A model generated the notes under the pieces. That model saw only the letters and a program-made list of their open reading frames with translations. It did no database searches and was not told the DNA's origin. Positions 1-64,000 of a stretch of 64,000 bases of DNA are shown here, piece by piece. Position numbers and translations under genes: made by a program. The stretch comes from Planctomycetota bacterium (lineage in GTDB: Bacteria; Planctomycetota; UBA8108; SXIK01), in assembly GCA_965223265.1 (NCBI GenBank), contig OZ244999.1:6816001-6880000 (forward strand). Reading direction: 5' to 3'. Within the stretch, counting starts at the first letter, position 1. The number at the start of each line of letters is the position of its first letter.

Positions 1-536
1 GGGCGAAACGCGCGCAGGATACGAACGATGTCGGCCACGGTCTCATCATGCCCCCACGCCTCGTAGGTCTCCTCGACGCTGAAACTGTAACCGAAGTCGA
101 TCACACTCCCGAAGAACTGCTCGACTCCGTCCAAGCGGTGAACAGCGAGTAGCTCTTCGGAGCGCAGAATGCCAATGGCCTGGCGGAGCTCCGGTCCGAT
201 CTCGTTCTGCCCGCCCTCGCCGCGCGTGAGCGTCAAGGTCCCGAGACGATGTCCTTCGCCGCGACCAAGGCGTGCAAGCAGGGCGCTGTCCTCATCGTCC
301 GGGTGCGCCGTGATGTAGAGGAGAGAAGCCGTCGACTGGAGACGCCGGAGCGCCAGCCCCAGACCGACGTCGCCACGATCCACAAAGAGGGGCTCGTGCT
401 GGGCGCGAGCGGGCAAAGTAGGGAGCAGCGTCACGACGATACAAACCGCAGCGAACCTCTCGCGCGTCCAGCGAAGGCATCGTCTGCGTCGAGACGCGGG
501 CTCAGACAAGCACGTTGAAGTCGACGGTGCGTTCAT
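1..536 (-). CDS. PIG-L/LmbE family deacetylase (N-terminal part, runs off window)
   Basis: Not in the ORF track. Manual translation from ATG at 536 gives a signal-like N-terminus, then LLYITAHPDDED, LTLTRGEGGQNEIGPE, LRSEELLA and DFGYSFS, all typical PIG-L motifs. Confidence 0.9.
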   Translation of the reverse strand, partial: MNAPSTSTCLSEPASRRRRCLRWTRERFAAVCIVVTLLPTLPARAQHEPLFVDRGDVGLGLALRRLQSTASLLYITAHPDDEDSALLARLGRGEGHRLGTLTLTRGEGGQNEIGPELRQAIGILRSEELLAVHRLDGVEQFFGSVIDFGYSFSVEETYEAWGHDETVADIVRILRAFR

Positions 537-642
537 CGCTGTGTGGCGACACCTCTGACTCGATCCGAAGCGGCGACGGCATAGGCAACTGTAACGATGC
601 GAGCGCGAGTGAGTCCACCGCACCACCCTCGTGAAACCGGCA

Positions 643-1941
643 TCAGCTGCGCCCCTCAGCAGCGGCGACCTCTTCCAGCGCCGCGCCGATCGCCTCTCCA
701 ATGCGATCGATGTCGTCGTCGGTGTGCGCCAGCGAGAGAAAAAACGCCTCGTACTGCGACGGCGGAAACGCCACGCCGCGCGCCAGCAGGGCGTGAAAGA
801 ACTTGCCATACAAATCGGTGCGAACGCCGTCAAGTGAATCGAGACTCACCACAGGGCCTGGTGCGAAGAACAGTGTCGCCATCGAACCGACGCGCTGATA
901 AGAAAGCGGAAGATCGGCGCTCGCAAGTGCTCGCATGACGTGACCCTCAAGACGCTCCGCCTTCGCCTCAAGCTCACGGTAGACGTCACCGCGACCGAGC
1001 ACAGCGAGCGTCGCCAGACCAGCAGCAGTGGCGAGCGGATTGCCGGACAGCGTCCCGGCCTGGTAGACCGGCCCCTCGGGCGCCAGCTGACTGACGATCT
1101 CGCGACGACCTCCGACGGCTGCGAGCGGCATGCCACCGCCGACCACCTTGCCGAGCGTCGTCAGATCCGGTGCGACGTCGTAAAACTGCTGCGCGCCGCC
1201 GCGAGCAACGCGAAAACCTGTCATGACCTCGTCGAGAATCAGGAGCGCCCCGTGTCGCGTGCAAAGATCGCGCAAGGTCGTGAGAAACCCAGGCCGCGGC
1301 GGTACGGTGCCCATGTTGCCGGCGATCGGCTCAACGATGACCGCGGCAATCTCCGGTCCGAACTCGCTAAAGAGGCGCGAGACGTCGTCAACGTCGTTGA
1401 ATCGAGCCGTTAGAGTCAACTCCGCGAGCGCGCGCGGCACCCCCGGGCTCGACGGCACCCCCAGGGTCAACGCGCCGGACCCGGCCTGAATCAAGAAGCT
1501 GTCGGCGTGACCGTGGTAACAACCGGCGAACTTGACGATGCGATCGCGTCCTGTGACGCCGCGCGCCAGTCGAATCGCCACCATGCACGCCTCGGTGCCG
1601 GAGTTCGTCAGACGCACAAGCTCAACGCTCGGCACTCGGTCGCAGATCGTCTCCGCCAGCTCGACTTCCGCCGCAGTCGGAGCACCGAACGTCCAGCCAC
1701 CCGCGATTGCCGCCCGAAGCGCCTCCTCGACCTCGGGGTGGCGATGCCCGAGAATCAGTGGCCCCCATGAGCCGACACAGTCGATCAGCTCGCGCCCAGC
1801 GACGTCGACGACACGTGCGCCTTCGCCGCGCGCGTAAAAGACCGGAGACCCGCCCACCGACCCAAAGGCGCGGACGGGTGAGTTCACCCCTCCGGGAATC
1901 GACTTTTTGGCTCGTTCGAAAAGTTCTTCGTTCTGATTCAT
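643..1941 (-). CDS. hemL: glutamate-1-semialdehyde 2,1-aminomutase
   Basis: IPGGVNSPVRAF, NSGTEA, GCYHGHAD, DEVMTGFR, PLP Lys in TLGKVVGGG, YQAGTLSGNPLA. Confidence 0.97.
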   Translation of the reverse strand: MNQNEELFERAKKSIPGGVNSPVRAFGSVGGSPVFYARGEGARVVDVAGRELIDCVGSWGPLILGHRHPEVEEALRAAIAGGWTFGAPTAAEVELAETICDRVPSVELVRLTNSGTEACMVAIRLARGVTGRDRIVKFAGCYHGHADSFLIQAGSGALTLGVPSSPGVPRALAELTLTARFNDVDDVSRLFSEFGPEIAAVIVEPIAGNMGTVPPRPGFLTTLRDLCTRHGALLILDEVMTGFRVARGGAQQFYDVAPDLTTLGKVVGGGMPLAAVGGRREIVSQLAPEGPVYQAGTLSGNPLATAAGLATLAVLGRGDVYRELEAKAERLEGHVMRALASADLPLSYQRVGSMATLFFAPGPVVSLDSLDGVRTDLYGKFFHALLARGVAFPPSQYEAFFLSLAHTDDDIDRIGEAIGAALEEVAAAEGRS

Positions 1942-2078
1942 TCCGATTCACTCAGCTTTCTTCTGCGACGCGCCAGCCCACTCACGCCGGACACAGCACT
2001 GATTCTTCTTGTTGACGACATCTGCTGAGATCTGCGCCGCGCATCGCGGCCATCATACTGCGAAGGCCTGGATGCAGT

Positions 2079-3158
2079 TCACGGCGGCACAGAAAACGCC
2101 TTAGCCTCCTCGACGAAGACCTCCACCGCCTCGATCGGTGTGTCGCGGTGAATGCCGTGCCCAAGGTTGAGGACGTGACCAGCATCGGGCGCCATACTTT
2201 GGAGCAGCTCTCGCGTCTTGCGGCGGATCACTGCAGCGGGCGCAAAGAGTGTCGCCGGGTCGAGGTTCCCTTGGAGTGCCAGCCCAGAGCCAACGCGCTC
2301 GCGTACCGACGCCAGCGGCTCCCGCCAGTCAACACTGAGCGCCGTCGCCCCACTCTGCGCCATGCTCGTGAGTAAATGGGGACCACCGTTGACGTAGAGG
2401 ATTCCCGGCGCGCGGCACTCCGCGACGCGGGCGAAAATGCGCTTCTGGTAAGGCAACGCGAACTCGTTGTAGGCTTCAAGACTGAGGATTCCTGCCCACG
2501 TGTCGAACAGCTGCACGGCGTCAGCGCCGGCATCGATCTGTAGCGACAGATAATCACAGGTCGCGTCCGTCAAACGCGCGAGCAGGTCGTGCAGTAGATG
2601 CGGATCTTCGACTGCCAAACGCCGAATGCGCTCGCCACCGCGAAACTCCCCCTCCACCAAATACGTTGCCAGAGTGAATGGAGCACCGGCGAAACCAAGC
2701 ACCGCGAGCGCGGGAGAGACTTCACTGCGCAAAGCTTTGAGCGAATCGAGAACGACGCCAATTCCGCGTTTGGGATCGCGCGCTTCCAGGTCGGGGGGAT
2801 GTAAAGCCTCGACATGCGAGCGTTCTCTGATCGGGTGAAGGAACGCAGGCCCGCGATCATCGAATCGCAGAGGCGCTCCCATCGCCTCGGGTAGAAACAG
2901 TATGTCGTAAAAAACGATCGCCGCGTCGAATTCGAACCTCCGCAGCGGCTGCAGCGAAATCTCAACCGCCAGTTCTGGTGACGTACACATCTCAACGAAC
3001 GTGTGACGTCGACGAAGCTCCTGATACTCGGGCAGGTAGCGCCCAGCCTGGCGCATGATCCACACTGGTGGTCGATCGCGATTCTGCCGCCGGCAGGCGC
3101 GAAGGAAAAGCGAGGTAACAGGGTCTTGAGAGGCGTTGCGTGACAACGGTGTCCTCAA
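2079..3158 (-). CDS. hemE: uroporphyrinogen decarboxylase
   Basis: PVWIMRQAGRYLPEY, GFAGAPFTLATY, QLFDTWAG, LQGNLDP, NLGHGI; exact start uncertain. Confidence 0.96.
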   Translation of the reverse strand: MRTPLSRNASQDPVTSLFLRACRRQNRDRPPVWIMRQAGRYLPEYQELRRRHTFVEMCTSPELAVEISLQPLRRFEFDAAIVFYDILFLPEAMGAPLRFDDRGPAFLHPIRERSHVEALHPPDLEARDPKRGIGVVLDSLKALRSEVSPALAVLGFAGAPFTLATYLVEGEFRGGERIRRLAVEDPHLLHDLLARLTDATCDYLSLQIDAGADAVQLFDTWAGILSLEAYNEFALPYQKRIFARVAECRAPGILYVNGGPHLLTSMAQSGATALSVDWREPLASVRERVGSGLALQGNLDPATLFAPAAVIRRKTRELLQSMAPDAGHVLNLGHGIHRDTPIEAVEVFVEEAKAFSVPP

Positions 3159-3502
3159 ATCTCCGCGCCAGGAAGGGTTCGCCGCGCCGTGGTCGCATCG
3201 TCACCGAGACTCATAAGACGCGCTGCGAGCAGTTCATAGAAGAAACCGTTTTGCCCGATATAGGTGCAGAATACCAGTCTCGGAAACGCCGGAAACCCGA
3301 CGCATCGGCGGTTCACGCGCCTACGTGCGATTCAGCGCCGGTTTTGTCTTTCGCTCTCGGGTTCGGTAAGATAGTTTTCTTGGCCTGATTCTGGCCTCGA
3401 GTTTGGCCCGAACGCACCGAAGCCACAACCCGCTCATGCAGGCGCCACCGCGGAAGCGTCGTCGAGTCAACGCCGCTGGATTGAATTCTTCAGACGTAGC
3501 GC

Positions 3503-4933
3503 ATGGAATTCCTTGTTTTCGGCCTCAACCACCGCACCGCACCGCTCGAAGTCCGCGAGCGATGGGCGGTCTCTTCGAACGATGCGCCCACCTTGCTCAA
3601 AGGCCTGCGCGGTCGTCTCGAGAAGTCGGAGCACCTTGTCCTATCGACCTGCAACCGGACAGAGTTCTATTGCAGTGTTCCGATGGGGAGCGCACCTTTT
3701 CGGACCGGCGGTAGCGGGCACATTGCGAGTGCTGCTACTAACGGGCAGAAGCTCATCGAGAACGCTCGGCGCGGCGCTCTCGATTTCTATCGCAGTGCAC
3801 GCCAACTAGCGCGGGACGACAATACCGCAACGCCGGATCCAGGTTGTTTCTATCTCTACCGACAAGAGGTGGCGCTCGAGCATCTCTTCCGCCTTGCGGG
3901 CGGCCTCGATTCGATGATTCTCGGCGAGACCCAGATCCTCAAGCAACTCAAGGACGCATTCGCGATCGCGCAGCAGGCTGAGTCTGCCGGCCGGTTTTTC
4001 CATAGAGTCTTTCCCGCCGCTCTGCGCGTCGGCAAGCTGGTGCGTACGACCACCTCGATCACGGACGGGTGTATCACTCCCGGGCAGGCTGCGTTGGCTT
4101 TGGCGCGACAGGTGCTCCGTGACCTCCGCGGGCACAAGTTGGCCGTCGTCGGCTCGGGAAAGATCGCTCGGCTGGCACTCCAGGCGGCCGACGCAGAGTC
4201 GCTCGAGTGCCACGTTCTGAACCGCACCTTCGCCAACGCCAACGAACTCGTCTGCGAAGTCGGCGCTGGAACAGCGCGTGATTGGACACAGCTGCGAGAG
4301 GTTCTAGCCGACGTCGACATCATCGTCTCAACAACGGGGTCGGTCGAGCCGATCATGACACGCGTCCAGCTCGAAGCGATTCAACGACAACGGCACGGGC
4401 GTCAGCTCGTCGTGGTGGACCTCGCCATCCCGCGTGATTTTGAACCTGAGGCGGCGACCGTTCCAGGTGTCACGCTCTTCAACCTGGACGACCTCAACGA
4501 GGTGATCCAAGAAAACGTTGAGCGCAGACACCAAGAGATCCCTCACGCCGAACGCATTATCCGTGACGAGCTGAGCAGCTTCCAGGGCAGCATGATCTAC
4601 ATGCAGGTCGACCCTGTGCTCAAGCATCTCGTGCACCGCTTCGAACAGATTCGTTTGGGAGTGCTCCAGTCGCACCTCGATCACTTCCCATCGGATTTGC
4701 ACGGTAAAGTCGATCAGCTCACGAATGCGCTGATGAAGAAGCTGCTGCACTTCCCCATCGAAAAACTGAAATCGCTGCGCAACATTCGCGACCTGGACGA
4801 AGCTGAGGTGAGGTTTCTCCAGCGCTTGTTCCTCACCGACCCACCTGCGCCATCGTTTCGAGCTTCTGATTCCCGGCAGGATCCTCCTGACTTTCCGTCT
4901 GACGGCCCCGCGGAGGATCGCCCCCGCCGGTGA
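3503..4933 (+). CDS. hemA: glutamyl-tRNA reductase
   Basis: GLNHRTAPLEVRE, catalytic LSTCNRTE, GLDSMILGETQILKQ, DLAIPRD. Confidence 0.95.
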   Translation: MEFLVFGLNHRTAPLEVRERWAVSSNDAPTLLKGLRGRLEKSEHLVLSTCNRTEFYCSVPMGSAPFRTGGSGHIASAATNGQKLIENARRGALDFYRSARQLARDDNTATPDPGCFYLYRQEVALEHLFRLAGGLDSMILGETQILKQLKDAFAIAQQAESAGRFFHRVFPAALRVGKLVRTTTSITDGCITPGQAALALARQVLRDLRGHKLAVVGSGKIARLALQAADAESLECHVLNRTFANANELVCEVGAGTARDWTQLREVLADVDIIVSTTGSVEPIMTRVQLEAIQRQRHGRQLVVVDLAIPRDFEPEAATVPGVTLFNLDDLNEVIQENVERRHQEIPHAERIIRDELSSFQGSMIYMQVDPVLKHLVHRFEQIRLGVLQSHLDHFPSDLHGKVDQLTNALMKKLLHFPIEKLKSLRNIRDLDEAEVRFLQRLFLTDPPAPSFRASDSRQDPPDFPSDGPAEDRPRR

Positions 4934-5010
4934 GATGGAAACGTAAGGACTCAATAGGCCTTCGAGGCAGCGTTTCCAACGACCGCACTCGCCTGATCAA
5001 TAGGTAGGTC

Positions 5011-5955
5011 ATGAAGAATCGCCGTCAGCTACGCCTCGGCACGCGTGGGAGCCCTTTAGCGTTGTGGCAAGCCCGCTGGATCGCAGAACGGCTGCAGGAA
5101 ACGACGCAGCGGAGCGTAGAGCTACATGTCGTCAAGACGGTCGCCGAGAAGTTCCCTGAGCGCAGTCTCACAGCCATGGGTGTTGGCGTCTTCACCAGGG
5201 AACTCGACGACGTGCTCCTTCGCGGTGAGATTGACTTAGCTGTTCACAGCTTGAAGGACGTGCCGTCAGAGCTTCACCCGCAGCTGACGATCGCGGCCGT
5301 GCCGCTGCGCGCGAGCGCATGGGACGCATGGATCTCCGCCGACGGCGTGAAGTTCGGCGCGCTGCCGCCTGGCAGCCGCATCGGGACAGCAAGTCCGCGG
5401 CGACAGGCGCAGCTGCTCGCGTATCGCCGCGATCTCGAGTTCACACCGCTACGCGGCAACATCGACACGCGCCTCGAAAAGATGCGCCAGCTCGGACTCG
5501 GAGGCATCGTCCTCGCGCAAGCAGGGCTCGAACGTTTAGGTCGGGGCGATCTAATCACCGAGGCGCTCGAGCTCGAATACCTCGTGCCAGCGGTAGCGCA
5601 GGGAGCACTCGCGGTCATGACCCGGCTCGACAACCTTTCGCTGCGTGAGGAGCTGTGTGCCCTCGAGGATGTCCAGAGTCGAACGTGTGTCGACTGTGAG
5701 CGATCTTTTCTGCAGCGTCTGCGCGGCGGTTGTCAGGTACCGGCTGGGGCCTACGCGAGGTACGTCGACGGGGGTCGAGTGCACATCGTTGGAGCGCTGG
5801 CGACGACTGACGGCCGTACATGTTTGCGCGATGAGCTCGAGGGTGCGAGTGCAGACGCCGCAGCGCTGGGCGCCCTTTTAGCGCAGCGATTGATCGGCGC
5901 CGGCGGCGAAGCCATTCTCGCCGAGCTACGAGGAGGCGGCGCTGTTGAGAGCTGA
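5011..5955 (+). CDS. hemC: hydroxymethylbilane synthase (porphobilinogen deaminase)
   Basis: GTRGSPLALWQA, DLAVHSLKDVP, RGNIDTRL, LRGGCQVP. Confidence 0.96.
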   Translation: MKNRRQLRLGTRGSPLALWQARWIAERLQETTQRSVELHVVKTVAEKFPERSLTAMGVGVFTRELDDVLLRGEIDLAVHSLKDVPSELHPQLTIAAVPLRASAWDAWISADGVKFGALPPGSRIGTASPRRQAQLLAYRRDLEFTPLRGNIDTRLEKMRQLGLGGIVLAQAGLERLGRGDLITEALELEYLVPAVAQGALAVMTRLDNLSLREELCALEDVQSRTCVDCERSFLQRLRGGCQVPAGAYARYVDGGRVHIVGALATTDGRTCLRDELEGASADAAALGALLAQRLIGAGGEAILAELRGGGAVES

Positions 5956-6050
5956 GATAGATGCGACGCTTGCGAGCAAACCATCGACGCGCAGGACCGA
6001 ACGGGGACGACGGGCCCGGGACTGAGCAGAGAAACTGAGCAGAGAAGACG

Positions 6051-6842
6051 ATGGCGATGCGTAGCAACCTCAAAAACCGAATCGTGGTGGTGACGAGGAG
6101 CCGCGAAGAGAATCGACGCCTGGCCGCACGCCTGCGAGAGTACGGAGCGAGCGTCATCGAAGTCCCGACCCTGCGCTTTGTCCCGACGCCGCCTTCTCCC
6201 GAAACTAACGCGCTCATTGCAACTGCGGACGTCTACACCCACGTCGCATTCACCAGTCCACGCGCGGTCCGTTTCTTCGCTGCGCGTCTCGAGGACTCCA
6301 CGGTCGCGCCGGAGGGCTGGAGGCGTCTCGCAACGGCTGTCGTCGGACCGCAGACGGCGAGGGCCGCGCTGCAGTACGGCTGGAACCCAACGATTGAGTC
6401 GAGGGGCGGCGGCGCAGCGCTGGCGCGGGCGCTCGCCCCGAGTGGTGCCGTTGAAAAGAACACCCACGTGCTACTCCCGGTGTCAGCCATCGCCTCGTCC
6501 GATCTAGCCGAGACGCTCGTGAGCGCAGGCGCCCAGGTCACACGACTCATCGTCTACGAAACGCAGACTGAGGGACCCGATGCGGCGACGGCGCTCCTAA
6601 CGCACCTCAACGCGCATCGCGCGCCCGATGCGATCGCGTTCGCCAGCCCCTCGGCCGTAAGCACGTTTCTCCTCCTCACTGGCGCACCCGGCCAAGCGAT
6701 GCTCGCAGACAAAAACGTTCGGATCGTATCGATCGGTCCGACGACATCTTCCGCCGTCACTGCGGCTGGCCATCACGTGGACGCGGAGGCGGCACAGCCC
6801 GGCATGGACGAGTTGGTGCAGGCGATCGCGACGGTGCTGTGA
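6051..6842 (+). CDS. hemD: uroporphyrinogen-III synthase
   Basis: VVTRS, FTSPRAV, VGPQTA, VYET, FASPSAV, SIGPTT motifs; follows hemC. Confidence 0.9.
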   Translation: MAMRSNLKNRIVVVTRSREENRRLAARLREYGASVIEVPTLRFVPTPPSPETNALIATADVYTHVAFTSPRAVRFFAARLEDSTVAPEGWRRLATAVVGPQTARAALQYGWNPTIESRGGGAALARALAPSGAVEKNTHVLLPVSAIASSDLAETLVSAGAQVTRLIVYETQTEGPDAATALLTHLNAHRAPDAIAFASPSAVSTFLLLTGAPGQAMLADKNVRIVSIGPTTSSAVTAAGHHVDAEAAQPGMDELVQAIATVL

Positions 6843-7002
6843 CCGTCCGTCCACCGGCCAGCCTCACAGCATCACACGTGAAGTCCGCCGCGACGCCCCA
6901 CAGCCGCCGATCAAACCTCAGGACATGGGTTTCTCAACCCTTCGTGCGAAAAACTCATGCGACTGCAGGGACCGATTCCCTCTTCGGTGCTCGATCCGGT
7001 CG

Positions 7003-8214
7003 TTACGACTTCATGTCCCGGTAGAACGTCGCGCCGAGGGCAATGAAAACGCTTGGAGCGAGCCACGACCCCACACGTGCAGGTATGTGGCCGCTCACAC
7101 CGAGCTCTTGAAACATCGAGTGCGTGAGGTGGTAGGAAGCGGCGACGAGGACCGAGAGAATCGCACCGACGAAGACGTTTCGTTGACCAAATCGGACAAC
7201 GATCGGCAGTCCCAGAAAGACCAAAATGAAACTGACAGCAGGCGTTGAGAAACGTCCCATGTACTTGACGACCCAGAGACTCTGATCCGGCGCATCACGT
7301 GTACGGCGGCGGAGATCCGCAAGACTCATGTAGACGGACTGTTCCTCTCGCAGCTCAAAAAACTCCGGCACCAGATTGGTCTCGATAGGGAGCTCGTCGA
7401 ACGCCATCGACAACTCCGGAACCTCGCCCTCGGAGGCGGCGGTGGGGACGATCAACTCACGGTCCTCGCTGTAGCGCTGCACGCGGCCGTCGAGGAGAGT
7501 GAAAAGCGGCGAACCGTCGCCGGCATCGCGCCACACTGCACGTTCAGCATTGATCAAACGCCGTGCTCCCGCACTCTGCCACACCGGGAGAACCAACACA
7601 CCATGGCACTCCTTGGTCATACGGTCGAAGCTGCGGACCGAAATCAGGTTGCCGTGGCTGCGGTCGGGATAATTGAAGTTTTCATAGGTCATGCGCCCGC
7701 TGCGCGACTTGAGCGCCCGTTCGATCGACTCGACAGATCGGGGAATCCACAACTCCTGCAGAGCAAACGTGCAGAGCGAGATGGCGGCGCTCCCGAGAAC
7801 AATCGGCATCAAAGTCCGCTGGAGGCTACGCCCAGAAGCCTGAATCGGGACGACTTCGTTCGCACGCTGAAACGTGGTGACCGCAAAGAGTGCCGAGGCG
7901 ACCGCAGTGACCGGGCCGAGAATCTGACAAAAAGTAACCGGCACCATCGAGACATAGTAGCCGAAGCAAGCGGCGGCGAGTGACCGCAGGTCGCCCCCTT
8001 CGTTCTGCCGCGCGAATCGCTCAAAGTGGTTGACCAGGTCGATCACTACGTAGAGAAACGTGAACGAGAAAACGCACGCAAGGTAGATCGACAAGAATCG
8101 TTTGAAGACGTAACCGTCGAGCGTCTGAATCAGGCTTCTTCGGTGCCGCTTCGTCTCAGAATTTCGTCCGCTTTGACTGGGCATGCAGCGCGTACTCGGG
8201 TCGTTAGTGGCCAA
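7003..8214 (-). CDS. LptF/LptG (YjgP/YjgQ) family permease
   Basis: LDGYVFKRFL start, three N-terminal TM helices, NEVVPIQASGRS motif, periplasmic domain, three C-terminal TM helices. Confidence 0.85.
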   Translation of the reverse strand: MATNDPSTRCMPSQSGRNSETKRHRRSLIQTLDGYVFKRFLSIYLACVFSFTFLYVVIDLVNHFERFARQNEGGDLRSLAAACFGYYVSMVPVTFCQILGPVTAVASALFAVTTFQRANEVVPIQASGRSLQRTLMPIVLGSAAISLCTFALQELWIPRSVESIERALKSRSGRMTYENFNYPDRSHGNLISVRSFDRMTKECHGVLVLPVWQSAGARRLINAERAVWRDAGDGSPLFTLLDGRVQRYSEDRELIVPTAASEGEVPELSMAFDELPIETNLVPEFFELREEQSVYMSLADLRRRTRDAPDQSLWVVKYMGRFSTPAVSFILVFLGLPIVVRFGQRNVFVGAILSVLVAASYHLTHSMFQELGVSGHIPARVGSWLAPSVFIALGATFYRDMKS

Positions 8215-8322
8215 GAATCCTACCGCAGCCCCGGCTGGAAATCGACGCCCCCGACGCCGCTACGCGCGACGCCGGTGTCTTCAGGAGTCTCGAGCCGTCA
8301 ACCGAGTTTAACCTTAACTTAA

Positions 8323-8576
8323 CCTCGAGTTTGGCGATTTCGCGCCGGCCTGGCCGGACGAGTTTCGCGGGAATTCAAAGGCCCTTTCAACTTTTTAGTA
8401 CCCTGAGAACCCTTGTGCATGTTCAAAAACTCCTGTCCGGCCCTTCGGGGAACGCCAGGAGCGCCGATGCCTGCGCCCGTCCTCCGCCACGACCCGAGCG
8501 GGATCGCGCCCGAGTCGCTCCTTGGCCTCGACGCTCCTGGCGCTGGCAGGCTCGACGCGAAATGGCCAAACTCGAG
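8323..8576 (+). mobile_element. MITE family A, 254 bp
   Basis: Terminal inverted repeats CTCGAGTTTGGCGATTTCGCG / CGCGAAATGGCCAAACTCGAG, flanked by TTAA on both sides (8319-8322, 8577-8580); near-identical inverted copy at 21125-21378. Confidence 0.9.
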
Positions 8577-8580
8577 TTAA

Positions 8581-8752
8581 CAACCCGCCTGAAAAAGTCA
8601 TTCGGCCGAGAAACTGGCCTCTTCACGCCCAGCTCCGAGCCTCGCGGTGCACATCTTATAGAAGAGGGCTCGGAGTTTACCTACGTTCGCTGCGACCGAT
8701 CTGGACGCGAAGCGACCAGTTTTCGACTCGAAGCACTTTTTCAGGCGGGCTG
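8581..8752 (+). mobile_element. MITE family B, 172 bp
   Basis: TIRs CAACCCGCCTGAAAAAGT / ACTTTTTCAGGCGGGCTG; both ends match the element at 16973-17074 in the opposite orientation. Confidence 0.85.
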
Positions 8753-9023
8753 CCAACGCCACGAAACGAAGGGTAAGCCAAGGCGCGGAGCGCGTCGTCA
8801 GCGCACCTTGTGCCGCACGGGCACGCGGCGCGCTCGCGCTCGCGCCCGCGTCGGCACCCTCGACGCGCCCGAACTCGCAACAGGAGAGCGGATTTCGCCG
8901 ACATTCTTTCACAGTCTGTGGCGTCCAGCACCGTGGGGTGTCCCCCCCACTAGTTTCCCCTTTCCCAGCTCACCATGTCGCTTATAATTCAAGGTCTGCC
9001 ATCGTTTCGACAGAGTCAGGATA

Positions 9024-10076
9024 ATGAGTCAAGCTGCCAAAGAAACAATGCGCCGTGCCGTGCCGGATTGGGAGACGCTGACGTTCTCGCTCACCGAGAC
9101 GGACTATATGTACCGTTCACTTGGTGATCTCGAGCGCGCGCCAGTGTGGGATGACGGCGAATTCGTTCCGTTCGGCGACATCACCCTGAGCCCGGCGGCC
9201 GCGTTCATGTCGTACGGCATGGGTGTCTTCGAGGGTCTCAAGGCGCAGCGCTGCGACGATGGACGCGTCCTCCTGTTTCGACCGCAGAAAAACGGCGAGC
9301 GCATGCAAAACTCAGCCGAGCGTTTGAGCATGCCACCGTTTCCGGTCGAGCAATTCGTCGACGCCGTCGTTGAGGTGACGCGGCGCAACTTGCGATTCGT
9401 GCCTCCCGCTGACAAAGGCTCCCTGTACCTCCGCCCGATGCAGCACGCGATCGAGCCGAAGCTCGGGCTGGGGCCGTGCAGACTGTTCAGTGTTCTCATT
9501 TTCGCCAGCCCTGTCGGCTCCTATTTCACCGGTGGCGCCGAGTCTGGCGTCCGCCTTCGCGTACTCGAGCAGGGACGCGTCGCACCCGGCGGCACTGGGG
9601 CCTCTAAGGCGATGGGTAACTACGCAGGCGCGATCTGGGTGGCTTCGCAGTGGAAGGAGCAGGGATTCGATGACGTCATGTACTTGGACTCCCGACACGT
9701 CTCCTACGCCACTGAAACCAGCGGCTCGAACATCTTCTTGAAACGTAAAGACGGCGTCATCGTGACCCCTGCGCTCAACGACCAGATTCTTCCCGGCGTG
9801 ACGCGCGATTCCACGGTTCAGGCGGCTCGCGACATTCTCGGAATCGACGTCGAAGAACGCCCCCTGACGATCGACGAGATCATCGCCGACGGAGAAGAGC
9901 TTTTTTGCACGGGAACTGCCTGGACGATTCAAAGCGTGCGTGAAATCGTCTACCGCGACCAAGCGGTCGCCTTCCAGCAAAATCAGACCTGTAAGGCTCT
10001 GCTCGAGATTCTCCGAGGAATTCAAACGGGGACCCGAGAAGACCCCTTCGGCTGGGCTGTCGAGGTCACGGAGTAG
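9024..10076 (+). CDS. ilvE: branched-chain amino acid aminotransferase
   Basis: YGMGVFEGLKA, LFRP, SLYLRP, PLP Lys in SKAMGNY, ILPGVTRDS, FCTGTA. Confidence 0.93.
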   Translation: MSQAAKETMRRAVPDWETLTFSLTETDYMYRSLGDLERAPVWDDGEFVPFGDITLSPAAAFMSYGMGVFEGLKAQRCDDGRVLLFRPQKNGERMQNSAERLSMPPFPVEQFVDAVVEVTRRNLRFVPPADKGSLYLRPMQHAIEPKLGLGPCRLFSVLIFASPVGSYFTGGAESGVRLRVLEQGRVAPGGTGASKAMGNYAGAIWVASQWKEQGFDDVMYLDSRHVSYATETSGSNIFLKRKDGVIVTPALNDQILPGVTRDSTVQAARDILGIDVEERPLTIDEIIADGEELFCTGTAWTIQSVREIVYRDQAVAFQQNQTCKALLEILRGIQTGTREDPFGWAVEVTE

Positions 10077-10181
10077 CGACAGCCGACGGCGGCTCTCCTC
10101 GTAGCTCGACTCAAGAACGCCGATCCAGGCCAACCAAGTCGAAACATCTTCTCTTTAGCCGGTTGAAACGCCATCCCACCC

Positions 10182-12209
10182 ATGGACAAACTCGAAAGAC
10201 TCCGTCGCGAAATCAACACGACGGACGCCACCATTCTCCAGATGCTCGCGAAACGTCGAGAGCTGTCGCGGCAAGTCATCGAAGACAAAGCGATCAGCGG
10301 TCGCCCGCTTCGTGACGAGAAGCGCGAGGAGGAGCTACTCGCCCGACTGATCGCCGAGGGCCGCGACCTCGGGTTGGACGCGCACCATGTCACCCGTATC
10401 TTCCATGAAGTCATCGACGACAGCGTTCGCTGCCAGCAACTCTATCTTCTGGAGGGCTCTCAACCTCAGACCGACGAAAAGAAGGTCGCGTATCAAGGCA
10501 TTGCGGGTGCCTATAGCCACCTCGCAGCACAGAAGTTCTTCGCGCGGGAGAAGACATCGCCGGTCTACGTTGGCTACCCGACCTTCCAAGAAGTCGTCAC
10601 CGCCGTCGAGACGGGCGAGACCGACTTCGCCTTGCTGCCCATCGAAAACACGACGGCAGGAAGCATCAATGAAGTCTATGATCTGCTCTCGAGCGCCGAT
10701 CTGCACATTCTCGGCGAAGAGATCTTCCCGGTAGAGCACTGTCTGCTGGCTATCGAGGATGTTCCCCTGTCGAAGATCCGCCGGATCTTGTCGCATCCTC
10801 AGGGGCTCGCACAGTGCGTTCGGTTCCTGTCAACGCTCGAGAACTGCCAACGGGAGTACTACGCCGACACGGCCATGGCAGTCCGGAAAGTGAAGGAGGA
10901 CAACGACCTCTCGCAGGCTGCGATCGCCAGCGAGGAAGCCGGACGTCTGTACGGTCTCAAGGTTCTCAAGCGCCACCTCGCCGATCAGCCCAACAACTAC
11001 ACGCGGTTTCTCGTCGTCTCGACCACCAACCATACCGTCGACACCCGCATTCCCTGCAAGACGAGCTTGGTACTGGCGACGCGAGACGAAGAAGGTGCGC
11101 TGCTGCGCTCTCTGACGCTCCTGCACGAACATCGCTTGAATCTGACGAAGCTGGAGAGCCGACCACGCCCCGGCTATCCGTTTCAGTATCTTTTCTACCT
11201 CGACTTTGTCGGCAATCTCAGCGACCCAAACGTCGCGGCAGCCGTCGACCGATTGCGAGACGTCACCGCGTTTCTCAAGATCCTCGGTAGTTATCCCATC
11301 GAGCAGCGCCGACGTACGGCCCCTCGTCTCGAGGACATCGTGCCGCCATCGAAACCGCAGGTGACGCAGGCTCACAATTCGGCAGAGGGGCAGGCGACGC
11401 CGGAAACCGAGCCGACAGCGCTGCAGCCTCCGCGCCGGCTCGCCGAGCGTGGTGCGAGGTCGACGGATACCGCCGTCGGTATCGGCGAGACGATTTTCGG
11501 CGGCGATGAATTCGCCGTCATCGGCGGCCCGCGACACATCAAATCGCAAGAGAAGATCCTGACGCAAGCGCGCGAGCTCCGAGAAGCGGGCGGCAAGGTC
11601 TTCCTGGCGCAAAAATACATCGCAGATGCAGGTCCGGGGACCCGTTCGGAACTCAGCTCCGAGATCCTCGAACAAGTCGTTGAGGCGTGCAGTCAGTACG
11701 ACGTCGCCGTCGTCGCGGATATCTCTTCACCGGCAAGGGTGCAGGCCGTGGCGCGCGCCGTCGACGCGCTGCTCGTAGCTGGCCACAACATGCAGAATGC
11801 AGAACTGCTGCGTGCCGCCGGCAAATCGAGTCGTCCGGTGATTCTACAGCGGAGAGTGACCGCGACGGTGGATGAGCTTTTGAGTGCCGCCGAGGCGATT
11901 CTGGCGCAGGGCAATCACCAGATCATTCTGTGCGAGTGCGGCCGGCGTGTGTACGATTCCGCGGGTCATGGAGTGACCGTCGATCTGGCGTCGATTCCAA
12001 GCCTTCGCGCCCGGACGCACCTTCCCGTCGTCATCGATCCTCGCGGCGTGATTGATCGATCCCACCTCCACGCCATCGCCGAAGCGGGGCGTTTGGTGGG
12101 AGCACACGGCATCCTCCTCGCCGTCGATTCCGACGGCAACGACGACGCGATCGACCTCGGCGCGTTCACGAACATTGTTCGCACGCTCTACCTTGGCGCC
12201 GGCAAATGA
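10182..12209 (+). CDS. pheA: chorismate mutase / prephenate dehydratase (ACT) fused to a degenerate DAHP-synthase-like C-terminal domain
   Basis: AroQ-type N-terminus (LRREINTTD), PDT motifs PIENTTAG, SHPQ, NYTRF, ACT LTKLESRP; C-terminus has NMQN/LCE/DP remnants of class I-beta DAHP synthase. Confidence 0.9.
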   Translation: MDKLERLRREINTTDATILQMLAKRRELSRQVIEDKAISGRPLRDEKREEELLARLIAEGRDLGLDAHHVTRIFHEVIDDSVRCQQLYLLEGSQPQTDEKKVAYQGIAGAYSHLAAQKFFAREKTSPVYVGYPTFQEVVTAVETGETDFALLPIENTTAGSINEVYDLLSSADLHILGEEIFPVEHCLLAIEDVPLSKIRRILSHPQGLAQCVRFLSTLENCQREYYADTAMAVRKVKEDNDLSQAAIASEEAGRLYGLKVLKRHLADQPNNYTRFLVVSTTNHTVDTRIPCKTSLVLATRDEEGALLRSLTLLHEHRLNLTKLESRPRPGYPFQYLFYLDFVGNLSDPNVAAAVDRLRDVTAFLKILGSYPIEQRRRTAPRLEDIVPPSKPQVTQAHNSAEGQATPETEPTALQPPRRLAERGARSTDTAVGIGETIFGGDEFAVIGGPRHIKSQEKILTQARELREAGGKVFLAQKYIADAGPGTRSELSSEILEQVVEACSQYDVAVVADISSPARVQAVARAVDALLVAGHNMQNAELLRAAGKSSRPVILQRRVTATVDELLSAAEAILAQGNHQIILCECGRRVYDSAGHGVTVDLASIPSLRARTHLPVVIDPRGVIDRSHLHAIAEAGRLVGAHGILLAVDSDGNDDAIDLGAFTNIVRTLYLGAGK

Positions 12210-12483
12210 CGCCACCCGGTCGGGAGGTCGCTTCACGACAGCCGGGCCATCGAGACCGAATCGGGCCGCACGCCCCCCGGAGCGCTGTCCAAAAGGCGCT
12301 GTTCGAGCCTGCGGTTGAAAGTCTTCGTTGACACGTCGATGGCTGACTTCTAAACTACTCGAATTCGATGGAGCCGCGGTCAGGCCACCCTTTCCAGCGA
12401 GACGCTGGAAGATTCTAAGCGCGTTTCGAATGCACGCTGATCCCTCGGGTGGTGGCGACTGACGGCAGTAGGAAGTCTTCGAA

Positions 12484-12642
12484 ATGGCAACCACCGACCG
12501 ACAAGCTCACTTCTTCGAGCACGCCACTGACGACGCGGCGATCGCCCTGGCGGTTCGTCCGGCACTCGGCAGTCGTCTCCTCAGTCGTGAGGACAGCATC
12601 CTCGGTCTAGCCATTCTTCTTCCGGAGGTGGGAGGCCTCTAA
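12484..12642 (+). promoter_or_regulatory. leader peptide of a Leu/Ile attenuator (52 aa)
   Basis: ATG 12484 after AGGAAG; peptide ends ...SRLLSREDSILGLAILLPEVGGL* and uses CTA and CTT-CTT codons; lies just upstream of a terminator and leuA. Confidence 0.75.
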
Positions 12643-12667
12643 AGATCTCTTCGATCTTAGCCAGGCC

Positions 12668-12702
12668 ACCCGCCACCACACCGGTGAGCGGGTTTTTTTT
12701 TT
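12668..12702 (+). terminator. attenuator terminator hairpin
   Basis: ACCCGC-CACC-acacc-GGTG-a-GCGGGT followed by a T run; upstream GGAGGTGGGAGGCC can pair with GGCCACCCGCCACC as an antiterminator. Confidence 0.85.
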
Positions 12703-12871
12703 GTCTCATCGGTGAATGAAACGATGTTTCGACGTGGGCGCGTCCACCAAACGCTGACGCGCGATTCTACACACTGGATTCGAGGTAATCCGCCGGTTTG
12801 CCGAAGAACGTGTATTCGGGAGCCGCCGGAAGAACAGTTTTCTCCTGCGTTTTCTAACCAACGGTGAAGCC

Positions 12872-14434
12872 ATGAGGCGAATCAAGATTTTCGACACCAC
12901 CCTGCGTGACGGCGAACAATGTCCTGGCGGCAGTATGAACGTTGACGAGAAGCTCGTCATCGCTCGCCAGCTCGAGCGCCTCGGTGTCGACGTCATCGAA
13001 GCCGGTTTTCCGATCAGCTCGCAGGGAGACTTCGACAGCGTCCGCGTCATCGCGGAAAACATTACCGGCCCGACCATCTGCGGTCTGGCGCGGGCGCGGG
13101 ACGATGACATCGACGCAGCCGGGCGGGCGCTAGAGCCATGCCGCAACAAGCGTGTTCACGTTTTTATCGCGACGTCGCAGCTGCACATGGACAAAAAGCT
13201 CAAGATGTCCCAGGAGCAGGTGATCGAAGCGGCTGTGCGAGGTGTTCGGCGCGCGCGGAACTATACAGACGACGTGGAGTTTTCGCCGGAAGACTGCTCG
13301 CGCACCGACATCCAGTTCATGTGTCAAATCATCGAAGCGGCGATCGACGCCGGCGCCACGACGATCAATATCCCTGACACCGTCGGCTACGCGATTCCAC
13401 AAGAGATCGGCGAGCGCATCACTCATGTCCGTCAGGCGGTGCCAAACATCGACAAGGTGACCCTCAGTATCCATTGTCACAATGATCTGGGGCTGGCTGT
13501 GGCCAACTCCATGGCTGCCGTCGAAGCGGGATGCGATCAGGTCGAGTGCACGATCAACGGCATCGGCGAGCGGGCCGGCAACGCGTCGCTGGAGGAAGTC
13601 GTGATGGCGCTCCGACTGCGCAGCGACGCGGTCGGTGCCGATACGGACGTCAACACCAAAGAGATTTGGAGCACGAGTCGCCTCGTTTCAAGCTTGACGG
13701 GACTCGACGTACAGAGAAACAAGGCGATCGTCGGTGAGAACGCCTTTGCCCACGAGGCTGGCATCCACCAACACGGTGTCATCGCGGACCGACGCACCTA
13801 CGAGATTCTTCGTGCCGAAGACGTCGGGTGGAACGGCCAGCAGCTGGTCATCGGCAAACACTCGGGCGTTCACGCAGTCGAAGAAGTTCTCAAATCGAGA
13901 GGCTTCGCCCTCGACCAAGCGCAGCTGCGCGAAGTCGTCGCCCGCGTCAAGAACGCCGCGGACAAGGACAAACGTGTAGAGGATGAAGACGTCCTGGCTT
14001 TCGCCAGCGAGGTTCTCGACGATCAATCCACAGACAAGCCGATCGTCGAGCTGCGCGAGCTCTCGGTGATGACCGGAAACAGCTTCACAGCCAGCGCCAC
14101 GATCAAGCTGACAATCAATGACCACGAGACCATCGGTACCGGGACTGGAGTCGGCCCGGTCGATGCAGCCGCCCACGCGCTCGCCTCGATCCTGCGCACC
14201 AATCTCGGTAGCAAGCTGCGACTGCAGGAGTACGGCCTCAAGGCGATCACTGGCGGCACGGACGCGCTGGCGCATGCACACATTCGTCTCAGCGACGACA
14301 AAGGCGGCTCGTTTCGCGGTGAGGCGATCGATGGGGACGTGATTCTCGCCTCGGTGTATGCGATGGTGAAGGGAGCCAATCGAGCCCTCAACGCCCACAG
14401 AAAAGCAACATCGCCAGGCGCCTCTGCCACCTGA
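12872..14434 (+). CDS. leuA: 2-isopropylmalate synthase
   Basis: FDTTLRDGEQ, EAGFP, PDTVG, HCHNDLGLAVAN, GIGERAGN, HEAGIHQHG, C-terminal regulatory GVGPVDA. Confidence 0.93.
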   Translation: MRRIKIFDTTLRDGEQCPGGSMNVDEKLVIARQLERLGVDVIEAGFPISSQGDFDSVRVIAENITGPTICGLARARDDDIDAAGRALEPCRNKRVHVFIATSQLHMDKKLKMSQEQVIEAAVRGVRRARNYTDDVEFSPEDCSRTDIQFMCQIIEAAIDAGATTINIPDTVGYAIPQEIGERITHVRQAVPNIDKVTLSIHCHNDLGLAVANSMAAVEAGCDQVECTINGIGERAGNASLEEVVMALRLRSDAVGADTDVNTKEIWSTSRLVSSLTGLDVQRNKAIVGENAFAHEAGIHQHGVIADRRTYEILRAEDVGWNGQQLVIGKHSGVHAVEEVLKSRGFALDQAQLREVVARVKNAADKDKRVEDEDVLAFASEVLDDQSTDKPIVELRELSVMTGNSFTASATIKLTINDHETIGTGTGVGPVDAAAHALASILRTNLGSKLRLQEYGLKAITGGTDALAHAHIRLSDDKGGSFRGEAIDGDVILASVYAMVKGANRALNAHRKATSPGASAT

Positions 14435-14476
14435 AGAGTCTCCATCCGCCAACGAAGCTCAACACCGACAGCACGC

Positions 14477-16117
14477 ATGCCCCAAAAAATCGAAACCTAC
14501 GACACCACGCTACGGGACGGCTCACAAGGTGAGGGCGTTTCGTTTTCGCAAGTCGACAAGATCAACGTACTGAAATGTCTCGACGACTTCGGGATCGATT
14601 ACGTCGAGGGCGGCTGGCCGGGCTCAAATCCTAAGGACATCGACTTCTTCGTCGCCGCCAAGGACGTGCCGCTTGCCCACACACGGCTGGCCGCGTTCGG
14701 CAGCACTCGACGCGCCGATCGTGCGGTCGAAGACGACGCCAACCTCGCCGCGTTGATTGAGGTCGAGACGCCGGTAGTGACGATTTTCGGCAAGTCGTGG
14801 AAGCTTCACGTCACTGAGGTGTTTCGCACCACGATCGCAGAAAACCTGAAGATGATCGAAGATTCCGTACGCTACCTGCGCGCGCACGATCGAACTGTAC
14901 TGTACGATGCAGAACACTTCTTCGACGGATTCAAGGACGATCCAAGCTACGCCATCGAGACGCTGCGCGCAGCGCTACGTGGCGGCGCGGAATGTCTGAT
15001 CCTCTGCGACACCAACGGCGGCACTCTGCCGACGGAACTCGGTGACGTTGTGCGGAAAGTCATCGCGACGCTGCCGGAAGCGACCATCGGGATTCATCCG
15101 CACAACGACTCCGGCGTTGCCGTTGCCAACGCGCTGCATGCCGTGGAAGAAGGCGCCGTGCATGTACAAGGCACCTTCAACGGCATCGGCGAGCGCTGCG
15201 GTAACGCGGATCTCACTGCCATCATTCCGAACCTCATTCTAAAGCTCGGAAAGCAGCTGAGCGTATCGCGCGACCAATTGAAACGGCTGTCGCACACAGC
15301 CCGTTACGTCCACGCCTCAGCCAACTTGATCTATCCAGAGAACCAGCCCTACATCGGTCAAATGGCGTTCGCTCACAAAGGCGGAGTACATGTTAACTCC
15401 GTCATGAAAGTGCCGCATTCCTATGAACACGTCGAACCCGAGCTAGTTGGCAATCACCGCCGTGTGCTGATCTCCGAACTCTCTGGAAAGTCGAACGCGC
15501 AGCACCTCGCAGCCGCACAAGGAATCGACACGTCTGAACATCCCAAAGCGGCTCAGCAGGCGGTAGCGGAGATCAAGCAACTTGAAAACGAAGGCCACGT
15601 CTTCGAATCGGCAGAGGCGTCTGCGACGCTGATCATGCTCCGGCACATGGGCAAGGTGCCGCAGCTTTTCGAGCTCGTCCGCTATCGAACAGCGGTCGAG
15701 CATCGGCCCAACGGTGGAACGTTCACCGAGGCAACCGTCAAGATTCGCGTCCAGGAGGACGAACACCTCGCGGTAGGTGAAGGCGTCGGCCCTGTCGACG
15801 CACTCGACGCGGCCCTGCGCAAAGCGATTCACGCTTTCTATCCGGAAATCGATGCCATCGTGCTGCAAGATTATCGTGTTCGCATCATCAACGCGCAGGA
15901 GGCGACACACGCGAAGGTGTGCGTGACGATCCAGTCGATCGACAAGCGCGACGACGTTGTCTTCGGAACTGTCGGCGCCGACGAAAACATCATGGAAGCG
16001 TCGTGGTCCGCTCTTCGCGACAGTATCGTCTTCGGGTTACTCCGCCAGCAGCTCAAGCTCGACACGACCTCGACGCGTGAAGCGCGCCCCAACCCTGGTA
16101 TCTCGAGCGCTGTCTAA
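14477..16117 (+). CDS. cimA: citramalate synthase
   Basis: YDTTLRDGSQGEG, EGGWPGSNPKD, YDAEHFFDG, CDTNGG, AHKGGVH, SELSGKSN, characteristic of the bacterial CimA clade. Confidence 0.9.
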   Translation: MPQKIETYDTTLRDGSQGEGVSFSQVDKINVLKCLDDFGIDYVEGGWPGSNPKDIDFFVAAKDVPLAHTRLAAFGSTRRADRAVEDDANLAALIEVETPVVTIFGKSWKLHVTEVFRTTIAENLKMIEDSVRYLRAHDRTVLYDAEHFFDGFKDDPSYAIETLRAALRGGAECLILCDTNGGTLPTELGDVVRKVIATLPEATIGIHPHNDSGVAVANALHAVEEGAVHVQGTFNGIGERCGNADLTAIIPNLILKLGKQLSVSRDQLKRLSHTARYVHASANLIYPENQPYIGQMAFAHKGGVHVNSVMKVPHSYEHVEPELVGNHRRVLISELSGKSNAQHLAAAQGIDTSEHPKAAQQAVAEIKQLENEGHVFESAEASATLIMLRHMGKVPQLFELVRYRTAVEHRPNGGTFTEATVKIRVQEDEHLAVGEGVGPVDALDAALRKAIHAFYPEIDAIVLQDYRVRIINAQEATHAKVCVTIQSIDKRDDVVFGTVGADENIMEASWSALRDSIVFGLLRQQLKLDTTSTREARPNPGISSAV

Positions 16118-16228
16118 TCGTCCGCATCAGACGATGGATCCGGCGGCAGCCGTCTCGCGACCCTTGGAGGCGCGCAGCGGCTCGAGCCGAGGCTTGCGCT
16201 CCGGGCTCGCCTCACGGATGATTCGGGC

Positions 16229-16972
16229 ATGGACGCCGCCCCGCATTCGCCCGAGCTGCGCATCTCCGCTGTCGTTCCAACCTGGAACGAAGCCGAGAAT
16301 GTCGCTCGGTCCCTGACGAGCCTGCGTCGCGCCGGGATCGACGAGATCGTCGTCGTTGACGGCCACAGCACCGACGACACGGTCACGGTCGCGACGCCGC
16401 TGGCCGACCGCGTGCTCCTCAGCAGTTTGAACCTATTCACGCAGCTCAATCGCGGCGCCGCGGCCGCGAGCGGCGACGTATTGCTCTTCCACTACGCAGA
16501 TGGCGACTTCCCCCCGGGCGGACGCACTGCAATCCTGCGCACTCTCGCTCGCGGCGACGCGGTCCGCGATGGTCGTCACGACGTCGTTGGCGGTGCCTTT
16601 CGGCTCAGCTTCCGATCGCGGCACGCGTTCTACCGCTTCATCGCCGTGACCGCCAACGCGCGCAACCGACTCCGGCTCGGCCCGTTCGGCGACCAGTCGA
16701 TTTTCGTGCGTCGACAAACTTTCGAAGTCGTCTCTGGGTTTTCGGTCGACCGCTACCTGCCCGATCTACAGTTCGTACAGGCGCTCAGGCGTCTCGGCCA
16801 CTTCGCACTCTTGGAGGACCCTGTCGTGACGTCGGACCGTCGCTGGGAGAGCCGCGGGCGTACGCGCACCCTCTTCAACCACTGGTGGCTGACCGGCCTC
16901 TACGTCCTCGGCAAGCGCCGCGCTGGCAGCCGCGCCGAGAAGAAGTCGTCGCGGCTGCGCACCGTCCGCTAA
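16229..16972 (+). CDS. family 2 glycosyltransferase (TIGR04283-like)
   Basis: VVPTWNEA, VVDGHSTDDT, QLNRGA, PFGDQSIFV, TSDRRW. Confidence 0.85.
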   Translation: MDAAPHSPELRISAVVPTWNEAENVARSLTSLRRAGIDEIVVVDGHSTDDTVTVATPLADRVLLSSLNLFTQLNRGAAAASGDVLLFHYADGDFPPGGRTAILRTLARGDAVRDGRHDVVGGAFRLSFRSRHAFYRFIAVTANARNRLRLGPFGDQSIFVRRQTFEVVSGFSVDRYLPDLQFVQALRRLGHFALLEDPVVTSDRRWESRGRTRTLFNHWWLTGLYVLGKRRAGSRAEKKSSRLRTVR

Positions 16973-17074
16973 CAGCCCGCTTGAAGAAGTGCTTCGAGCC
17001 GAAAACCGGTCTCTTCGCGTCCAGATCGGCCGCGGCAAACGCTTTTCGGCCGAATGACTTTTTCAGGCGGGCTG
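16973..17074 (-). mobile_element. MITE family B, internally shortened copy (102 bp)
   Basis: TIRs CAGCCCGCTTGAAGAAGT / ACTTTTTCAGGCGGGCTG with CTAA duplicated on both sides (16969-16972, 17075-17078). Confidence 0.88.
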
Positions 17075-17204
17075 CTAACTGCGCGTTCGGTCCGCTCCGT
17101 CTCGAGTCTGGGGATAGCCGGAGCGCGGCAAAGCCACAGAGTGACGCGATCGAAGCGGGAATTCGTTCCGAACCCCACCGGCGGCGCGGTACACTCCTGT
17201 TGGT

Positions 17205-17223
17205 GTGTATGAATTTCACTCAC
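17205..17223. promoter_or_regulatory. palindromic operator/UAS-like motif, copy 1
   Basis: GTGTATGAATTTCACTCAC; closely matches 22830-22848; lies upstream of the kinase-activator operon. Confidence 0.55.
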
Positions 17224-17333
17224 CTCATGAGCCGATAGAGATTCCTAAGAGACTTCCTCGCCACGAGTTCTGGCTACGCCAGTTTCCAGTGCACAAGAGG
17301 AACACGGCGCCCCGCCACGGCGAAAGCTGAGAG

Positions 17334-19106
17334 ATGAACGACACCCTGCCACCCAGCCGACCGTTTTGGCACGACAGCACCGAGCCGACGTCAGGCCCGA
17401 GCGCCGCCGAGCGTGCGGATCCGGATTGGATTGGGCCCTATCAGGTCCTCGGTCGACTGGGTGAAGGCAGCATGGGTGTTGTCTTTCGCTGCCGCGACCT
17501 ATCGCTCCAGCGCGATGTCGCCGTCAAGGTCTTGAGACGACGTTTTGAGAGCGACGACCGCTACCGGCGACGATTTCGTCGCGAAGCCAAAGCAGCGGCG
17601 AGCCTGTCTCACGACTGCGTCGTGCGCATCTTCGGCATTCACGAAGGACACGGTAGCGATCCGTCCTATCTCGTCATGGAGCTCGTCGCCGGCGACTCTG
17701 CCGATCGACTCATCGAAGAGCGCGGCCGCATCGCCGCGGGCGAATCCGTCACCTGGATCCGGGACGCCGCGATCGGGCTCCGGGAGGCGTCGAAGCGCGG
17801 CTTGATTCACCGCGATGTGAAACCGTCCAACCTTCTGGTGACCCCCAGCGACCACGTCAAGATCGTCGACTTCGGTCTCGCCAAGGATGTCGAGGCGAGT
17901 CCGTCACTGACTGAAGAAGGGATGGTCTTAGGCACACCTCACTATATTTCTCCCGAGCAGGGCCAGGGAAAGAAAGTCGATCAGCGCAGCGACATCTATT
18001 CCCTCGGTGCAACGCTCTATCACCTTCTCACCGGCGAGACCCCGTTCGACGGCGAATCGTCGGTGTCGGTGATCGTGGCGCACGTGAACACGTCACCCCG
18101 ACCACCGCATCTCGTCGTGGATGACATTTCGCTGTCGCTCTCGCGGGTCGTCCTCCGCATGCTCGCCAAGAGTCCAGGGGATCGCTACCCGTCATACGAC
18201 GAGCTCATCGAAGATCTCGAGGCAATCCTGGGCGGCGAGGAGCCTCCTCACGCGGGGTCGCATAGCGCTGGCACGCAGACGCCTCGACGTCGCGGGCCAC
18301 TGATCGCTGGGATTGCTGCGGTCGCCCTCGTCGCCGTGGTCGGAGGCTTAAGCCTTGGCGGTGTCTTCCAACCGCCCGCAGCAGCGGTCCCCTCACTGAC
18401 GTCCAGTCTGGGATCATGGTGCGTGTCTCAGACCGGCCGCGACGTAGACCTCGACTTCAACTTCGCGGCACCGCCCCCTGTTGCGACGCGTTTCGAGTTG
18501 CTCCAACGCATCCTGACCTTACCGCGCGATCTTCCCAATGATGTCGACGCGCCAGGGCTCCGTTCCGGCAACCTTCATCTTGCCGACTTCACGGCGCCGC
18601 TGGCGTTTTCGTTCGCCTTTGAGCGACTGGACCACGTCGCCGTCGAGATCAACGCGGCGTCGGACGACTGTCACCTGCAAATTGCGCTCTCCCATCCCGC
18701 TGCAGCGAGTCATCGCCAACTGCTCATTCGCCTCGACCTCGAGCACCGAAGCGACGCCGCGACCATCGTGGCCATCAGAAACGGTGAAGAGATCGCTGGC
18801 GCGCGGGAATTGCGTACGCGGGATGGTCAGACAGTGAGTCGTTTGCCGAGAGTTGGCCAGCCGCCACTGCGATTGGAGGTGGACTTCGAAGCTGCTGACG
18901 GTGAAACGCAGGTCTTAGCCCGTGTGTTCAGACCCCAGCGCCCGGAGCCGCTGTTCGAAGTGAAGCGCGTCATCGAAGGTGACGACTGGGTCAAAGGCGT
19001 CCCAACGCTCAGGTGCGCATCGACGCGCGGGGCGTACTCATTGCGGATCAGTCGGGTTGCCCTGCGCGGTAGGATCGGCGACACCGTCGTCCATCAGGTC
19101 CCCTAA
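17334..19106 (+). CDS. membrane-anchored Hanks-type Ser/Thr protein kinase
   Basis: LGEGSMG, VAVK, HRDVKPSN, DFG, GTPHYISPE, SDIYSLG; TM helix LIAGIAAVALVAVVGGL; uncharacterised C-terminal extracytoplasmic domain. Confidence 0.95.
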   Translation: MNDTLPPSRPFWHDSTEPTSGPSAAERADPDWIGPYQVLGRLGEGSMGVVFRCRDLSLQRDVAVKVLRRRFESDDRYRRRFRREAKAAASLSHDCVVRIFGIHEGHGSDPSYLVMELVAGDSADRLIEERGRIAAGESVTWIRDAAIGLREASKRGLIHRDVKPSNLLVTPSDHVKIVDFGLAKDVEASPSLTEEGMVLGTPHYISPEQGQGKKVDQRSDIYSLGATLYHLLTGETPFDGESSVSVIVAHVNTSPRPPHLVVDDISLSLSRVVLRMLAKSPGDRYPSYDELIEDLEAILGGEEPPHAGSHSAGTQTPRRRGPLIAGIAAVALVAVVGGLSLGGVFQPPAAAVPSLTSSLGSWCVSQTGRDVDLDFNFAAPPPVATRFELLQRILTLPRDLPNDVDAPGLRSGNLHLADFTAPLAFSFAFERLDHVAVEINAASDDCHLQIALSHPAAASHRQLLIRLDLEHRSDAATIVAIRNGEEIAGARELRTRDGQTVSRLPRVGQPPLRLEVDFEAADGETQVLARVFRPQRPEPLFEVKRVIEGDDWVKGVPTLRCASTRGAYSLRISRVALRGRIGDTVVHQVP

Positions 19107-19141
19107 CGAGCGACGCTCCAAAACATTTGCGAAACTCCGCC

Positions 19142-21046
19142 ATGACGATCACGACCAAGACCGACCCGCCCCCTCCGACCGGAGCGAAGCTCTCCGTGTC
19201 ATGCGGACCAGACTTAGGCGCCGAGTTCGATCTCGACACCGAGTTCACGAGTCGGACAGTCACCGTCGGACGCGATGAGCACGCTGACATCACGCTCAAC
19301 GATCCCGCCGTCTCGCGCGAACACTTTCGACTTGAGAAAGCATCGCGGGCGTGGCGCGTTGTTGATCTCGGGAGCCGCAACCAGACGTTCCTCAACGGCC
19401 GTCCCGTCAGCGACATCGAGCTGGCGGGAGGCGATGTACTGCGAGTCGGCGATACCGAACTTCGGTTTCAAGACAGCGAGCGGCTGGGTGGCGGCTCGAC
19501 GATCATGAAACATGTCCAGCAGCCAACGGGACGCGAAACGTTCCTGGAGCGCATCGATCACGTTGAACGCATGCTCGAAGAAGAGAAGGCCAAACGCGCG
19601 CTCGATGAGGTGCGTCGGCTTTTCGAAGTCCATCAACGACTCGCGACAACCGCTTCTTCTGACGAACTCTTTCATCGGATTCTCGCCGAAGTGGTGCCGG
19701 TACTCAAAGCCGACTCCGCGGTCGTCGTCGTCAATCAGGGCGGCGACTGGAAGGTGCGAGCGAAGTATCCGGACGAGAGTAGTGAGAAAGTCTCGTTCAG
19801 CCGCTCGGTCGTCCAGCGAGTCGCGGACAGCGGCGAAGCACTGCTCCTCGAGCGCGCCGAAGACGAGGAGGAGCTGCGAAAGAAACAGAGCATCGTCTCG
19901 CAAGACATCACAACGATCCTCGCGCTGCCGCTGCGAACAGGCGGCGCCGTCCGCGCCGTGATCTACACGGATCGCCGCGGCTCCGATCAACCATTCCTCG
20001 ACTCTGACCTTGAACTACTAACGGCAGCGCTCGACTCGGTCGCGCCGTTCGTCGGGCGTCTGCTCGAGGGCGAGAAACTCAAAGTCGAGAACCGTCACCT
20101 CTTCGAAAGTATTGCCTCTGACAAGAAGATCATCGGGCGCTCGCCGGCCATCGAAGCGGTTCTCAGTTTCATCCGGCGCGCCGCGCCGACACCGATGACG
20201 GTGCTCATTCAGGGTGAGACCGGCACCGGGAAAGAGCTCGTGGCGGCCGCGATCCATTACGCTAGCCCGCGCCGAGGCCAACCGTTTGTCGCTCTCAACT
20301 GCGCCGCGATGCCCGAGCAGCTTGCCGAAAGCGAACTGTTCGGCCACGAGAAGGGATCGTTCACCGGTGCGGCGAGCCGCCGCAAGGGACGGTTTGAGCT
20401 CGCCCATGGCGGCACGATCTTCCTGGACGAAGTTGGAGAGCTCTCGCCCGCCTGCCAGGCTAAACTTCTTCGACTCCTCGAAGAAAGGTGCTTCGAGCGC
20501 GTGGGCGGCGCGGAATCAATCGAAGTCGACGTCCGCGTCGTCGCCGCGACCAACCGCGACCTGCTCGGTGCCGTCGATGAGGGCGAATTTCGCGAGGATC
20601 TTTACTATCGATTGAACGTGCTCAGCGTTGAGCTACCGCCACTGCGCCAGCGCAGCGAAGACATCCCACTCCTCGTCGAACACTTCCTGGCCATGTCCCA
20701 CGCACAGCACAAGAGTCTGAGCAAACGGGCAGAAGAAGCTCTGCGCTCATACAATTGGCCGGGTAACATCCGGGAGCTGCGAAACGTCATCGAAAGCGCG
20801 GTCGTTCTCGGCACGGGTAACGTGATCAAGCCCGAAGATCTCCTGCTCACCCGCAGCCGACCGCGAAAAGCTCAGGCGACGGCGGCGTGGGAACCGATCA
20901 GCTTACAGCAGCTTGAGAAGAGCCACATCGCTCGCGTTCTGGAACACACCGGCGGCAACAAAAAGCGCGCCGCCGAGATCCTCGGCATCGAACGCTGCAC
21001 TCTCTACGCCAAGATTAAGAACTACGACCTGAACGACGCCACATGA
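19142..21046 (+). CDS. sigma54-dependent enhancer-binding protein, FHA-GAF-AAA+-Fis HTH
   Basis: FHA motifs VGRD, VSREH, DLGSRNQTFLNG; GAF region; GETGTGKE, ESELFGHEKGSFTGA, FLDEV, WPGNIREL; HTH GNKKRAAEILGI. Confidence 0.95.
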   Translation: MTITTKTDPPPPTGAKLSVSCGPDLGAEFDLDTEFTSRTVTVGRDEHADITLNDPAVSREHFRLEKASRAWRVVDLGSRNQTFLNGRPVSDIELAGGDVLRVGDTELRFQDSERLGGGSTIMKHVQQPTGRETFLERIDHVERMLEEEKAKRALDEVRRLFEVHQRLATTASSDELFHRILAEVVPVLKADSAVVVVNQGGDWKVRAKYPDESSEKVSFSRSVVQRVADSGEALLLERAEDEEELRKKQSIVSQDITTILALPLRTGGAVRAVIYTDRRGSDQPFLDSDLELLTAALDSVAPFVGRLLEGEKLKVENRHLFESIASDKKIIGRSPAIEAVLSFIRRAAPTPMTVLIQGETGTGKELVAAAIHYASPRRGQPFVALNCAAMPEQLAESELFGHEKGSFTGAASRRKGRFELAHGGTIFLDEVGELSPACQAKLLRLLEERCFERVGGAESIEVDVRVVAATNRDLLGAVDEGEFREDLYYRLNVLSVELPPLRQRSEDIPLLVEHFLAMSHAQHKSLSKRAEEALRSYNWPGNIRELRNVIESAVVLGTGNVIKPEDLLLTRSRPRKAQATAAWEPISLQQLEKSHIARVLEHTGGNKKRAAEILGIERCTLYAKIKNYDLNDAT

Positions 21047-22473
21047 ACCCGCCGCCTGAGCTCCTCCCCCAACACTGCGAAAAAATCCGCCCGGTACGGA
21101 GACTCGGTGTGGTCGGCGCGCTAGCTCGAGTTTGGCCATTTCGCGTCGAGCCTGCCAGCGCCAGGAGCGTCGAGGCCAAGGAGCGACTCGGGCGCGATCC
21201 CGCTCGGGTCGTGGCGGAGGACGGGCGCAGGCATCGGCGCTCCTGGCGTTCCCCGAAGGGCCGGACAGGAGTTTTTGAACATGCACAAGGGTTCTCAGGG
21301 TACGAAAAAGTCGAAAGGGCCTTTGAATCCCCGCGAAACTCGTCCGGCCAGGCCGGCGCGAAATGGCCAAACTCGAGGCTAGCACGTCTGACGATTCTCT
21401 CGTGCGCAGCGGGCGCTCTCTGCCTCGTCACGAGTTTCGCTCACGCGGACGAAGCGATCACGCCGGTGCGAGAGGACGGCCGCGGCGAAGGAGAGGCAGT
21501 GAAGACCGAGCGCGGCGCTCCGGCGAACGTGTCGAAACGGACGACAGAACCGGGCGCGCCAGCCGCAAAGTTCGAGTCTGGAGTTGCCAACGACAAGGCA
21601 CCGAACCAAGGGCAGGGCAGACAGCGCCAGCCAAGACGAATCGACCTCAAGCCGCGCCAGCCGCTGGCGTCTCGCAAGCCTGGCGGTGCCAAGACCAAAG
21701 CCGACGCGCCGCCACCGGTGGCGAAGAAGCGCGCCGGTGGCTTGGGTCTCCCTCCACGCACGGTTTCTTTGCCGATGCAGGGGGTCTACCGAGCGGCCGA
21801 ACTGATCGCACTGGCCGCAAAACTTCAGGATCTACCGCTGCGCACATCGAACGAGCAACTCGGTGAGATCCGCATTGCCATTCTCCCAGACCTTGCTGGC
21901 GCCCGCATCACGCTCAGCGAACTGCGCGTGCTCCTGGCGGCGCATCGGATTTATTTGCTGGAAGTCGATGATCCACGCGGCGAGCGCTTTCTCGTCGCCA
22001 CCGACGATCCGCGGTGGCGACCACGCGCGCTGCGCCACACCTACGTGCTCGAGGTCTCCGACAGCAGGTTCGCGGAGACCGAAGCGGCGCTCGCAAAGCG
22101 AGTCGCGACCTATAACGCTCAGCGCCCGAAAGGCGAGTTACCGGCCGCGGTCGTTGGGGCACCGCGCATGGGGCGCATTCTTCTGCGCGCCGGTAGCGCG
22201 CAAGCGCTCGAAGAACTAGTCGCGGTCGCTGAAGAGCACACAGCAGTGCGTCTTGCGCCCGATCCAGATCGTCCGAAAATGTTCATCTACACGGGCCGGA
22301 ATCGGCGCATCGGTGAGCTCAAAGAGCACGTTCTTAAGGAGCTGAGCGAGGTCGAGCGCGCGCAGACGCGCTGCATCACCCGCGGCAACCGACTCCTGTT
22401 TCGCGCCGCCCCGAAACTCGGAGAGCGCATCTTGAGACTGCTGCGCGAAGCCGATGTTCGCGCCAGCCGGTAA
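21043..22473 (+). CDS. secreted hypothetical protein with secretin N-domain-like region, carrying an in-frame MITE
   Basis: ATG overlaps the upstream stop (ATGA); a signal peptide ending AHA-DE is restored if MITE A is removed; C-terminal half resembles secretin N0/N1-type folds (weak). Confidence 0.6.
   Translation: MNPPPELLPQHCEKIRPVRRLGVVGALARVWPFRVEPASARSVEAKERLGRDPARVVAEDGRRHRRSWRSPKGRTGVFEHAQGFSGYEKVERAFESPRNSSGQAGAKWPNSRLARLTILSCAAGALCLVTSFAHADEAITPVREDGRGEGEAVKTERGAPANVSKRTTEPGAPAAKFESGVANDKAPNQGQGRQRQPRRIDLKPRQPLASRKPGGAKTKADAPPPVAKKRAGGLGLPPRTVSLPMQGVYRAAELIALAAKLQDLPLRTSNEQLGEIRIAILPDLAGARITLSELRVLLAAHRIYLLEVDDPRGERFLVATDDPRWRPRALRHTYVLEVSDSRFAETEAALAKRVATYNAQRPKGELPAAVVGAPRMGRILLRAGSAQALEELVAVAEEHTAVRLAPDPDRPKMFIYTGRNRRIGELKEHVLKELSEVERAQTRCITRGNRLLFRAAPKLGERILRLLREADVRASR
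21125..21378 (-). mobile_element. MITE family A, 254 bp
   Basis: Inverted near-identical copy of 8323-8576, with CTAG duplicated at 21121-21124 and 21379-21382. Confidence 0.92.
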
Positions 22474-22829
22474 CCTCGCGTTCGCTCCCGGCGCGCCGGG
22501 CGGCTTCTCACGCGCAGCCCGTGCCGCCGAGCAGAGTACATCGAGGAATGATGGCTGGCGCACGGTTGAGTCTCCTGAAGCCAAAAGGGAGAGCGGTGCG
22601 CGAGGTGTGCAGGCGCTACCTCCTGAAGACCTCCAGAATGCGCCGCCGCCTTCGCACCAAGGAGCCGGATGGTGGCTTCAGGCGTTTCGATCCGTCGCGT
22701 CAAATCGGCCAAAGGAGTGCTACAGGAAGTGCCGAAGACTAGCCTGGATCTCGCCTCGAGGGGGGCCGTCTGCTGCTCTGCGTTCGGCTGTCGAGAGCGA
22801 AATCCAGCGGACGGGACCCGCCCCTTCTC

Positions 22830-22848
22830 GTGTATGAAATTCAAGCAC
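22830..22848. promoter_or_regulatory. palindromic UAS-like motif, copy 2
   Basis: GTGTATGAAATTCAAGCAC, about 125 bp upstream of a sigma54 -24 element. Confidence 0.6.
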
Positions 22849-22972
22849 GAATGAGCTGCGATCAGGGGCGAATCACGAGGCTCTGAGGCGTTTCCTTGAG
22901 CCCTGAACGACGGCCATAACTTCAATCAATTAAAAGTGTTAAAAGTTTCCCCTGCACCCGCACCGCCGTCTT

Positions 22973-22988
22973 TGGCCCGGGGTTTGCT
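22973..22988 (+). promoter_or_regulatory. sigma54 -24/-12 promoter for gspD operon
   Basis: TGGCCCG-GGGT-TTGCT matches TGGCACG-N4-TTGCW spacing exactly; AT-rich tract upstream at about 22917-22948. Confidence 0.75.
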
Positions 22989-23124
22989 TGGCCGTACTGA
23001 AGCCGGCTCCCTGGCCCGCCGGCGGGGGCAGAACACTCAGACAATTCCCATCCGCGCCGAGCCGCGCCGGAACAACCCAGTTCATGATACCGCGCCGTCG
23101 CCGCTGCACGGTGAGGAGTCTCTA

Positions 23125-25833
23125 ATGCGTAACAGCCTGTTGAACAATGTCATTCGGCTGAGAAACCAGCCGGCTGAGAAAACCCGACGTTCGTCACCGT
23201 CGTCTCGTGGTTGGTGGCACCAAAGCGCGGTTCTCGCGCTGGTCGTCGCACTCGTGACCGCACCAGCAACGCGACTTCCCGCCCAGGCGCCAGGCGGAGA
23301 CGACACCGCGGGTGAGGCGCCACCACCACCACCGCCGCAACCAGACGGCGGCGAAGGAGGCATCGGTGCTCCCCCCGATGCCATCGGCGCAGGTGACGAG
23401 CTCATTACCGGTGCATTCCGAGCCGACGAGGTGATCGAGATCGACGATGGCGAGATCCCGGGCGCGGACTTCCTCAAATTCCTGTCGCACTACACCGGCC
23501 TACCGGTGCTCATCGACAGCAAGCAGCTCGCGAGCCTGACGACGATCAACATTGCGGCGCCGATCAGGCAGGCCGACGGCGAAATCGTCAAAGCGATCCT
23601 CGAGTCGAACGGCCTCAGCGTCACCGAACGCGTCTTGCCCAGCGGACGCTCGGTGATCCGCGTCGAAGGCGCAACGACAGGCGCGGCCGCCGCCCAGCGT
23701 GGACCCGAACCGAGCCCGATCATTGTCGTCACGGCGGACGAGCTTGGGGAACTTGCGAACGTTCCACGACCTGACGAAGTCGCGACGATGATCTTTCGCC
23801 TCCGACATCGCGAGCCAGCTGACGTCATCAAAGCTCTCGGCGACCTCGTCGGTGGCGGCGGCGGCGGCACGACGCCGGGGCGCGCAGCCACGCGTACGGG
23901 GCAGTACAGCCTGACGGAAGTTGAAGGCTCACCGGTCGTCGTCGTGAAGGCGAAGTTCGGCCTCCTCGATTTCTTTCACAAACTCGTCTACGAGATCATC
24001 GACCTGCCGGTGAGCGCTCCCGATCGGATCATCGAGATCGTCGACATCGAAAACGCCTATGCCGACGAACTCGTTCAGATCATCGAGACCTTCATTTTCG
24101 ATGGCCGCCGCTCCACGTCGAGCGTGCGCCGCACGGCCTCAACGCCTGCCTCTGGGACGGCCGCTCAGGGCGCGGCAGCGCGCGCACGACGCACGTCGAC
24201 GACGACGGAAGAGTACGAGACCAAGGTCATCGCGGAGCCGAGAACCAACAAGATCCTCATCGAGACCTACGACGAGCAGGATCTCCAAGACATCTTCATG
24301 CTCATTCGGGCTCTCGACATCCGCTACGAGCTCAGACGCCTCAAGACCTACATCTATCAAGTGCAGTATCTGAAAGCCGACGAAGTCGCCACGACGATTC
24401 AGAGTCTCGTTGGAGGTGCCGGATTCGGGGGCCGTACCGGAAGCAGCAGCCTCGGCCAGGCTCGCACCCGCGGCCTGTCACGAGGAGTTCAGCGACGCGG
24501 CCAGACAACGCGCACACCAACGCCAACGACGCAGACTCCGGGCACCGCAGGCGCCGCCTCGGCTGGCGCCCCGCTGATCGTGCCGCACATCGAGACGAAC
24601 TCGCTCATCATCCAGGCCGAGCCCGAAGACCGCGCCGAGGTGCTCAACATCCTCGAGCAGATCGACACCAAGCGGCGCCAGGTGTTCCTCGAGGCGGCGC
24701 TCGTGCAGGTGACGTCGGACAGCACGCTCAATTTTGTCATCGAGCTGCTCGCGGGCGAGCCGGACGATCGCTCGACGCGAGCCCTGTTCGAAACGTCGTT
24801 CGGCCTCAGCGGCCTAGACTTCGAAAACTTCAACCGCGCCATCCCAGATCTCTCCAATCCCGCCTCTGTGCCCAGGGGTGCGCTCGTCGCCATCATGAAC
24901 CGCGGCAAGTTCCCGGCGCTGATTCAGTTCTTCAAGACCAACACGGACAGCCAGGTCTTGGCGACGCCGTTCATTCTCGCCGACGACAACATGCCGAACG
25001 TGATCCAGATTCTGCAGACACAGTTCGTGCAGACGACCGCGTCGACCGCCGCCGGCCAGACGACATCACAGGAAGCCGAAGACGCCGGTATTATCCTGGA
25101 GATCACGCCGACGATCAGCTCGGAGAGCGCAGTCTTCCTTGAGATGAGCCTCGAAGTGTCGGAGTTCTCTGGCGCCCCGCCGGCGGCCGGTGTGCTGCCG
25201 CCCAAGCTGACGAACACGATCACTTCGGCGGTAACGATTCCAGATGGCGATCTCTTCGTCATCGGCGGTCTGACGCGCGAAAACAAATCGAAGAACGTCT
25301 CCAAAATCCCGATCCTCGGCGACATTCCTCTGCTCGGTAAGCTGTTTCGCTCCGAAGGCTCGGCAAAGAGCACGTCGAACCTCTACATCTTCCTTCGCGC
25401 GCACGTCCTCAGTCACCCTGAGTTCGAAGACCACAAGGAGCTGACACGAAACGCGGAGGATGAGGTCAGCAGGATTTCGAACGTCGAAAAGATCACCAAG
25501 TTCCCGGCGCCGAACGTGCCGCTGCCGCCACCGCCGGCGGTCGACCCGGACGCGCCGACTCGCTTCCAGCTCAACCCCGGCGGGGAGACTAGTTCGTCTC
25601 GCTACGACCCGGAGAGCGAACGACGCCGCTACGCGAACGACCCCGAGAGTCCTTTCGCATCAGGAGGTCTCAACGGAGCGGGCGCCGAACCTGTACCGCG
25701 CCTGCCGCTGACGACGGATCCGGCTACCGAGGAAGAGCTACTCATCGACCAGCAGAACCGAGCCTTGCGCGGCACCGGTGCCAGGGTCGACAAGACCGGA
25801 AAGAGTTGGATCGTGCCGATCGAGGCGAGATGA
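23125..25833 (+). CDS. gspD: type II secretion secretin GspD
   Basis: Start chosen at ATG 23125 after GAGGAG; N domains, KRRQVFLEAALVQV, QVLATP, AGIILEITPTI, SKIPILGDIPLLGKLFRS. Confidence 0.92.
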   Translation: MRNSLLNNVIRLRNQPAEKTRRSSPSSRGWWHQSAVLALVVALVTAPATRLPAQAPGGDDTAGEAPPPPPPQPDGGEGGIGAPPDAIGAGDELITGAFRADEVIEIDDGEIPGADFLKFLSHYTGLPVLIDSKQLASLTTINIAAPIRQADGEIVKAILESNGLSVTERVLPSGRSVIRVEGATTGAAAAQRGPEPSPIIVVTADELGELANVPRPDEVATMIFRLRHREPADVIKALGDLVGGGGGGTTPGRAATRTGQYSLTEVEGSPVVVVKAKFGLLDFFHKLVYEIIDLPVSAPDRIIEIVDIENAYADELVQIIETFIFDGRRSTSSVRRTASTPASGTAAQGAAARARRTSTTTEEYETKVIAEPRTNKILIETYDEQDLQDIFMLIRALDIRYELRRLKTYIYQVQYLKADEVATTIQSLVGGAGFGGRTGSSSLGQARTRGLSRGVQRRGQTTRTPTPTTQTPGTAGAASAGAPLIVPHIETNSLIIQAEPEDRAEVLNILEQIDTKRRQVFLEAALVQVTSDSTLNFVIELLAGEPDDRSTRALFETSFGLSGLDFENFNRAIPDLSNPASVPRGALVAIMNRGKFPALIQFFKTNTDSQVLATPFILADDNMPNVIQILQTQFVQTTASTAAGQTTSQEAEDAGIILEITPTISSESAVFLEMSLEVSEFSGAPPAAGVLPPKLTNTITSAVTIPDGDLFVIGGLTRENKSKNVSKIPILGDIPLLGKLFRSEGSAKSTSNLYIFLRAHVLSHPEFEDHKELTRNAEDEVSRISNVEKITKFPAPNVPLPPPPAVDPDAPTRFQLNPGGETSSSRYDPESERRRYANDPESPFASGGLNGAGAEPVPRLPLTTDPATEEELLIDQQNRALRGTGARVDKTGKSWIVPIEAR

Positions 25834-25951
25834 GCTGGCTGCAATTCTGACGTAGAATAAACATGTTGATCGCGGCAGAGGGTTGACGCGAGGCTGGTAA
25901 TGGAGCGCTCCGCCCGTCCGCACTCGGACCGAATGGAACAGCGAACAATCG

Positions 25952-27652
25952 ATGAAACTGAGCGTCTTTGAACACCTCGTCGACGAAGGACTCATCGATC
26001 GCGAGCAGCTCGATGAGTGTCAGGCGATCGTCAGCGAAAGCGGCGAGCCGCTCGACCGTGTGCTGCGCGCGAAAGGGTTCGTTTCGGAGGCAGCACTCCT
26101 CGACGTCCTGAGTCGTGTCCTACGGCTCGAGCTGCGAGAGGATATCGAAGAGATCGAGGTACCGCGCGTCTTCGTCCAGCGGGTGCCGGCACAGTTCGCG
26201 CGCAACTACAATCTCGTGGGACTGTCACGCGACAATGGCACGTTCCACGTCGCCACGTGCGACCCGCTTGATATCCATCCGATGGACGAGCTCTCCAGCT
26301 TGCTCGAGGCCGACGTCGTCCCCGTGTTGTCACCGCGAGCGAAGATCACGTCTCTGATCAATCGCGCCTACCAGCGCTCTTCGACCGACGTCGACGAGCT
26401 GCTCGACGGCATCGAAGAAGATGACATGATCAGCCTGACGAAGATCGTCGACGAGTCTGAGGACGTCCTCGACATCGCGAACAAGCCGCCGATCATCAAG
26501 CTGATGAATACGATCCTCTTCGAGGCTCTGAAGATTCGCGCCAGCGACATCCATCTGCAGCCTTACGTGGATCGTCTCCAGGTACGCTACCGGATCGATG
26601 GCATTCTCTACGAAGCCAAGGTGATCCCGAAAAAGTTCCAAGACGCGATCATTTCGCGTGTCAAAGTGATGGGCAAAATGGACATCGCGGAGCGTCGACT
26701 GCCGCAAGACGGACGCACGACGATCAAGGTCGGCGACGGCGAGGTGGACGTGCGTATCTCTTCGGTGCCGACCTCCTCCGGCGAGCGCATCGTTTTTCGT
26801 CTGCTGGACAAGAGCGCCCGTCTCTACCGCTTGCACGAAATCGGACTCGGCGAAAGCAGCCTCGACTTGGTGCGCAATCTGATCAGCTATTCCCACGGAA
26901 TCGTTCTGATCACAGGCCCAACCGGAAGCGGCAAAACGACCACGCTCTACGCCGCGCTCGCTGAGATCAATTCCGAAGAAAAGAACGTCATCACGATCGA
27001 AGACCCAATCGAGTACAACATTGACGGCATCAGCCAGATTCAGGTTTCGAACAAGAAGGGCCTGACGTTCGCCTCGGGACTGCGCTCGCTCATGCGGCAG
27101 GACCCCGACGTCATGATGGTCGGTGAGATTCGAGACGGCGAGACCGCGAACATCGCCGTGCAGGCAGCGAACACCGGCCACCTCGTCTTCTCGACCTTGC
27201 ACACCAACGACTCCACCGGCGCGATTAGCCGTATGATCAACCTCGGCGTCGAGCCTTACCTCACAGCTTCGGCAGTGATCGGCGTCATCGCCCAGCGTCT
27301 CGTGCGCCTGATCTGTCCGCACTGCCGCGAGCCCTTCGAAGCGACCGACGCCCAGCTTGCTGAGCTTGGTGTCGAGCGTGGTCAGCTCGACAACAATCAG
27401 CTTTGGCGCGGCCATGGCTGCGAGCACTGTCTTGGTCGTGGACTCTTCGACCGGACCGCGATCTACGAAATCCTCGTCATCGATGAGGACGCACGCGACC
27501 AGATCATCTCCCGCACCAGCGCGTCGGTGATGAAGCAGTCTGCCGTACAGCGAGGCTTGCGGACGCTCCGCATGGACGGGGCGCAGCGGGTCGTCGAGGG
27601 CAAGACGACCATTGAAGAGGTGTTCCGCGTCACGCAGCTCGACGTTTTCTAA
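25952..27652 (+). CDS. gspE: type II secretion ATPase GspE/PulE
   Basis: ASDIH, ERRLPQDGR, GPTGSGKT, TIEDPIEY, RQDPDVMMVGEIRD, STLHTND, CPHC..CEHC. Confidence 0.96.
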   Translation: MKLSVFEHLVDEGLIDREQLDECQAIVSESGEPLDRVLRAKGFVSEAALLDVLSRVLRLELREDIEEIEVPRVFVQRVPAQFARNYNLVGLSRDNGTFHVATCDPLDIHPMDELSSLLEADVVPVLSPRAKITSLINRAYQRSSTDVDELLDGIEEDDMISLTKIVDESEDVLDIANKPPIIKLMNTILFEALKIRASDIHLQPYVDRLQVRYRIDGILYEAKVIPKKFQDAIISRVKVMGKMDIAERRLPQDGRTTIKVGDGEVDVRISSVPTSSGERIVFRLLDKSARLYRLHEIGLGESSLDLVRNLISYSHGIVLITGPTGSGKTTTLYAALAEINSEEKNVITIEDPIEYNIDGISQIQVSNKKGLTFASGLRSLMRQDPDVMMVGEIRDGETANIAVQAANTGHLVFSTLHTNDSTGAISRMINLGVEPYLTASAVIGVIAQRLVRLICPHCREPFEATDAQLAELGVERGQLDNNQLWRGHGCEHCLGRGLFDRTAIYEILVIDEDARDQIISRTSASVMKQSAVQRGLRTLRMDGAQRVVEGKTTIEEVFRVTQLDVF

Positions 27653-27710
27653 GCCGATCGCCGCGGCGGTCGGCAACCACGGTCTTTTCGATTTCCATAG
27701 GCACACGGAC

Positions 27711-28952
27711 ATGCCCGTCTTCGAGTATCGCGCGCTCACCAAAAGTGGCAAAACGACGAAAGGCATCGTCGACGCCGACACCGCCAAGGCGGCGCGTGCG
27801 CAGCTGCGGACCAATAACGTCCACGTCACCGATATCCGCGCCCTCGCAGCGCGCAAAACGAAGGGGAAGGGTGATCAGGCCAACAAGAAAAAGAAGCTGC
27901 AGCTGGATCTGACGCTCGAGCGCGGCCTCAGCACCCGCGATCTCGCCACCTTCACGCGGCAGTTCTCGACGCTGCTGCGCAGCGGGATTCAGCTCGCCGA
28001 CGCACTGCGCGCTCTGGTCGAGCAGTGCGAACAGCGCCACTTCGAACAGATCCTCCGGAACGTCAAGGAGGAGATCACCGCTGGCAACAGTCTGGCCGAA
28101 TCGCTCGCGAAACACCCGCGCTATTTCTCGGACCTCTACGTCAACATGGTCCGCGCCGGCGAGGCGAGCGGCAACCTTGATCAGGTACTCGAGCAGCTAG
28201 CCGCGTATATTCAAAAACAAGCGAGCCTCAAGGGTAAGGTGGCCGCCGCCATCACCTATCCCGCGATCATGGTCGTCGTCGGGACGTTCGTCGTCATCTT
28301 TCTCATGACGTGGGTCGTGCCGCGGATCACACAGGTGCTGCAAGATCGCAATCAGCCGTTGCCGCTCGTCACCGAAACTCTCGTCGCCATTTCTGGTTTC
28401 TTGGTCGACTATTGGTGGATCCTGATCATTGGGGCTGCCAGCGTCTTTTTCTTCACCAAGGCGGTGCTAGCGACGGACGCGGGACGTCTGAAGTTCGACA
28501 CGGGGCTCCTACGCTTTCCTATCTTCGGACAGCTCTTCGCCAAGCAGGCGATCTCGCGCTTCGCAATGACTTTCTCTACGCTTCTCAAGAGCGGCCTTCC
28601 TGCCCTCGACGCACTCAAGATCGTCTCGCTCGTAGTCAACAATGCGCGGCTGACGCAAGTGATCAATGACATCCACGGGCGCATCCTCGAGGGTGCTGAC
28701 ATCGCTACGCCGATCAAGAGATCGAAGGTTTTTCCGCCCATGGTTGGATACATGGTGTCGGTCGGCGAGCAGAGCGGTCAGCTCGAAGAGATCCTCGATC
28801 GTCTCTCGGAGAGTTATGAGGAAGAGCTCGACTTCGCGATTCAGAAAGTTACCGCTTCGATCGAACCGATGATTATCATCGCACTGGCCGTCGTAGTAGG
28901 ATTCATCATTGCGGCTGTCCTCCTGCCGCTCCTCGATTTCTCAAACGTGTGA
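27711..28952 (+). CDS. gspF: type II secretion inner-membrane platform protein GspF
   Basis: MPVFEYRAL start, FTRQFSTLLRSGI, GEASGNL, YP, GEQSGQL, IEP motifs. Confidence 0.95.
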   Translation: MPVFEYRALTKSGKTTKGIVDADTAKAARAQLRTNNVHVTDIRALAARKTKGKGDQANKKKKLQLDLTLERGLSTRDLATFTRQFSTLLRSGIQLADALRALVEQCEQRHFEQILRNVKEEITAGNSLAESLAKHPRYFSDLYVNMVRAGEASGNLDQVLEQLAAYIQKQASLKGKVAAAITYPAIMVVVGTFVVIFLMTWVVPRITQVLQDRNQPLPLVTETLVAISGFLVDYWWILIIGAASVFFFTKAVLATDAGRLKFDTGLLRFPIFGQLFAKQAISRFAMTFSTLLKSGLPALDALKIVSLVVNNARLTQVINDIHGRILEGADIATPIKRSKVFPPMVGYMVSVGEQSGQLEEILDRLSESYEEELDFAIQKVTASIEPMIIIALAVVVGFIIAAVLLPLLDFSNV

Positions 28953-29140
28953 GGTACCACAGCGTCGCCGCTCGATCGCGCCGGGCCGGGAGGCTCGAGC
29001 TCGAGAACGCGGCGGCGAGACACACGCCTCCGCGCGAGAGGCACCGAAGCGCGATGCAGGCCAGACGCAGAGACACGGAAAAGTAGAGACCAAAAGAACG
29101 ACAGAAGAGATTTCGCGAGACAAATCCAAGAGGGAGACAA

Positions 29141-29596
29141 ATGAACCAACTCACTTCACTACCTCGCGCGCTGCGACGAAAGCGAGCAGGACGCCCCGGT
29201 TTCACACTGCTCGAGCTCATTGTTGTGATCACGGTGATCGGTGTGCTCGCCAGCCTGGTCGTCATGAGGGTGTCAAACGTCGGCCCTCGGGCGCGGCGTA
29301 CGAAGATCGATTCCGACATGAAAACCGTGCTGCGCGTTGCCGAGGCCATCAAGGCCGAAACGGGACGCTATCCAGAGACCATCACCGATATGATCAACCC
29401 CACCGACGCCACCGGCGCGCCGCTGGCGGCGAGTCTCGACTCCGTGCCGCTCGACCCGTGGCAGCAGGAGTACATCTACGAAATCTACGACGGCCGGCCG
29501 TCGCTCCTCTGCCTGGGCTCGGACATGGCTGAGGGCGGCGAGGATGAGGCCCAGGATGTCAGATACCCGGAAGAAGATGACTTCGGCGGCTACTGA
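29141..29596 (+). CDS. gspG: major pseudopilin GspG
   Basis: Prepilin site G|FTLLELIVV, GRYP, PLDPWQQEY. Confidence 0.9.
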   Translation: MNQLTSLPRALRRKRAGRPGFTLLELIVVITVIGVLASLVVMRVSNVGPRARRTKIDSDMKTVLRVAEAIKAETGRYPETITDMINPTDATGAPLAASLDSVPLDPWQQEYIYEIYDGRPSLLCLGSDMAEGGEDEAQDVRYPEEDDFGGY

Positions 29597-29705
29597 CAGG
29601 CCGCATCTTCGTGAAGTCGCCGCACTCGGTCGAACGCCGGCGCGAGTCGGCGATGGAGCCGGGTCGATCTTCCCGGATCGAATCGCCCGGATCGAACGAG
29701 ACCAA

Positions 29706-30329
29706 ATGGACCGCATGGCTGAAATGCAACGCCGCAGCACCACCGAGCCGTCCGCGCGGACGACCGTGACGAGGCCCTGGAGACGCCCGTCGTCGACAGC
29801 GGGGTTCACTTTTCTCGAGCTCGTCCTCGTCGTCGTCGTCATCGGCCTTCTTTTTTCCATCAGCATCATCTCCCTGCGCGGTATGGGTCCGAAGTATCGC
29901 TTGCGCTCGGCCGCCCGTCTCCTCGCCAGCGACATCGAACGCACGCGACTCTCCGCGATCTCGCGGCAGCAGTGGCTGGGCATTCGCTACGTCATCGACC
30001 CTCAAGGAAACAAAACCGTCCCCTACTATCAGGTGATTCCGCCACCGCCGGAGGACTATCCCGATCAACCACTCGAAGAGCGCCAGCTGCATTCCCCGCA
30101 GGAACTTCCAACCACAGTGCGCTTTCGCGAGATCCGTCTCGCCAACGGCCAGACGGCGTCGGGCGGCGACGTCAGTATTCTCTTCGCACCGCAAGGCAAC
30201 ACGGGCAGTCACATCGTCGTGCTTGAAGGCGCCGAGGATCGCGTCATGGCGATCAAAGTGAATTCGATCACCGGGCTGACAGATTTCTACGAGACCGATC
30301 TAGCGGACTTCCAACACTTCGAAGGTTAG
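29706..30329 (+). CDS. minor pseudopilin (GspH/FimT-like)
   Basis: G|FTFLELVLVVVV, LRSAARLLASDI; start uncertain. Confidence 0.8.
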   Translation: MDRMAEMQRRSTTEPSARTTVTRPWRRPSSTAGFTFLELVLVVVVIGLLFSISIISLRGMGPKYRLRSAARLLASDIERTRLSAISRQQWLGIRYVIDPQGNKTVPYYQVIPPPPEDYPDQPLEERQLHSPQELPTTVRFREIRLANGQTASGGDVSILFAPQGNTGSHIVVLEGAEDRVMAIKVNSITGLTDFYETDLADFQHFEG

Positions 30330-30335
30330 CAGCTG

Positions 30336-30887
30336 ATGCACTCCCTCTGCGATGCCCACAGCCATGTCAGAGCCGCACAAGCTGTTCGGAGCTCGGCGGG
30401 ATTCACACTGCTCGAGCTGATCGTCGCGATCACGATCCTCGCCAGTTTCATCCTCCCGCTTCTGGACATCCTCTCGAAGGCAAAGATTCGCACGACGATC
30501 GCGACGCAGGAGCGGCAGCTGCGGGACTTCGCGCACCGCAAGCTCTTCGACCGCATGCACTTTTACGAAGAAGAGGACAGCGGCGACTTCGCCGCGGAAG
30601 GGCGTGCCGAGTGGACGTGGGAGATTCTGCCCTTGCAGCTTGTCGGGCAGGGAGAGCAAGCGCTCTTGGAGTACACGATCGAGGTCTATACCCCGCAAAA
30701 GTTAGGTGGCCGCAGCGAGGAGCACGCCAGCGAGGAAGGTTCGGTCTATCGCTTCAGCGCCTGGACCTTCCCAGACCCCCAGTGGTACGACGAGCAGGAG
30801 CAGCTCAACGCCATGGGGTACGACTCGCTCCTCTACGGCAGCGCCACGGGCGCCGTAGGCGGTGGCTTGCCGCCGCTGCCCCGATAG
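30336..30887 (+). CDS. minor pseudopilin (GspI-like)
   Basis: G|FTLLELIVAITILA; position in G-H-I-J order. Confidence 0.8.
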   Translation: MHSLCDAHSHVRAAQAVRSSAGFTLLELIVAITILASFILPLLDILSKAKIRTTIATQERQLRDFAHRKLFDRMHFYEEEDSGDFAAEGRAEWTWEILPLQLVGQGEQALLEYTIEVYTPQKLGGRSEEHASEEGSVYRFSAWTFPDPQWYDEQEQLNAMGYDSLLYGSATGAVGGGLPPLPR

Positions 30888-30923
30888 CGGCCGAGAGCGT
30901 CATGAGATGACGGAGACTGGACG

Positions 30924-32021
30924 ATGAACCCAACCCGAACAATCCACTGCAGGCCGGCCGCGATCGAGCAGGGAAAACGCAGGGCCGGCTGCAGCTGTCG
31001 GCTCAGCCCGCGACGCCTTGCGTCGCGGCACGGGTTCACGCTCGTTGAAGTCGTTTTGGCCATGACGCTCCTGGTTACGGTGCTCGCCGTGTCGTACAAC
31101 GTCATCGTCGACTGCCTCGAAACCGATCGTCAAATCGACAAAGTCGCCCTGCCAGAAAAAGTCGGGGAGGGCGTCATGATGCTCTTTCGACGCGACCTCG
31201 CGGGCGTCTACTTTCGCCAGCTCGGGCGTCGCATCTTTTTCATCTCTGACGGCGGGTCGCCGCCCAATTCGCGCGACGAGATGCGACTGATCACAACGGT
31301 TCCGCCGACGCCAATCGAAGAGCTCGAGGGTGGCGCGAACACTGTGTATCAAAGTCGGTCCCTTACGGGAGTCCACTACTTCCTGCGGGACAACCCGGAC
31401 GTCCAGGACGTGCGAGCGATGACACTGTTTCGCAAGGAAATCACCACCTTCGACCCGATCGCGCCACTCGATGCGCCGGGCGCCGCGTATGAAGTCTACG
31501 ACAAAGTGGCGTACTTGAACATCGAAGCGTTCGACGGCTTTCTGTGGACGCCCGAGTGGGATTCCGAAGTGCAAATCGCTGTCGAAGAAGAGGAACTGGC
31601 GTTTTACCAAGAGCAGCAGCAGGGTCAAATCGCGCGCGTCTCAGCTGCCCAGGCGCCAGTCGAGACGATCAACGCCGCGCCGGGAGTCGCGCCGACGGCG
31701 ACGACCGACCAGATTTCCCTGCCGTCAGCCGTACCTTCGGCTGTTCGCGTCGAGTTCGGGGTTTACGTTGGTCGCGGCAACACTGTCGAATTCGACAGTA
31801 ACGGCGAACCGATTTTGAAGGTCTACTCTGCCACCGTGCCGATCATCACCGCTCGCAGGATGTTCATCAGCGGCGGCGAAGACAGCGGCATGGGCGATGG
31901 CGGGAGCGGCAGTGGGGTCGAGTCATTCAACCGTACCGGCGGCGACGCGGGGGCCGCACCCGGAGGCAACGCGCCGACCGGCGGGCTCCCCGGAGGACGT
32001 AGCTTCCGCCCCGGAGGGTAA
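30924..32021 (+). CDS. minor pseudopilin (GspJ-like)
   Basis: G|FTLVEVVLAM, RRDL, W..EWDS, LPSAV..AVRV; Gly-rich tail. Confidence 0.82.
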   Translation: MNPTRTIHCRPAAIEQGKRRAGCSCRLSPRRLASRHGFTLVEVVLAMTLLVTVLAVSYNVIVDCLETDRQIDKVALPEKVGEGVMMLFRRDLAGVYFRQLGRRIFFISDGGSPPNSRDEMRLITTVPPTPIEELEGGANTVYQSRSLTGVHYFLRDNPDVQDVRAMTLFRKEITTFDPIAPLDAPGAAYEVYDKVAYLNIEAFDGFLWTPEWDSEVQIAVEEEELAFYQEQQQGQIARVSAAQAPVETINAAPGVAPTATTDQISLPSAVPSAVRVEFGVYVGRGNTVEFDSNGEPILKVYSATVPIITARRMFISGGEDSGMGDGGSGSGVESFNRTGGDAGAAPGGNAPTGGLPGGRSFRPGG

Positions 32022-32379
32022 GACAAGCCAGCTGCAGCGCGAAGAGAAACCCGATCCGACCCGACTTTCGGTGCTCGGAGGCAGAAAGTCGTCCCGGGTC
32101 GACGACGCCGTTGGCTGAACCGCTCGCTACCGTACACCGCCGAGAGCACGAGGACGGGGAGAAGGGATTTTTTTGTGCGCCGGCGCCACCATTCACTGTA
32201 AAATGGGGCTCTGACGTGGGTCTCAAACGCACACGTCACCTTCTCTCTCTACTCTCTCGACCTACCGTCTTTGCCGTTCGGTTGTCACTTCCTCGCGAAC
32301 TCACAAAGCTTTTTACTGTAGCGCTTTGGGTTTTCTCACTTGTGCGGGGAATGGCCGCCAACAGCAGGTCGTGGCTTGA

Positions 32380-32395
32380 CGGTACGCGGATTGCT
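32380..32395 (+). promoter_or_regulatory. sigma54 -24/-12 promoter for Kelch lipoprotein gene
   Basis: CGGTACG-CGGA-TTGCT with correct GG/GC spacing. Confidence 0.6.
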
Positions 32396-32505
32396 AAGTC
32401 AGCGCTAGGTGAAGCACGGCGCTGAGGCAATGGACGTCAGCGGAGACTGAAGTCCAAACCGTGCCGTCGAACTTCCCGCAACCTCACCCAAGTACGGACA
32501 GAGAA

Positions 32506-34416
32506 ATGAAGCAGGAGCACCGTCTGGCGCATTGCATTCTACGGCTGACACTTGCCGCCACCCTTTTGACTACGCTCGCCATATGGCAAACCGGTTGCGA
32601 CGACGGCAGAGCCGCACCCGGGGTCGGCCTGGCGAACGTCTCGCAAGCAGCCCCGCGGCTCCCCGAGCGCGATCCGGAGACCAGCGACTACCGGCCATAC
32701 TACGGCTCGGCTGACATGAATCGACCGCGCTATCTGCACGAGGCCGTGTTCTCGCGCAACGGGCTGGTGTACGTCTTTGGTGGTTCGGACGAGCGTGGGC
32801 TGTCGTCGCTCGACTCCGTCGAATTCTTTGATCAAGCAGCGATCGATAAGGACGCAGTCGAGCCGGAGACGCTGACCGGTGTATGGTTCGACACCAACTT
32901 CGAAGGCGATACGATCGTTTTCGAGGGCGGCCCGCGCGTCCTCTTCACGGTGAGCACTTTGTCTGACGGCACCATGATCATCATCGGTGGCACCGTCGAC
33001 CTCGGCGAGTCCGCGCAGGCGTTCGAGAGCTCCGAGATCTTTGACCCAGAGATGCGGATGTTCGAAGAAGTCGAAAGCGACATGGAAATCGCCCGCTTTC
33101 GCCACCAGACGGTCCAGCTCTTCGACGGCAACTTCCTCATTATCGGTGGCCAGGACATCAGCGCCGTAACGGTCCTGACTCAGGGTGAGATCGGCCAGCC
33201 GCCGCGACAGGAAAACCGAACTGTATTTCAGTCGGTCGAAGAGCTTGAAGTCTTCTCGGTGACGACGAATGAGTTCGAAATCTTCACCTTCCCGAATCAG
33301 CAAAACCGTGAGGTGACGCTCAATACACCACGTGGCCGCGCCGGTCACGGTACGGTGGCGCTGGCCGGCTTCGATCAAGTCCTCGACACGGGCGACGACC
33401 TCTTCGTCATCGCCGGCGGCTACCAGACCCTCAGCGGCAGCGCCGCACCGCAGACGAAGCTTCCTGGGATTGTTCGCTCTGATCAAGCTGACGCGCTGAC
33501 CGTGATCGAGTTCTTTGATCCAGTCACAAGTATTGTCACTCAGGCGGGAAACGTCTCGCTGCAAGAGCCGCGCATCGAGTTCGCGAACATGGCGAACCTT
33601 GGCCAGTTCAACGATTTCACGATCGATGGCGTGGCGGGAATGGGCAACGCGATCCTGATCACCGGCGGCCACGATGACGATGGTCCCAACTCATTCCGCG
33701 GCCGCAACTCCGAAGTGTTGGTCGCAACCTATAGCGGCTTCGGTCCTGCCCAAGGACTCCAGTTCTTCAACGTCAATGACCTACAGACTCTGTCGCAGGT
33801 ACAAGGCGTCGAATTCGAACTGGGCGCAATGGATCCTCTCGATTTCCAGGTCGGGCGCGCGATGACCAATGTCGTGTCTCTACCACGCCGGCTCGTAACG
33901 GCACCCAACGTCCCGGACATCGGGACGTGGGTCTTCGCGCTCGCTGGCGTCTCGTTCGGGTCGACTGGCCAGCGGACGGATATCGGCGACGAGATTACCG
34001 AGTTCGAGAGCGCCGGCGTCATTCGTTCTGGCTGCGTGTTCGACCCGTTCTACAACCTCCGCGGCGCGAGTATCCTGGGTGTTTCTGCCCGCGACCTCGA
34101 CGCCGAACGGACGCTCAACAACCCGCTGGGAATCGTCGGCACGTGGCTGACTCTCGACGGGGAGATTCCGACCACCGACCTGCTCTTCTTCGCCAGCACA
34201 CCAGCCTCCAATTGGGCACGTACAACCGCCGGAATACGCGTCTTGCCGAAGAATATCGCGATTCCCGGGGAAGACGGAATCATCGACACTCCGGATGACC
34301 GGATTCTTCTCTCCGGCGGCGGCGTCGATCCTGACACCGTTGGTGGTGAACCGACCGCCCCGTCGACCGAAGTCTTCCTGCCACCCGGGGTCAACAGCGG
34401 TACGCCGTCGGACTGA
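32506..34416 (+). CDS. Kelch-repeat (beta-propeller) lipoprotein
   Basis: Lipobox-like QTG-C; repeated R..H / V.V.GG / E.FDP blades; acidic. Confidence 0.75.
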   Translation: MKQEHRLAHCILRLTLAATLLTTLAIWQTGCDDGRAAPGVGLANVSQAAPRLPERDPETSDYRPYYGSADMNRPRYLHEAVFSRNGLVYVFGGSDERGLSSLDSVEFFDQAAIDKDAVEPETLTGVWFDTNFEGDTIVFEGGPRVLFTVSTLSDGTMIIIGGTVDLGESAQAFESSEIFDPEMRMFEEVESDMEIARFRHQTVQLFDGNFLIIGGQDISAVTVLTQGEIGQPPRQENRTVFQSVEELEVFSVTTNEFEIFTFPNQQNREVTLNTPRGRAGHGTVALAGFDQVLDTGDDLFVIAGGYQTLSGSAAPQTKLPGIVRSDQADALTVIEFFDPVTSIVTQAGNVSLQEPRIEFANMANLGQFNDFTIDGVAGMGNAILITGGHDDDGPNSFRGRNSEVLVATYSGFGPAQGLQFFNVNDLQTLSQVQGVEFELGAMDPLDFQVGRAMTNVVSLPRRLVTAPNVPDIGTWVFALAGVSFGSTGQRTDIGDEITEFESAGVIRSGCVFDPFYNLRGASILGVSARDLDAERTLNNPLGIVGTWLTLDGEIPTTDLLFFASTPASNWARTTAGIRVLPKNIAIPGEDGIIDTPDDRILLSGGGVDPDTVGGEPTAPSTEVFLPPGVNSGTPSD

Positions 34417-34538
34417 TTTCGGTTGGTTTGCGGATCTGACTCGCTGCAAGCGTCGTTCAAAGTCATTTCACCGCAGTCGATGTCGACGTAAGATCGACCG
34501 TCGACACTACGCCCTCTCCACCTCTACCACCTCCGACG

Positions 34539-35612
34539 ATGAACTCCCGCCCCATCCTCCCCATCGCGCTGTTCGCCGGCCTCGGCCTGGCTTGTCTCGC
34601 TCTGTGCTTCTACCTGTTCCTCGGCATTCGGCAAAGCGTCGAGCTTCAGCCGGCGCCGACCGCAGCGCCGACTCCGGTTCCCACGATCACTCCGATCGGT
34701 TCGCCGACAGACCCTGATCCATACATCCTCGAGCAGACGCCGCGCTACGAAGGCCGCTACTCGCGCTGGAACATCGCCGATTTCCCGGCAGGCTGGGACG
34801 ACGCCCTGGCAAGCAAGATTCACGCCTATTTCGAGCGCATGGAATTCCAAGACGCGCGCCTTCGTAATGACATCATCGCGATGCGCGAAGAGTTCCGCGA
34901 CTTCCTCGCTACGCTCGGCCCCGAGGCGCTACCGACCCTCGCGGCGATATTGAACCACGAATCAGATTTCGTCGATCGCCGCTTCCTGCTCTACGCAATC
35001 GGCGAGCTCGGCCCCGAAGCCGAAGAAGCGACGTTTCATCTGCGCGATTTCTTCGAAGCCCGGCGCGAGGATCCGAACGCATTCTCTGAGATGCTGCATG
35101 TGATCTCGGCGATGTCGCATCTGGAGAATGACACGTCGATGGGCACGCTGCAGGAGTATGTCGCGCGAGACGAGTTGGATCGGTTCAGACCGAAGCTCAT
35201 CGAGGCTCTCGGCCGTCACCCACGCCGCGGCGAAGCCGTCGACCAGATCGTCGGCTACGTCGACGACGGCCACCCGAATGTCCGCAACAAGGCGGCGCAG
35301 TTTCTTGGCGAGACCCGGCAGGAAAATACCCTCGATACGGTTTACCGCGCCCTCGAAGGCGAATCGAACCCAGTGGTTCGCCAGACGCTCCTCGGCACCG
35401 TAGGAAAGATCGGCTCTCCAGACTCGATTCCGTTCCTGGCGAACGAAGCGAAATACGCCACGCAGCGTGTCGTGCGCCTGAGCGCCGCCAGAGCCATCAG
35501 CCGCATCGGAACCGAGTACGGAAAAGAAACCCTGCGCGAACTGATCGCTCAGGAACCTGACGACTACGTCAGGGACAACATCCGCAAGTGGCTTACCGAG
35601 CTCGAGTCGTAA
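34539..35612 (+). CDS. membrane-anchored HEAT-repeat protein
   Basis: N-terminal TM helix, Pro/Thr linker, repeats such as VRNKAAQFLG, VRQTLLGTVGKIG, VRLSAARAISRIG. Confidence 0.8.
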   Translation: MNSRPILPIALFAGLGLACLALCFYLFLGIRQSVELQPAPTAAPTPVPTITPIGSPTDPDPYILEQTPRYEGRYSRWNIADFPAGWDDALASKIHAYFERMEFQDARLRNDIIAMREEFRDFLATLGPEALPTLAAILNHESDFVDRRFLLYAIGELGPEAEEATFHLRDFFEARREDPNAFSEMLHVISAMSHLENDTSMGTLQEYVARDELDRFRPKLIEALGRHPRRGEAVDQIVGYVDDGHPNVRNKAAQFLGETRQENTLDTVYRALEGESNPVVRQTLLGTVGKIGSPDSIPFLANEAKYATQRVVRLSAARAISRIGTEYGKETLRELIAQEPDDYVRDNIRKWLTELES

Positions 35613-35759
35613 CGGCGAGCTTGCAGCCGACTCGGGAGAGAGCGCCGATCTGGCGACTCTTGGCCCCCAAAAAGAGTGGAGCGGTTACCGCCGAACGGAC
35701 ACGGCTCGGCGTGAACAGGCCGAAATCTCGGTCGAATAGTTCTCTTCCCGACTGTTCCA

Positions 35760-35972
35760 CTCGAGTTTGGCCTATTTCGCTTTCCGCCTGGGAACATTCG
35801 GTGCGGGAGCGACCCCGTTCAGGTGAAGTCAAGCATCGGCCTCCTGGCATTCGCCGAAGCGCCGGACAGGTCGTTCTCACACGCCCGAGGGCAGAAACAG
35901 GTCGTTCAAAGTGGCGCTGGAATCCCCGTGAACTCATCGGGCCAGGCCGGCGCGAAATCGCCGCGCTCGAGG
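35760..35972 (-). mobile_element. diverged MITE A-like copy, abutting a degenerate MITE B-like end (about 35700-35755)
   Basis: CTCGAGTTTGGCCTATTTCGC ... GGCCAGGCCGGCGCGAAATCGCCGCGCTCGAGG with shared internal blocks (GCATCGGC.CTCCTGGC, GCCGGACAGG, GAATCCCCG). Confidence 0.7.
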
Positions 35973-36036
35973 TAAGATACTGGGCCGCAGTACCGGACTG
36001 CGGCGTGATCACGCGCCTCCCGCACCAGAGCGCAGG

Positions 36037-38394
36037 ATGAGCCGCCTCTCCCGTTACACTCCCAAACCAGGCTCCACGGTCGGCGACGCCGCCGTACCGC
36101 TCGCCGGACCGTTCATCGCACTTCTCGCGGTGCTGAGCCTCGCCCTGCAGGGCTGCCGCGATCGCACGGATGCCGTGCTGCTGCGAGCTGAGGTCGCAGA
36201 CGACAACCACAACGGAATCGTCGATGCCGGGGAGCTGCTCGAGCTCAGCTTCGACACCGCATTGAGCCACGAGATCAGCGCCGACGAGCTCCTCATCGCG
36301 GCCTCCAGCGGCGAGACGCTCCCCTGCGAGCTGCAGCGCCGCGAGGGTCAACGACTGGTCTTCACCATCTCAGAGACTCGCCAGCCCCTGCGAATCAGTG
36401 GCGTCTTTGACCCCGAGCATCGCAGCGGCGACGCAGCGGCAGCCGTCTCGGTACTCCTCACTGCGGATGACCCGCCACATTGGGTCGACCTCGACTTCTC
36501 CCGGTCGCACCCCGTCCTGCAGCGCGCCGTGTGGAAAGATGCACCGCCGTTCGATCTCGTCGTCAATCGTGGCGACATCGTCGAGCTCGTGTTCGACCGA
36601 CCTGTCGAGCTGCGAGCGCGCGACGGTGCGGCAACGGTACGGCGACCAGTTCTCCGACGTCCCGACGAAATCACCTTTGCTGGCGACCTCGATCGACTCG
36701 ACGACGGACGGGTGAGGACCGTCCTGCAGCAAAGCGGTACCGACCCGATGACGGTGCAGGCGGTCCTCGGCTCAAGCCCCTTCTTCGCGGTCGGCGAGAC
36801 CCTCATGGATGCGCCCGACAGCGGCGGCGACCGGCAGCCTTCGGCACTCGTTCTCGGCGGCAGTGTCGTCTTTCCCCTCACCACTATCGTCAACCCGCGC
36901 GGCGGCTGGGGCGCTGTGTCCTCTGGCCCCATCAGCATCGAAGCGGACGCGTCACTGCCGCGCCCACGGAGTTTACCCGGCCTGCGATTCCCATCACCGG
37001 GAGATCGCCGCGGCCACACCGTCACACCGCTTTCGGAGACGCGCGCGCTCGTCATCGGAGGCGAAGCGCTCGCCACCAAGAGCCCTCTCAACCAAATCCT
37101 ACTCTTCGATCCACGCGGACCCGGACGCCTCCGTGATCTGGAGAGCGACGGCGTCGCCCTCCCTACCGGCTCGATCAAACACACCGCGACTCTCCTCCCG
37201 GGAAACGATGGTATCGCGCGCAGCGAAGACGATCTCATTGTTGTGATCGGCGGGACAAACGCTTCGCAGGAAGCACTCGACACCGTCCTAGCCCTTCAAC
37301 TGGAGGGGCGGAGCGTCGCGCTGGCGAAATTCCGTGGCGGTGCGCCCCCGAGACTCCGAGTCCCCCGTGCAGAACACGCCGCGGTCGCCGTCGGTCCATA
37401 CTCGATTCTCATTGACGGCGGCAACGCAAGCGGCTCCCGCCGCTCAGGACTCGTCGGCTGCGCCGAACTCATCCGATTCGCGCCTTCCAAAGACCGAACG
37501 CTCACCGTGGTCGAGCATAGCCTCGTTCGATCCCTGCCGCGGATCGGCCACACGCTCACGCTGCTGCCAATCACTCCAGCTGGCGAGACCTTCGTCCTCG
37601 CCTACGGAGGGTATGGGGCGCCACCGCAAAGGGATCTCAGCGGTCGGCTGCCCGGCAACCAAGACGCTCGCCTGGGTGAGCCTGTCGGCTCACCCGCTGC
37701 CGCAGATTTCTTCGTCGACTATGCCGTCCGCGGGGCGGTGCTCGTCTCGCCGGTGCTCTTCAACATCGGTGATCCCACTCAGTCCATCCGGATCGAGCTC
37801 TCGCCGTCGACCTACCACTTCGCCATGCCTCGATCCGGGCATGGCGCCATGCTGCTCGAGGGCCACGACAATCAGCCGAGCCGGGTCGTCATCGCTGGTG
37901 GGACCTCGTATCACTTGTCGCAGGGTTACGGCGGCGGCCTCTCCAGCTGGGAGACGCCAGTTGACGTGCTCACCGAGCGCCGTGGCCGCTCGAGTCCGAT
38001 TCCCGAGCCGCACGACGCCGGTGACGCGGTCGTCTTTCACTTCGCACCCGAAGAGCCCGCAGCCAGTACGTTCGAAATCCTCCCCAATCCATCGTCAGAC
38101 GCCGCGCAGGTCATGCCGCGCACGTCGCCGGCAACCGTGCATGTTCCGGGTTTGGGCGTCCTGTTTCTCGGGGGATACTCGCCGCCAGAGGGCATGCCTC
38201 TGGCTGAAGCCGCGGTGTTCGTCGAGCGCGTCGGGACCGACCCCTGGACCAAGCTCGCTGTGGGACTGCTTTGCGGCCGGAGCGGACACGCTGCTTACGC
38301 CGCCAGCCGCGGCGGAGTGCCGGCGATCTACGTGCTCGGTGGCGAGACCCTCGGCTCGGAGTGTGCCTCGGTGGAGTACGTGCCTCTGCGGTGA
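36037..38394 (+). CDS. Kelch-repeat lipoprotein with N-terminal Ig-like/EF-hand-like region
   Basis: Lipobox LQG-C; DDNHNGIVDAGE; blades RRGHTVT..LVIGG, HTATLL, RAEHAA, RIGHTLT, RSGHGA, RSGHAA. Confidence 0.75.
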   Translation: MSRLSRYTPKPGSTVGDAAVPLAGPFIALLAVLSLALQGCRDRTDAVLLRAEVADDNHNGIVDAGELLELSFDTALSHEISADELLIAASSGETLPCELQRREGQRLVFTISETRQPLRISGVFDPEHRSGDAAAAVSVLLTADDPPHWVDLDFSRSHPVLQRAVWKDAPPFDLVVNRGDIVELVFDRPVELRARDGAATVRRPVLRRPDEITFAGDLDRLDDGRVRTVLQQSGTDPMTVQAVLGSSPFFAVGETLMDAPDSGGDRQPSALVLGGSVVFPLTTIVNPRGGWGAVSSGPISIEADASLPRPRSLPGLRFPSPGDRRGHTVTPLSETRALVIGGEALATKSPLNQILLFDPRGPGRLRDLESDGVALPTGSIKHTATLLPGNDGIARSEDDLIVVIGGTNASQEALDTVLALQLEGRSVALAKFRGGAPPRLRVPRAEHAAVAVGPYSILIDGGNASGSRRSGLVGCAELIRFAPSKDRTLTVVEHSLVRSLPRIGHTLTLLPITPAGETFVLAYGGYGAPPQRDLSGRLPGNQDARLGEPVGSPAAADFFVDYAVRGAVLVSPVLFNIGDPTQSIRIELSPSTYHFAMPRSGHGAMLLEGHDNQPSRVVIAGGTSYHLSQGYGGGLSSWETPVDVLTERRGRSSPIPEPHDAGDAVVFHFAPEEPAASTFEILPNPSSDAAQVMPRTSPATVHVPGLGVLFLGGYSPPEGMPLAEAAVFVERVGTDPWTKLAVGLLCGRSGHAAYAASRGGVPAIYVLGGETLGSECASVEYVPLR

Positions 38395-38672
38395 ACGTCG
38401 CGCCTGGGTCCGAGCTCAACTCGCGGCGCCGCTGAATGCTCTCCGACTCGTCACCGGAGACGCGAAGTCTGCGTGTTGTACGCCCAAAAAAGTGGCAAGT
38501 TTTCGAGTCGGTGCGTAGCACGCCGCGCGCGACGTCCGATCGCTGCGGCGATGCTCAGCCGCGGTGAAGTCCACTCCACGTGGCGCCGCCCCGAACGCCG
38601 CTATACTGACACGCACTTCTCGCCGGTCCTGCTCCCCGTGTTTTGCCGCGCTGAAGTCCGAGTCGTTCGCGA

Positions 38673-39218
38673 CTACGGCCCGCCCGGCGCTTCATAGTCA
38701 ACGAACTGCACTGAACAAAGCCACTGATCCTCTCCCGGCGAGCGCCGATCCCGACGGAGATCGAACGACTGCACGCGCACCGTCGACTTCGCGGCCTTGA
38801 CGGCGGCGACGAACTGCAGAATCGGCGTCATCTTGGCGACGTTGAGGTCAAGAGATTGTTGAACCTCCCTGCGCCCCGTCTGGCTGCGCGAAGGAGGCGT
38901 CACCAACGGCGGGAACGTCTTGTAGCTCAGGGCGTAGCTCTCAAGCTTCTCGGTGATCAGATCCCGAAGGCCGCGCTGACTCTTTGGGCTCTGCTCGCTC
39001 GCATGCCACTGCTGCTGCAGGATCTTCGATTCCGGTGTCAGCAGCCGGTCGCCGAGGCGACCGTACGCTGCCGTCGCACCTGTGGCGGCCTGACCCCACG
39101 ACGGAATCAGATACGACTTCAGGACCAGCGTCATGAGGAAAAACCCGCCAGCCGTCATGAAGAAGGTGAGGATCGCAATCTGGAGCTTTTGGCCGCCATC
39201 GGCCTGTGAGGTGTTCAT
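38673..39218 (-). CDS. GspM/PilO-like inner-membrane protein
   Basis: Single N-terminal TM helix and a ferredoxin-like periplasmic pattern (ILQFVAAV..VQSFDL); follows the PilM/GspL gene. Confidence 0.6.
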   Translation of the reverse strand: MNTSQADGGQKLQIAILTFFMTAGGFFLMTLVLKSYLIPSWGQAATGATAAYGRLGDRLLTPESKILQQQWHASEQSPKSQRGLRDLITEKLESYALSYKTFPPLVTPPSRSQTGRREVQQSLDLNVAKMTPILQFVAAVKAAKSTVRVQSFDLRRDRRSPGEDQWLCSVQFVDYEAPGGP

Positions 39219-39220
39219 CG

Positions 39221-41137
39221 TTAGCTCCGCAAGTGACCTGGCTTGACGTCGAGCTTGAGAGTGATCTTGTAGCCACCCGATTTCTTGTCGGGAGCGGACT
39301 GCGACGTTGAGGTGAAGTACTTCGAACGCTCGGATCGGAACTGCTTGTCAAACTTGATGTGAGCGTCAGACTCTTCAGCGAAGAGCACGACACGCGAGGG
39401 CGACACCTGCCAACGGGGTTTGGGCGCACCGCGATCCCTCTTGCTGCCACCACCAGCTCGCGAACGCTGCAGGCGAAGGTCGAAGTCCATCGACTCGATC
39501 GTGAAGTGCACTCCAGCGCCGTTGAGCACCTCGCCGACGTTCTTCGTCACGTCCACGAAGTCGAGAAAGCGCGCGGCGTCGCCGAGCCCGCCAGCCTTCC
39601 ACTGCTTGAGCTGCTCCTCGGCGGCACGCACCGGATCTCTCCCAGACGGGAGGTCCTTACTGAAGAAATTCTTGTAGGCCATCGCCGACTGTGCCTTTTT
39701 CGTAGCCACTGTCGTCTTGGCTTTTCTGTATTCGTGAAAACTCCAGTACGTCATGTTGAGAAAGAACGCGAAACAGAGAATCGAGCAGGTGAGCAGCGCA
39801 AAACGCAGCTTCTCAAAACGCCGCTCGTAGCGGTAGGGCCCCTTACGAAAATCGACGTTTGAGGTATCGTGCCCGAGCCCCTTCGCCGCCAGCCCGAGGG
39901 CCACACCGCCATGCTTACCCAGTCGCTCGGCTGCCTCGTGGCCGAGGTCGCTGGGCAGGGCATCTCCAAAGTCGAGCTCGACGACGTCGACGTCAAACTC
40001 TTCCTGGAAGAACTGACGCGCCTCGGGTCGACTATGACCGCCGGTCAGGCAGATGAGGTCAACCGGTGCATCGAGCTGATAAGTCGCAAAGGTGCGGTGG
40101 GTCTCGATCGCGATGCGCTCGAGGTAATCACCGTAGTCGAGATTGTGTTCGGTGGTCGTCTCAGGGGCGTCGGAGCTCGGAGCGGCCGGCGTCACATCCA
40201 GCAGTGTCGGCTCGGAGCTCGACGCGGCATTCTGCACGCGTTCGTAGTCCTCGTCGGAGAGAATGGCGATCGGCGGTTCGGTCGGATCCTGCAGGCCGAG
40301 ATCAAATTGATCGGATGCGACCGGCTCAAGGCGCTTCAGCGCCGCCTCGATCTCCTGAAAGCGCGTCTCGATCGAGCCAGAGAAAATCGACTCGCCTTCG
40401 TCTGGGTCGCCGTCACCGCCGCTCAGCGCTGGAGGGCTCACGCCCGCCGGCGCCGCCATCATCCGCTGCCCGGCAGTCACTGCTGCGGCCGTGCGCAGCG
40501 ATCGAACTTTGCGCAGCTTGCCGTCCTGAACGAGCACGATCTTCGTCGAGGTCGAGCCCATGTCAATGATGAGGGCGCTTGCCGTCGGGTCGTAGTAGGG
40601 TGAGAGCGCAAAGGCGTTCGCCACCGCCGCGGCATCGAGATCGAGCGCGATGGGGTCAACGTCTGCACTGCGCAGCGTCGCGAGGTAGTCCTCGATCTGC
40701 TCCTTAGGCACAGCAAAGAGCAGCAGTTGGCTCTTACCGTCCAGTTCGCCGACCTTGATCCACTCCAGGATGACCTCGTCGATGTCAAAGGCGAGAAAGT
40801 GATGCTCCGCCTCAAACGACACGGTTCTCTGGATCTGATCCTCACGCGTGAATGGAATCGAGAACTCACGGATGCCGCAGTCCTTCGCGTCGAGGGCAAC
40901 GACGACTTCCGCGCCCTCGAGCTTTCGTGCTCGCAGGATCTCCCGCACGCGGGCACCCAGGCCGGACGCTTCTTCGTCGCCGCCGCCGGCCTCACCATCT
41001 GCTGAGGCGGCGGGCGGAGACTCCTCATGCAGGTCTGCCTCGAAGAAATCGACGACGCGGTATTTCCGCGGCGCCCCCGCGAGGACGACTCCTTTGAGGG
41101 TCGAAGTTCCGATATCAAGTCCTACTACGACAGCCAT
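39221..41137 (-). CDS. PilM/GspL-like actin-fold protein fused to a TM helix and PilN-like periplasmic domain
   Basis: VGLDIG, IDMGSTST, LTGG, ALGLA, NVDFR, then a TM helix. Confidence 0.85.
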   Translation of the reverse strand: MAVVVGLDIGTSTLKGVVLAGAPRKYRVVDFFEADLHEESPPAASADGEAGGGDEEASGLGARVREILRARKLEGAEVVVALDAKDCGIREFSIPFTREDQIQRTVSFEAEHHFLAFDIDEVILEWIKVGELDGKSQLLLFAVPKEQIEDYLATLRSADVDPIALDLDAAAVANAFALSPYYDPTASALIIDMGSTSTKIVLVQDGKLRKVRSLRTAAAVTAGQRMMAAPAGVSPPALSGGDGDPDEGESIFSGSIETRFQEIEAALKRLEPVASDQFDLGLQDPTEPPIAILSDEDYERVQNAASSSEPTLLDVTPAAPSSDAPETTTEHNLDYGDYLERIAIETHRTFATYQLDAPVDLICLTGGHSRPEARQFFQEEFDVDVVELDFGDALPSDLGHEAAERLGKHGGVALGLAAKGLGHDTSNVDFRKGPYRYERRFEKLRFALLTCSILCFAFFLNMTYWSFHEYRKAKTTVATKKAQSAMAYKNFFSKDLPSGRDPVRAAEEQLKQWKAGGLGDAARFLDFVDVTKNVGEVLNGAGVHFTIESMDFDLRLQRSRAGGGSKRDRGAPKPRWQVSPSRVVLFAEESDAHIKFDKQFRSERSKYFTSTSQSAPDKKSGGYKITLKLDVKPGHLRS

Positions 41138-41186
41138 AATTCCTTTTCGGACGCATTGGCCTGTGAGTTCACTCAGGGACGCTCAC

Positions 41187-42401
41187 TCAGGGGCTCGGGC
41201 TACCGGTAAGGGCCTCCTCTACCTGACGTTTCGCATCTGGGGGCAAGTCCTTGATGCCTTCTCTTAACTCGTCGATTTGCTCGGCCTTCGACTTCGGCGC
41301 CGGAGGCGTGTTCCCGCCAGTCGCACCGCGAGGTGTGGAGGAGCTAGCCGAGTTCGCGGGCGAGCGGCTTGTTGGTGTCGCCGATTTGGCCCGATTCGTT
41401 GGTGAGCGGCGGTTGGCCCTCGAACTGCTTCGGCTCGAGGTTTGGCTAGAACTACGGTTGCGAATCGACGTCCGACTCCCCGGTCGTGCCGGCGACGACT
41501 TGCGCACCCGTTTCGCCTTGAGGGCGTCCGACACCGTGCGCGTCCGCAAAGACCGCTGGTACTCGCGCTCGCGATCCGCCGCTGGTGTGGCCGAGGTATG
41601 ACGCACGATAAACTTCGGTCCCTCGTCTTCCTCGGCGCCTTCCTCCTCCTCGTTTTCCTCCGGCCGAAGTCCGTCTTCGGGACGCGTGAGGTATGGACCC
41701 TCCGGCACGTACGCGAGCGAATACATCTTCGTCGGGCCGGACTCCTCGACCCAGTAAACAAGCTTCTTGGGGTCGGCTGAGTGGACGAAGAAGGTGAGCT
41801 CTTCATCGTCGATCAGCACTTTGCGATCGGACACCGAGAAAAACACCGACGGCGCGGCAGCTACCGGCCGCGTCGTCGTTCGCGCACGACTACTCGCTGG
41901 ACGACGGGTGTTGGGACGTCGAGAGGTGAAGCTCCGTCGTGGCGTGGAGGATTTGCTCGTCTGCTTCTTACGGATGCCAACCCAGTTGCGCATGGGGTCC
42001 TTCGACCAGCCGATGTAGTGGTAGTATTCCCACTCGTTCTCAGCGAGCGGACCGCCCTCGATCTCATCCGCCACCTCGTCCAGTGCACCGGGATCCTCCG
42101 ACGACGGTGACGCACCAGCCGGGAGCGGCTTCACCTTACGCGGTTGCAAGCGCGTACCAACGATCGCAATTTCCCTGGTCGCGTTGGCAGAAGGAAGGGT
42201 GAACCGCGGATCCTTGTGATAAAGGAACTCTTTGAGATCCCTCTCCTTGATCGTAGCCGCTGTGCGCCCACTATCGCTGGCGGTGTCGTCGCGCTGGTAG
42301 CCCTTGTAGGCGCCGATCACAACGCCGCTGACGAGCGCGAGATTGACGACGAGGAGTGCGATGCGCAGATGGGTTACTGACAAGAAACGCGTCAACATCA
42401 C
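41187..42401 (-). CDS. hypothetical bitopic membrane protein with low-complexity charged tracts (possible GspC analogue)
   Basis: N-terminal TM helix; Arg/Ser-rich and Glu-rich tracts; lies between gspK and pilM/gspL. Confidence 0.6.
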   Translation of the reverse strand: MMLTRFLSVTHLRIALLVVNLALVSGVVIGAYKGYQRDDTASDSGRTAATIKERDLKEFLYHKDPRFTLPSANATREIAIVGTRLQPRKVKPLPAGASPSSEDPGALDEVADEIEGGPLAENEWEYYHYIGWSKDPMRNWVGIRKKQTSKSSTPRRSFTSRRPNTRRPASSRARTTTRPVAAAPSVFFSVSDRKVLIDDEELTFFVHSADPKKLVYWVEESGPTKMYSLAYVPEGPYLTRPEDGLRPEENEEEEGAEEDEGPKFIVRHTSATPAADREREYQRSLRTRTVSDALKAKRVRKSSPARPGSRTSIRNRSSSQTSSRSSSRANRRSPTNRAKSATPTSRSPANSASSSTPRGATGGNTPPAPKSKAEQIDELREGIKDLPPDAKRQVEEALTGSPSP

Positions 42402-42457
42402 TCACACCATTTCAGAGTGGCCATCGATTGTTCAAACCGTTTGATTTCGCTCATGGC

Positions 42458-44395
42458 TCAGTTCGTCGCGTGCTGCCAGAAAAGCACTTCCATCATACCT
42501 CGCTGGAGGTCACGGCGAACGAGCAAAGTGCCGCGGGTCAGCGATCGAGACTGCTCCGTCTTGGCACTCATCTTGACTTCAAAGTGCGTACTGCCGAAGA
42601 CTCCGACTTTCTCCAGATCGTTCTGAACGCGCCGGTACAGACTGTCGAGCTCGCCGCTGACTCGATCAACACCGTCGTCGCGGCGCAGTAGATCTTCGGG
42701 TCCGCCGTCGTGACCGTCGATCAGCTCGAGCTGCTCGAGGCTCGTGAAATAGTTCGTCTCAAGGTCTTCGTACGTGCTAGCGACATACTCGCCAGCGGCC
42801 AGCGAGGTCGACAGTTGGGCCAGCTCCTCGTCGGTCGGTGGTGGCTCCCGTCGTGGTTGACCGAGGTCCGGAATCCCGAAGGCGTCCATACGCTCGACGC
42901 CCTCTTCGTCGGAGGCGACCTCTTGAAAACGATTGCGATAGGCCTCGATATTCGTCGCGACGCCGTCGGCCTCGTCTTCCGTCAGCGAACCGAGGAGCCC
43001 AAAGAGCACCTCAACGCCGACCGTATTCAGATTGATCTTCCCTGCCGACTCGGTGCAGAAGAGATCCCGCAGCCCCAGCGGTAGCCGCGGTTCGATCACG
43101 ATCTCTTCGCCGTTCTCGTCCATCTCGATGAGCGGATCGCTCATGCCCCGCGTCAAACCGTTCGCCAGGAGCCGATCGAACCCCGTGCCCATGGGCAGAT
43201 TCGCGTATGGGCCGCCGAACTCACTCAATGCTGACTCGAGCTGCTCGCGCTGCATTTCCAGGTCGTCTTCGCTGAAGAACGGATCGACGAGGACGAAATC
43301 GCCAAACTCGTCGTGCCGCAGGGTGTGCCCCTCGTTCGTCTCGAACTCATCGCCATCTGCTAACTGCGGAATCGGTCCATAGAAAACTTCCGGTGTGATG
43401 GACTCGAGCGTGAGGAGCTCGGTGACGACATGGACGCGGCTATCTTCGAGACTTTGCTGTCGCTCGAGAACGAAGGCGACAATCTCGCTCGCGATCTGGT
43501 CAGGGAAGTACTTTCGATCATACGTATAGCCGCCACGATTCTCATTCAGACTGAAGAGCATGAGGATCGCGCGACGGAGCATCTCCTGCGTCGCCTGAAC
43601 GCGTTCAGGTAGCGGCGGTAGCGGCGGCTCGGGTGGATCATAGGCGCTCAACTCATCCCCGTATCCGTCCCCGGGTAGCGTCGGGTCGGACCCGTCTCCC
43701 TCGCCCTCGCCGACTCGCTGGATGCCGCCACCAGCCCGGGCGTCTCGCCGCTCGCTTAAGACGCGGTCACGTAGCGACTGCGCGGCCTCCTCTGCTGTTC
43801 GCCCCTCGACTGCGTCCAGAAGGTCCTCGTCGTCGAGGCCCACCACGCCGTCGAACTCTTCTCCGGGCAACCGCACGTAGTCAAAGAGACGATTGAGATC
43901 CAGTCGGCTCTCCGTGTCGCGTGTGCGGATCTTCACGGCGATGTTGCCGATATTCTGCTCGTTGTCGAGAAAGATGTTCTCGCGCAAGTAGTCATACCAA
44001 CGCCCGCCAGCTGCTCCACCTGTGAGCGCGGCGTTCTCGCCAGTGAGCGTCGATAGGTCCATCTCCGGCCCCATTCCCGGCAGGCCAGGAATCCCTGCCG
44101 CGGCGGCAGAATCGCCAGCGGGCATCCCGTCCCCACCTGCTCCCGCTTCCAGGTCACGCTTGAGATCTTCGTTCAGAACGGTCATCACGTAGAGCCCAGC
44201 AGAGTAGAGCGCCGCCGCCGCTTCGACTTCGCCGTAGCGCACAGCCGCGATCTTTGCTTCCATGCTGGTGGAAAAGTGCAGGTGCGAGACGACAAGGTAG
44301 AGCACGACGAACAGAATCATGACGAGAAGCAGCGCGATCCCTCGATCGCGTCTCGCTCCGGCGCGCTCACCGAGTTGGGACGCCTGCAGTTGCAT
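42458..44395 (-). CDS. gspK: minor pseudopilin GspK
   Basis: G|IALLLVM (no E5, as typical of GspK), DTESRLDLN, ELLTLESIT, GKINLNT, FTSLEQL. Confidence 0.85.
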   Translation of the reverse strand: MQLQASQLGERAGARRDRGIALLLVMILFVVLYLVVSHLHFSTSMEAKIAAVRYGEVEAAAALYSAGLYVMTVLNEDLKRDLEAGAGGDGMPAGDSAAAAGIPGLPGMGPEMDLSTLTGENAALTGGAAGGRWYDYLRENIFLDNEQNIGNIAVKIRTRDTESRLDLNRLFDYVRLPGEEFDGVVGLDDEDLLDAVEGRTAEEAAQSLRDRVLSERRDARAGGGIQRVGEGEGDGSDPTLPGDGYGDELSAYDPPEPPLPPLPERVQATQEMLRRAILMLFSLNENRGGYTYDRKYFPDQIASEIVAFVLERQQSLEDSRVHVVTELLTLESITPEVFYGPIPQLADGDEFETNEGHTLRHDEFGDFVLVDPFFSEDDLEMQREQLESALSEFGGPYANLPMGTGFDRLLANGLTRGMSDPLIEMDENGEEIVIEPRLPLGLRDLFCTESAGKINLNTVGVEVLFGLLGSLTEDEADGVATNIEAYRNRFQEVASDEEGVERMDAFGIPDLGQPRREPPPTDEELAQLSTSLAAGEYVASTYEDLETNYFTSLEQLELIDGHDGGPEDLLRRDDGVDRVSGELDSLYRRVQNDLEKVGVFGSTHFEVKMSAKTEQSRSLTRGTLLVRRDLQRGMMEVLFWQHATN

Positions 44396-44572
44396 GTCTC
44401 TCCGGTCTCGTCATCCCACGTTTTTCGGTTCCGAGGCTGTCCCACCCTCGCCGCGCCGCTGCAGCACGCGTCGGAAAGGCTCGAGGTCACGGCACGTTTG
44501 GGAAACACAGCTCGCCGCCTCAATCTACGCGCCCGGCCGTTGGCAAACGGTCCGAACACCCAGACAGGTCAT

Positions 44573-44588
44573 AGCAACTCCGATGCCG
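44573..44588 (-). promoter_or_regulatory. sigma54 -24/-12 promoter for gspK operon
   Basis: Minus strand CGGCATC-GGAG-TTGCT; AT-rich tract upstream at about 44640-44670. Confidence 0.7.
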
Positions 44589-44720
44589 CGGCGCTAAAAA
44601 GTGCACAAAACGCCCCTTTCCTTATCGTCACGACTTCCTGAAGTTCTTGTATCATAAACGTTTAATTTTTGTGCTCCAGCCCGGCGCCAACACTGGCGCT
44701 GGGGGTTCCAGCCGCTGCGA

Positions 44721-44739
44721 CTGTTTCAAACTCAAACAC
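44721..44739. promoter_or_regulatory. UAS-like motif, copy 3
   Basis: CTGTTTCAAACTCAAACAC, 14/19 identical to the 22830 motif, about 133 bp upstream of the gspK -24 element. Confidence 0.45.
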
Positions 44740-44827
44740 TCCCGGAACACGGTTCAACAGCCGCCGCCGCCGCGAGACTGGAAAAGAGCTGTAACCCACG
44801 AAATCGACTACAGTTAATGTCCAGACT

Positions 44828-46531
44828 ATGCCCCCACCGATGCCACCGGCGCAGTTAGGGCGACGCTCGCTAGCCGCCGGCGAGCTCCACCGCATCTCGC
44901 ACCGCTTCACCGACGTGGTGGTTCTCGGCACCGGCGTGGCGGGGCTATCAGCTGCGCTGGAGGCCGCCGCTCACCCCCAAACGCGCGTCCTCGTGATCGC
45001 CAAAGAGGGCCTCGAGGAGACGGCGACCCTCTACGCTCAGGGGGGGATCGCGGCGGTTCTCGAGCCGGGGCTCACCGGAGACAGCATCGAGTCGCACATC
45101 GAGGACACCCTTCGCGTCAGCGGCGGCCTCTGTGATCCGGCGGCAGTGCGGGCCACCGTCGTCGAGGGAGTCGAGCGCGTCCGGCAGCTCATTGAGCTCG
45201 GTGCTGAGTGGGATCGCGGCAGCGACGGCACTCTCCACTACACGCTCGAGGCGGGGCACTCGAAGCGGAGGATCCTGCATCGCGGTGACACAACAGGCCG
45301 CGAACTGCAGCGCGTTTTGACGTCAGCGGCGCACGCCCACCCACGCGTCAACATTCTCGAGCACACTTTCGCGATCGACTTGATCACGCCGTCGGTGACG
45401 AGCGAGCGAGACCGACGCGACGACGCCGTCACCGGTGTGCTCGTGTGCCGGCACCACGGCGGTCTGGAGGCGGTGTGGGCCAAACAGACAATTCTCGCCA
45501 CCGGTGGACTCGGCCGACTTTTTCGCGAGACGACGAATCCCACCGTCGCCACTGGCGACGGCGTCGCCATGGCGTTTCGCGCCGGCGCGGTGATTCAGGA
45601 CCTAGAGTTCGTGCAGTTTCACCCGACGACGCTCTATCTGGCTGGCGCCGATCGCTTCCTGATCACAGAGGCGGTTCGCGGCGAAGGCGGCGTGTTGGTC
45701 GATCGACAAGGTCATCGCTTCATGAATCGATTCCACCCGCGCGCTGATTTGGCACCGCGCGACGTGGTTTCGCGTGCCATCATCACGGTGCTGCGCGAGA
45801 GCGGCGACAACAAAGTATTCCTCGACCTGTCGCCCATTCCACCCGAACGCATCCGTGAGCGATTCCCGCAGATTCGAGAAAAGCTGCGCGGCTTCGGGAT
45901 CGACATCCTCAAAGAGCCGATTCCGGTACGGCCGAGCGCACACTATAGCGTCGGTGGCGTGCAAACGGATTTGCAAGGCCGAACGAGCGTACCGGGTCTC
46001 TTCGCCGTCGGTGAAGTCGCTTCCACAGGACTCCACGGCGCCAATCGGTTGGCGTCGAACTCGCTCCTCGAAGGCCTCGTCTTCGGGCACCGGGCCGGCG
46101 CCCGGGCGGCAGAGGAGTCCGTGCAACACCGTCGACCCGAGCCGACGTCGGTCCGCGTCTCACCTGAGAGTTCGACGGCGCCGCCCGGAGTCGATTTGGA
46201 AGACCTCGCGGTGAGCCTCCGTAGTCTGCTGTGGCGGAACGTTGGCGTTGAACGAAATGTCGCAGGCCTCGAAAGGGCACTCGAACAAATCGGCCATTGG
46301 ATCCCGTACGGCCTCGGGAGCAACTTCCACGACGTGAGCAGTTGGACGACCCAAAACATGCTCCAGGTCGCTTATTTACTGTCGCTCAGCGCACTCCGGC
46401 GCCAGGAGTCACGCGGTGTCCATTTTCGCGTCGACTTCCCGGAACCGGACGAACTGAACTGGAACAGACACCTGACGCTTCACCGTAGCGATTTCCTGGA
46501 CGCTCGAAGTGGGAAGACCTCTGAGGCGTAG
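44828..46531 (+). CDS. nadB: L-aspartate oxidase
   Basis: GTGVAGL, YAQGGIAA, EAGHSKRRILH, EFVQFHPT, LITEAVRGEG, LAPRDVVSR, GLHGANRLASNSLLE. Confidence 0.95.
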   Translation: MPPPMPPAQLGRRSLAAGELHRISHRFTDVVVLGTGVAGLSAALEAAAHPQTRVLVIAKEGLEETATLYAQGGIAAVLEPGLTGDSIESHIEDTLRVSGGLCDPAAVRATVVEGVERVRQLIELGAEWDRGSDGTLHYTLEAGHSKRRILHRGDTTGRELQRVLTSAAHAHPRVNILEHTFAIDLITPSVTSERDRRDDAVTGVLVCRHHGGLEAVWAKQTILATGGLGRLFRETTNPTVATGDGVAMAFRAGAVIQDLEFVQFHPTTLYLAGADRFLITEAVRGEGGVLVDRQGHRFMNRFHPRADLAPRDVVSRAIITVLRESGDNKVFLDLSPIPPERIRERFPQIREKLRGFGIDILKEPIPVRPSAHYSVGGVQTDLQGRTSVPGLFAVGEVASTGLHGANRLASNSLLEGLVFGHRAGARAAEESVQHRRPEPTSVRVSPESSTAPPGVDLEDLAVSLRSLLWRNVGVERNVAGLERALEQIGHWIPYGLGSNFHDVSSWTTQNMLQVAYLLSLSALRRQESRGVHFRVDFPEPDELNWNRHLTLHRSDFLDARSGKTSEA

Positions 46532-46710
46532 CCAAAAGCACGTCCTGGAGATAATAATAATGATGACTTGGTCGCCCTGGCGACTCGGAGCCATCGGGCA
46601 TCGACAACACCACGACGCATAACGAACACCGACTCGGCCGACTGTCGGCTCACGGCGCCGGGCACAACTTACTCTACTTTGATAGGGAGCGACGGGCAGA
46701 AGCGAAGCAC

Positions 46711-48009
46711 ATGGAGCAGAACGAACTCAAGACAGAAACGGCGCTCGTCGCCAAGGCAAACGTCTCGCGCGACCGCGCTGAGGAGCCCCTCGCAGAGATC
46801 ACTTCCCTAGCGAAGACAGCAGGAGCTGTTGTCGTCGACAGTGTCGTTCAGAATCTGTCGCGCCCGCACCCTGGAACCTACATGGGACGAGGGAAAGTCG
46901 ACGAAGTGGCGAACCGAGCGAACGAGCTTGACGTCGACATGGTGATCACAGACAACGACCTGAGTCCAGCGCAGGAGCGCAATCTCGAGCGTATCACCAA
47001 CCGCAAAGTGGTCGATCGCAGCCAGCTGATCATGGATATCTTCACGCAGCGCGCGTGCACGCGACAAGCAAAGCTGCAGGTCGAGCTTGCACAGCTTCGC
47101 TATACGCTGCCGCGACTCAAACGCATGTGGACGCATCTCGATCGCTTCAAAGCGGGAATCGGCATGCGCGGCCCAGGTGAAACACAGCTCGAAGAAGACA
47201 AGCGCCTCATCAGCAAGAGAATTCAGAAGCTCAAGAGCCAGCTCAAGAAGATCGAGGAGCGGAGGCAAAACTTCACAACGCGCCGCGAACAAGAATTCGT
47301 TGTCGCGCTCGTCGGCTACACGAACGCCGGCAAGTCGACGCTGCTCAACAAGCTGACCAACTCTGCCGAACTCGTCGAAGACAAACTGTTCGCGACGCTC
47401 GACACGCGCGTTCGCCGCTGGACGCTCGCGGATCACCGCTATGTCCTGCTCACCGACACCGTCGGCTTCATTCGTAATTTGCCCCACCATTTGGTGGCCA
47501 GTTTTCACGCCACTCTGGCGGAGACGCGGGACGCCGATCTGCTCCTGCATGTGGTCGACGCCAGTTCCAAGCAGGCGGAGCAGCACATCCAGACGGTGCG
47601 CCGTGTCCTCCATCAGCTCAAGTGCGACCACAAGGAGTCCTGGGTCGTCTTCAACAAGTGGGACAAGGTGCCTCGAGAGCGACTGATCGAGGCTCGTCAC
47701 CTCGAGGAAAAGCTTCTGCCGAGTGAAAAGTGTTTCCGCGTCTCGGCGCACACAGGTGTTGGACTAGATGAGCTGGCGGCAGCAGTGCTCGATCGACTTC
47801 GACAAGACGACGTCGACATCAAAATCGTTGTGGCGCATCGTCGCGGTGACGTCATCGCCTTTTTGCGTGAAAACGCCAACGTTCGTGAAACGCGCTACGA
47901 AACTGACGGCGTTCACGTCGACGCAAGTCTGTCACCGGCGCGCTTCGCGAAGTTGCGTTCGCTCTATCCAGAGGCGTTTCCGGCGCGAAAGAAGGAGCCA
48001 TGGGAATAA
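46711..48009 (+). CDS. hflX: ribosome-associated GTPase HflX
   Basis: KLQVELAQL, RGPGETQLE, GYTNAGKS, LFATLD, DTVGFI, NKWD. Confidence 0.97.
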   Translation: MEQNELKTETALVAKANVSRDRAEEPLAEITSLAKTAGAVVVDSVVQNLSRPHPGTYMGRGKVDEVANRANELDVDMVITDNDLSPAQERNLERITNRKVVDRSQLIMDIFTQRACTRQAKLQVELAQLRYTLPRLKRMWTHLDRFKAGIGMRGPGETQLEEDKRLISKRIQKLKSQLKKIEERRQNFTTRREQEFVVALVGYTNAGKSTLLNKLTNSAELVEDKLFATLDTRVRRWTLADHRYVLLTDTVGFIRNLPHHLVASFHATLAETRDADLLLHVVDASSKQAEQHIQTVRRVLHQLKCDHKESWVVFNKWDKVPRERLIEARHLEEKLLPSEKCFRVSAHTGVGLDELAAAVLDRLRQDDVDIKIVVAHRRGDVIAFLRENANVRETRYETDGVHVDASLSPARFAKLRSLYPEAFPARKKEPWE

Positions 48010-48121
48010 CCGCGCCATCACGGCATCCTTCGTGCCTGAGGGCTAGCGTAGACGCCGACCCGGTCAACTATCGACGACGTTTCGAGAAGATCACGGCCAA
48101 CTACTGGAACCGAACGCGAAC

Positions 48122-49003
48122 ATGAGCCCACTCACTGGCAACGACTACTACGACATTCTTGGAGTCAGTCGCGACGCGAGTGCCAAAGCGATCCAGAAGG
48201 CATACCGCAAACTGGCGATGAAGTACCACCCGGACAAGAACCCGGGCGACAAAGCGGCCGAAGAGCGCTTCAAGGAGATCTCCGAAGCGTATGAGGTCCT
48301 CTCCGACGAGAAGAAGCGTCAAATGTATGACGCACATGGTACCGAGGGGCTGCGGGACATGGGCTTCGAGGGTTTCGCGACCACCGACGATGTCTTCGCC
48401 CACTTCGGCGACCTCTTTGGCGAGCTGTTCGGCGCGCGCGGGTTCGATCCGGGTGGCTTTCAGACGACGTTTCGCACCGGCCCGCAGATGCCTCGACGTG
48501 GGCGCGACGTGCGGCAGCGAGTGGAGGTAGGATTCCGCGATGCGGCCTTGGGTACTTCACTGCAGCTTCGTGGTGCACACCTAGGAGGGCAGACGATCTC
48601 AGTCAAGATCCCGGCCGGCGTCGATGACGGCTCGGTGCTGCGGCTCAGTCGGCAGGGAGAGGCCGGCGCCGGCGGCGGCGATCGCGGCGACCTTCTTCTC
48701 GAGATCCACGTCCTGTCCGACTCGCAGCTGGAACGCGACGGGCTCAACATACGCTCAGCAATCAAAGTGCCGCTGAAGACCGCACTTCTTGGTGGCACGG
48801 TCGATGTCGCGACGCTGCGCGGGACCATTGGGCTCAAAATTCCACCGATGACGTCTTCGGATACGTGGCTAAGGCTTCGTGGACAAGGAGTGCAGCAGCG
48901 CGAGACGGCTGGCGATCATCTCGTACGCGTCATCATCAAGCTTCCTACGGAACTGCCGGACGAGCTCCGCACGCTGGCGGAAGAGCTGCCGGACGGAGGT
49001 TAG
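48122..49003 (+). CDS. class II J-domain protein (CbpA/DnaJ-like, no Zn finger)
   Basis: [16 protein letters not shown]-rich region, DnaJ_C motifs ([15 protein letters not shown]). Confidence 0.92.
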
Positions 49004-49034
49004 CAGCCCGTTGTTTGCGACATTGGGGACCAGG

Positions 49035-49480
49035 CGGATGACGATGACTTCGTCAGAGGCGGAGGCAGATGACGGACGCAGAGGCCGATGACGGAGTCGG
49101 AGGCTGGAGGCGGATGACTTTGTCAGGGGCGGAGGCAGATGGCGGAGTCGGAGGCTGAGGCAGAGGCAGATGACAGATGCAGATGACGGAGTCGGACCCT
49201 ACAGTTGCATAAGTTTTTCGCGGGAAGGGCTCAGAACCTTGTCGTCAGGTTCGATCGGCGGTTGTGGAGCGTCGCGGCGGACTTCACGTTTGGCGAGGTT
49301 TGCCGGTGTGCCGTATTCCCGCCCACGCCCACGGTCACGCCCACGGTCACGGTCACGCACACCCACACCCACACCCACACCCACACCCACGGTCACGCAA
49401 ACGCGCATGGCCTAAAAGTGCTTCTCTTTTGCAACAATGGGGTCGGAGGCTGATGCAGAGGCTGATGCAGAGTCGGACGA
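49035..49480. repeat. low-complexity degenerate tandem repeats (GATGACGGAGTCGGAGGC / GAGGCAGAT units) interrupted by a MITE
   Basis: Multiple imperfect copies visible directly in the sequence. Confidence 0.75.
49197..49442. mobile_element. MITE family C (about 246 bp) containing hexamer repeats
   Basis: Imperfect TIRs CCCTACAGTTGCATAAG / CTTTTGCAACAATGGGG; TCGGA duplicated on both sides; removal restores a repeat unit; internal CACGCC/CACGGT/CACACC run at about 49320-49397. Confidence 0.65.
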
Positions 49481-49517
49481 GAAGCAGACTCTACAGCATG
49501 TAAGTCTTTCGCACGGA

Positions 49518-49541
49518 CGGCACACGGAGTGTGCCTGCTGC
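49518..49541 (-). repeat. REP-like palindrome (single)
   Basis: CGGCACACGGAGTGTGCCTGCTGC; same family as the pair at 55588-55655. Confidence 0.75.
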
Positions 49542-49547
49542 TTTAGC

Positions 49548-50104
49548 CCGAACTTCCAAAGAAAGGCACTCGTAAATTCAGCGCAGGTCCGGCTTTGCGA
49601 TGCACCGCAATCGTCAATTCTGACTACATGCGCTCGGTCAGCGACACGCGCAGTAAACGAAGCGCTTGTCGCTGTTCGGGCGACGGCTCGGTGATCACCT
49701 CGAACTCAGCCTTGGAGCTCAGCGGGGAAGCGACGCGATTGCGAGCGATCGTGGCCAAGTCCTGCAGCAGGGTTCGAAAACTATGGGCACACTTGCCGTC
49801 GAGAGTGCGCTTGGTCCAGTCCTTCCACTTCGCCATCTCGGAGCGAACGGCTGGTGTCACCGGCGACTTTCTCCGGTTCACTTCGTCGGCGAACTCATCG
49901 TGAAAGAGCATCGGCTTTAGCGCTTGTTGCATGTGCCACTGGACGTAGTAGGCGAGCATGCAGAGAAATACGTGAGCTCTCACACGTTTCTCTGCATAGT
50001 GAAAAATTGGACGCACTTCGAGATCGACCGTCTTCATACTGCGAAAAGCCCGCTCCACCTTGCTGAGGCTTTTGTATGCCCTCACGGCTTGCCGGGCACT
50101 TAGC
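49548..50104 (-). mobile_element. partial IS1634 (3' end, 557-bp tandem duplication)
   Basis: Apparently identical to 50105-50661; includes the terminal IR and the C-terminal 153 codons of the transposase. Confidence 0.92.
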
Positions 50105-52072
50105 CCGAACTTCCAAAGAAAGGCACTCGTAAATTCAGCGCAGGTCCGGCTTTGCGATGCACCGCAATCGTCAATTCTGACTACATGCGCTCGGTCAGCG
50201 ACACGCGCAGTAAACGAAGCGCTTGTCGCTGTTCGGGCGACGGCTCGGTGATCACCTCGAACTCAGCCTTGGAGCTCAGCGGGGAAGCGACGCGATTGCG
50301 AGCGATCGTGGCCAAGTCCTGCAGCAGGGTTCGAAAACTATGGGCACACTTGCCGTCGAGAGTGCGCTTGGTCCAGTCCTTCCACTTCGCCATCTCGGAG
50401 CGAACGGCTGGTGTCACCGGCGACTTTCTCCGGTTCACTTCGTCGGCGAACTCATCGTGAAAGAGCATCGGCTTTAGCGCTTGTTGCATGTGCCACTGGA
50501 CGTAGTAGGCGAGCATGCAGAGAAATACGTGAGCTCTCACACGTTTCTCTGCATAGTGAAAAATTGGACGCACTTCGAGATCGACCGTCTTCATACTGCG
50601 AAAAGCCCGCTCCACCTTGCTGAGGCTTTTGTATGCCCTCACGGCTTGCCGGGCACTTAGCTTTCGTTTCGGCACAGTCGTTCGCAGGACGTAGAATCCG
50701 TCCAAGGCGGCTTCACGTTCGATTCGTGGTGCATTGCGCCGGAAACGAAACGTGCTCTCTGCGATCGTCAGGTCAAACAGCTTACCCACCTTGAATCGAC
50801 CTATGACTTTACCGACTCGAATGCCAATCTTCGCCCGGCTCCGAAGTCTTCCTGCTTTGACTGCGGCAGCGACTTTCCAGAGGTGCTTTTCGGTAGCCTG
50901 CAGCAGCTCCTCGCGCTTTCTCCTGCGCTCTTCGGCCAGGAGAGGGTTACGGCAAACGATGAGGCGTTCGTTGGGAAACGAAGGATCATCTATTTCGGCG
51001 AGATTCTGCTGGTCAAAGAACTCAAGCTGAATGCTTCCCGACTCTTTCAGCTTTTGGATCTGGGGCGCTCGCAGCGCTGTGATCCAGTCCACACCGTCAA
51101 TGTCTTTGAGCTCTTCGCGAATTCGCGCCGTGGTGATCATGCCGCGATCTCCCACGAGAGTCATTCGCGACAGTTCGAAATCTTCTCGAAGTCGCTTCAC
51201 CTGGGCTCCGAGAGTCTTGGGGTCTGCAGTGTTCCCCTCAAACACTTCGACAGAAACTGGGCAGCCGTCTTTGTTCGTCAAAACGCCAAATACGATCTGC
51301 GCTTTATGCTTTTTCTCGTCGCGGCTGTGACCCCGTCTTGCCAGCGAACAGCAGCGGCCTTCAAAGTACGTCGAAGTTAAATCGTAGAGCGTTAGCTCAC
51401 CGTCTTTGAGGTGACGCTTGGCCAACTTGACTTGGATCTTTCTCTGACGCTCAACGAGCCAATCCATCGCCTTGTAGAGATCGTTTTCATCTACGTTCTC
51501 CAGCCCCAGTAGCTGCGGAATCGTCGTCGCCTTCCAGGCCCTTGTTGTAGCTAGCTTCGACTGTGGAGAAATAATCCTCGCGGCGATCATCGCCAAGGCG
51601 CACTGGCGCTCACTACTCGCCCGCCCATCAAGGATCGTGTCGAGACCAAGATTGCGCATGGTGCCCAGCACCGCGGCGACGTGACCGTGGCTGCGAGTGG
51701 AGAGAATCTTGAAAGCGTCACTCGCAGAGACGAACTGCTCTCCCTTCAAGGCGCGGCGAACGAGGTCGATCACTTCCAGCGGCAAATGAGAGAGATTGGC
51801 CAGCGTGACGTTACGAACCTTCTTGCCGTCGCGATATGTGCGTCGAAGGAGGTGGCTCTGATAGGTCTTACCCTTGTATTTTCTCTTCGTTGTGACCACA
51901 TGGGCCGATCCACCTCTCTTCGCCATGAGCAGCATTATGCGCATCTTGACGTGAAAGGCAAGGAGGAATCCTCCATTTTAGTGACTACATCTCGGGGCGC
52001 AAAAAACTCTGCAACCTCCTACGTTGTCAATCCTTGCGGCCGAAACCCGCTCAGGCAAGCGTGGAAGTTCGG
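50105..52072 (-). mobile_element. complete IS1634-family insertion sequence (1968 bp)
   Basis: TIRs CCGAACTTCCA / TGGAAGTTCGG; TTTAGC target duplication at 49542-49547 and 52073-52078 around the whole composite. Confidence 0.93.
50181..51944 (-). CDS. IS1634 family DDE transposase
   Basis: TLANLS, YDLTSTYFEG, GHSRD, FEGNTAD, VGDRGM, DGFYVLRT, YKSLSKVERAFR, RPIFH. Confidence 0.95.
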   Translation of the reverse strand: MRIMLLMAKRGGSAHVVTTKRKYKGKTYQSHLLRRTYRDGKKVRNVTLANLSHLPLEVIDLVRRALKGEQFVSASDAFKILSTRSHGHVAAVLGTMRNLGLDTILDGRASSERQCALAMIAARIISPQSKLATTRAWKATTIPQLLGLENVDENDLYKAMDWLVERQRKIQVKLAKRHLKDGELTLYDLTSTYFEGRCCSLARRGHSRDEKKHKAQIVFGVLTNKDGCPVSVEVFEGNTADPKTLGAQVKRLREDFELSRMTLVGDRGMITTARIREELKDIDGVDWITALRAPQIQKLKESGSIQLEFFDQQNLAEIDDPSFPNERLIVCRNPLLAEERRRKREELLQATEKHLWKVAAAVKAGRLRSRAKIGIRVGKVIGRFKVGKLFDLTIAESTFRFRRNAPRIEREAALDGFYVLRTTVPKRKLSARQAVRAYKSLSKVERAFRSMKTVDLEVRPIFHYAEKRVRAHVFLCMLAYYVQWHMQQALKPMLFHDEFADEVNRRKSPVTPAVRSEMAKWKDWTKRTLDGKCAHSFRTLLQDLATIARNRVASPLSSKAEFEVITEPSPEQRQALRLLRVSLTERM

Positions 52073-52109
52073 TTTAGCACACGTAATGGCGCACGGCCTT
52101 GAAGCCGCC

Positions 52110-53630
52110 TCATGGCTCAGCCGACAGGCTCGCCAGTCGAACGTAGACATCGCGCAGTCGCTCCTCCACCTCGCCGTGCACCTCATGCACGCGGTCATAG
52201 GTCGCTGCGGCAGCGCGGTTCGGGGCGACGGTTCGCGCTGTCGGCTGCAGCTTGCTCATGGCAGTCCGCACGTCCGGGAACAGCCCGGCGGCAACGGCTG
52301 CAAGACACGCACTCCCGAGACCGGTGGCCTCGTCGTGCTGTGGCAACGCCAGAGGCACACCAAAGACATCCGCGCGAATCTGCGCCCAGAGCTCACTGCG
52401 CGCACCACCGCCGACGAGCCGCAGCTGTTTCACGTCGACTTTTGCGTCGCGAATGCGCTCGAGTAGCCGGCGCGAGGCAAACGAGCTGCCTTCGAGAATC
52501 GCACGGTAAATGTGAGCCAAACCGTGTTGCGGCGATAAGCCAACCAGCGCGCCGCGTTCTGCTGGCTCCCAGTTCGGAGCGCGGCTACCGACGAGCGTGG
52601 GGAAGAAAAGGAGCTGCTCGGCGCCGGCGTCGAGACGTGCAGCCTCGGCGTCAAGTCGCGCCAGAAGCGCCGCACGCGACGCCCCTGCTGCCTCACTGCC
52701 ACCAAACCGATCGCAGAACCACTCGACACAGCCGCCACTAAGCGACATCGGTCCACCCGCCAGCCAGCACCCGTCCACGGCGTGGGGATTGACGAGAAAA
52801 CCCGCCTGAGGATCGAGCACCGGTGACGACGTGCACGCAAAGACGACGTCGGTCGTGCCAATCACGCTGACCGCGTCACCCGGGGCGACGACCCCGGCGC
52901 CGAGTGCCGCGACCGTCCCATCCGGCCCCCCCACCGCAACGGGAAGTCTCGCCTCGAGTCCAAGGTCGGCCGCGGCGTCGGGAGAGAGACCGCCAGCGAC
53001 CTGGGCTGCCGCGTGTATCGGCGGGAACTTGCTCGATTCGAGACCGAGGACAGAGAAGAACGGCTCGTGCCACACCGACTTGGCGACGTCCGCCAGCAGC
53101 GTGTAGCCTGCGTGCGTGCGGTCCGTCACCATGGCGCCGGTGAGCTGAGCCACAAGATAGTCCTTCAAGCTGAGGAATTTGTCCGTGCGCGCATAGAGGC
53201 TCGTTTCATGGCGCTGCAGCCAGAGTACAAGACAAGCGACGCGTTCGGGATCGATGCGCTTGCCGGTCGCTTCGTAGACGCGCTGCTCCCCGAGCTTCTC
53301 GCGCACGAAGTCGGCTTCGCGGCAGGCGCGCTTGTCGATCCACGTCAGCGCGGGACGGAGAGGACGGCGCTGATTGTCGACGGCGACCAGTCCGAGCTGC
53401 GCGCTGACGCCGATCGCGGCGATGCGAGCTGCGTCGATGCCGCTGAGCGCCTGACGCACAGCATCCTTCATGGCGGCGAGCGCGGCGCGTGGCTCGAGTT
53501 CGGACTGCGCTGCGGCCACCGCGGAGGAGTACGGCGACTCAGCGAGTGCGGAGCACACGCCGTCCGTTGCGATCACGGCCGCTTTGACTGCCCGTGTACC
53601 AGCGTCGATCGCCAGCATCAGGTCGCGCAT
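52110..53630 (-). CDS. FGGY-family carbohydrate kinase (xylulokinase-like)
   Basis: AIDAGT..VKA, W.DKR, KDYL..LTG, GGPDG, IGTT, FFPTLVGSRAP, RAILEG, VGGGARS. Confidence 0.92.
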   Translation of the reverse strand: MRDLMLAIDAGTRAVKAAVIATDGVCSALAESPYSSAVAAAQSELEPRAALAAMKDAVRQALSGIDAARIAAIGVSAQLGLVAVDNQRRPLRPALTWIDKRACREADFVREKLGEQRVYEATGKRIDPERVACLVLWLQRHETSLYARTDKFLSLKDYLVAQLTGAMVTDRTHAGYTLLADVAKSVWHEPFFSVLGLESSKFPPIHAAAQVAGGLSPDAAADLGLEARLPVAVGGPDGTVAALGAGVVAPGDAVSVIGTTDVVFACTSSPVLDPQAGFLVNPHAVDGCWLAGGPMSLSGGCVEWFCDRFGGSEAAGASRAALLARLDAEAARLDAGAEQLLFFPTLVGSRAPNWEPAERGALVGLSPQHGLAHIYRAILEGSSFASRRLLERIRDAKVDVKQLRLVGGGARSELWAQIRADVFGVPLALPQHDEATGLGSACLAAVAAGLFPDVRTAMSKLQPTARTVAPNRAAAATYDRVHEVHGEVEERLRDVYVRLASLSAEP

Positions 53631-53835
53631 CGCTAGACTCCAGCGTCAATCAGCGTTCACGGAGGGTTCACGCCCGGACTCGTTTCATTCACGTTCCCGG
53701 TTCTTCGGCAGTGCACTCTTCGCAGCAGCGGAGGTAAACCAAGCCGAGGAGCCCTCTGTGGGCCCACCCGCCTTCTCGTCGAGTGCTCCACGCCCACACT
53801 TGGGCGCATTCACGTAGAATTCACCTTTACAGCGG

Positions 53836-54651
53836 CTACCGAACCTTCGCCTCGAGAAGCATCCCGTCTGGATCGATGCTCTCGCGGATGAGAGCTACTT
53901 GCTCCGGTGTCGGCGGGGGCGTCTCCTCGATCTCGTCAGGAATCAAAAGATCAAACCCGGTCTTCTGCTTGACGGTGTCGACGGCAACGCCCGGGTGTAC
54001 GGATTCAAGCCGCATGCGTTTCGACTCTGGGTCGAACCCAAGAACAGCGTACTCCGTGAACACCTTCGCGGGCCCGCCGCCAGGCAGGCCGGCCTTCTCA
54101 CGAGCATCACCACCGTCGAGAAAACCGACGCCCGATATGAAGTCCACCTTCTCGACAAACTGCCGAGGGCTGTGCTCCATCGTGATGAAGGTACGCTTGG
54201 CGAACGCCGCGTGGTCGGTCTGCGCGAGGCATCCTACAAGCCTCACCTTTGGCGACTCGTAGGGACCGATGCAAACGATATTGAGGTTGCCGTACATGTC
54301 GATCTGGGCGCCGGAGATCGCACCGACGTCCATTTTGCCGCACTTGAAAACGTCGAGCGCCTCCTGCTCAGGAATCTGTGCCTTCGAGCGCCAGTGGACC
54401 AGCTCGTAGTCATCACGCAACGAGGACGGGAGCGTCCTCAGATCCGGATCGATCAGCGGACCCAGCATCGGCACGAGGTTCGGCGCATGCGAAAGTTGCG
54501 CCAGCCGACAGGCGACGAGCGGGATTCCGACGGCGAGAATGAAGGCCCGGCCGCCGGTGCCGATACCGATGAAAACGACCTCCTCGTCCCGCAGGTGCGA
54601 AGCGTACGCAACCGCCATGAGTTCTTCGGTGCGATAATCGTCGATCACCAT
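53836..54651 (-). CDS. CoA-transferase-fold beta subunit (GctB-like) lacking the catalytic Glu
   Basis: FIGIG, GAQIDMYGNLN, FVEKVDFISG, MRLESVHPGV; PMLGP in place of the ESG motif. Confidence 0.88.
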   Translation of the reverse strand: MVIDDYRTEELMAVAYASHLRDEEVVFIGIGTGGRAFILAVGIPLVACRLAQLSHAPNLVPMLGPLIDPDLRTLPSSLRDDYELVHWRSKAQIPEQEALDVFKCGKMDVGAISGAQIDMYGNLNIVCIGPYESPKVRLVGCLAQTDHAAFAKRTFITMEHSPRQFVEKVDFISGVGFLDGGDAREKAGLPGGGPAKVFTEYAVLGFDPESKRMRLESVHPGVAVDTVKQKTGFDLLIPDEIEETPPPTPEQVALIRESIDPDGMLLEAKVR

Positions 54652-55553
54652 CAGCTGACCTCCTTTGGCCTCTCGAGCCCCAAGAGCCGCTTCACCCCTA
54701 TGCGTTCGAGGTAAGCGAAGTGATCGTCGACGCCGAGCACGTTGTGCTCAAGCCACGACGCGAACTCTTCTGCTGATTTAGTCCGCTCGTGATACTCCCG
54801 GAGAAAGTCGAGGTCGTAGTCGTAGCGGCAGTCGCAAGCTGTTGGGTGGGCGCCGAATGGCGCTTCGACGATGTGGTCGACGAAGAACTTCGGCAAAATC
54901 GTCAAGTGTGGACGTTCACTCACCGCCTCTTCGCTCACAACTTGTTCAACGGAAACGATCACCTTCTTCGCCGACTTAGCGATCAAGGTGTCGACCTCAT
55001 TGTCCAGCTCACGGATCGGATCCAACTGAACGTTGCCGACGAAGTCGGCGGTGTGAGCATGGATCAACGCGAAGTCCGGACGAAAAGCTGGCAAGACGCA
55101 AAATTTCTCGCCGGTGAAGGGGCAGTCCATGCGCCGCACACGATCGTTGTGAGCCTCGATACCTGAACCGAGCGGCGTTTTCGAAGGGTAGAACGTCCAG
55201 CCCATGCTTCCAGCACGGAAGGCGTCAATCGCGGTCGTCTCGGAGTGCTCGTAAATCTTCAGCTCCCCACGCTCAACCGCGCGGCGATAGTGATTCGCCA
55301 GGCCGATCATGGCTAGGCCAATGTAGGAAGTCTCGACCGCTTGGACGCAGCCCGCGCCAATGAGCAGATCCATATCGATGGCGTTGTTCCAGCCAAGAAG
55401 TGTCAGGCCTCGTTTCTTCTGCCTGATCATCTCGTAGATCATCGCCATCGGGTGGCGACGAATGAGCGACCCCCCGATCGCGACCGTCGCACCGTCGGGA
55501 ATCAACTCGACGGCGCGAGCGAGTGTCGTGCGTTTGTCCTTTTTCGCGGTCAT
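54651..55553 (-). CDS. CoA-transferase-fold alpha subunit (GctA/IpdA-like)
   Basis: DGATVAIGG, RRHPMA, PDFALIHA..AD..GN, VIVSVE, EAPFGAHPT; start at 55553 or 55562. Confidence 0.88.
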   Translation of the reverse strand: MTAKKDKRTTLARAVELIPDGATVAIGGSLIRRHPMAMIYEMIRQKKRGLTLLGWNNAIDMDLLIGAGCVQAVETSYIGLAMIGLANHYRRAVERGELKIYEHSETTAIDAFRAGSMGWTFYPSKTPLGSGIEAHNDRVRRMDCPFTGEKFCVLPAFRPDFALIHAHTADFVGNVQLDPIRELDNEVDTLIAKSAKKVIVSVEQVVSEEAVSERPHLTILPKFFVDHIVEAPFGAHPTACDCRYDYDLDFLREYHERTKSAEEFASWLEHNVLGVDDHFAYLERIGVKRLLGLERPKEVS

Positions 55554-55587
55554 GTCCTGCAAGCCTTACCTGTCTGATCGAACCAAG

Positions 55588-55655
55588 GTGGCAGGCACAG
55601 TCTGTGTGCCGCCCGCTTTTGCTATTGGCTACGGCACACAGAGTGTGCCTGCTAC
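55588..55655. repeat. inverted REP doublet (REPIN/BIME-like)
   Basis: GTGG-CAGGCACAGTCTGTGTGCCG, 20-nt spacer, CGGCACACAGAGTGTGCCTG-CTAC. Confidence 0.85.
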
Positions 55656-55662
55656 TCTCCGC

Positions 55663-56469
55663 TCAGTCGATCTTGGCGCTCAGAAGGAGGCCCTCCGGGT
55701 CGACTCGCCCGCGCAGCACTTCGAGTTCCGAGGCCATCGGCGCCGTGAGCGTCGCTACGCCATCGACCCCCAGCGGCTCAAAACTCATCAGTTGACGCAA
55801 CTCGCTCGGATCGAAGCCGGGAAGGCAGTTCTTCGCACGCATGCGTTTCGTCTCGTCATCAAACTCGAACACCGCGCCGTTCGTCACGACGCGCCAGGGA
55901 CCCTGAGGCGGCAACCCCACACGCTCGCGCGCGCCAGGACCAGAAAGGTACCCGGCGCCTGAAATGAAGTCGACTTGTTCGACGAACGTTCGCGGCGAAA
56001 GATCATTGACGATACAGTTCCGTGCCGGCGAAGCCAAGTGGTCGGTCTGCGCGATCGGGCCGACGAGTCGTACTTTCGGACGGCGTTCGGTGCCGATGGC
56101 GACGACGTTGAGATTGCCGTAGACGTCGACCTGCGAACCAGAGACGAAGCTGACGGTTATCTTGCCGAGCTTGAAGCAGTCGAGACACTCTTCGACAGGG
56201 ATCTGCGCTTCGCACGGCCACGAGATCAGCTCCGAGTCCGTGTAGGATCGGGGCTGCGACGCGGGGTCAGGATTGACGATCGGGCCAAGCATGAGCGTGA
56301 GTCCCGGGGCGTGTGTCAGCCGGGCCAACTGACAGGCGGCGGTCGGAATGCCGACCGCCAGGACGAACGCTCGCCCACCTGTACCGATGCCAACGAACGC
56401 CACATCGGTCGAGCGCAACTCCCGAGCGATCGCGATCGTCATCAGCTCTTCGATCGTCGCGGGCGTCAC
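55663..56469 (-). CDS. CoA-transferase-fold beta subunit lacking the catalytic Glu
   Basis: GTG start after GAGGAG; FVGIG, LMLGP, GSQVDVYGNLN, FVEQVDFISG. Confidence 0.87.
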   Translation of the reverse strand: MTPATIEELMTIAIARELRSTDVAFVGIGTGGRAFVLAVGIPTAACQLARLTHAPGLTLMLGPIVNPDPASQPRSYTDSELISWPCEAQIPVEECLDCFKLGKITVSFVSGSQVDVYGNLNVVAIGTERRPKVRLVGPIAQTDHLASPARNCIVNDLSPRTFVEQVDFISGAGYLSGPGARERVGLPPQGPWRVVTNGAVFEFDDETKRMRAKNCLPGFDPSELRQLMSFEPLGVDGVATLTAPMASELEVLRGRVDPEGLLLSAKID

Positions 56470-56470
56470 G

Positions 56471-57358
56471 TCAGCTCCTCCCACCCTTGGCCGGATCGTT
56501 TCGCGCACCGATCTTCTCGAGGTAGTCGGCATGACTCCCAGGACGCCGGACATACTCGTCCACGAATGCGTCGAATGTAGCGGCGTTCTTCGAGGCAGCA
56601 TAATAGAGCGCGGTGAAATCGAGATCGTAGTCGTAACGCAGATCGCAAGAACACGGGTGGGCGCCCTGCGGCGCCTCGACCACTGCGTCGACGAAAAACC
56701 CGGGCAGAATTGTCGCCTGTGGTCTCTTCATGACGGTCTCCGTCGACACGATTTCCTCGACGCTGACGATCACGCGTTTGGCACTTCGGGCAATGAAGAC
56801 ATCAGCAAAATTGTCCATGAGCACACGCTCGTCGATCTGAACGTTACCCTTCGCATCAGCAGTGTGCGCGTGCAAGAGCGCGACGTCTGGCTCTGCGGCA
56901 CGCAACGCTGCCATGCGTTTGCCAGTGAACGGACACACGATCTCGCGCGTTTCCGCCTCGAAGTTCATCAGGCCGCTACCGAGCGGGCCGTTCGAAGGGA
57001 TGAACGAGATGCCCATGGCCCCGGCACGAAATCGCTCAAGTGCGGTGTTCTCCGAGTCCTCGACGATGTCGATCGAACCGGCTTCTGCGGCGCGCCGATA
57101 GTTGAGCGCTAGACCGAAGCGCCCCATACCAACGTACGACGTCTGCACAGAGCGGACGCAGCCGGCGCCGACCAGAAGGTCGAAGTCGATGCCGTTGTTC
57201 CAGCCGCTCAGTCGTAGATCGCGTCGGCCTTGGCGCACGAGCTCGTACACCATCGCCATCGGATGGCGACGCTGGGAGTGGCCGCCGAGCGCCAACTGCG
57301 CTCCATCGCCGATCGTACCGACGGCCTCCTCAAGCGACGTGATCTTCTTTGCTTCCAT
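56471..57358 (-). CDS. CoA-transferase-fold alpha subunit (GctA/IpdA-like)
   Basis: DGAQLALGG, RRHPMA, PDVALLHA..AD..GN, EAPQGAHP. Confidence 0.88.
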   Translation of the reverse strand: MEAKKITSLEEAVGTIGDGAQLALGGHSQRRHPMAMVYELVRQGRRDLRLSGWNNGIDFDLLVGAGCVRSVQTSYVGMGRFGLALNYRRAAEAGSIDIVEDSENTALERFRAGAMGISFIPSNGPLGSGLMNFEAETREIVCPFTGKRMAALRAAEPDVALLHAHTADAKGNVQIDERVLMDNFADVFIARSAKRVIVSVEEIVSTETVMKRPQATILPGFFVDAVVEAPQGAHPCSCDLRYDYDLDFTALYYAASKNAATFDAFVDEYVRRPGSHADYLEKIGARNDPAKGGRS

Positions 57359-57429
57359 GACCTAACACTGTTTTTCGCAAACCTTGCGGCTGTGCGCCCG
57401 CGCTGGCGGCCAGCGCTCAGCACATCCCG

Positions 57430-57511
57430 TCAACAAAGGCTCCGTCGAAGTGCCCTATCAAAAAGGCTCAAAAAGGCCCCATCAAAAAGGCCCCATCAAA
57501 AAGGCTCCGTC
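57430..57511. repeat. short tandem repeats of TCAAAAAGGC overlapping the ThDP gene stop
   Basis: Four TCAAAAAGGC units plus one degenerate TCAACAAAGGCTCCGTC. Confidence 0.8.
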
Positions 57512-59184
57512 CAGACGTTCTCATCAGGGTCGATGAGAACGTCGAGCAAGTACGTGCCGTTATGGGCAAGCGCCCTTTCGACCGCTGGCTGCAAGTCCCC
57601 GGGAGCTTCGACGCGCTCACCGTCGGCCCCGAAACCGCGCGCCACCTGTGCGAATTGGATGTCCGTAAAATCGACGCCGATGTAGCGCGGCCCGAAGTAC
57701 GTCAGCTGCTCCTGCTTGATGTTGCCGTAAGCCATGTTGTTCATGACGATGATGAGAACGGGCGCCTTCTCGCGCACTGAAGTCTCGATCTCGCTGACGC
57801 ACATCCCAAGGGAACCGTCACCGATGATGCAGGCGACGGGATGTTCTGGACGTGCGAGTTTGGCCGCAATTGCAGCTGGCAAGGCGAACCCCATGTTGCC
57901 GAAGCCAACCGGCTTGATGTAAGTCCCTGGCTCGAAAATCGGCAGCAAGTGAGTCCAAATCCCAGGGTTGCCCGCGCCGGCTGCGATGATCGTCTGGCGC
58001 GGTAGAGCCGCGCGCAGCGCCTGCATGAAAAACTGCGGCTTGATCGGCTGAGCGGTCGCGTACTCTCGCTTGAAGATCTTCTTCTCCCACTCCGCTTGCG
58101 CCGCCTCGAGCTCTTTGACGCGCTGGCGGCGCACCTCGAGGCCCGCAGCTGCCGGTGCGCAGCCCGCGAGGGCCGCGAGGAGCTGCGTGGTGACGACGGT
58201 GGCGTCGCCGACAACGCCGACTTCAACGGGATAGTGCCGACCGATGTTGGCAGCGTCCACATCGACCTGTACGAGGCGACGCGGGAGCTGCAGCTTCCAG
58301 CGTCCGGTCGACGGCGCATTGAGGCTGTTACCGATCGCCAGCACGACGTCGGCCTCCTCGAGCACGCGGCCGGTGACCTCGGTACCGTGGCGACTGCGCG
58401 GTCCGAAGACCAAGCGGTGGTCCGCCGGGACCACCCCAACGCCGTTGTACGTCGTCACTAGAGGCGCTTCCAACAGCTCGGCGAGTTGGACCAGCTCGGC
58501 GGTGCCGCGCGCCACGAGCGCGCCCCGCCCCGCCCAGATCGCCGGCCGCTGCGCGTCAGAGAGCAGCTCGGCGGCAGCTGCGATCGCCGCGGCATCGCCT
58601 GCGGGTCGCGCTTCCGTGCGGTAAACAAGCGGTGTCGACGGAACGTAGTCTACAGTGGCATCCTCGAGAACGTCGCGCGAGAAGTCGAGGTGTACCGGTC
58701 CTGGGTTCCCCGTCACAGCACGGCGGAACGCCTCGTGGACGGCATCCGGAATCCGTTCGGCAATGGTGACCAGACAGGACCACTTCGTGAACTGTCCGAG
58801 CAGCTTGCAGTGATCTGCCTCCTGCGCGTCGTCACGCTGAAAATCACGCGCACGATTGTTGGCCGTGAGCACGAGCATTGGGCTCGAATCGCGCTGCGCC
58901 CCGCCGATTCCCGTGACCAGGTTCGTGACACCTGGCCCAGTGGTCGCGAGGCAGACGCCAGGGCGACCTGTCAAACGTCCGTAGGCGTCAGCCATGCACG
59001 CCGCACCGCGCTCGTCGCGTGTCGTGATGAAGCGGATCTCGCTGGCGTCAAACAGCGCGTCCATAATGGCGAGATTCTGACCACCCGGAACGCCGAAGAC
59101 AAACTCAACGCCTTCTCGACGCAAACAATCGACGACGGCCGCACCGCCGCGACCTTGAACTCGATCTGGAAGAGATTCTCCCAT
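57496..59184 (-). CDS. thiamine-diphosphate-dependent enzyme (acetolactate synthase-like superfamily)
   Basis: FGVPGGQN, TRDERGA, TTGPGVTN, GPVHLD, GFGNMGFALPAA, GDGS...NN motif; start uncertain. Confidence 0.9.
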   Translation of the reverse strand: MGESLPDRVQGRGGAAVVDCLRREGVEFVFGVPGGQNLAIMDALFDASEIRFITTRDERGAACMADAYGRLTGRPGVCLATTGPGVTNLVTGIGGAQRDSSPMLVLTANNRARDFQRDDAQEADHCKLLGQFTKWSCLVTIAERIPDAVHEAFRRAVTGNPGPVHLDFSRDVLEDATVDYVPSTPLVYRTEARPAGDAAAIAAAAELLSDAQRPAIWAGRGALVARGTAELVQLAELLEAPLVTTYNGVGVVPADHRLVFGPRSRHGTEVTGRVLEEADVVLAIGNSLNAPSTGRWKLQLPRRLVQVDVDAANIGRHYPVEVGVVGDATVVTTQLLAALAGCAPAAAGLEVRRQRVKELEAAQAEWEKKIFKREYATAQPIKPQFFMQALRAALPRQTIIAAGAGNPGIWTHLLPIFEPGTYIKPVGFGNMGFALPAAIAAKLARPEHPVACIIGDGSLGMCVSEIETSVREKAPVLIIVMNNMAYGNIKQEQLTYFGPRYIGVDFTDIQFAQVARGFGADGERVEAPGDLQPAVERALAHNGTYLLDVLIDPDENVWTEPF

Positions 59185-59206
59185 GCTTCTGCCAAACACC
59201 TCCGCG

Positions 59207-59992
59207 TTAGTCCCTCGGCAAGTAGACACCGGACGGGTCGATCACCTCGCGCAGAAGTCGAACGTCTTCTGCACTCGGACCGACTGTCGTCGGTGCCTCG
59301 TCTGGCAGGAGTAAATCGAATCCCGTGTTCTCTTTCACCTCGTCGAGACTGACTCCGGGATGCAGCGATTCGAGCCGCATGCGCTTCGTCGCGTCGTCGA
59401 ACCCCAAGATGGCGAGGTTGGTGATCACGCGCACAGGTCCCGCGCCGCGCAGTCCGTTCGCCTCACGCTCACCAGCCCCGCCGAGGTGACCGGGAGTCGT
59501 GACGTATCCGACGCGGCTGGGAAACTTGCGCCGCTCGTGCGGCACGATCACGACGACGCGTTTAGCGAGCGACGCGATGTCGTTGGCGCCGCCACTTCCC
59601 GGTAGGCGCACCTTCGGCCGGCGGTAGTCGCCAATCGCCGTCGAGTTGATGTTGCCGTACTGGTCGATTTCTGCCGCTCCCAGAAACCCCAAGTCCACGA
59701 AACCCCCTTGGAGAAGACTCAGCGCGTAGTAGAGCCCTGAAGTCTTGGTGCAATCTGTCATCAGACAAAAGTCGCCGACGCCGGTCGCCAACGACTCCGG
59801 CTGCGCATCGATGATCCCCGACTCGAAGAACATGGTGACGCCGGGGGCGTGCGTATACTTGGCGAGGTAGGCGGCAATCATCGGCAGACCGGTACCGATG
59901 ATGGCGACTTCGCTGTCACGGATCTCGCGCGCCGCGGCGACCGCCATCAATTCTTCGCGACTACACTCCTGAATCTGTTGCTGACTGCTCAT
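59207..59992 (-). CDS. glutaconate CoA-transferase-like beta subunit with catalytic Glu
   Basis: IGTGLP, FFESGII, FLGAAEIDQYGNINST, LPGSGGANDIAS. Confidence 0.9.
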   Translation of the reverse strand: MSSQQQIQECSREELMAVAAAREIRDSEVAIIGTGLPMIAAYLAKYTHAPGVTMFFESGIIDAQPESLATGVGDFCLMTDCTKTSGLYYALSLLQGGFVDLGFLGAAEIDQYGNINSTAIGDYRRPKVRLPGSGGANDIASLAKRVVVIVPHERRKFPSRVGYVTTPGHLGGAGEREANGLRGAGPVRVITNLAILGFDDATKRMRLESLHPGVSLDEVKENTGFDLLLPDEAPTTVGPSAEDVRLLREVIDPSGVYLPRD

Positions 59993-60178
59993 GACTCGAC
60001 TTAAGCTCGAAGCTTCTCTAACGGACCTCTTGAAGACAACCGCGCCAGCGTCGAATAGCGGCATCGAACACAGCGTCGAACGGCGACGCGACTCGAGCCG
60101 AGGACTTCAGTGCAGCGCGTCTGAGCGTGAGGTCTCGAATGGTGGCTGTATCGCATCTTGATCCGAAGCACTGAGCCG

Positions 60179-61084
60179 CTAGTATCCGAGATACGGATCT
60201 GCACGCAGAGACGTCAGCCGTCGCAGGCCAATCTTGTCGAGGTAGCTCCAGTGGTCCTCGACGTTGTAAACGAACTCGTCAAGGTACTCCTGAAACGACT
60301 CCTCCTGTCTGGACGCATCCCAATAGTGTTGGATGTGCTCGCTATCATAGTTGTAGTAACGAAACATGCCGGCGGGATGGGCGCCGAAAGGCAACTCGAC
60401 AACGGCGTCAACCACGAATGACGGCAGGATGGTCGCTTCGGGGCGCCGCGCGATCTGGCGTCGGTCGACGACCTCTTCCACAGAGACAACCACCTTGCGC
60501 GCTGCGCGCGCCTGCTCGTCGATAATCGAAGTCATACCGAAAATCTGCGTGTTTCCTTCGCGATCGGCCCGGGCCGCGTGAATGAACGCAACGTCCGGCT
60601 GCACGGCACGCACTGAAACGTACGACTCACCCGTGAACGGGCACTGCGACATCCTATGCTTGTCGGCGTCGAAGCTCGTCACTTTCAGAATGTCGGTCCC
60701 CGCCATGACTTTCGTCGGCATCGACGACAGTCCCAAGGATCCCGCCATGAATCGCGATGTGATCCCGAAGTGACTGTAGTCCTCGACTTCCAATTGACCG
60801 CTCTCGACAGCGCGTGAAAAGTTTCGACAACGACCGAAACCTTCGAACATATAGTTCGACAGACGGGTCCGCCGCAGACGTCCGGCGCCGCTGAGAAGAT
60901 CGGCCGCCCAGCATTCGCCCATCGAGCTCAATTCGAGATCCTTCGCGCCTTGGCGAATGATCTCGCGGACAAGTGCGATCGGCGCGAGAGAATGCGCGAA
61001 GCCGCTGAACGTCAGATGACTACCATCCTTGACGACGGCCGCAGCCTCAGTGAGTGAAATCAGCTTGTCAGGAGCGGCGGTCAT
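60179..61084 (-). CDS. glutaconate CoA-transferase-like alpha subunit
   Basis: KLISLTEA, REIIRQG, EDYSH, PDVAFIHA.RAD.EGN, LPFGAHP. Confidence 0.9.
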   Translation of the reverse strand: MTAAPDKLISLTEAAAVVKDGSHLTFSGFAHSLAPIALVREIIRQGAKDLELSSMGECWAADLLSGAGRLRRTRLSNYMFEGFGRCRNFSRAVESGQLEVEDYSHFGITSRFMAGSLGLSSMPTKVMAGTDILKVTSFDADKHRMSQCPFTGESYVSVRAVQPDVAFIHAARADREGNTQIFGMTSIIDEQARAARKVVVSVEEVVDRRQIARRPEATILPSFVVDAVVELPFGAHPAGMFRYYNYDSEHIQHYWDASRQEESFQEYLDEFVYNVEDHWSYLDKIGLRRLTSLRADPYLGY

Positions 61085-61308
61085 AGAACGCGCGGTTGTT
61101 CCTCAACAGTGGTTGTAGTTGAGCGCAGTTGAACCGAATATAGTAGCTTGTCCGGGGCACGCGAGGTAAGTAAAATCTCGCTTCGAGAATGCGGTCGAGA
61201 TGGGCGGCTGCCGGCAGATTTCTTCGCCGTAGGGGCGGCCGGTTTTTCGTCGCTCATACTCCGCTACAGTCCGCAAGACGAATCGATCAACCTGACTGAG
61301 GAGAGGCA

Positions 61309-62343
61309 ATGCCATTCCGAATGATCTGTATCGCGGTGCCCTTTTTCGCCTTTGGCTGCACCGATGGCGGTGGCGACAACGCGAGCGAGACATTCACCGT
61401 GCGCATGGCGACGCTCTTCGGGAAGGAACATCACTTGGCGCAAAAGCTCGAGTGGATGAAGACTGAACTCGAGAAACGAAGCGGTGGACGTTTTCAGTGC
61501 AAGGTCTTTCCTGGGGGTACGGTCGGCGGCGAGAAGGAGAATCTCGAAGACCTTCTCAGCGGCAACCTCGAAGTGATGAATGGCGCCGGAAGCTACTTCT
61601 ACCACTTCGTTCCTGAGGCGAGCGTTCTGGAGTTACCTCACTACCGTTGGCAGAGCAAAAAGCAGGCATGGGAAACTATCCGTGCCTATTGGCCGAAGTT
61701 TGCAGAGGTGTCGGAGAAGAAAGGCTACACCCCCATCGGACTCGATATCCGGGACTACTGGGGCGTCTTTTACAAAACCCCCGTCGACTCCCTAGCCGCC
61801 GTGAAGAACGCCAAGTTCCGCTCCGTCAACGCCGACCTGTGGATCAAGCTGACGGAGGTCTACGGCGCGGTCCCCAACCCGATTCCCTACGCCGACGCAT
61901 ACATGGCGTTCAAGACCGGTGTTGCGGAGGGCTCGCTCGGCTCGGTGACGGGCGCCGTCGCTGCGAATTGGCACGAAGTCCTGAAGTGCTTCTTCGACAC
62001 CCGGCTCGTCTTGAGCGAAAGTCTTATGCTGGCGTCGACCAGCTGGCTCAAGGGGCTGCCGGAAGATCTACGGACTTTGTTTCTCGAGGTGTCGCGCGAG
62101 AGTGAAGAGTTTAACTTCAAAGCGGTCGAGAAGCAGTACGCCGCCAACAAGCAGGAGATGCTCGACGCCGGTGTCAAATGGATCAAGCGTGAAGACATCG
62201 ACATGAGCGAACTCGACGCGAAAGTACCGGCCTGGCGTGACGAGTACATGCAGGCGAAAGGCCCGGAAGTCTTTGCGTTCTACAAGGACTGGCTGTCGCA
62301 CGTGGAAGAATACGCAGCCAAGTTCAATGCTGAGAACGGCTAA
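61309..62343 (+). CDS. TRAP transporter substrate-binding protein DctP (lipoprotein)
   Basis: Lipobox AFG-C, FPGGTVGGE, KFRS, GAVPNPIPYADAYMAFKTGV. Confidence 0.9.
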   Translation: MPFRMICIAVPFFAFGCTDGGGDNASETFTVRMATLFGKEHHLAQKLEWMKTELEKRSGGRFQCKVFPGGTVGGEKENLEDLLSGNLEVMNGAGSYFYHFVPEASVLELPHYRWQSKKQAWETIRAYWPKFAEVSEKKGYTPIGLDIRDYWGVFYKTPVDSLAAVKNAKFRSVNADLWIKLTEVYGAVPNPIPYADAYMAFKTGVAEGSLGSVTGAVAANWHEVLKCFFDTRLVLSESLMLASTSWLKGLPEDLRTLFLEVSRESEEFNFKAVEKQYAANKQEMLDAGVKWIKREDIDMSELDAKVPAWRDEYMQAKGPEVFAFYKDWLSHVEEYAAKFNAENG

Positions 62344-62400
62344 TCACGTCGACCGGGTGGCTCCGAGGATCCACGCAGTAGCCGACGAACAGGGATCACG

Positions 62401-62976
62401 TTGACGCCCAGCGCCGCGCACCTCAACACCTACACGAAGGTCACGCGGCGGCTCGTCGAAAGCGTGGCGGTGCTGCTGTTCGTCACCGTCTTGTGCCTAC
62501 AGGCGGTCAACATCTTCCTGCGCTATGTCCCCGCACTGTCGCCGTGGATGTGGGTGGAGGATTTGACCAAGTACGCGCTCATATGGAGCTTCTTTCTCCT
62601 CTGGCACCTCGCTGATCGCAGCGGTAGTCACTTCTCGGTCGATGTGCTGACATCGAGGCTGCCGCCGAAAGGGCGGAAGTTTCTCGACTGCGTCGGACAT
62701 GCCATTGCGATCTTCTTCGCCGCAGCCGTGATCTACAGCGCCGTTCGATTCATTCCCACCGGCATGCAGTACCCGACGAACTCGTTTTCGTGGATCCCGA
62801 TGGGAGTGATCTACTTCGTGATTCCGGTGGGGCTCAGCCTCGTCCTCATCGAACGCGTGCTGCTTCTCGTAGCTCGCCTGAGGCGGACAGCTGACGAAAG
62901 CGCGGCGCCGCCTGGTCTCGACGTGGAGAGTTCAACTGACGAGTTAAGCGACTCCTCAGGAGGCGTTCCAACGTAA
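62401..62976 (+). CDS. TRAP transporter small permease DctQ
   Basis: Four TM helices, WVEDLTKY..IW, HFSVD. Confidence 0.88.
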   Translation: MTPSAAHLNTYTKVTRRLVESVAVLLFVTVLCLQAVNIFLRYVPALSPWMWVEDLTKYALIWSFFLLWHLADRSGSHFSVDVLTSRLPPKGRKFLDCVGHAIAIFFAAAVIYSAVRFIPTGMQYPTNSFSWIPMGVIYFVIPVGLSLVLIERVLLLVARLRRTADESAAPPGLDVESSTDELSDSSGGVPT

Positions 62977-62984
62977 CTGCAGCC

Positions 62985-64000
62985 ATGCTGACTGTCGCGA
63001 TTCTCTTCGGCCTTATGCTCTTTCTGGTCCTCCTCGGCGTGCCGCTGGTTTACAGCATCGGCGCCGCGGCAGCGGTCGTCATCTTCGCTCAAGACGACAT
63101 GAACGTGACACTCCTCGCGGCGAGGATGTTCAAGGGCGTCGACAACTTTGTCCTCGCATCGATTCCCTTCTTTCTCCTCGCCGCAGAGCTGCTCACCAGT
63201 GGCGGACTCGTGCACCGCATCGTTCGCTTCGCGCAGCTGCTCATCGGCCACGTGCGCGGCGGGCTGGCGCAGGCAAACATCTTAGTGAGCATGGTCTTCG
63301 CAGGAATTCAGGCCTCGTGCACTGCGGACAGCGCCGCAATCGGCGGTGTCTTGATTCCTGCCATGACCAAAGAGAAGTACGACAAAGACATCAGCGTCGT
63401 CGTCACCGCGACGTCTTCGTGTTGCGGCCCGATCATCCCGCCGAGCATCCTGATGATCCTCTACGCCTTTCTCACCGAGACTTCCGTGGCGAAGCTCTTT
63501 CTCGGCGGCGCGATCCCGGGACTCCTGCTCGGCTTCGCCCTCATGGCGATCACGCACTTCTGGGTCGTACGGCGCGGCTACAAAAAGAGCCGTGAGCGGA
63601 TGGCTCCAGCACGCGAGATCGGTTCCGCCGCTGTGTCGTCGTCGCCGGCGTTCCTCGTGCCTCTGATCATTCTGGTCGGTCTTGTCGGCGGGATCGTCAC
63701 ACCGACGGAGGCTGGAGTTCTTTCTTGCGTCGCCGCACTCGTCGTCGCCGGTCTCTTCTACCGCGAGCTGACGCCTTCGCGCTGCGTCGGCGCCGTCAAA
63801 CGCGCGGCACACACGACCGCGCTCATCTGGGCCGTGATCGCCGTATCGACGGTCTTCTCAGAAATTCTCGTGCGCAATCTGTTTGCAGACGCGCTCATCG
63901 AGACGATCGCCGTGATCACTACAAGTCCGACCGGCGTGCTATTGATCATTGCGCTCGTCGTGTTTCTGCTCGGCATGGTGATCGACACGACACCGCTCCT
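62985..64000 (+). CDS. TRAP transporter large permease DctM (runs off window)
   Basis: Manual translation: LASIPFFLLAAEL, GGLAQANI, ADSAAIG, GPIIPPSI, TPTEAG. Confidence 0.92.
   Translation, partial: MLTVAILFGLMLFLVLLGVPLVYSIGAAAAVVIFAQDDMNVTLLAARMFKGVDNFVLASIPFFLLAAELLTSGGLVHRIVRFAQLLIGHVRGGLAQANILVSMVFAGIQASCTADSAAIGGVLIPAMTKEKYDKDISVVVTATSSCCGPIIPPSILMILYAFLTETSVAKLFLGGAIPGLLLGFALMAITHFWVVRRGYKKSRERMAPAREIGSAAVSSSPAFLVPLIILVGLVGGIVTPTEAGVLSCVAALVVAGLFYRELTPSRCVGAVKRAAHTTALIWAVIAVSTVFSEILVRNLFADALIETIAVITTSPTGVLLIIALVVFLLGMVIDTTPL

Follow-up and report, generated by a model that had tools for sequence, protein, structure and literature searches.

A receptor kinase and an FHA-GAF sigma-54 activator beside a T2SS-like gene set in planctomycetes, with conserved promoters and a candidate enhancer

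Does a receptor-type Ser/Thr kinase, acting through an adjacent sigma-54 activator, control the machine akin to a type II secretion system (T2SS) that is encoded beside it in a Planctomycetota bacterium? We examined this question in a 64,000-nucleotide stretch of DNA (GCA_965223265.1 OZ244999.1:6816001-6880000), referred to here as the window. The kinase and an activator without a receiver (REC) domain lie beside an apparently complete T2SS-like gene set, and sigma-54 boxes are present in the three gaps named by the initial annotation. The activator is followed by genes for a secretin, GspE, GspF, GspG, three further prepilin-type proteins, two Kelch proteins and a HEAT protein, and a minus-strand arm carries a PilM/GspL-like gene and a GspK-like gene. 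We consider it rather probable that the cluster encodes a lineage-wide planctomycete T2SS-like type IV filament machine organized in four units, with the activator acting on the second and the fourth. The first unit would comprise the kinase, the activator and a secretin-N-domain protein. The second would run from a sigma-54 promoter through gspD-E-F-G-H-I-J, the third from its own sigma-54 promoter through a Kelch lipoprotein, a HEAT protein and another Kelch lipoprotein, and the convergent fourth from a sigma-54 promoter through a gspK-like gene, an uncharacterized gene, a gspL-like gene and a gene in the GspM position. The features of the first unit are as follows.

17334 to 19106, plus strand: receptor-type Hanks Ser/Thr kinase (Pkinase, E 5.3e-47, residues 36-285)
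19127 to 21046, plus strand: FHA-GAF-AAA+(sigma-54)-HTH_8 enhancer-binding protein (Pfam)
21043 to 22473, plus strand: periplasmic protein of secretin N0/N1/N2-like domains, whose start overlaps the activator stop codon
21120 to 21383, no strand assigned: MITE-like 264-bp interspersed repeat with terminal inverted repeats (blastn)

The Pkinase domain of the kinase is followed by one hydrophobic (transmembrane) segment and a C-terminal ectodomain of about 245 amino acids, for which there were weak atlas leads only. The catalytic Lys, HRD and DFG motifs of Hanks-type kinases are all present, with K65, H159 R160 D161 (HRD, 159-161) and D179 F180 G181 (DFG, 179-181) invariant in 16/16 orthologues, and the activation loop contains a Thr. 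The activator consists of FHA (residues 45-108; PF00498, E 1e-17), GAF (179-306), Sigma54_activat (335-501; PF00158, E 1.6e-72) and HTH_8 (593-633) domains, and a Pfam search found no Response_reg match in it; these domains agree with the initial annotation of a receptor-like kinase adjoining an FHA-GAF activator that lacks REC. Its AAA+ domain has intact Walker A and B motifs (GETGTGKE and DEVGE) and a GAFTGA-type loop that reads GSFTGA, with the F and T kept. FHA domains are marked by Gly-Arg, Ser-x-x-His and Asn residues; this signature is present, G48, R49, S63, R64, H66, S83 and N85 are invariant in 20/20 activator orthologues, and binding of phospho-threonine (pThr) is predicted. The best NCBIfam match of the activator was NifA (TIGR01817), and we rejected this identity: the score of 392.7 bits is under the equivalog cut-off of 528.85, and the core of the DNA dyad described below is TGT-N11-ACA, not TGT-N10-ACA.

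The third protein of the unit matched no Pfam or NCBIfam family. It fell in an atlas Secretin_N cluster at 0.93, with 177 shared features, its AF2 model (pLDDT 72.6) matched the N-domains of XcpQ in Foldseek (E 2.3e-8), and its orthologues have Sec signal peptides and the same overlapping start. The MITE-like repeat is inserted in frame at the 5' end of this gene and gave 110 blastn HSPs in the genome, including itself, most at 91-100% identity.

The linkage of these genes was then compared across 27 related loci from uncultured planctomycetes, which span at least 13 genera and, by their labels, 5 families, and which are kin rather than independent samples. At all 27 (19/19 in a first set and 8/8 further loci) the kinase was directly upstream of the activator, sharing its strand and almost touching it. 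GspE lay downstream in 21/21 loci whose contig extends that far, and a secretin was present in 26/27, the exception (L049) ending early. The convergent gspK-like arm was kept in L024 and L124-L129. Two checks proposed with the initial annotation, that the genome contains rpoN and that the kinase and activator stay linked to gsp genes in relatives, were both borne out: the genome has two rpoN genes (two Sigma54_DBD matches over cut-off, E 2.4e-58 and 4.0e-56).

In the mechanism that we propose, the co-transcribed receptor kinase would make phospho-threonine that is read by the FHA domain of the activator, switching the activator, and the GAF domain would supply a second input. We hold this switching step to be slightly favored; the path from an extracytoplasmic signal through the kinase to the FHA domain is suggested by adjacency, domain logic and conserved residues. 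Alternatively, the activator may drive the gsp promoters with a GAF ligand or another kinase as its main input, the neighboring kinase serving other targets such as machine parts. The GAF domain is kept in all activator orthologues, and the FHA-GAF cassette is fused elsewhere to other outputs, namely a cyclase (L060, L110, L117), a histidine-kinase ATPase (L061) and SpoIIE (L063, L094), and is therefore a general input module. FHA proteins also run to dozens per genome here (22-30 matches each) and kinases are probably numerous, which makes cross-talk possible, and no kinase lies within 12 kb of a second FHA-GAF activator in the genome of the window. Against this stand the unbroken adjacency of kinase and activator across the five families and the retention of all kinase catalytic and FHA pThr-binding residues, and we regard the alternative as unlikely.

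The genes of the machine itself are listed below.

23125 to 25833, plus strand: secretin (GspD-like; Secretin and Secretin_N; TIGR02517, 241.4 bits against a cut-off of 351.35)
25952 to 27652, plus strand: GspE-type ATPase (T2SSE, E 1.5e-130; TIGR02533, 627.6 bits against a cut-off of 630.25)
27612 to 28952, plus strand: GspF platform protein (TIGR02120, 432.9 bits, over the cut-off of 424)
29141 to 32021, plus strand: four prepilin-type genes (N_methyl motifs; weak GspG/H/I/J matches, all under cut-offs), which are the next four entries
29141 to 29596, plus strand: GspG-like (72.6 bits against a cut-off of 88.85)
29544 to 30329, plus strand: GspH-like (weak match under cut-off)
30336 to 30887, plus strand: GspI-like (weak match under cut-off)
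30924 to 32021, plus strand: GspJ-like (weak match under cut-off)
38673 to 39218, minus strand: small bitopic protein in the GspM position (no Pfam or NCBIfam family match; orthologue in L024)
39221 to 41137, minus strand: GspL/PilM-like protein (PilM_2; actin-like N-domain, transmembrane segment and periplasmic part)
41187 to 42401, minus strand: bitopic low-complexity protein of 404 amino acids, from sequence reading (no Pfam or NCBIfam family match)
42458 to 44395, minus strand: GspK-like large minor pseudopilin (NF037980, E 1.5e-5, 24.7 bits against a cut-off of 130; GspK-type N-terminus)

A T2SS carries folded proteins from the periplasm across the outer membrane. GspD, E, F and G, the T2SS core, occur together, and for each the best-scoring family was the T2SS one. 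Matches to GspH, I, J, K and L were weak and all under cut-offs; those of the GspL/PilM-like protein, which is conserved in L124-L129, were to TIGR01175, TIGR01709 and the Amuc_1101 family. No GspC was recognized in the cluster by family profile search. Prepilin peptidase is available from elsewhere in the genome (two Peptidase_A24 matches, none in the cluster). A listed open reading frame starts the secretin at 22936, which would include the promoter box; the gene's true initiation codon is an in-frame ATG at 23125, after which comes a signal peptide.

Between the two gsp arms lies the third unit.

32506 to 34416, plus strand: Kelch beta-propeller lipoprotein (lipobox Cys C31 invariant; lipoboxes in orthologues)
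34539 to 35612, plus strand: membrane-anchored HEAT-repeat protein (HEAT_2, E 1.2e-21; N-terminal hydrophobic segment; syntenic in relatives)
36037 to 38394, plus strand: second Kelch-type lipoprotein (Kelch matches; lipobox LALQGC; syntenic in relatives)

The AF2 model of the first Kelch lipoprotein (pLDDT 63.1) gave Foldseek matches to Kelch domains at E of about 1e-12. A role for the Kelch lipoproteins as substrates of the machine or as its surface cargo, a suggestion drawn from adjacency, domain logic and conserved residues, seems to us rather doubtful. It is conceivable, though less likely than not, that the machine is a pilus- or fiber-forming type IV filament system, as in PVC bacteria, and does not secrete, with the Kelch and HEAT proteins as envelope accessories instead of cargo. 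For the minor pseudopilins, GspK, GspL and GspD, no score reaches its T2SS equivalog cut-off; two pilus families, Amuc_1098 and Amuc_1101, and a Verru_Chthon cassette protein are matched weakly; and in every relative that extends to them, the Kelch-HEAT-Kelch genes lie between the gsp arms, as would be expected of built-in parts. However, GspF exceeds its T2SS equivalog cut-off and GspE falls short by 3 bits, the cluster encodes a giant GspK-like minor pseudopilin together with a GspL-like fusion protein, family profile search found no PilT-type gene in it, and the top matches of the Kelch model are generic Kelch domains, not pilus tip adhesins.

Sigma-54 promoters have GG and GC elements 10 nucleotides apart in a TGGCAC-N5-TTGCW-like context, and transcription is expected to start about 12 nucleotides downstream of the GC. 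The initial annotation had marked -24/-12 boxes at gspD (22973), the Kelch lipoprotein (32380) and gspK (44588). All three were found, and mismatches are given here relative to the consensus TGGCAC-N5-TTGCW.

22973 to 22988, plus strand: -24/-12 box of the gspD-E-F-G-H-I-J operon (TGGCCCGGGGTTTGCT, 1 mismatch; GC at 22986-22987)
32380 to 32395, plus strand: -24/-12 box of the Kelch-HEAT-Kelch operon (CGGTACGCGGATTGCT, 2 mismatches; GC at 32393-32394)
44573 to 44588, minus strand: -24/-12 box of the gspK-like operon (CGGCATCGGAGTTGCT, 2 mismatches; GC at 44575-44574)

GG-N10-GC is retained in each, as the sequence of a sigma-54 promoter requires. The raw box count in the window by itself means nothing: 21 boxes at 2 or fewer mismatches were no more than chance (22.63 +/- 4.8 in shuffles, with at least 21 matches in 69/100 shuffles). 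The placement and conservation of the three boxes are far beyond chance. Across the nine intergenic gaps of the cluster they were the only boxes at 3 or fewer mismatches, and the strand was right for each; genome-wide, such boxes number 1609 per 2 x 9.18 Mb, and therefore about 0.04-0.06 are expected per gap. The boxes were also conserved at orthologous positions. At 2 or fewer mismatches the secretin box was present in 21/26 relatives (perfect in 10 of these) and the Kelch box in 10/13; at 3 mismatches or fewer the former was found in 26/26, and two more relatives had the latter at 3. The gspK-like box was at the orthologous place in 7/7 relatives examined (L024, L124-L129). Over 29 oriented sequences (487,506 bp), boxes with 0-1 mismatch numbered 21 on the cluster strand versus 1 on the opposite strand.

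Upstream of two of these boxes, the present analysis revealed a dyad, GTGTT-N9-AACAC.

22830 to 22848, no strand assigned: candidate enhancer dyad at the secretin gene (GTGTATGAAATTCAAGCAC, which departs from GTGTT-N9-AACAC at 2 positions; 143 bp upstream of the box)
44721 to 44739, no strand assigned: candidate enhancer dyad at the gspK-like gene (1 mismatch, read on the minus strand as GTGTTTGAGTTTGAAACAG; 151 bp upstream of the box)

The secretin dyad of the window aligns with perfect or 1-mismatch dyads of relatives. Spacing from dyad to box was 122-143 bp at secretin promoters and 143-152 bp at gspK-like promoters, the latter in 8/8 genomes (the window and seven relatives). Allowing 1 mismatch, 30 sites were found in 627,378 bp, 15 upstream of a secretin gene, 2 of a gspK-like gene, 7 of the kinase gene (all from a single genus) and 6 at other places. 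Each of the 12 perfect dyads was upstream of a secretin or gspK-like gene, and about 0.3 perfect dyads are expected by chance, as estimated from base composition. No dyad was found within 300 bp of the secretin box in the closest relative (L023) or in the class-level relatives L033, L034, L035 and L041, nor upstream of the Kelch promoters in any of 14 genomes.

This dyad is likely an enhancer for the adjacent activator, which has an HTH_8 domain for which a conserved dyad 122-152 bp upstream of the boxes is a candidate binding site. On the grounds of adjacency and co-conservation, the activator is probably the protein that would bind there. From the dyad, about 120-150 bp upstream of the second and fourth promoters, it would spend ATP opening sigma-54 closed complexes. 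It is also conceivable that the boxes are real sigma-54 promoters under other activators, with the adjacent activator regulating something else and an unrelated factor on the dyad. Sigma-54 activators are numerous in the genome (33 among the matches listed), and the Kelch promoter can evidently do without a dyad. Yet from family up to class level the dyad, the box and the activator are retained together, and the spacing is fixed; one genus carries a dyad upstream of the kinase-activator operon too, at 64 bp, which resembles autoregulation; and at 1 or fewer mismatches the gspK-like pair was the only convincing dyad-plus-box pair in this genome, which fits a local regulon. We judge this last alternative quite improbable. 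The initial annotation had one activator driving all three units: this is supported for the secretin and gspK-like units, with their conserved dyad at enhancer distance, but not, in that form, for the Kelch unit, whose use of the same activator we think less probable than not.

Several known systems resemble parts of this arrangement. Jelsbak, Givskov and Kaiser in 2005 reportedly described FHA-domain sigma-54 enhancer-binding proteins in Myxococcus xanthus, with developmental genes as targets. Those activators likewise have FHA instead of a receiver as the N-terminal input, in an organism rich in Hanks-type kinases; here, in contrast, the partner kinase is directly upstream in every relative, GAF follows FHA, and the predicted target is a T2SS-like machine with an upstream dyad. 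In PknH-EmbR of Mycobacterium tuberculosis, a receptor Ser/Thr kinase gene also adjoins that of an FHA transcription factor that reads phosphorylation, but EmbR is an OmpR/SARP-type sigma-70 regulator with arabinosyltransferase targets, unlike the AAA+ sigma-54 activator here. Type VI secretion, with PpkA kinase and Fha1 and sigma-54 activators such as VasH or Sfa2, similarly places a secretion nanomachine under both a Ser/Thr kinase-FHA pair and sigma-54; there the FHA protein acts post-translationally, in assembly, and is separate from the sigma-54 activator, whereas here a single polypeptide combines both and the machine resembles a T2SS. NifA, whose site is TGT-N10-ACA, has the same GAF-AAA+-HTH_8 core and likewise a dyad of TGT...ACA type at the distance of an enhancer, but the present activator has an extra FHA domain, a TGT-N11-ACA dyad and predicted targets that are not nif genes. 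Finally, T2SS genes of Proteobacteria can require RpoN: for example, expression of T2SS-2 of Plesiomonas shigelloides is sigma-54 dependent, as seen by RNA-seq in the effect of rpoN deletion (PMC9743648), a dependence that here is predicted from the boxes; the available excerpt of that report names no dedicated activator, kinase or mapped promoter, whereas boxes, dyad and kinase-activator pair all lie in the present cluster.

In open-access literature text we found no earlier description of the complete kinase/FHA-activator/T2SS layout, which agrees with the view in the initial annotation that it was undescribed for a T2SS. Taken together, the conserved promoters and the newly seen candidate enhancer site make the proposed wiring from kinase through sigma-54 to machine in these planctomycetes testable.

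The genes of the cluster were mapped by Pfam and NCBIfam scans of the window and are flanked by housekeeping genes: two LeuA-type synthases and a glycosyltransferase lie at one end, and NadB and HflX at the other. The genome, of which the window covers positions 6,816,001 to 6,880,000, is a single contig of 9.18 Mb with a G+C content of ~62%.

Genes of the cluster, in order
17334-19106, Hanks-type Ser/Thr kinase: kinase domain, then one hydrophobic segment, then a C-terminal region of ~245 residues
19127-21046, activator with FHA, GAF, Sigma54_activat, AAA lid, and HTH_8 domains, without a receiver domain
21043-22473, gene following the activator, without a Pfam or NCBIfam family match
next, secretin, GspE, GspF, GspG, and three further prepilin-type genes
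then, Kelch protein, HEAT-repeat protein, and second Kelch protein
minus strand, small bitopic protein, PilM/GspL-like protein, low-complexity bitopic protein, and GspK-like protein

The ~245-residue C-terminal region of the kinase matched no Pfam or NCBIfam family, and the atlas leads for this ectodomain were weak (106 to 128 shared features, with unnamed clusters, PelX_N, and 3keto-disac_hyd) and were not relied on. The secretin ORF as listed starts at 22936, which puts the promoter inside it; the true start is at 23125, an in-frame ATG with a signal peptide after it. An ORF of 150 aa (35588-36040), which follows the HEAT gene and precedes the second Kelch gene, had neither a family match nor a tblastn match in the relatives and is probably spurious.

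The initial annotation had proposed three -24/-12 boxes in this cluster, and each was found in its place upstream of the secretin gene, the first Kelch gene, or the gspK-like gene. They are listed here with the candidate enhancer dyads, GTGTT-N9-AACAC, that accompany two of them.

Candidate promoter elements of the cluster
22830-22848, secretin dyad, 2 mismatches
22973-22988, plus strand, secretin box, TGGCCCGGGGTTTGCT
32380-32395, plus strand, Kelch box, CGGTACGCGGATTGCT
44588-44573, minus strand, gspK-like box, CGGCATCGGAGTTGCT
44721-44739, gspK-like dyad, 1 mismatch

The placement of the three boxes, unlike their number, is unusual. The whole window held 21 matches to the box compared to 22.6 expected from shuffles, so the count itself is unremarkable. 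Of the cluster's nine intergenic gaps, only those before the secretin, first Kelch, and gspK-like genes had a box with 3 or fewer mismatches, in each case on the correct strand; the remaining six had none at that threshold. The genome-wide density of boxes of comparable quality (1609 in 2 x 9.18 Mb) leads to an expectation of only ~0.04 to 0.06 per gap. Scans for sigma-70-type promoters and terminators gave no match in any intergenic gap of the cluster, with counts near the shuffle level. Regulation of this kind presupposes an rpoN gene, as the initial annotation recognized, and the genome carries two (Sigma54_DBD; G000:C1:7158881-7159357 and 5073831-5074307), both above the family cut-off. 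Outside the cluster, a one-mismatch box (CGGCACTTTGATTGCT) lies on the minus strand at 48757-48772, within the plus-strand ORF 48122-49003, and is possibly intragenic or due to chance.

We used the activator as a query against 40 relatives, which yielded full-length orthologues with 40 to 64% identity, and mapped the window proteins onto 20 stretches taken from 19 of these genomes, which by their labels represent 13 genera and 5 families of one class. The kinase gene was immediately 5' of the activator gene, on the same strand, in all 19 activator loci of these stretches, and the two genes abut or almost abut in the relatives. GspE, GspF, GspG, and pseudopilin genes lay downstream in all 16 loci with a long enough contig, and in most of these the Kelch, HEAT, and Kelch genes then followed in unchanged order. 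Scanning species-representative genomes with an 8-row alignment yielded eight additional loci, in relatives that are Planctomycetota metagenome-assembled genomes by their record titles; kinase and activator were present in 8 of 8, and GspE was present in all 5 that reach that far. The expectation that the kinase and activator would stay linked to gsp genes in related genomes was thus borne out. With its corrected sequence as the query, the secretin was found in 26 of 27 related loci, the exception (L049) ending early. In the closest relative (L024) and six class-level relatives (L124-L129), the second Kelch gene is directly followed by the convergent gspK/gspL arm. For L123, no such arm was detected in the first 14 kb of the extension.

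The boxes are conserved along with the genes. A box with no more than 2 mismatches that retains the GG and GC lies between activator and secretin in 21 of 26 assessable relatives and is perfect in 10 of them; the other five have one with 3 mismatches at the equivalent place. In 487,506 bp of oriented sequence, boxes with 0 or 1 mismatch numbered 21 on the strand of the cluster versus 1 on the opposite strand. The Kelch box was present at up to 2 mismatches in 10 of 13 relatives and at 3 mismatches in 2 more. In the closest relative (L023/L024), the pair of Kelch lipoprotein and HEAT genes is duplicated in tandem, and a near-identical box (CGGTACGGCGCTTGCA) precedes solely the second Kelch copy, with none before the first. 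The gspK-like box was found in the closest relative and in six of six class-level relatives, where it reads TGGCA[CT]GAG[AT]TCTGCC.

Alignment of the regions upstream of the secretin revealed the dyad, an inverted repeat. Allowing up to 1 mismatch, 30 sites were found in the 627,378 bp of all fetched loci. Of these, 15 precede the secretin box, 2 precede the gspK-like box (in the window and in the closest relative), 7 precede the kinase gene in a single genus, and 6 are elsewhere. Every one of the 12 perfect dyads lay upstream of a secretin or gspK-like promoter, compared to ~0.3 perfect copies estimated by chance from the base composition of that sequence. The dyad is 122 to 143 bp from the box at the secretin. 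At the gspK-like promoter, over a family-to-class range, one genome has a distance of 143 bp and seven have 151 to 152 bp. Activators with a Fis-type HTH are expected to have upstream activating sequences placed in this way. Both promoters have an A+T-rich tract in the interval from dyad to box, and this tract could serve as a bending site. Near the secretin box, no recognizable dyad was seen in five relatives, the closest relative among them; in four of these five, the box comes right after the activator gene, so that any dyad site would fall in coding sequence. Counted over all of the genome under study, the dyad otherwise occurs at chance level (3 perfect and 110 one-mismatch copies), and the sole convincing pair of dyad and box at up to 1 mismatch was that of the gspK-like gene, the secretin dyad with its 2 mismatches being outside that scan. 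The regulon defined by this dyad therefore looks local. Taken together, these sequence comparisons make sigma-54 wiring of both gsp operons, through a conserved candidate enhancer and beside a dedicated FHA-GAF activator, a well-founded proposal.

The seven sites upstream of the kinase gene are one-mismatch dyads (GTGTTTGATATTCAACCAC and variants) ~64 bp from it in L029, L030, L051, L052, L054, L056, and L057, all loci of one genus, and suggest that the kinase-activator operon may be autoregulated there. No kinase-upstream dyad of this kind was seen in the window.

Different results were obtained for the Kelch promoters. No dyad was found within 300 bp at up to 2 mismatches in any of 14, and enumeration of dyads and of k-mers gave no other consistently shared element. 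A relaxed TGT-N11-ACA scan of these promoters gave only scattered elements in 3 genomes: L031, L036, and L037 have a loosely similar CTGTG-N9-CACAC, at differing distances. A shared enhancer at the Kelch promoter was rejected. By its conserved box, the Kelch-HEAT-Kelch operon is predicted to be of the sigma-54 type, without the shared dyad. The single regulon of the initial annotation was supported here as regards sigma-54 and not as regards the activator, the candidate dyad of which is absent from 14 of 14 Kelch promoters. Five loci (L036-L040, family f6) have a conserved element of ~75 nt, located ~130 to 200 bp upstream of the Kelch box, framed by an inverted repeat (GGGGCCTCCGG / CCGGAGGCCCC) and with a T-arm-like stretch; it resembles part of a tRNA, but ARAGORN called no tRNA and Rfam gave no match.

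Both Kelch proteins have lipoboxes; in that of the first, the Cys does not vary across 10 orthologues. Because the first Kelch gene comes after minor pseudopilin genes, a PilY1-like tip adhesin was considered. The structural model of this lipoprotein (pLDDT 63.1, pTM 0.70) had as its top Foldseek matches generic six-bladed Kelch domains, such as those of KEAP1 and KLHL12, and designed Kelch proteins, with E values of ~1e-12, and the adhesin assignment was rejected. A sequence search of solved structures gave nothing useful for the Kelch lipoprotein or the GspK-like protein. Export of lipoproteins by a T2SS is known elsewhere, pullulanase being an example, which by analogy makes it reasonable to regard the Kelch lipoproteins as possible cargo of the machine, as initially proposed; they may also be surface receptors or components of the machine.

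In the proposed signaling step, the receptor kinase would generate phospho-threonine that is read by the FHA domain of the activator. The FHA signature (Gly-Arg, Ser-Arg-x-His, and Ser-x-Asn) is invariant in 20 of 20 orthologues, and the activator retains Walker A (GETGTGKE), Walker B (DEVGE), the HTH, and the sigma-54 contact loop as GSFTGA. The catalytic Lys, HRD, and DFG of the kinase are kept in 16 of 16 orthologues, which have a single transmembrane segment after the kinase domain and, in most, an activation-loop Thr. These features and the abutting genes fit a phospho-threonine switch without proving it, and we regard the step from kinase to FHA domain as a good inference. FHA-matching stretches number 22 to 30 in each of these genomes, and no kinase lies within 12 kb of a second FHA-GAF activator of this genome. 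In other Planctomycetota (L060, L110, L117, L061, L063, and L094), the FHA-GAF cassette carries, in place of the sigma-54 AAA+ domain, a fused adenylate/guanylate cyclase, histidine-kinase ATPase, or SpoIIE/PP2C phosphatase. All three cyclase-fused genes lie 6 to 8 kb downstream of a related gspE/F/G-pseudopilin cluster.

We describe the predicted machine as T2SS-like from its family matches. GspF scored above the NCBI T2SS equivalog cut-off and GspE fell 3 bits short of it; the secretin and the major pseudopilin scored best against the T2SS family, though under the cut-off, and GspH, I, J, K, and L were weakly recognizable. A fibre-forming system is the rival reading; two pilus families of Akkermansia, Amuc_1098 and Amuc_1101, and a Verrucomicrobia pseudopilin cassette were also matched weakly. 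No PilT-type gene was found in the cluster. Prepilin peptidases are encoded elsewhere in the genome (two matches). Seven full-length GspE/PilB-type ATPases, among 12 T2SSE-family matches in all, indicate that the T2SS-like machine is one of several type IV filament systems in this genome. For residues 7 to 55 of GspE (25952-27652), an MshE-related c-di-GMP-binding motif (NF053729) scored 35.8 bits, below its cut-off of 38, which hints at a second-messenger input at this ATPase.

The gene at 21043-22473 begins, in its orthologues, with an ATG that overlaps the activator stop codon, and the products have Sec signal peptides. The language-model atlas grouped the conserved C-terminal 250 residues with Planctomycetota Secretin_N proteins (0.93, 177 shared features). 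Its AlphaFold model (mean pLDDT 72.6; ~83 to 95 in the conserved part) matched the N0-N1-N2 domains of the T2SS secretin XcpQ (E value of 2.3e-8) and also those of GspD and InvG, with low TM-scores, as expected for beads-on-a-string domains. The regulatory operon thus appears also to encode a free-standing periplasmic protein built of secretin N-domains. In the window, a MITE-like interspersed repeat of 264 bp with terminal inverted repeats of ~26 bp (21120-21383; another copy at 8320-8579) lies in frame and without stops 77 nt into this gene, adding 88 residues before the signal peptide; blastn gave 110 HSPs for it across the genome, the query itself included, most with 91 to 100% identity.

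Each of the elements is known by itself, namely sigma-54 activators that carry an FHA domain, kinase-FHA transcription factors, and secretion systems controlled by sigma-54, and the partner kinases of FHA-type activators have so far been hard to pin down. The Planctomycetota have an unusual envelope and few genetic systems. The initial annotation knew of no such complete layout for a T2SS, and we likewise found no description of a kinase-FHA-activator module governing a T2SS in open-access literature on Planctomycetes T2SS and sigma-54, FHA enhancer-binding proteins and kinases, FHA enhancer-binding proteins of Myxococcus, T2SS and RpoN, and type IV filaments of Planctomycetes. The main text of a comparative sigma-54 study (PMC3162934) contains no FHA, Planctomycetes, or type II secretion, and excerpts of a Plesiomonas study (PMC9743648) report lowered T2SS-2 transcripts in an rpoN mutant. 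Overall, the initial observation is confirmed and is strengthened by conservation, and its interpretation is partly supported.

A broader joint reading, which we put forward tentatively and consider rather doubtful as a whole, is that a class-level lineage of Planctomycetota swapped two-component input for a dedicated switch, from receptor Ser/Thr kinase through FHA-GAF to AAA+, that would act by phospho-threonine as the master regulator of a T2SS-like nanomachine via the enhancer GTGTT-N9-AACAC. In this reading, the FHA-GAF cassette would serve as a portable phospho-threonine input, used in the phylum on cyclase, histidine-kinase, and PP2C outputs as well, and the Kelch operon, under a second sigma-54 activator, would encode surface lipoproteins of a new class that depend on the machine. 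A conserved locus rarely holds the kinase, activator, enhancer site, promoters, and target machine all together. EMSA, reporter, and phosphorylation assays can use the predicted start sites, the 19-bp dyad, and the invariant FHA residues as concrete reagents. The locus offers a directly testable model of Hanks-type kinase input into sigma-54 transcription and, for the Planctomycetota, a first entry point into the regulation of a secretion or filament machine.

Follow-up and report, generated by a model that had tools for sequence, protein, structure and literature searches.

A recurring planctomycete gene cluster with three CoA-transferase-fold pairs, a ThDP enzyme and a sugar kinase: a candidate module for catabolism of a sugar-like acid

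Eleven genes at the end of the window (the whole 64,000-nucleotide stretch of planctomycete DNA analysed here) are tentatively assigned, with confidence somewhat short of even, to a single redox-neutral module for the catabolism of a sugar-like carboxylic acid that is taken up by the cell. The module most likely breaks down the acid by an undescribed route: a literature search found no described pathway that matches the cluster, which the preliminary description of this DNA had presented as an uncharacterised system. The gene set is rare but recurring, and it is co-conserved.

Gene content and recurrence

All eleven genes are found in the place and order of the preliminary description. A3-B3-ThDP-A2-B2-A1-B1-FGGY kinase form one run on the minus strand, and dctPQM is divergent on the plus strand (Table 1). 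Every gene is named by Pfam, with E-values from 4e-9 to 4e-92. The stop of A1 and the start of B1 share one base. The start of B2 was set at GTG 56469, in an open frame that extends to 56601. The true start of the ThDP gene is perhaps Met 59184 rather than 59229, since the long frame runs 23 bases into B3. The dctM gene is cut by the window end and stops 1280 bases into L002. A DDE transposase abuts the kinase gene.

Table 1 Genes of the cluster and the matches that name them
Gene	Position	Strand	Matches and remarks
FGGY-family sugar kinase	52110..53630	-	PF00370 2e-46, PF02782 1e-39; xylulokinase-like, below that family's cut-off
B1, beta subunit, non-canonical pair 1	53836..54651	-	PF01144 2e-18; without transferase Glu
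A1, alpha subunit, non-canonical pair 1	54651..55562	-	PF01144 1.5e-34
B2, beta subunit, non-canonical pair 2	55663..56469	-	PF01144 4e-9
A2, alpha subunit, non-canonical pair 2	56471..57358	-	PF01144 5e-33
ThDP enzyme, ALS-like superfamily, own clade (T1)	57496..59229	-	PF02776, PF00205 and PF02775 all match
B3, beta subunit, predicted canonical glutaconate-type CoA-transferase	59207..60064	-	PF01144 3e-32; GctB 1poi_B 1.2e-54
A3, alpha subunit, predicted canonical CoA-transferase	60179..61084	-	PF01144 4e-28
dctP, TRAP solute-binding protein	61309..62343	+	PF03480 2e-40; NF037995 above cut-off
dctQ, TRAP small membrane subunit	62401..62976	+	PF04290 1.4e-23
dctM, TRAP large membrane subunit	62985..64000, past window end	+	PF06808 3.8e-92 (full 421-residue frame)

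No dehydrogenase, thiolase or hydratase is encoded between 44.8 and 64 kb or in the 18 kb past the window, which bears out the earlier remark over that range. In the first 45 kb, the long ORFs inspected (10 of 31) are haem-synthesis and other housekeeping genes.

Eleven loci with a non-canonical pair are informative: the window, L078, L079, L080, plasmids L099–L101 and four Hyphomicrobiales genomes. An ALS-like ThDP gene is present in all 11 and a kinase gene in 10; a true CoA-transferase is encoded in 9 of the 10 informative loci not cut short. B1 is 73–90% identical to its counterparts in L078–L081, and the same neighbours occur in metagenomes and in one alphaproteobacterial genome at 57–84% identity. 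In G915, a ThDP gene of the T1 type (57%) adjoins an FGGY kinase gene (41%), and A3B3-like genes are 51–60% identical. Because unrelated loci carry this gene set too, its arrangement is not mere chance, and the co-conservation on which the preliminary description had made its reading depend is found.

The alphaproteobacterial loci mostly encode a family III CoA-transferase, mostly a DhaKL kinase, and a ribose-type ABC importer. Different loci use either a family I (A3B3) or a family III transferase, either an FGGY or a DhaKL kinase, and a TRAP, LctP or CUT2 ABC importer. These swaps point to a single type of pathway whose parts are replaceable. The compact Azospirillum cluster encodes no redox enzyme, as is the case for the window cluster. 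At L079, the ThDP gene is accompanied by both non-canonical pairs, the A2-B2-A1-B1 frames overlapping or abutting, and no CoA-transferase or kinase gene lies within 6.6 kb on the upstream side or 8 kb on the downstream side; the lack of both in the flanks examined counts against the module.

The CoA-transferase-fold pairs

A3B3 has the family I glutaconate-type fold, with PF01144 matching both subunits. Of the three pairs, it alone retains the GSGGAN loop and catalytic Glu of glutaconate CoA-transferase, in agreement with the one canonical pair of the preliminary description. The FFESG motif of B3 aligns with VESG of GctB, and the glycine loop PGSGGAND is retained. In A3, a His ("YSHF") occupies the column where the non-canonical alpha subunits have Glu. 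F-E-S-G, PGSGGANDI and the alpha His are kept in four of four A3B3-type pairs. In Gcts, the beta-subunit Glu is the catalytic residue (PMC7756340). A3B3 is thus predicted to be a true CoA-transferase, with every glutaconate CoA-transferase hallmark in its sequence.

In B1, PML-GP stands in place of VESG of GctB, and VGCLAQTDH in place of PGSGGANDI of B3. B2, which is 50–51% identical to B1, has the same motifs (LML-GP and AQTDH). The glycine-rich loop GSGGA is absent from both pairs, (C/P)(L/I)AQTDH standing there, and the beta Glu site is a gap or Leu. Among the non-canonical pairs of the loci, none of 22 beta subunits has the Glu, all 22 have (D/E)H, and all 22 alpha subunits have Glu; among the best 120 database relatives of B1, the beta Glu is found in none and the His in 115. 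A1B1 and A2B2 were accordingly rejected as family I CoA-transferases, both the beta Glu and the glycine loop being missing. Judged by these residues, they are a distinct, widespread branch of the CoA-transferase fold that has lost the transferase residues. The model in the preliminary description assigned no role to these two pairs.

The alpha Glu (A1 "EHSET", A2 "EDSEN") aligns with the E of "MDEG" in IpdA entry 6co6_A, which is A in 6coj_A; this column, mutated in one IpdA crystal form, is the single residue that differs between the two entries, and the IpdA Glu is presumably catalytic. A1B1 and A2B2 have the IpdAB-type residue pattern, a beta subunit without Glu and an alpha subunit with Glu at the IpdA position. 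They are not the closest kin of IpdAB. The best solved relatives of A1 are AibA (5mzw, 139 bits), GctA (1poi, 131 bits) and IpdA (6co6, 97 bits), and B1 scores 121 bits with GctB versus 64 bits with IpdB. No steroid-degradation gene lies near the cluster (44.8–64 kb and 18 kb beyond). An AibAB-type decarboxylase was rejected by residue as well, the former Glu site having a gap or Leu and no Cys. The B-subunit tree does not match the pairs of one cluster type to those of the other, which counts against the module.

The ThDP enzyme, kinase and importer

The ThDP enzyme scores below the cut-off of all 25 NCBIfam models shown, the best being TIGR00118 (408 versus 538.35 bits). Biosynthetic ALS (IlvB) was rejected: the score is below the cut-off, and because the true IlvB of the genome (765.6 bits) lies elsewhere, at C1:815034, the enzyme is not an anabolic ALS. 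The preliminary description had named anabolic ALS as the contrary case, and the result goes against it. Xsc was rejected on TIGR03457 (355.8 versus a cut-off of 676.4 bits). The enzyme is 57–64% identical to the proteins of L079, L080 and G915, and 32–35% identical to all others compared. These form clade T1 (planctomycete type; support 100/100), which weakly (83/88) joins a clade of Xsc, a same-genome paralogue and T2 (rhizobial type, NF004772). Because T1 and T2 are only 33–35% identical and are joined at that support, the planctomycete-type and rhizobial-type clusters may, to judge from these comparisons, not be isofunctional.

That the cluster is a chance mosaic beside the transposase, with the ThDP gene a second anabolic ALS or part of a biosynthetic cluster and its neighbours unrelated, we regard as scarcely credible. 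The best NCBIfam match is to the biosynthetic ALS model and the transposase does adjoin the kinase gene, but the sub-cut-off score and the separate IlvB speak against it. The neighbours of the ThDP gene are CoA_trans genes, with no ALS small-subunit gene in the cluster, and the recurrence of the same neighbours already contradicts a mosaic.

The preliminary description had suggested a 2-hydroxyacyl-CoA lyase. With such an enzyme, the cluster would run a cycle of the Frc/Oxc kind: formyl-CoA loads the acid, the lyase releases formyl-CoA and a ketose or aldose, the kinase phosphorylates the sugar, and the non-canonical pairs serve as epimerases or isomerases of the acyl-CoA or sugar. The cycle requires no redox enzyme and none is encoded, and the E. 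coli frc-oxc-yfdV-yfdE layout likewise places a CoA-transferase beside an ALS-superfamily ThDP enzyme and a transporter. The rhizobial family III transferases reach similar scores with the formyl-CoA transferase, succinate-glutarate and oxalate models (278–301 bits, all below cut-off). However, solved ALS-type chains score 230–282 bits with the ThDP enzyme and OXC/HACL chains about 173–196 bits, and among five references in a small tree, E. coli Oxc is the most remote; that tree has long branches and includes one OXC but neither HACL nor IolD. Placement within the OXC/HACL clade was rejected on both grounds. Moreover, neither OXC nor human HACL made erythronyl-CoA from glyceraldehyde with formyl-CoA (PMC7154664, Table 1), and the cycle leaves the most conserved partners, the non-canonical pairs, without a necessary role. 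The lyase identity is therefore not upheld, and we consider the cycle unlikely.

The ThDP enzyme is closest to carboligases, namely BbmA (8x3x, 282 bits) and E. coli ALS I (273 bits). These would suit an acetoin-like route, in which the ALS-like enzyme joins a 2-oxo acid to a second one or to an aldehyde, giving an alpha-hydroxy-beta-keto acid, the pairs decarboxylate this to a ketose in the manner of AibAB or acetolactate decarboxylase, and the kinase phosphorylates the ketose. That the best solved relative of A1 belongs to a decarboxylase, and that L079 has just the ThDP gene and the two pairs, fit as well. Such a route nevertheless gives no role to the true CoA-transferase of nearly all informative loci; the Cys that occupies the Glu site of AibB is missing from B1 and B2, which show a gap or Leu there and a different loop; and TRAP, LctP and ribose-type ABC importers do not suggest a 2-oxo acid. 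We consider it decidedly improbable.

The kinase has both FGGY domains and scores 316.8 bits on the XylB model TIGR01312 (cut-off 380.25). Among solved structures it is closest to E. coli xylulokinase (2itm, 199 bits), followed by AI-2 kinase (178 bits). It is 41–43% identical to its counterparts in L078, L080 and G915; the kinases of the compared loci are just 39–45% identical to one another, which counts against the module. The alternative kinase, DhaKL, points to a small sugar with a free carbonyl, a reading based on DhaK chemistry.

DctP, DctQ and DctM occur together (PF03480, PF04290 and PF06808), as expected of a TRAP transporter. The Arg of "KFRSV" in DctP aligns with that of "KIRV" in 4n8y and is a candidate for the conserved carboxylate-binding Arg of DctP. 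The importer of L080 is an LctP permease, versus TRAP in the window. The imported substrate is probably a carboxylate, in line with the imported acid of the preliminary description. The binding protein of the alphaproteobacterial importer resembles ribose-binding protein (2ioy, 194 bits), which fits a neutral sugar better and counts against an acid, although no oxidising enzyme is encoded in the compact Azospirillum cluster. The preliminary interpretation is partly supported: this applies to its canonical pair, probable carboxylate importer, co-conserved genes and distinction from anabolic ALS, and not to its lyase identity.

A possible route and its relation to known systems

In the module that we favour, A3B3 would turn the imported acid into a CoA thioester. 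A1B1 would then act on the thioester as a hydrolase (retro-Claisen), decarboxylase or isomerase, like IpdAB and AibAB and without CoA transfer, with A2B2 as an optional paralogue in this step. The ThDP enzyme would make or break a C–C bond beside a carbonyl to give a short ketose or triose, and the kinase would phosphorylate that product into central metabolism. The scheme leaves the relative order of the A1B1 and ThDP steps free. Two non-transferase pairs serve as precedents: IpdAB, a retro-Claisen hydrolase acting on acyl-CoA (PMC6678751), and AibAB, a decarboxylase in which Cys replaces the Glu (PMC7756340).

IpdAB, the hydrolase that cleaves the COCHEA-CoA ring in steroid catabolism (PDB 6co6, 6con), is like A1B1 and A2B2 a CoA-transferase-fold heterodimer without the beta Glu and has the alpha Glu at the same column; it acts on acyl-CoA without CoA transfer. 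The IpdB loop, however, is G/A-rich where B1 and B2 have QTDH, and steroid-degradation neighbours are not present here. AibAB, the 3-methylglutaconyl-CoA decarboxylase of Myxococcus xanthus (PDB 5mzw), includes the best solved relative of A1 and is described as a non-transferase member of the glutaconate-CoA-transferase family with AibB Cys56 at the Glu site (PMC7756340), versus a gap or Leu in B1 and B2. In AibA, Gly stands at the column of the A1 and A2 Glu, and AibAB is biosynthetic, with no ThDP or kinase partner. GctAB (PDB 1poi) resembles A3B3 over the full length, including the Glu and the GSGGAN loop, but belongs to glutamate fermentation, whereas A3B3 has a ThDP enzyme, a sugar kinase and two degenerate paralogous pairs as neighbours.

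The E. coli oxalate module frc-oxc-yfdV-yfdE differs in its family III transferases and another ThDP clade, and has neither non-canonical pairs nor a kinase. The CoA-bound deoxyribonate route that Price et al. (2019, PMC6365646) proposed for Klebsiella michiganensis processes a sugar acid in CoA-thioester form, and its cluster combines a CoA-transferase with a terminal kinase. The route uses a CoA-synthetase, dehydrogenase and thiolase and ends in glycerate kinase, unlike the present cluster, and includes no ThDP enzyme or degenerate pairs. The alphaproteobacterial islands (plasmids of Azospirillum argentinense (p5), Shinella sumterensis and Microvirga sp. VF16, and the four Hyphomicrobiales genomes) are annotated only generically, with no recorded function. 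As in the window cluster, two non-canonical pairs accompany a true CoA-transferase, an ALS-like ThDP enzyme and a kinase; the islands differ in having mostly a family III transferase, an NF004772-type ThDP enzyme, a DhaKL kinase and a ribose-type ABC importer with LacI regulators.

Organization and surroundings of the cluster

The source genome is a single contig of 9.18 Mb, of which the window is G000:C1:6816001-6880000. The gene cluster reported in the preliminary description is confirmed, with eight co-directional minus-strand genes in the order A3, B3, ThDP enzyme, A2, B2, A1, B1, and FGGY kinase (A, α subunit; B, β subunit), divergent from the TRAP importer genes dctP, dctQ, and dctM. One base is common to the stop codon of A1 and the start codon of B1, and A2 and B2 are spaced by one base. 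The longest ThDP frame starts with GTG and shares 23 bases with the end of B3. A methionine codon at 59184, 15 codons into the frame, would abolish the overlap and may be the true start of the ThDP gene.

Features of the cluster, its surroundings, and related loci (window coordinates unless a contig or locus is named)
Feature	Position	Strand	Remark
Haem-synthesis gene group	643-6842		unrelated to cluster
DDE transposase (PF01609)	50181-51944	-	left end of block
FGGY kinase	52110-53630	-	
B1	53836-54651	-	non-canonical β
A1	54651-55562	-	non-canonical α
B2	55663-56469	-	non-canonical β
A2	56471-57358	-	non-canonical α
ThDP enzyme	57496-59229	-	longest frame
B3	59207-60064	-	canonical β
A3	60179-61084	-	canonical α
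dctP	61309-62343	+	
Tandem array	L002:1505-1989 (G000:C1 about 6880505-6880989)		just past window end
ThDP paralogues	G000:C1:4863879-4865468, 4309853-4311457, 1818560-1820200		all under IlvB cut-off
Methylmalonyl-CoA-mutase-type large subunit	L079:11924-13498	-	524 residues
Island with both module versions	G915, contig 12, 232500-272499		loci L116 and L120

At the left end of the block, the transposase gene adjoins the kinase end. At the right end, dctM is followed by a tandem-repeat array and then by DUF1501/PSD1 genes. The genes around the cluster carry DUF1501, PSD1, and PSCyt2 domains, which are planctomycete hallmarks. The array comprises about eight copies of a unit of roughly 48 bases with a short hairpin (GGCACAC..GTGTGCC), separated by variable CGCACT hexamer runs; a false ORF of 237 codons runs across it, with the peptide repeat HSHSLARPDGTRSVPATLAT. 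Far to the left, the haem-synthesis group encodes a class III aminotransferase (HemL-like), uroporphyrinogen decarboxylase, glutamyl-tRNA reductase, porphobilinogen deaminase, and uroporphyrinogen-III synthase.

From 44.8 kb of the window to 18 kb past its end, no regulator or redox enzyme is encoded. A search for promoters, terminators, and inverted repeats, both in the operon and in the divergent region, returned nothing usable. The cluster is rare among 60 relatives and in a 400-genome sample of the phylum, and a search of the 60 relatives with B2 yields no B-type gene. This absence, together with the transposase beside the kinase end, suggests horizontal acquisition of the cluster. In GC content, the cluster does not stand out.

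The non-canonical CoA-transferase-fold pairs

B3 matches the glutaconate CoA-transferase subunit GctB (1poi_B) at 1.2e-54 and retains both the Glu (FFESG versus VESG) and the PGSGGAND loop. B1 and B2, which are 50-51% identical, differ from B3 at three places: the Glu site reads PML-GP or LML-GP, the glycine loop is replaced by (C/P)(L/I)AQTDH, and an 11-residue insert (GIGTGGRAFxLAV) is present. In the α subunits, a Glu of A1 (EHSET) and A2 (EDSEN) falls in the same column as the Glu of IpdA (6co6_A), which we take to be catalytic, and the Ala of the variant 6coj_A. The same column is occupied by His in A3, Gln in GctA, and Gly in AibA.

These patterns recur in all the locus sequences collected (one short A-like fragment of the Hyphomicrobiales genome G915 being omitted). 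In 22 of 22 non-canonical β subunits the Glu is missing and the loop closes with (D/E)H, 22 of 22 non-canonical α subunits have the α-subunit Glu, and the canonical residues are present in all four A3B3-type pairs. Among the best 120 database relatives of B1 (49-100% identity, B1 itself counted), the Glu occurs in none and the His in 115, with Asp or Glu ahead of it in 112. Eight of the 400 other genomes in the phylum sample match B1 at 1e-40, but all eight are closer to B3; they keep the G[SA]GG loop, and the simple Glu pattern is unmatched. A contig scan with B2 peptides returned 72 loci, and the 70 with matches hold nothing but single B3-like or weak pairs without a ThDP or kinase gene.

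Two solved relatives show that loss of transferase activity is possible in this fold: AibAB decarboxylates 3-methylglutaconyl-CoA and has Cys in place of the Glu (PMC7756340), and IpdAB is a retro-Claisen ring hydrolase (PMC6678751). Judged by its residues, the A1B1/A2B2 type is a coherent, predicted non-transferase branch of the CoA-transferase fold. It is the most distinctive feature of the cluster and was overlooked in the preliminary description. A tree of the B subunits does not tell which of the rhizobial pairs described below are the orthologues of B1 and B2.

Co-conserved loci and the ThDP enzyme

Scanning metagenomes with the B1+B2 alignment turned up four loci. L078 encodes ThDP-A2-B2-A1-B1-kinase at 65-84% identity (kinase, 44%). 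L079 encodes ThDP-A2-B2-A1-B1 in overlapping frames and is the only locus with neither transferase nor kinase nearby; a methylmalonyl-CoA-mutase-type gene is convergent to it. L080 encodes an LctP-family permease followed by A3-B3-ThDP-A1-B1-kinase, without A2B2, and L081 is a 1.9 kb fragment with B2-A1-B1.

Plasmid-borne versions are present in Azospirillum argentinense, Shinella sumterensis, and Microvirga sp. VF16. They encode two non-canonical pairs, a family III CoA-transferase, DhaK, DhaL, LacI regulators, a CUT2 ABC importer, and an 'acetolactate synthase catalytic subunit' (NF004772, 932 bits), the rhizobial ThDP type (T2). ThDP genes of the window's type (T1) were not found on plasmids at 1e-100. 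In a sample of the order Hyphomicrobiales, B1-type genes are present in 4 of 401 genomes, each time in an island with a ThDP gene. One of these genomes, G1134, has an A3-B3-A1-B1-like block (48-63% identity). G915 has both module versions, the T2 module and a T1-type ThDP gene (57% identical to the window's) that is divergent from an FGGY kinase gene (41%), with A3B3-like genes (51-60%) close by. Both lie in one alphaproteobacterial island; version 1 comprises T2 ThDP, rAy-rBy, and a family III transferase, and version 2 comprises T1 ThDP, the FGGY kinase, a family III transferase, rAx-rBx, and the A3B3-like genes. Several ribose-type ABC systems amid the two versions suggest a family of related substrates.

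Across the informative loci, every one of which was found via a B-type gene and of which the alphaproteobacterial ones are mutually related, an ALS-like ThDP gene is present in 11 of 11, a kinase in 10 of 11, and a true CoA-transferase in 9 of the 10 that are not truncated. The cluster is a real, co-conserved unit. In a sample of 301 Anaerolineae genomes, none matches P0069 (a member of the B1-type family) at 1e-70, and none of 401 genomes in a sample of the class Alphaproteobacteria matches the ThDP protein at 1e-130 (three candidates per genome scored).

The ThDP enzyme of the window has all three ThDP-enzyme domains and falls under the cut-off of all 25 NCBIfam models listed, the best being biosynthetic ALS (408 versus 538). 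The true IlvB (766 bits) is encoded elsewhere in the genome, as are three further ALS-like paralogues; these have no B-type neighbours, because the genome's only three B-type genes sit in the cluster. Among solved structures, the enzyme scores 282 bits with BbmA, 273 bits with E. coli ALS I, 230-250 bits with plant and yeast AHAS, about 203 bits with glyoxylate carboligase, and about 173-196 bits with OXC/HACL.

In a tree of 20 sequences with E. coli IlvI, Gcl, PoxB, and Oxc and Rhodococcus Xsc as references, the enzymes of the window, L079, L080, and G915 form the T1 clade (support 100/100). T1 is placed outside IlvB/IlvI+Gcl and weakly joins a clade of Xsc, a same-genome paralogue, and T2 (83/88). 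Oxc is the most distant reference. With its long branches, and with HACL and IolD left out, the tree rules out anabolic ALS, lends no support to HACL, and leaves the reaction unassigned. The 2-hydroxyacyl-CoA lyase step proposed in the preliminary description is therefore unsupported.

Proposed pathway and known systems

Five functions recur, namely those of importer, true CoA-transferase, non-canonical pair (present once or twice), ThDP enzyme, and kinase. For three of them, different hosts use unrelated protein families, and a redox enzyme is absent from the compact versions (that of the window and that of Azospirillum p5), which together argue for one redox-neutral pathway type. The general reading still holds, namely an uncharacterised catabolism in which an imported acid is processed via CoA esters, by ThDP chemistry, and by a kinase.

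From the observed residue patterns, clades, and co-occurrence, we infer the reactions, their order, and the substrate class as follows. An acid would be imported, as judged from the TRAP system, the LctP permease of L080, and one Arg of DctP that aligns with a conserved Arg of solved TRAP binding proteins. A3B3 would activate the acid with CoA, and A1B1, with A2B2 optional, would act on the thioester without CoA transfer. The ThDP enzyme would then perform C-C chemistry and thereby release a ketose or triose of small size, which the kinase would phosphorylate. The FGGY kinase is xylulokinase-like, yet under the xylulokinase family cut-off. Given the chemistry of DhaK, DhaKL can be read as a kinase of a short free-carbonyl sugar, and its presence in the rhizobial version points to such a sugar (for example dihydroxyacetone, glyceraldehyde, or erythrulose). 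Candidate substrates considered are branched 2-C-hydroxymethyl aldonates, tetronates, 2,3-diketogulonate, ulosonic acids, sulfonates, and quinate or shikimate.

Three observations fit the model poorly. L079 is without transferase and kinase, the identity between T1 and T2 is only 33-35%, and the binding protein of the alphaproteobacterial importer resembles ribose-binding protein (2ioy, 194 bits), suggesting a neutral sugar rather than an acid.

It is possible, if doubtful, that the Glu(α)/Asp-His(β) pairs are a functional class of their own within the CoA-transferase fold, the third alongside IpdAB and AibAB, with a new sugar-acyl-CoA reaction in a CoA-dependent non-oxidative route. On the same tentative footing, these pairs, a true CoA-transferase, a private ThDP clade, and a ketose/triose kinase may convert sugar acids (or sugars) to ketose phosphates in marine planctomycetes and rhizosphere alphaproteobacteria, with transferase, kinase, and importer interchangeable. 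If so, well over 100 sequence clusters now named 'CoA-transferase' or 'glutaconate CoA-transferase subunit B' are mis-annotated and have a different chemistry, and sugar-acid catabolism gains a CoA- and thiamine-dependent branch without a redox step. The pathway would also help account for what marine planctomycetes import through an anonymous TRAP system. Its presence in cultured, genetically tractable Azospirillum, Shinella, and Microvirga would allow laboratory work to establish what the planctomycete genes do.

The gene set of the cluster was not found described in the full-text literature covered, which leaves out most subscription journals. The reverse of the proposed lyase step is reported in PMC7154664, where OXC and human HACL convert glycolaldehyde to glyceryl-CoA but form no erythronyl-CoA from glyceraldehyde. 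The nearest described layout for a transferase, a ThDP enzyme, and a transporter is frc-oxc-yfdV-yfdE of E. coli. For a sugar acid handled as a CoA ester, the closest idea on record is a deoxyribonate route that has been proposed in Klebsiella michiganensis and relies on a synthetase together with a dehydrogenase and a thiolase (PMC6365646).

Follow-up and report, generated by a model that had tools for sequence, protein, structure and literature searches.

Two adjacent gene pairs, A1-B1 and A2-B2, in a 64,000-nucleotide stretch of a Planctomycetota genome (hereafter the window) are predicted to encode heterodimeric enzymes of the class I CoA-transferase fold which have probably ceased to transfer CoA by the standard mechanism, a reading to which we attach a probability of roughly 0.55. 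Judging by their sequences, the pairs most likely act on acyl-CoA as non-transferase enzymes, and hydrolase, C-C cleavage or decarboxylase activity may be envisaged for them.

The window carries six PF01144 (CoA_trans) genes, all on the minus strand and above the Pfam cut-off, and the whole 9.18-Mb genome has just these six. They belong to an operon which reads, on that strand, A3-B3, ThDP enzyme, A2-B2, A1-B1 and FGGY kinase, with a divergent TRAP transporter (Table 1); positions 53836-57358 are exactly pairs 1 (A1-B1) and 2 (A2-B2). The DctM gene ends about 1280 bases into L160, beyond the window. Both pairs are intact and translationally coupled, with alpha and beta genes adjacent. The B1 ATG overlaps the A1 stop codon (TGATG), and the B2 reading frame is open to 56601, with a GTG start at 56469, 1 nt past the A2 stop, preceded by a Shine-Dalgarno sequence GGGAGGAG. 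For B3, an internal Met (MSSQQQ...) may be the true start. A2 is 53% identical to A1, and B2 49-51% identical to B1.

Table 1. Genes of the operon and its borders, with positions in the window.
Gene	Product	Position	Strand	Features
DctPQM	TRAP transporter: DctP 61309-62343, DctQ 62401-62976, DctM from 62985 past window end	61309..64000	+	PF03480, PF04290, PF06808
A3	Alpha subunit, canonical GctAB-like class I CoA-transferase	60179..61084	-	PF01144 4e-28; EDYSH, His at swap position
B3	Beta subunit with catalytic Glu (FFESG) and GSGGAND loop	59207..60064	-	PF01144 3e-32; 1poi_B 1.2e-54
ThDP	ThDP-dependent enzyme, acetolactate-synthase-like superfamily	57496..59229	-	TPP_enzyme_N, _M, _C domains
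A2	Alpha subunit, Glu-less pair 2	56471..57358	-	PF01144 4.8e-33; RRHPMA, EDSEN, Glu103 at IpdA Glu position
B2	Beta subunit without catalytic Glu	55663..56469	-	PF01144 4.4e-9; LMLGP, GPIAQTDH
A1	Alpha subunit, Glu-less pair 1	54651..55562	-	PF01144 1.5e-34; RRHPMA, EHSET, Glu108 at IpdA Glu position
B1	Beta subunit without catalytic Glu	53836..54651	-	PF01144 2.1e-18; PMLGP, GCLAQTDH
FGGY	FGGY carbohydrate kinase, xylulokinase-like, last gene of the operon	52110..53630	-	FGGY_N and FGGY_C domains
DDE	DDE transposase, borders operon downstream	50181..51944	-	PF01609 1.5e-14

Three systems of solved structure serve for comparison, namely GctAB, the glutaconate CoA-transferase of Acidaminococcus fermentans (PDB 1poi), IpdAB (ScdL1L2), the COCHEA-CoA ring-C hydrolase of steroid catabolism in Rhodococcus jostii and Mycobacterium tuberculosis (PDB 6co6, 6co9, 6coj, 6con), and AibA/AibB, the 3-methylglutaconyl-CoA decarboxylase of Myxococcus xanthus (PDB 5mzw-5n03). 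A sequence-only reading of this region had proposed that B3 keeps the catalytic Glu motif of GctB, and in a phmmer comparison with 1poi_B its FFESG is indeed aligned to IVESG and its GSGGAND to GSGGANG. At the Glu position, B1 (PMLGP) and B2 (LMLGP) have a one-residue deletion relative to GctB IVESG and no acid, and the GSGGAND loop kept in B3 has become GCLAQTD in B1 and GPIAQTD in B2. Two canonical class I features, the Gly-rich GxGG(A/F) loop and the (S/E)ESG/ENG Glu of the beta subunit, are thereby absent from B1 and B2, the Glu being present in B3. No clade-specific conserved acidic residue was found in the alignment of the beta subunits, and a Gly-rich insertion (GTGGRAF) is present on the beta subunit of the Glu-less clade. 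In the alpha subunits, A1 Glu108 and A2 Glu103 align with the only position at which the IpdA chains of 6co6 and 6coj are not identical, Glu in the first and Ala in the second; this agrees with the earlier proposal that the new alpha Glu matches the IpdA catalytic residue; we take the residue mutated in 6coj to be Glu105 and to have a catalytic role. The RR-x-PMA doublet of IpdA also occurs in A1 and A2 (RRHPMA). The remaining motifs which that reading had named (EHSET in A1, EDSEN in A2, EDYSH in A3, MLGP and the altered loops in B1 and B2) are all found in the translations. Carried over from IpdAB by analogy, a catalytic role for the alpha Glu is inferred in the window pairs.

To follow the exchange of Glu between subunits, 91 alpha/beta pairs were compared, drawn from 79 genomes and from the window. 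Of the 28 alpha subunits paired with a Glu-less beta subunit, 26 have the alpha Glu, against none of the 63 paired with a Glu-bearing one, and the Glu swap is a family-wide, all-or-none trait. The 63 canonical partners have Asn (31), His (29) or Leu (3) at the same position, a conserved polar residue as expected for an active-site position. On the beta tree, whose rows are free of IpdB sequences, loss of the catalytic Glu is one change at a single split, and the covariation therefore represents one evolutionary event and not 26 replicates. Both window pairs lie inside a 24-row Glu-less clade (support 98), and B3 sits in a 6-row Glu-bearing clade with L001, L003, L069, L040 and L002 (labels of genome loci); in the alignment A3 falls among alpha subunits whose beta partners bear the Glu. 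Two further Glu-less pairs (L014, L021) have Cys at the alpha position and branch outside the core clade.

The core clade (types I-III) is marked by alpha Glu108, beta His147 and the beta insertion with Thr32/Ala36, and A1-B1 and A2-B2 each carry all three marks. Glu108 is found in 25/25 core-clade alpha subunits; Glu108 and His147 are at 100% in the 24-25 core-clade members and at most 10% in canonical pairs, and His147, Thr32 and Ala36 are specific to the clade. A database search returned 1621 relatives of B1 at E<=1e-10, and in the best 119 of these, where the motif columns were read, the canonical beta Glu is absent throughout (0/119; a deletion in 117, Ala in 2), with His147 in 114. That the beta subunits of these pairs have lost the catalytic Glu and the alpha subunits have gained one, as first proposed, is confirmed. 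The proposal of a new subfamily is also supported, as A1, B1 and A2 all score below the NCBIfam cut-offs and B2 has no NCBIfam match. In the ESM Atlas only generic "CoA-transferase" clusters were obtained, and a full-text literature search found no paper on the Glu-less clade or the operon, the matches being papers on IpdAB/steroids and AibAB only. By sequence, A1-B1 and A2-B2 are part of a distinct, widespread clade for which there is no curated family.

The pairs had been called IpdAB-like, which suits the Glu swap and fails for the sequences as a whole and for their setting. Both share with IpdAB the two-subunit class I CoA-transferase fold, a beta subunit without catalytic Glu and an alpha Glu at the aligned position. 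However, A1 matches IpdA with 97 bits (AibA 139, GctA 131) and B1 matches IpdB with 64 (GctB 121), and the window pairs do not reach orthology-level similarity to IpdA/IpdB. IpdB has Asn where the B1 clade has the invariant His147, and its loop reads GVRGAPGN as against GCLAQTD in B1. The gene context combines a CoA-transferase with a ThDP enzyme, a sugar kinase and either a TRAP or a sugar transporter, and steroid genes are absent nearby; no steroid-pathway (KstR2-type) context was seen in the window, where the neighbours are the ThDP enzyme, FGGY kinase, TRAP transporter and transposase. Among solved structures GctAB is the closest, or nearly the closest, relative of each of the six subunits (A1 131 bits, A2 151, B1 121, B3 189) and resembles them in subunit sizes and in alpha-then-beta gene order, and A3-B3 retains its ESG Glu and GSGGAN loop, whereas B1 and B2 lack both, the Glu by the one-residue deletion, and A1 and A2 have Glu in place of a GctA Gln. 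GctAB and AibA are nearer to the clade in sequence than IpdAB is.

Synteny of the operon extends to unrelated phyla. Metagenome relatives that share the gene order conserve the window pairs to 73-84%, and a Bacillota MAG (L001) repeats the gene order of the operon. The order is TPP-A2-B2-A1-B1-FGGY in L080, TPP-A2-B2-A1-B1 in L082 (with neither A3-B3 nor kinase within 10 kb), LctP-A3-B3-TPP-A1-B1-FGGY in L083, and DctPQM followed by A3-B3-A1-B1-FGGY, without the ThDP gene, in L003. L001, L080, L082 and L083 each have an orthologue of the ThDP enzyme (680-803 bits) at the equivalent place in the operon. The FGGY kinase has orthologues (424-426 bits) immediately after B1 in L001, L080 and L083, and partial orthologues in L003 and L081. 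Flanking sequence was fetched for 16 genome loci that carry a core-clade pair; a true CoA-transferase (class I with Glu, class III PF02515, or PF02550) was present in 13, and none was seen in the flanks of L006, L030 and L059; a ThDP enzyme was present in 8/16 and an FGGY or Dak kinase in 8/16. Adjacency to a true CoA-transferase is as expected for enzymes working on acyl-CoA. At L030 and L059, type III pairs have no canonical pair in their vicinity, and Faunimonas (L069) has three different Glu-less pairs at one locus. Cultured carriers of the clade include Erwinia typographi, Shinella sumterensis, Microvirga, Azospirillum rugosum and Faunimonas pinastri. A homologue of B1 at E<=1e-20 was found in 0/40 genomes of relatives.

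The same accompanying transferases bear on the unlikely alternative that the pairs are still CoA-transferases, in which alpha Glu108 would be the covalent nucleophile (with acyl-anhydride and Glu-CoA thioester intermediates) and the beta GTGGRAF insertion would replace the GSGGAND oxyanion loop. The fold and most CoA-transferase core residues are retained (PF01144), the clade is nearer GctAB than IpdAB or AibB, the new Gly-rich segment occurs exactly in the clade without GSGGAND, and two or three CoA-transferases do occur in some pathways. However, with a canonical or class III CoA-transferase already present in 13/16 loci, this would mean two to three transferases in a seven-gene operon without an obvious second acid. 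We know of no CoA-transferase with an alpha-subunit nucleophile, nor did the literature search find one, and the sole characterised enzyme with the swap, IpdAB, is described as a hydrolase (PMC6678751).

Somewhat less probable is that the pairs are acyl-CoA thioesterases, one of the options of the sequence-only reading, in which the alpha Glu would activate water on a pathway product (e.g. formyl-, glycolyl- or acetyl-CoA) and free CoA. The pairs do adjoin a CoA-activating enzyme, and the fold supports hydrolysis, since changing the catalytic Glu of GctB to Asp makes GctAB an acyl-CoA hydrolase. Nevertheless, a thioesterase beside a CoA-transferase would waste a thioester that is normally recycled as donor, two different Glu-less pairs per locus, and three in Faunimonas, are hard to explain in this manner, and the strictly conserved, distinct His and insertion suggest more specific chemistry.

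We consider it equally doubtful that the pairs are cofactor-free decarboxylases like AibA/AibB, with the mono-CoA ester of a dicarboxylic acid as substrate. All characterised members of the GctAB family bind, to our knowledge, such esters, and TRAP transporters of the DctP type take carboxylates. AibA/AibB is likewise a CoA-transferase fold repurposed for non-transfer chemistry, its AibB also lacks the catalytic Glu, and among solved structures A1 matches AibA best (5mzw_A, 139 bits, 1.7e-39). On the other hand, AibA has Gly and not Glu at the swap position, AibB matches B1 weakly (~42 bits), the window has no HMG-CoA synthase or AibC-like neighbours, and the Glu-less pairs with alpha Cys branch apart from the core clade. 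The least credible alternative takes the pairs for catalytically dead structural or regulatory partners assembling with A3-B3 or the ThDP enzyme, as the loss of both hallmark motifs and the constant clustering with active-looking enzymes might suggest, but a Glu and a His that are newly acquired and invariant across phyla, at or next to positions of the former active site, speak for a site that was remodelled and did not decay, and type III pairs do without a nearby canonical pair.

If the pairs are non-transferase enzymes acting on acyl-CoA, the operon may be arranged into a scheme whose step order is guessed, as are the substrate and the part played by the ThDP enzyme. The TRAP system would import a small hydroxylated carboxylate, which the canonical A3-B3 would turn into a CoA thioester. 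The alpha Glu of the Glu-less pairs, perhaps together with beta His147, would then be the general base in chemistry of the enolate type on this thioester. The likeliest reaction would be C-C bond cleavage, either a retro-aldol split or a retro-Claisen hydrolysis as in IpdAB, which cleaves COCHEA-CoA in this way (PMC6678751); decarboxylation, the activity of AibA/AibB (PMC7756340), or isomerisation would be less likely. The ThDP enzyme could handle the 2-oxo or 2-hydroxy product, and the FGGY kinase could phosphorylate the resulting ketose or triose. As the operon encodes no oxidoreductase, the route would be redox-neutral.

The top NCBIfam match of the ThDP enzyme is TIGR00118 (408 bits, cut-off 538) and its top PDB matches are BbmA and ALS; the kinase scores 317 bits against the XylB model (cut-off 380). 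Both fall below every NCBIfam equivalog cut-off, the class III CoA-transferases of the alphaproteobacterial loci are below cut-off too, and DctP has only remote matches (<=83 bits) among solved TRAP binding proteins. Ring cleavage of the IolD or cyclohexanedione type, substrates of the isosaccharinate, tetronate, deoxyribonate, glycolate and itaconate/mesaconate types, and an HACL/formyl-CoA cycle were considered and dropped for lack of evidence.

A more far-reaching proposal, which we offer tentatively and regard as possible rather than probable, is that the pairs found a large clade performing a new C-C reaction (e.g. a retro-aldol or retro-Claisen split of a polyhydroxy-acyl-CoA) by means of an alpha-Glu/beta-His dyad. 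The operon would in that case encode a CoA-dependent, redox-neutral pathway not described before, in which a small hydroxy-carboxylate or a sugar acid ends up as a phosphorylated ketose or triose, and horizontal transfer would have spread it among Bacillota, Actinomycetota, Alphaproteobacteria, NC10 and the present large-genome bacterium.

If the pairs are indeed no longer transferases, the label "glutaconate CoA-transferase subunit A/B" would be wrong for thousands of database proteins. The clade would provide a second, independent test case, after IpdAB, of the re-use of the CoA-transferase fold for other thioester chemistry, and it offers a clear residue pair for mutation. That the clade is so closely linked to a ketose/triose kinase, a ThDP enzyme and a true CoA-transferase points to a catabolic pathway absent from current maps, which could be studied in the cultured carriers.

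The six PF01144 genes in the window all lie on the minus strand, four of them within 53836-57358, and are the only PF01144 matches in this 9.18-Mb single-contig genome. They make up a canonical pair resembling glutaconate CoA-transferase (GctAB), A3-B3, and two pairs without the beta-subunit catalytic Glu, A1-B1 and A2-B2. In both Glu-less pairs the two genes are translationally coupled, the A1 stop being overlapped by the B1 ATG and the B2 GTG lying one base past the A2 stop, and a Shine-Dalgarno sequence precedes the start of each beta subunit. No oxidoreductase gene is encoded in the window operon.

Features of the operon and its flanks, of other parts of the window and of loci from other genomes
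Feature	Coordinates	Strand	Placement
A3, PF01144	60179-61084	-	first in transcription order
B3, PF01144	59207-60064	-	second in transcription order
ThDP enzyme, ALS-like	57496-59229	-	third in transcription order
A2, PF01144	56471-57358	-	fourth in transcription order
B2, PF01144	55663-56469	-	fifth in transcription order
A1, PF01144	54651-55562	-	sixth in transcription order
B1, PF01144	53836-54651	-	seventh in transcription order
FGGY kinase	52110-53630	-	eighth in transcription order
DDE transposase, DDE_Tnp_1	50181-51944	-	directly downstream of operon
TRAP transporter DctPQM	from 61309, end just past window	+	divergent from operon
237-aa ORF	L160:1264-1977		overlaps dctM end, roughly 260-980 bases past the 3' end of the window
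675-aa CM_2-PDT-DAHP-synthase-I protein	10182-12209	+	
Ser/Thr protein kinase, then FHA-GAF-sigma54-activator-HTH_8 regulator	17334-21046	+	upstream of secretin cluster
Secretin/T2SS-E/T2SS-F cluster	22936-28952		
LNTADVI/GGAASAH beta lineage	L014:7155-8750; L021:6259-8053; L043:9504-10789		
Type III pair neighbourhood, Bacillota MAG	L052:9096-20657		
911-aa protein, Gaiellaceae MAG	L002:2443-5178		
Methylmalonyl-CoA-mutase-family gene	L082:10829-12403	-	directly adjoins B1

Every motif quoted in the sequence-only reading was present in the six translations. On phmmer alignment with solved structures, FFESG and GSGGAND of B3 paired with IVESG and GSGGANG of GctB. B1 has PMLGP at the GctB Glu position, where it is one residue shorter and lacks any acid, and GCLAQTD in place of GSGGAND; the Glu-less pairs thus differ from canonical GctAB in both catalytic motifs. 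The earlier suggestion that the new alpha Glu aligns with the catalytic Glu of IpdA, from the steroid ring-cleaving hydrolase IpdAB, was supported, as A1 Glu108 and A2 Glu103 align with the sole residue that distinguishes the two deposited forms of the IpdA chain; it is Glu in 6co6/6co9, whereas in 6coj the depositors had mutated it to Ala. We take this residue to be Glu105, the catalytic base. The equivalent residue is Gln in GctA, His in A3 and Gly in AibA, of the 3-methylglutaconyl-CoA decarboxylase AibAB. An Arg-Arg doublet ahead of a conserved Pro is also common to both systems (RRHPMA in A1/A2, RRKPMA in IpdA). The proposed IpdAB-like repurposing is supported in part: the Glu swap and the Arg-Arg motif are shared, but the Glu-less pairs differ from IpdAB in sequence similarity, beta-subunit features and gene context.

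In the beta tree, B1 and B2 fall inside a 24-row Glu-less clade with a support of 98. This core clade includes three motif types: type I, that of the window (beta PML-GP and GxLAQTD, alpha RRHPMA and xEHSETT), type II (beta IYW-GNLL and GCLAQ[TP][DE], alpha RR[QST]P with RDFSETA or HDYSESA) and type III (beta TILLAGW and G[PS]IL[QLH]PE, alpha IYQxPMA with VDYPE). B2 branches beside type III, with a support of only 80 and a long-branch warning. Taking as clade-specific those residues that are conserved in 85% or more of the core clade but in no more than 10% of canonical pairs, we found alpha Glu108 and beta His147 (both 100%), beta Ser113, beta Val139 and a beta insertion, GTGGRAF, carrying Thr32 and Ala36. 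His147 comes immediately after the remodelled loop (GCLAQTD-H), and 114 of B1's 119 top-scoring database homologues keep this His. NCBIfam holds no model for the Glu-less pairs (A1 63 bits against a cut-off of 128.5, B1 23 against 244, B2 no match), and database names of their relatives are only "CoA-transferase" or "glutaconate CoA-transferase subunit B".

A profile of 24 Glu-less beta subunits was used to retrieve 79 loci from one-genome-per-species contigs, on which alpha and beta ORFs were then called. Including the three of the window, this gave 92 adjacent pairs, 91 of them scorable, the exception being L043, which is gapped at the alpha position. Where the beta Glu is present (63 pairs), the alpha position is Asn in 31, His in 29, Leu in 3 and never Glu; where it is absent (28 pairs), the alpha position is Glu in 26 and Cys in 2. 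On a maximum-likelihood tree of 97 beta rows the presence or absence of Glu requires one change only, and the covariation is hence a single split rather than many independent events. Among the best 119 database homologues of B1 the canonical column never holds Glu (deletion in 117, Ala in 2), and only one has an acidic residue within two columns of it.

The small Glu-less lineage with LNTADVI and GGAASAH motifs (L014, L021, L043) is separate, with Cys at the swap position of the alpha partner in both scorable loci, L014 and L021; it is another repurposed subfamily, possibly nearer to AibAB. Other Glu-less lineages are those of L020, L044 and L077.

Synteny of the operon extends to distant organisms. 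The metagenome relatives show TPP-A2-B2-A1-B1-FGGY (L080, B1 84% identical), TPP-A2-B2-A1-B1 (L082), B2-A1-B1 (L084) and a lactate-permease-family gene followed by A3-B3-TPP-A1-B1-FGGY (L083), a Bacillota MAG has LacI-A3-B3-TPP-A1-B1-FGGY and then an ABC ATPase (L001), and L003 has DctPQM-A3-B3-A1-B1-FGGY. These orders indicate that pair 2 is an optional addition to a core made up of pair 1, A3-B3, the ThDP enzyme and the kinase. A wider neighbourhood is seen in Alphaproteobacteria and Erwinia typographi (L007-L010, L036, L040, L069), where type II/III pairs lie beside class III CoA-transferases (PF02515), a ThDP enzyme of NCBIfam NF004772 (935 bits, cut-off 673) and DhaK/DhaL, as well as LacI regulators, sugar-type ABC or TRAP transporters, MaoC hydratases and GFO/IDH/MocA and SDR oxidoreductases; a single Faunimonas locus (L069) holds all three types and a canonical pair. 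Core-clade pairs occur in 16 genome loci, and the fetched flanks include a true CoA-transferase gene in 13 of these and none in L006, L030 and L059; a ThDP enzyme occurs in 8, and an FGGY or Dak kinase in 8.

Some individual loci carry further genes. The type III pair of L052 lies beside Fe-ADH, a 4-hydroxybutyryl-CoA-dehydratase-like HpaB protein, an AcetylCoA_hydro-type CoA-transferase, thiolase, crotonase, 3-hydroxyacyl-CoA dehydrogenase and an FGGY kinase, which hints at hydroxylated C4/C5 acid substrates. The 911-aa protein of L002 has two PF02515 stretches and adjoins a ThDP enzyme and type I and canonical pairs, and in L082, with its mutase-family gene, A3-B3 and the kinase are absent nearby.

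The loss of both transferase hallmarks, the fixed new active-site Glu and the constant presence of a true CoA-transferase nearby make a standard CoA-transfer role unlikely. We slightly favour (probability about 0.55) non-transferase enzymes in which A3-B3 would make an acyl-CoA, on which the Glu-less pairs would then act, the alpha Glu serving as general base. On this non-transferase reading, C-C cleavage appears most likely, either retro-Claisen hydrolysis, with a precedent in IpdAB (PMC6678751), or a retro-aldol split, since the ALS-like ThDP enzyme and ketose/triose kinase would suit small oxo/hydroxy fragments in an operon devoid of an oxidoreductase. A CoA-transferase with a relocated nucleophile is improbable. 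Another beta Glu in the canonical position, which the sequence-only reading had named as counter-evidence, was not seen in the alignment, and no acidic residue of the beta subunit was clade-specific; as far as an alignment can tell, this speaks against a replacement nucleophile on that subunit. We regard a thioesterase as quite unlikely and grant little credence to an AibAB-type decarboxylase, AibA having Gly at the swap position in contrast to Glu in A1/A2. An inactive partner is very unlikely.

None of 40 genomes from the family, order and class of the organism has a B1 homologue at E<=1e-20, which, with the flanking transposase, points to horizontal acquisition of the operon as an island-like segment. 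The 237-aa ORF, without a Pfam match at 1e-5, could be an extra operon gene or a spurious ORF; downstream of it are DUF1501/PSD1/PSCyt2 genes, typical of Planctomycetota-like genomes. Elsewhere in the window, the 675-aa protein is unusual in joining three enzymes of the aromatic amino-acid pathway in one chain, namely chorismate mutase (CM_2), prephenate dehydratase (PDT) and a DAHP-synthase-I domain.

Full-text searches outside subscription journals, which did not extend to the phylogeny in the IpdAB paper, found no account of this clade or this operon. The Glu-less pairs are most aptly placed in a new subfamily of CoA-transferase-fold enzymes that have been repurposed; the delimitation of the clade, the count of Glu covariation and the conservation of the operon are what is new here.
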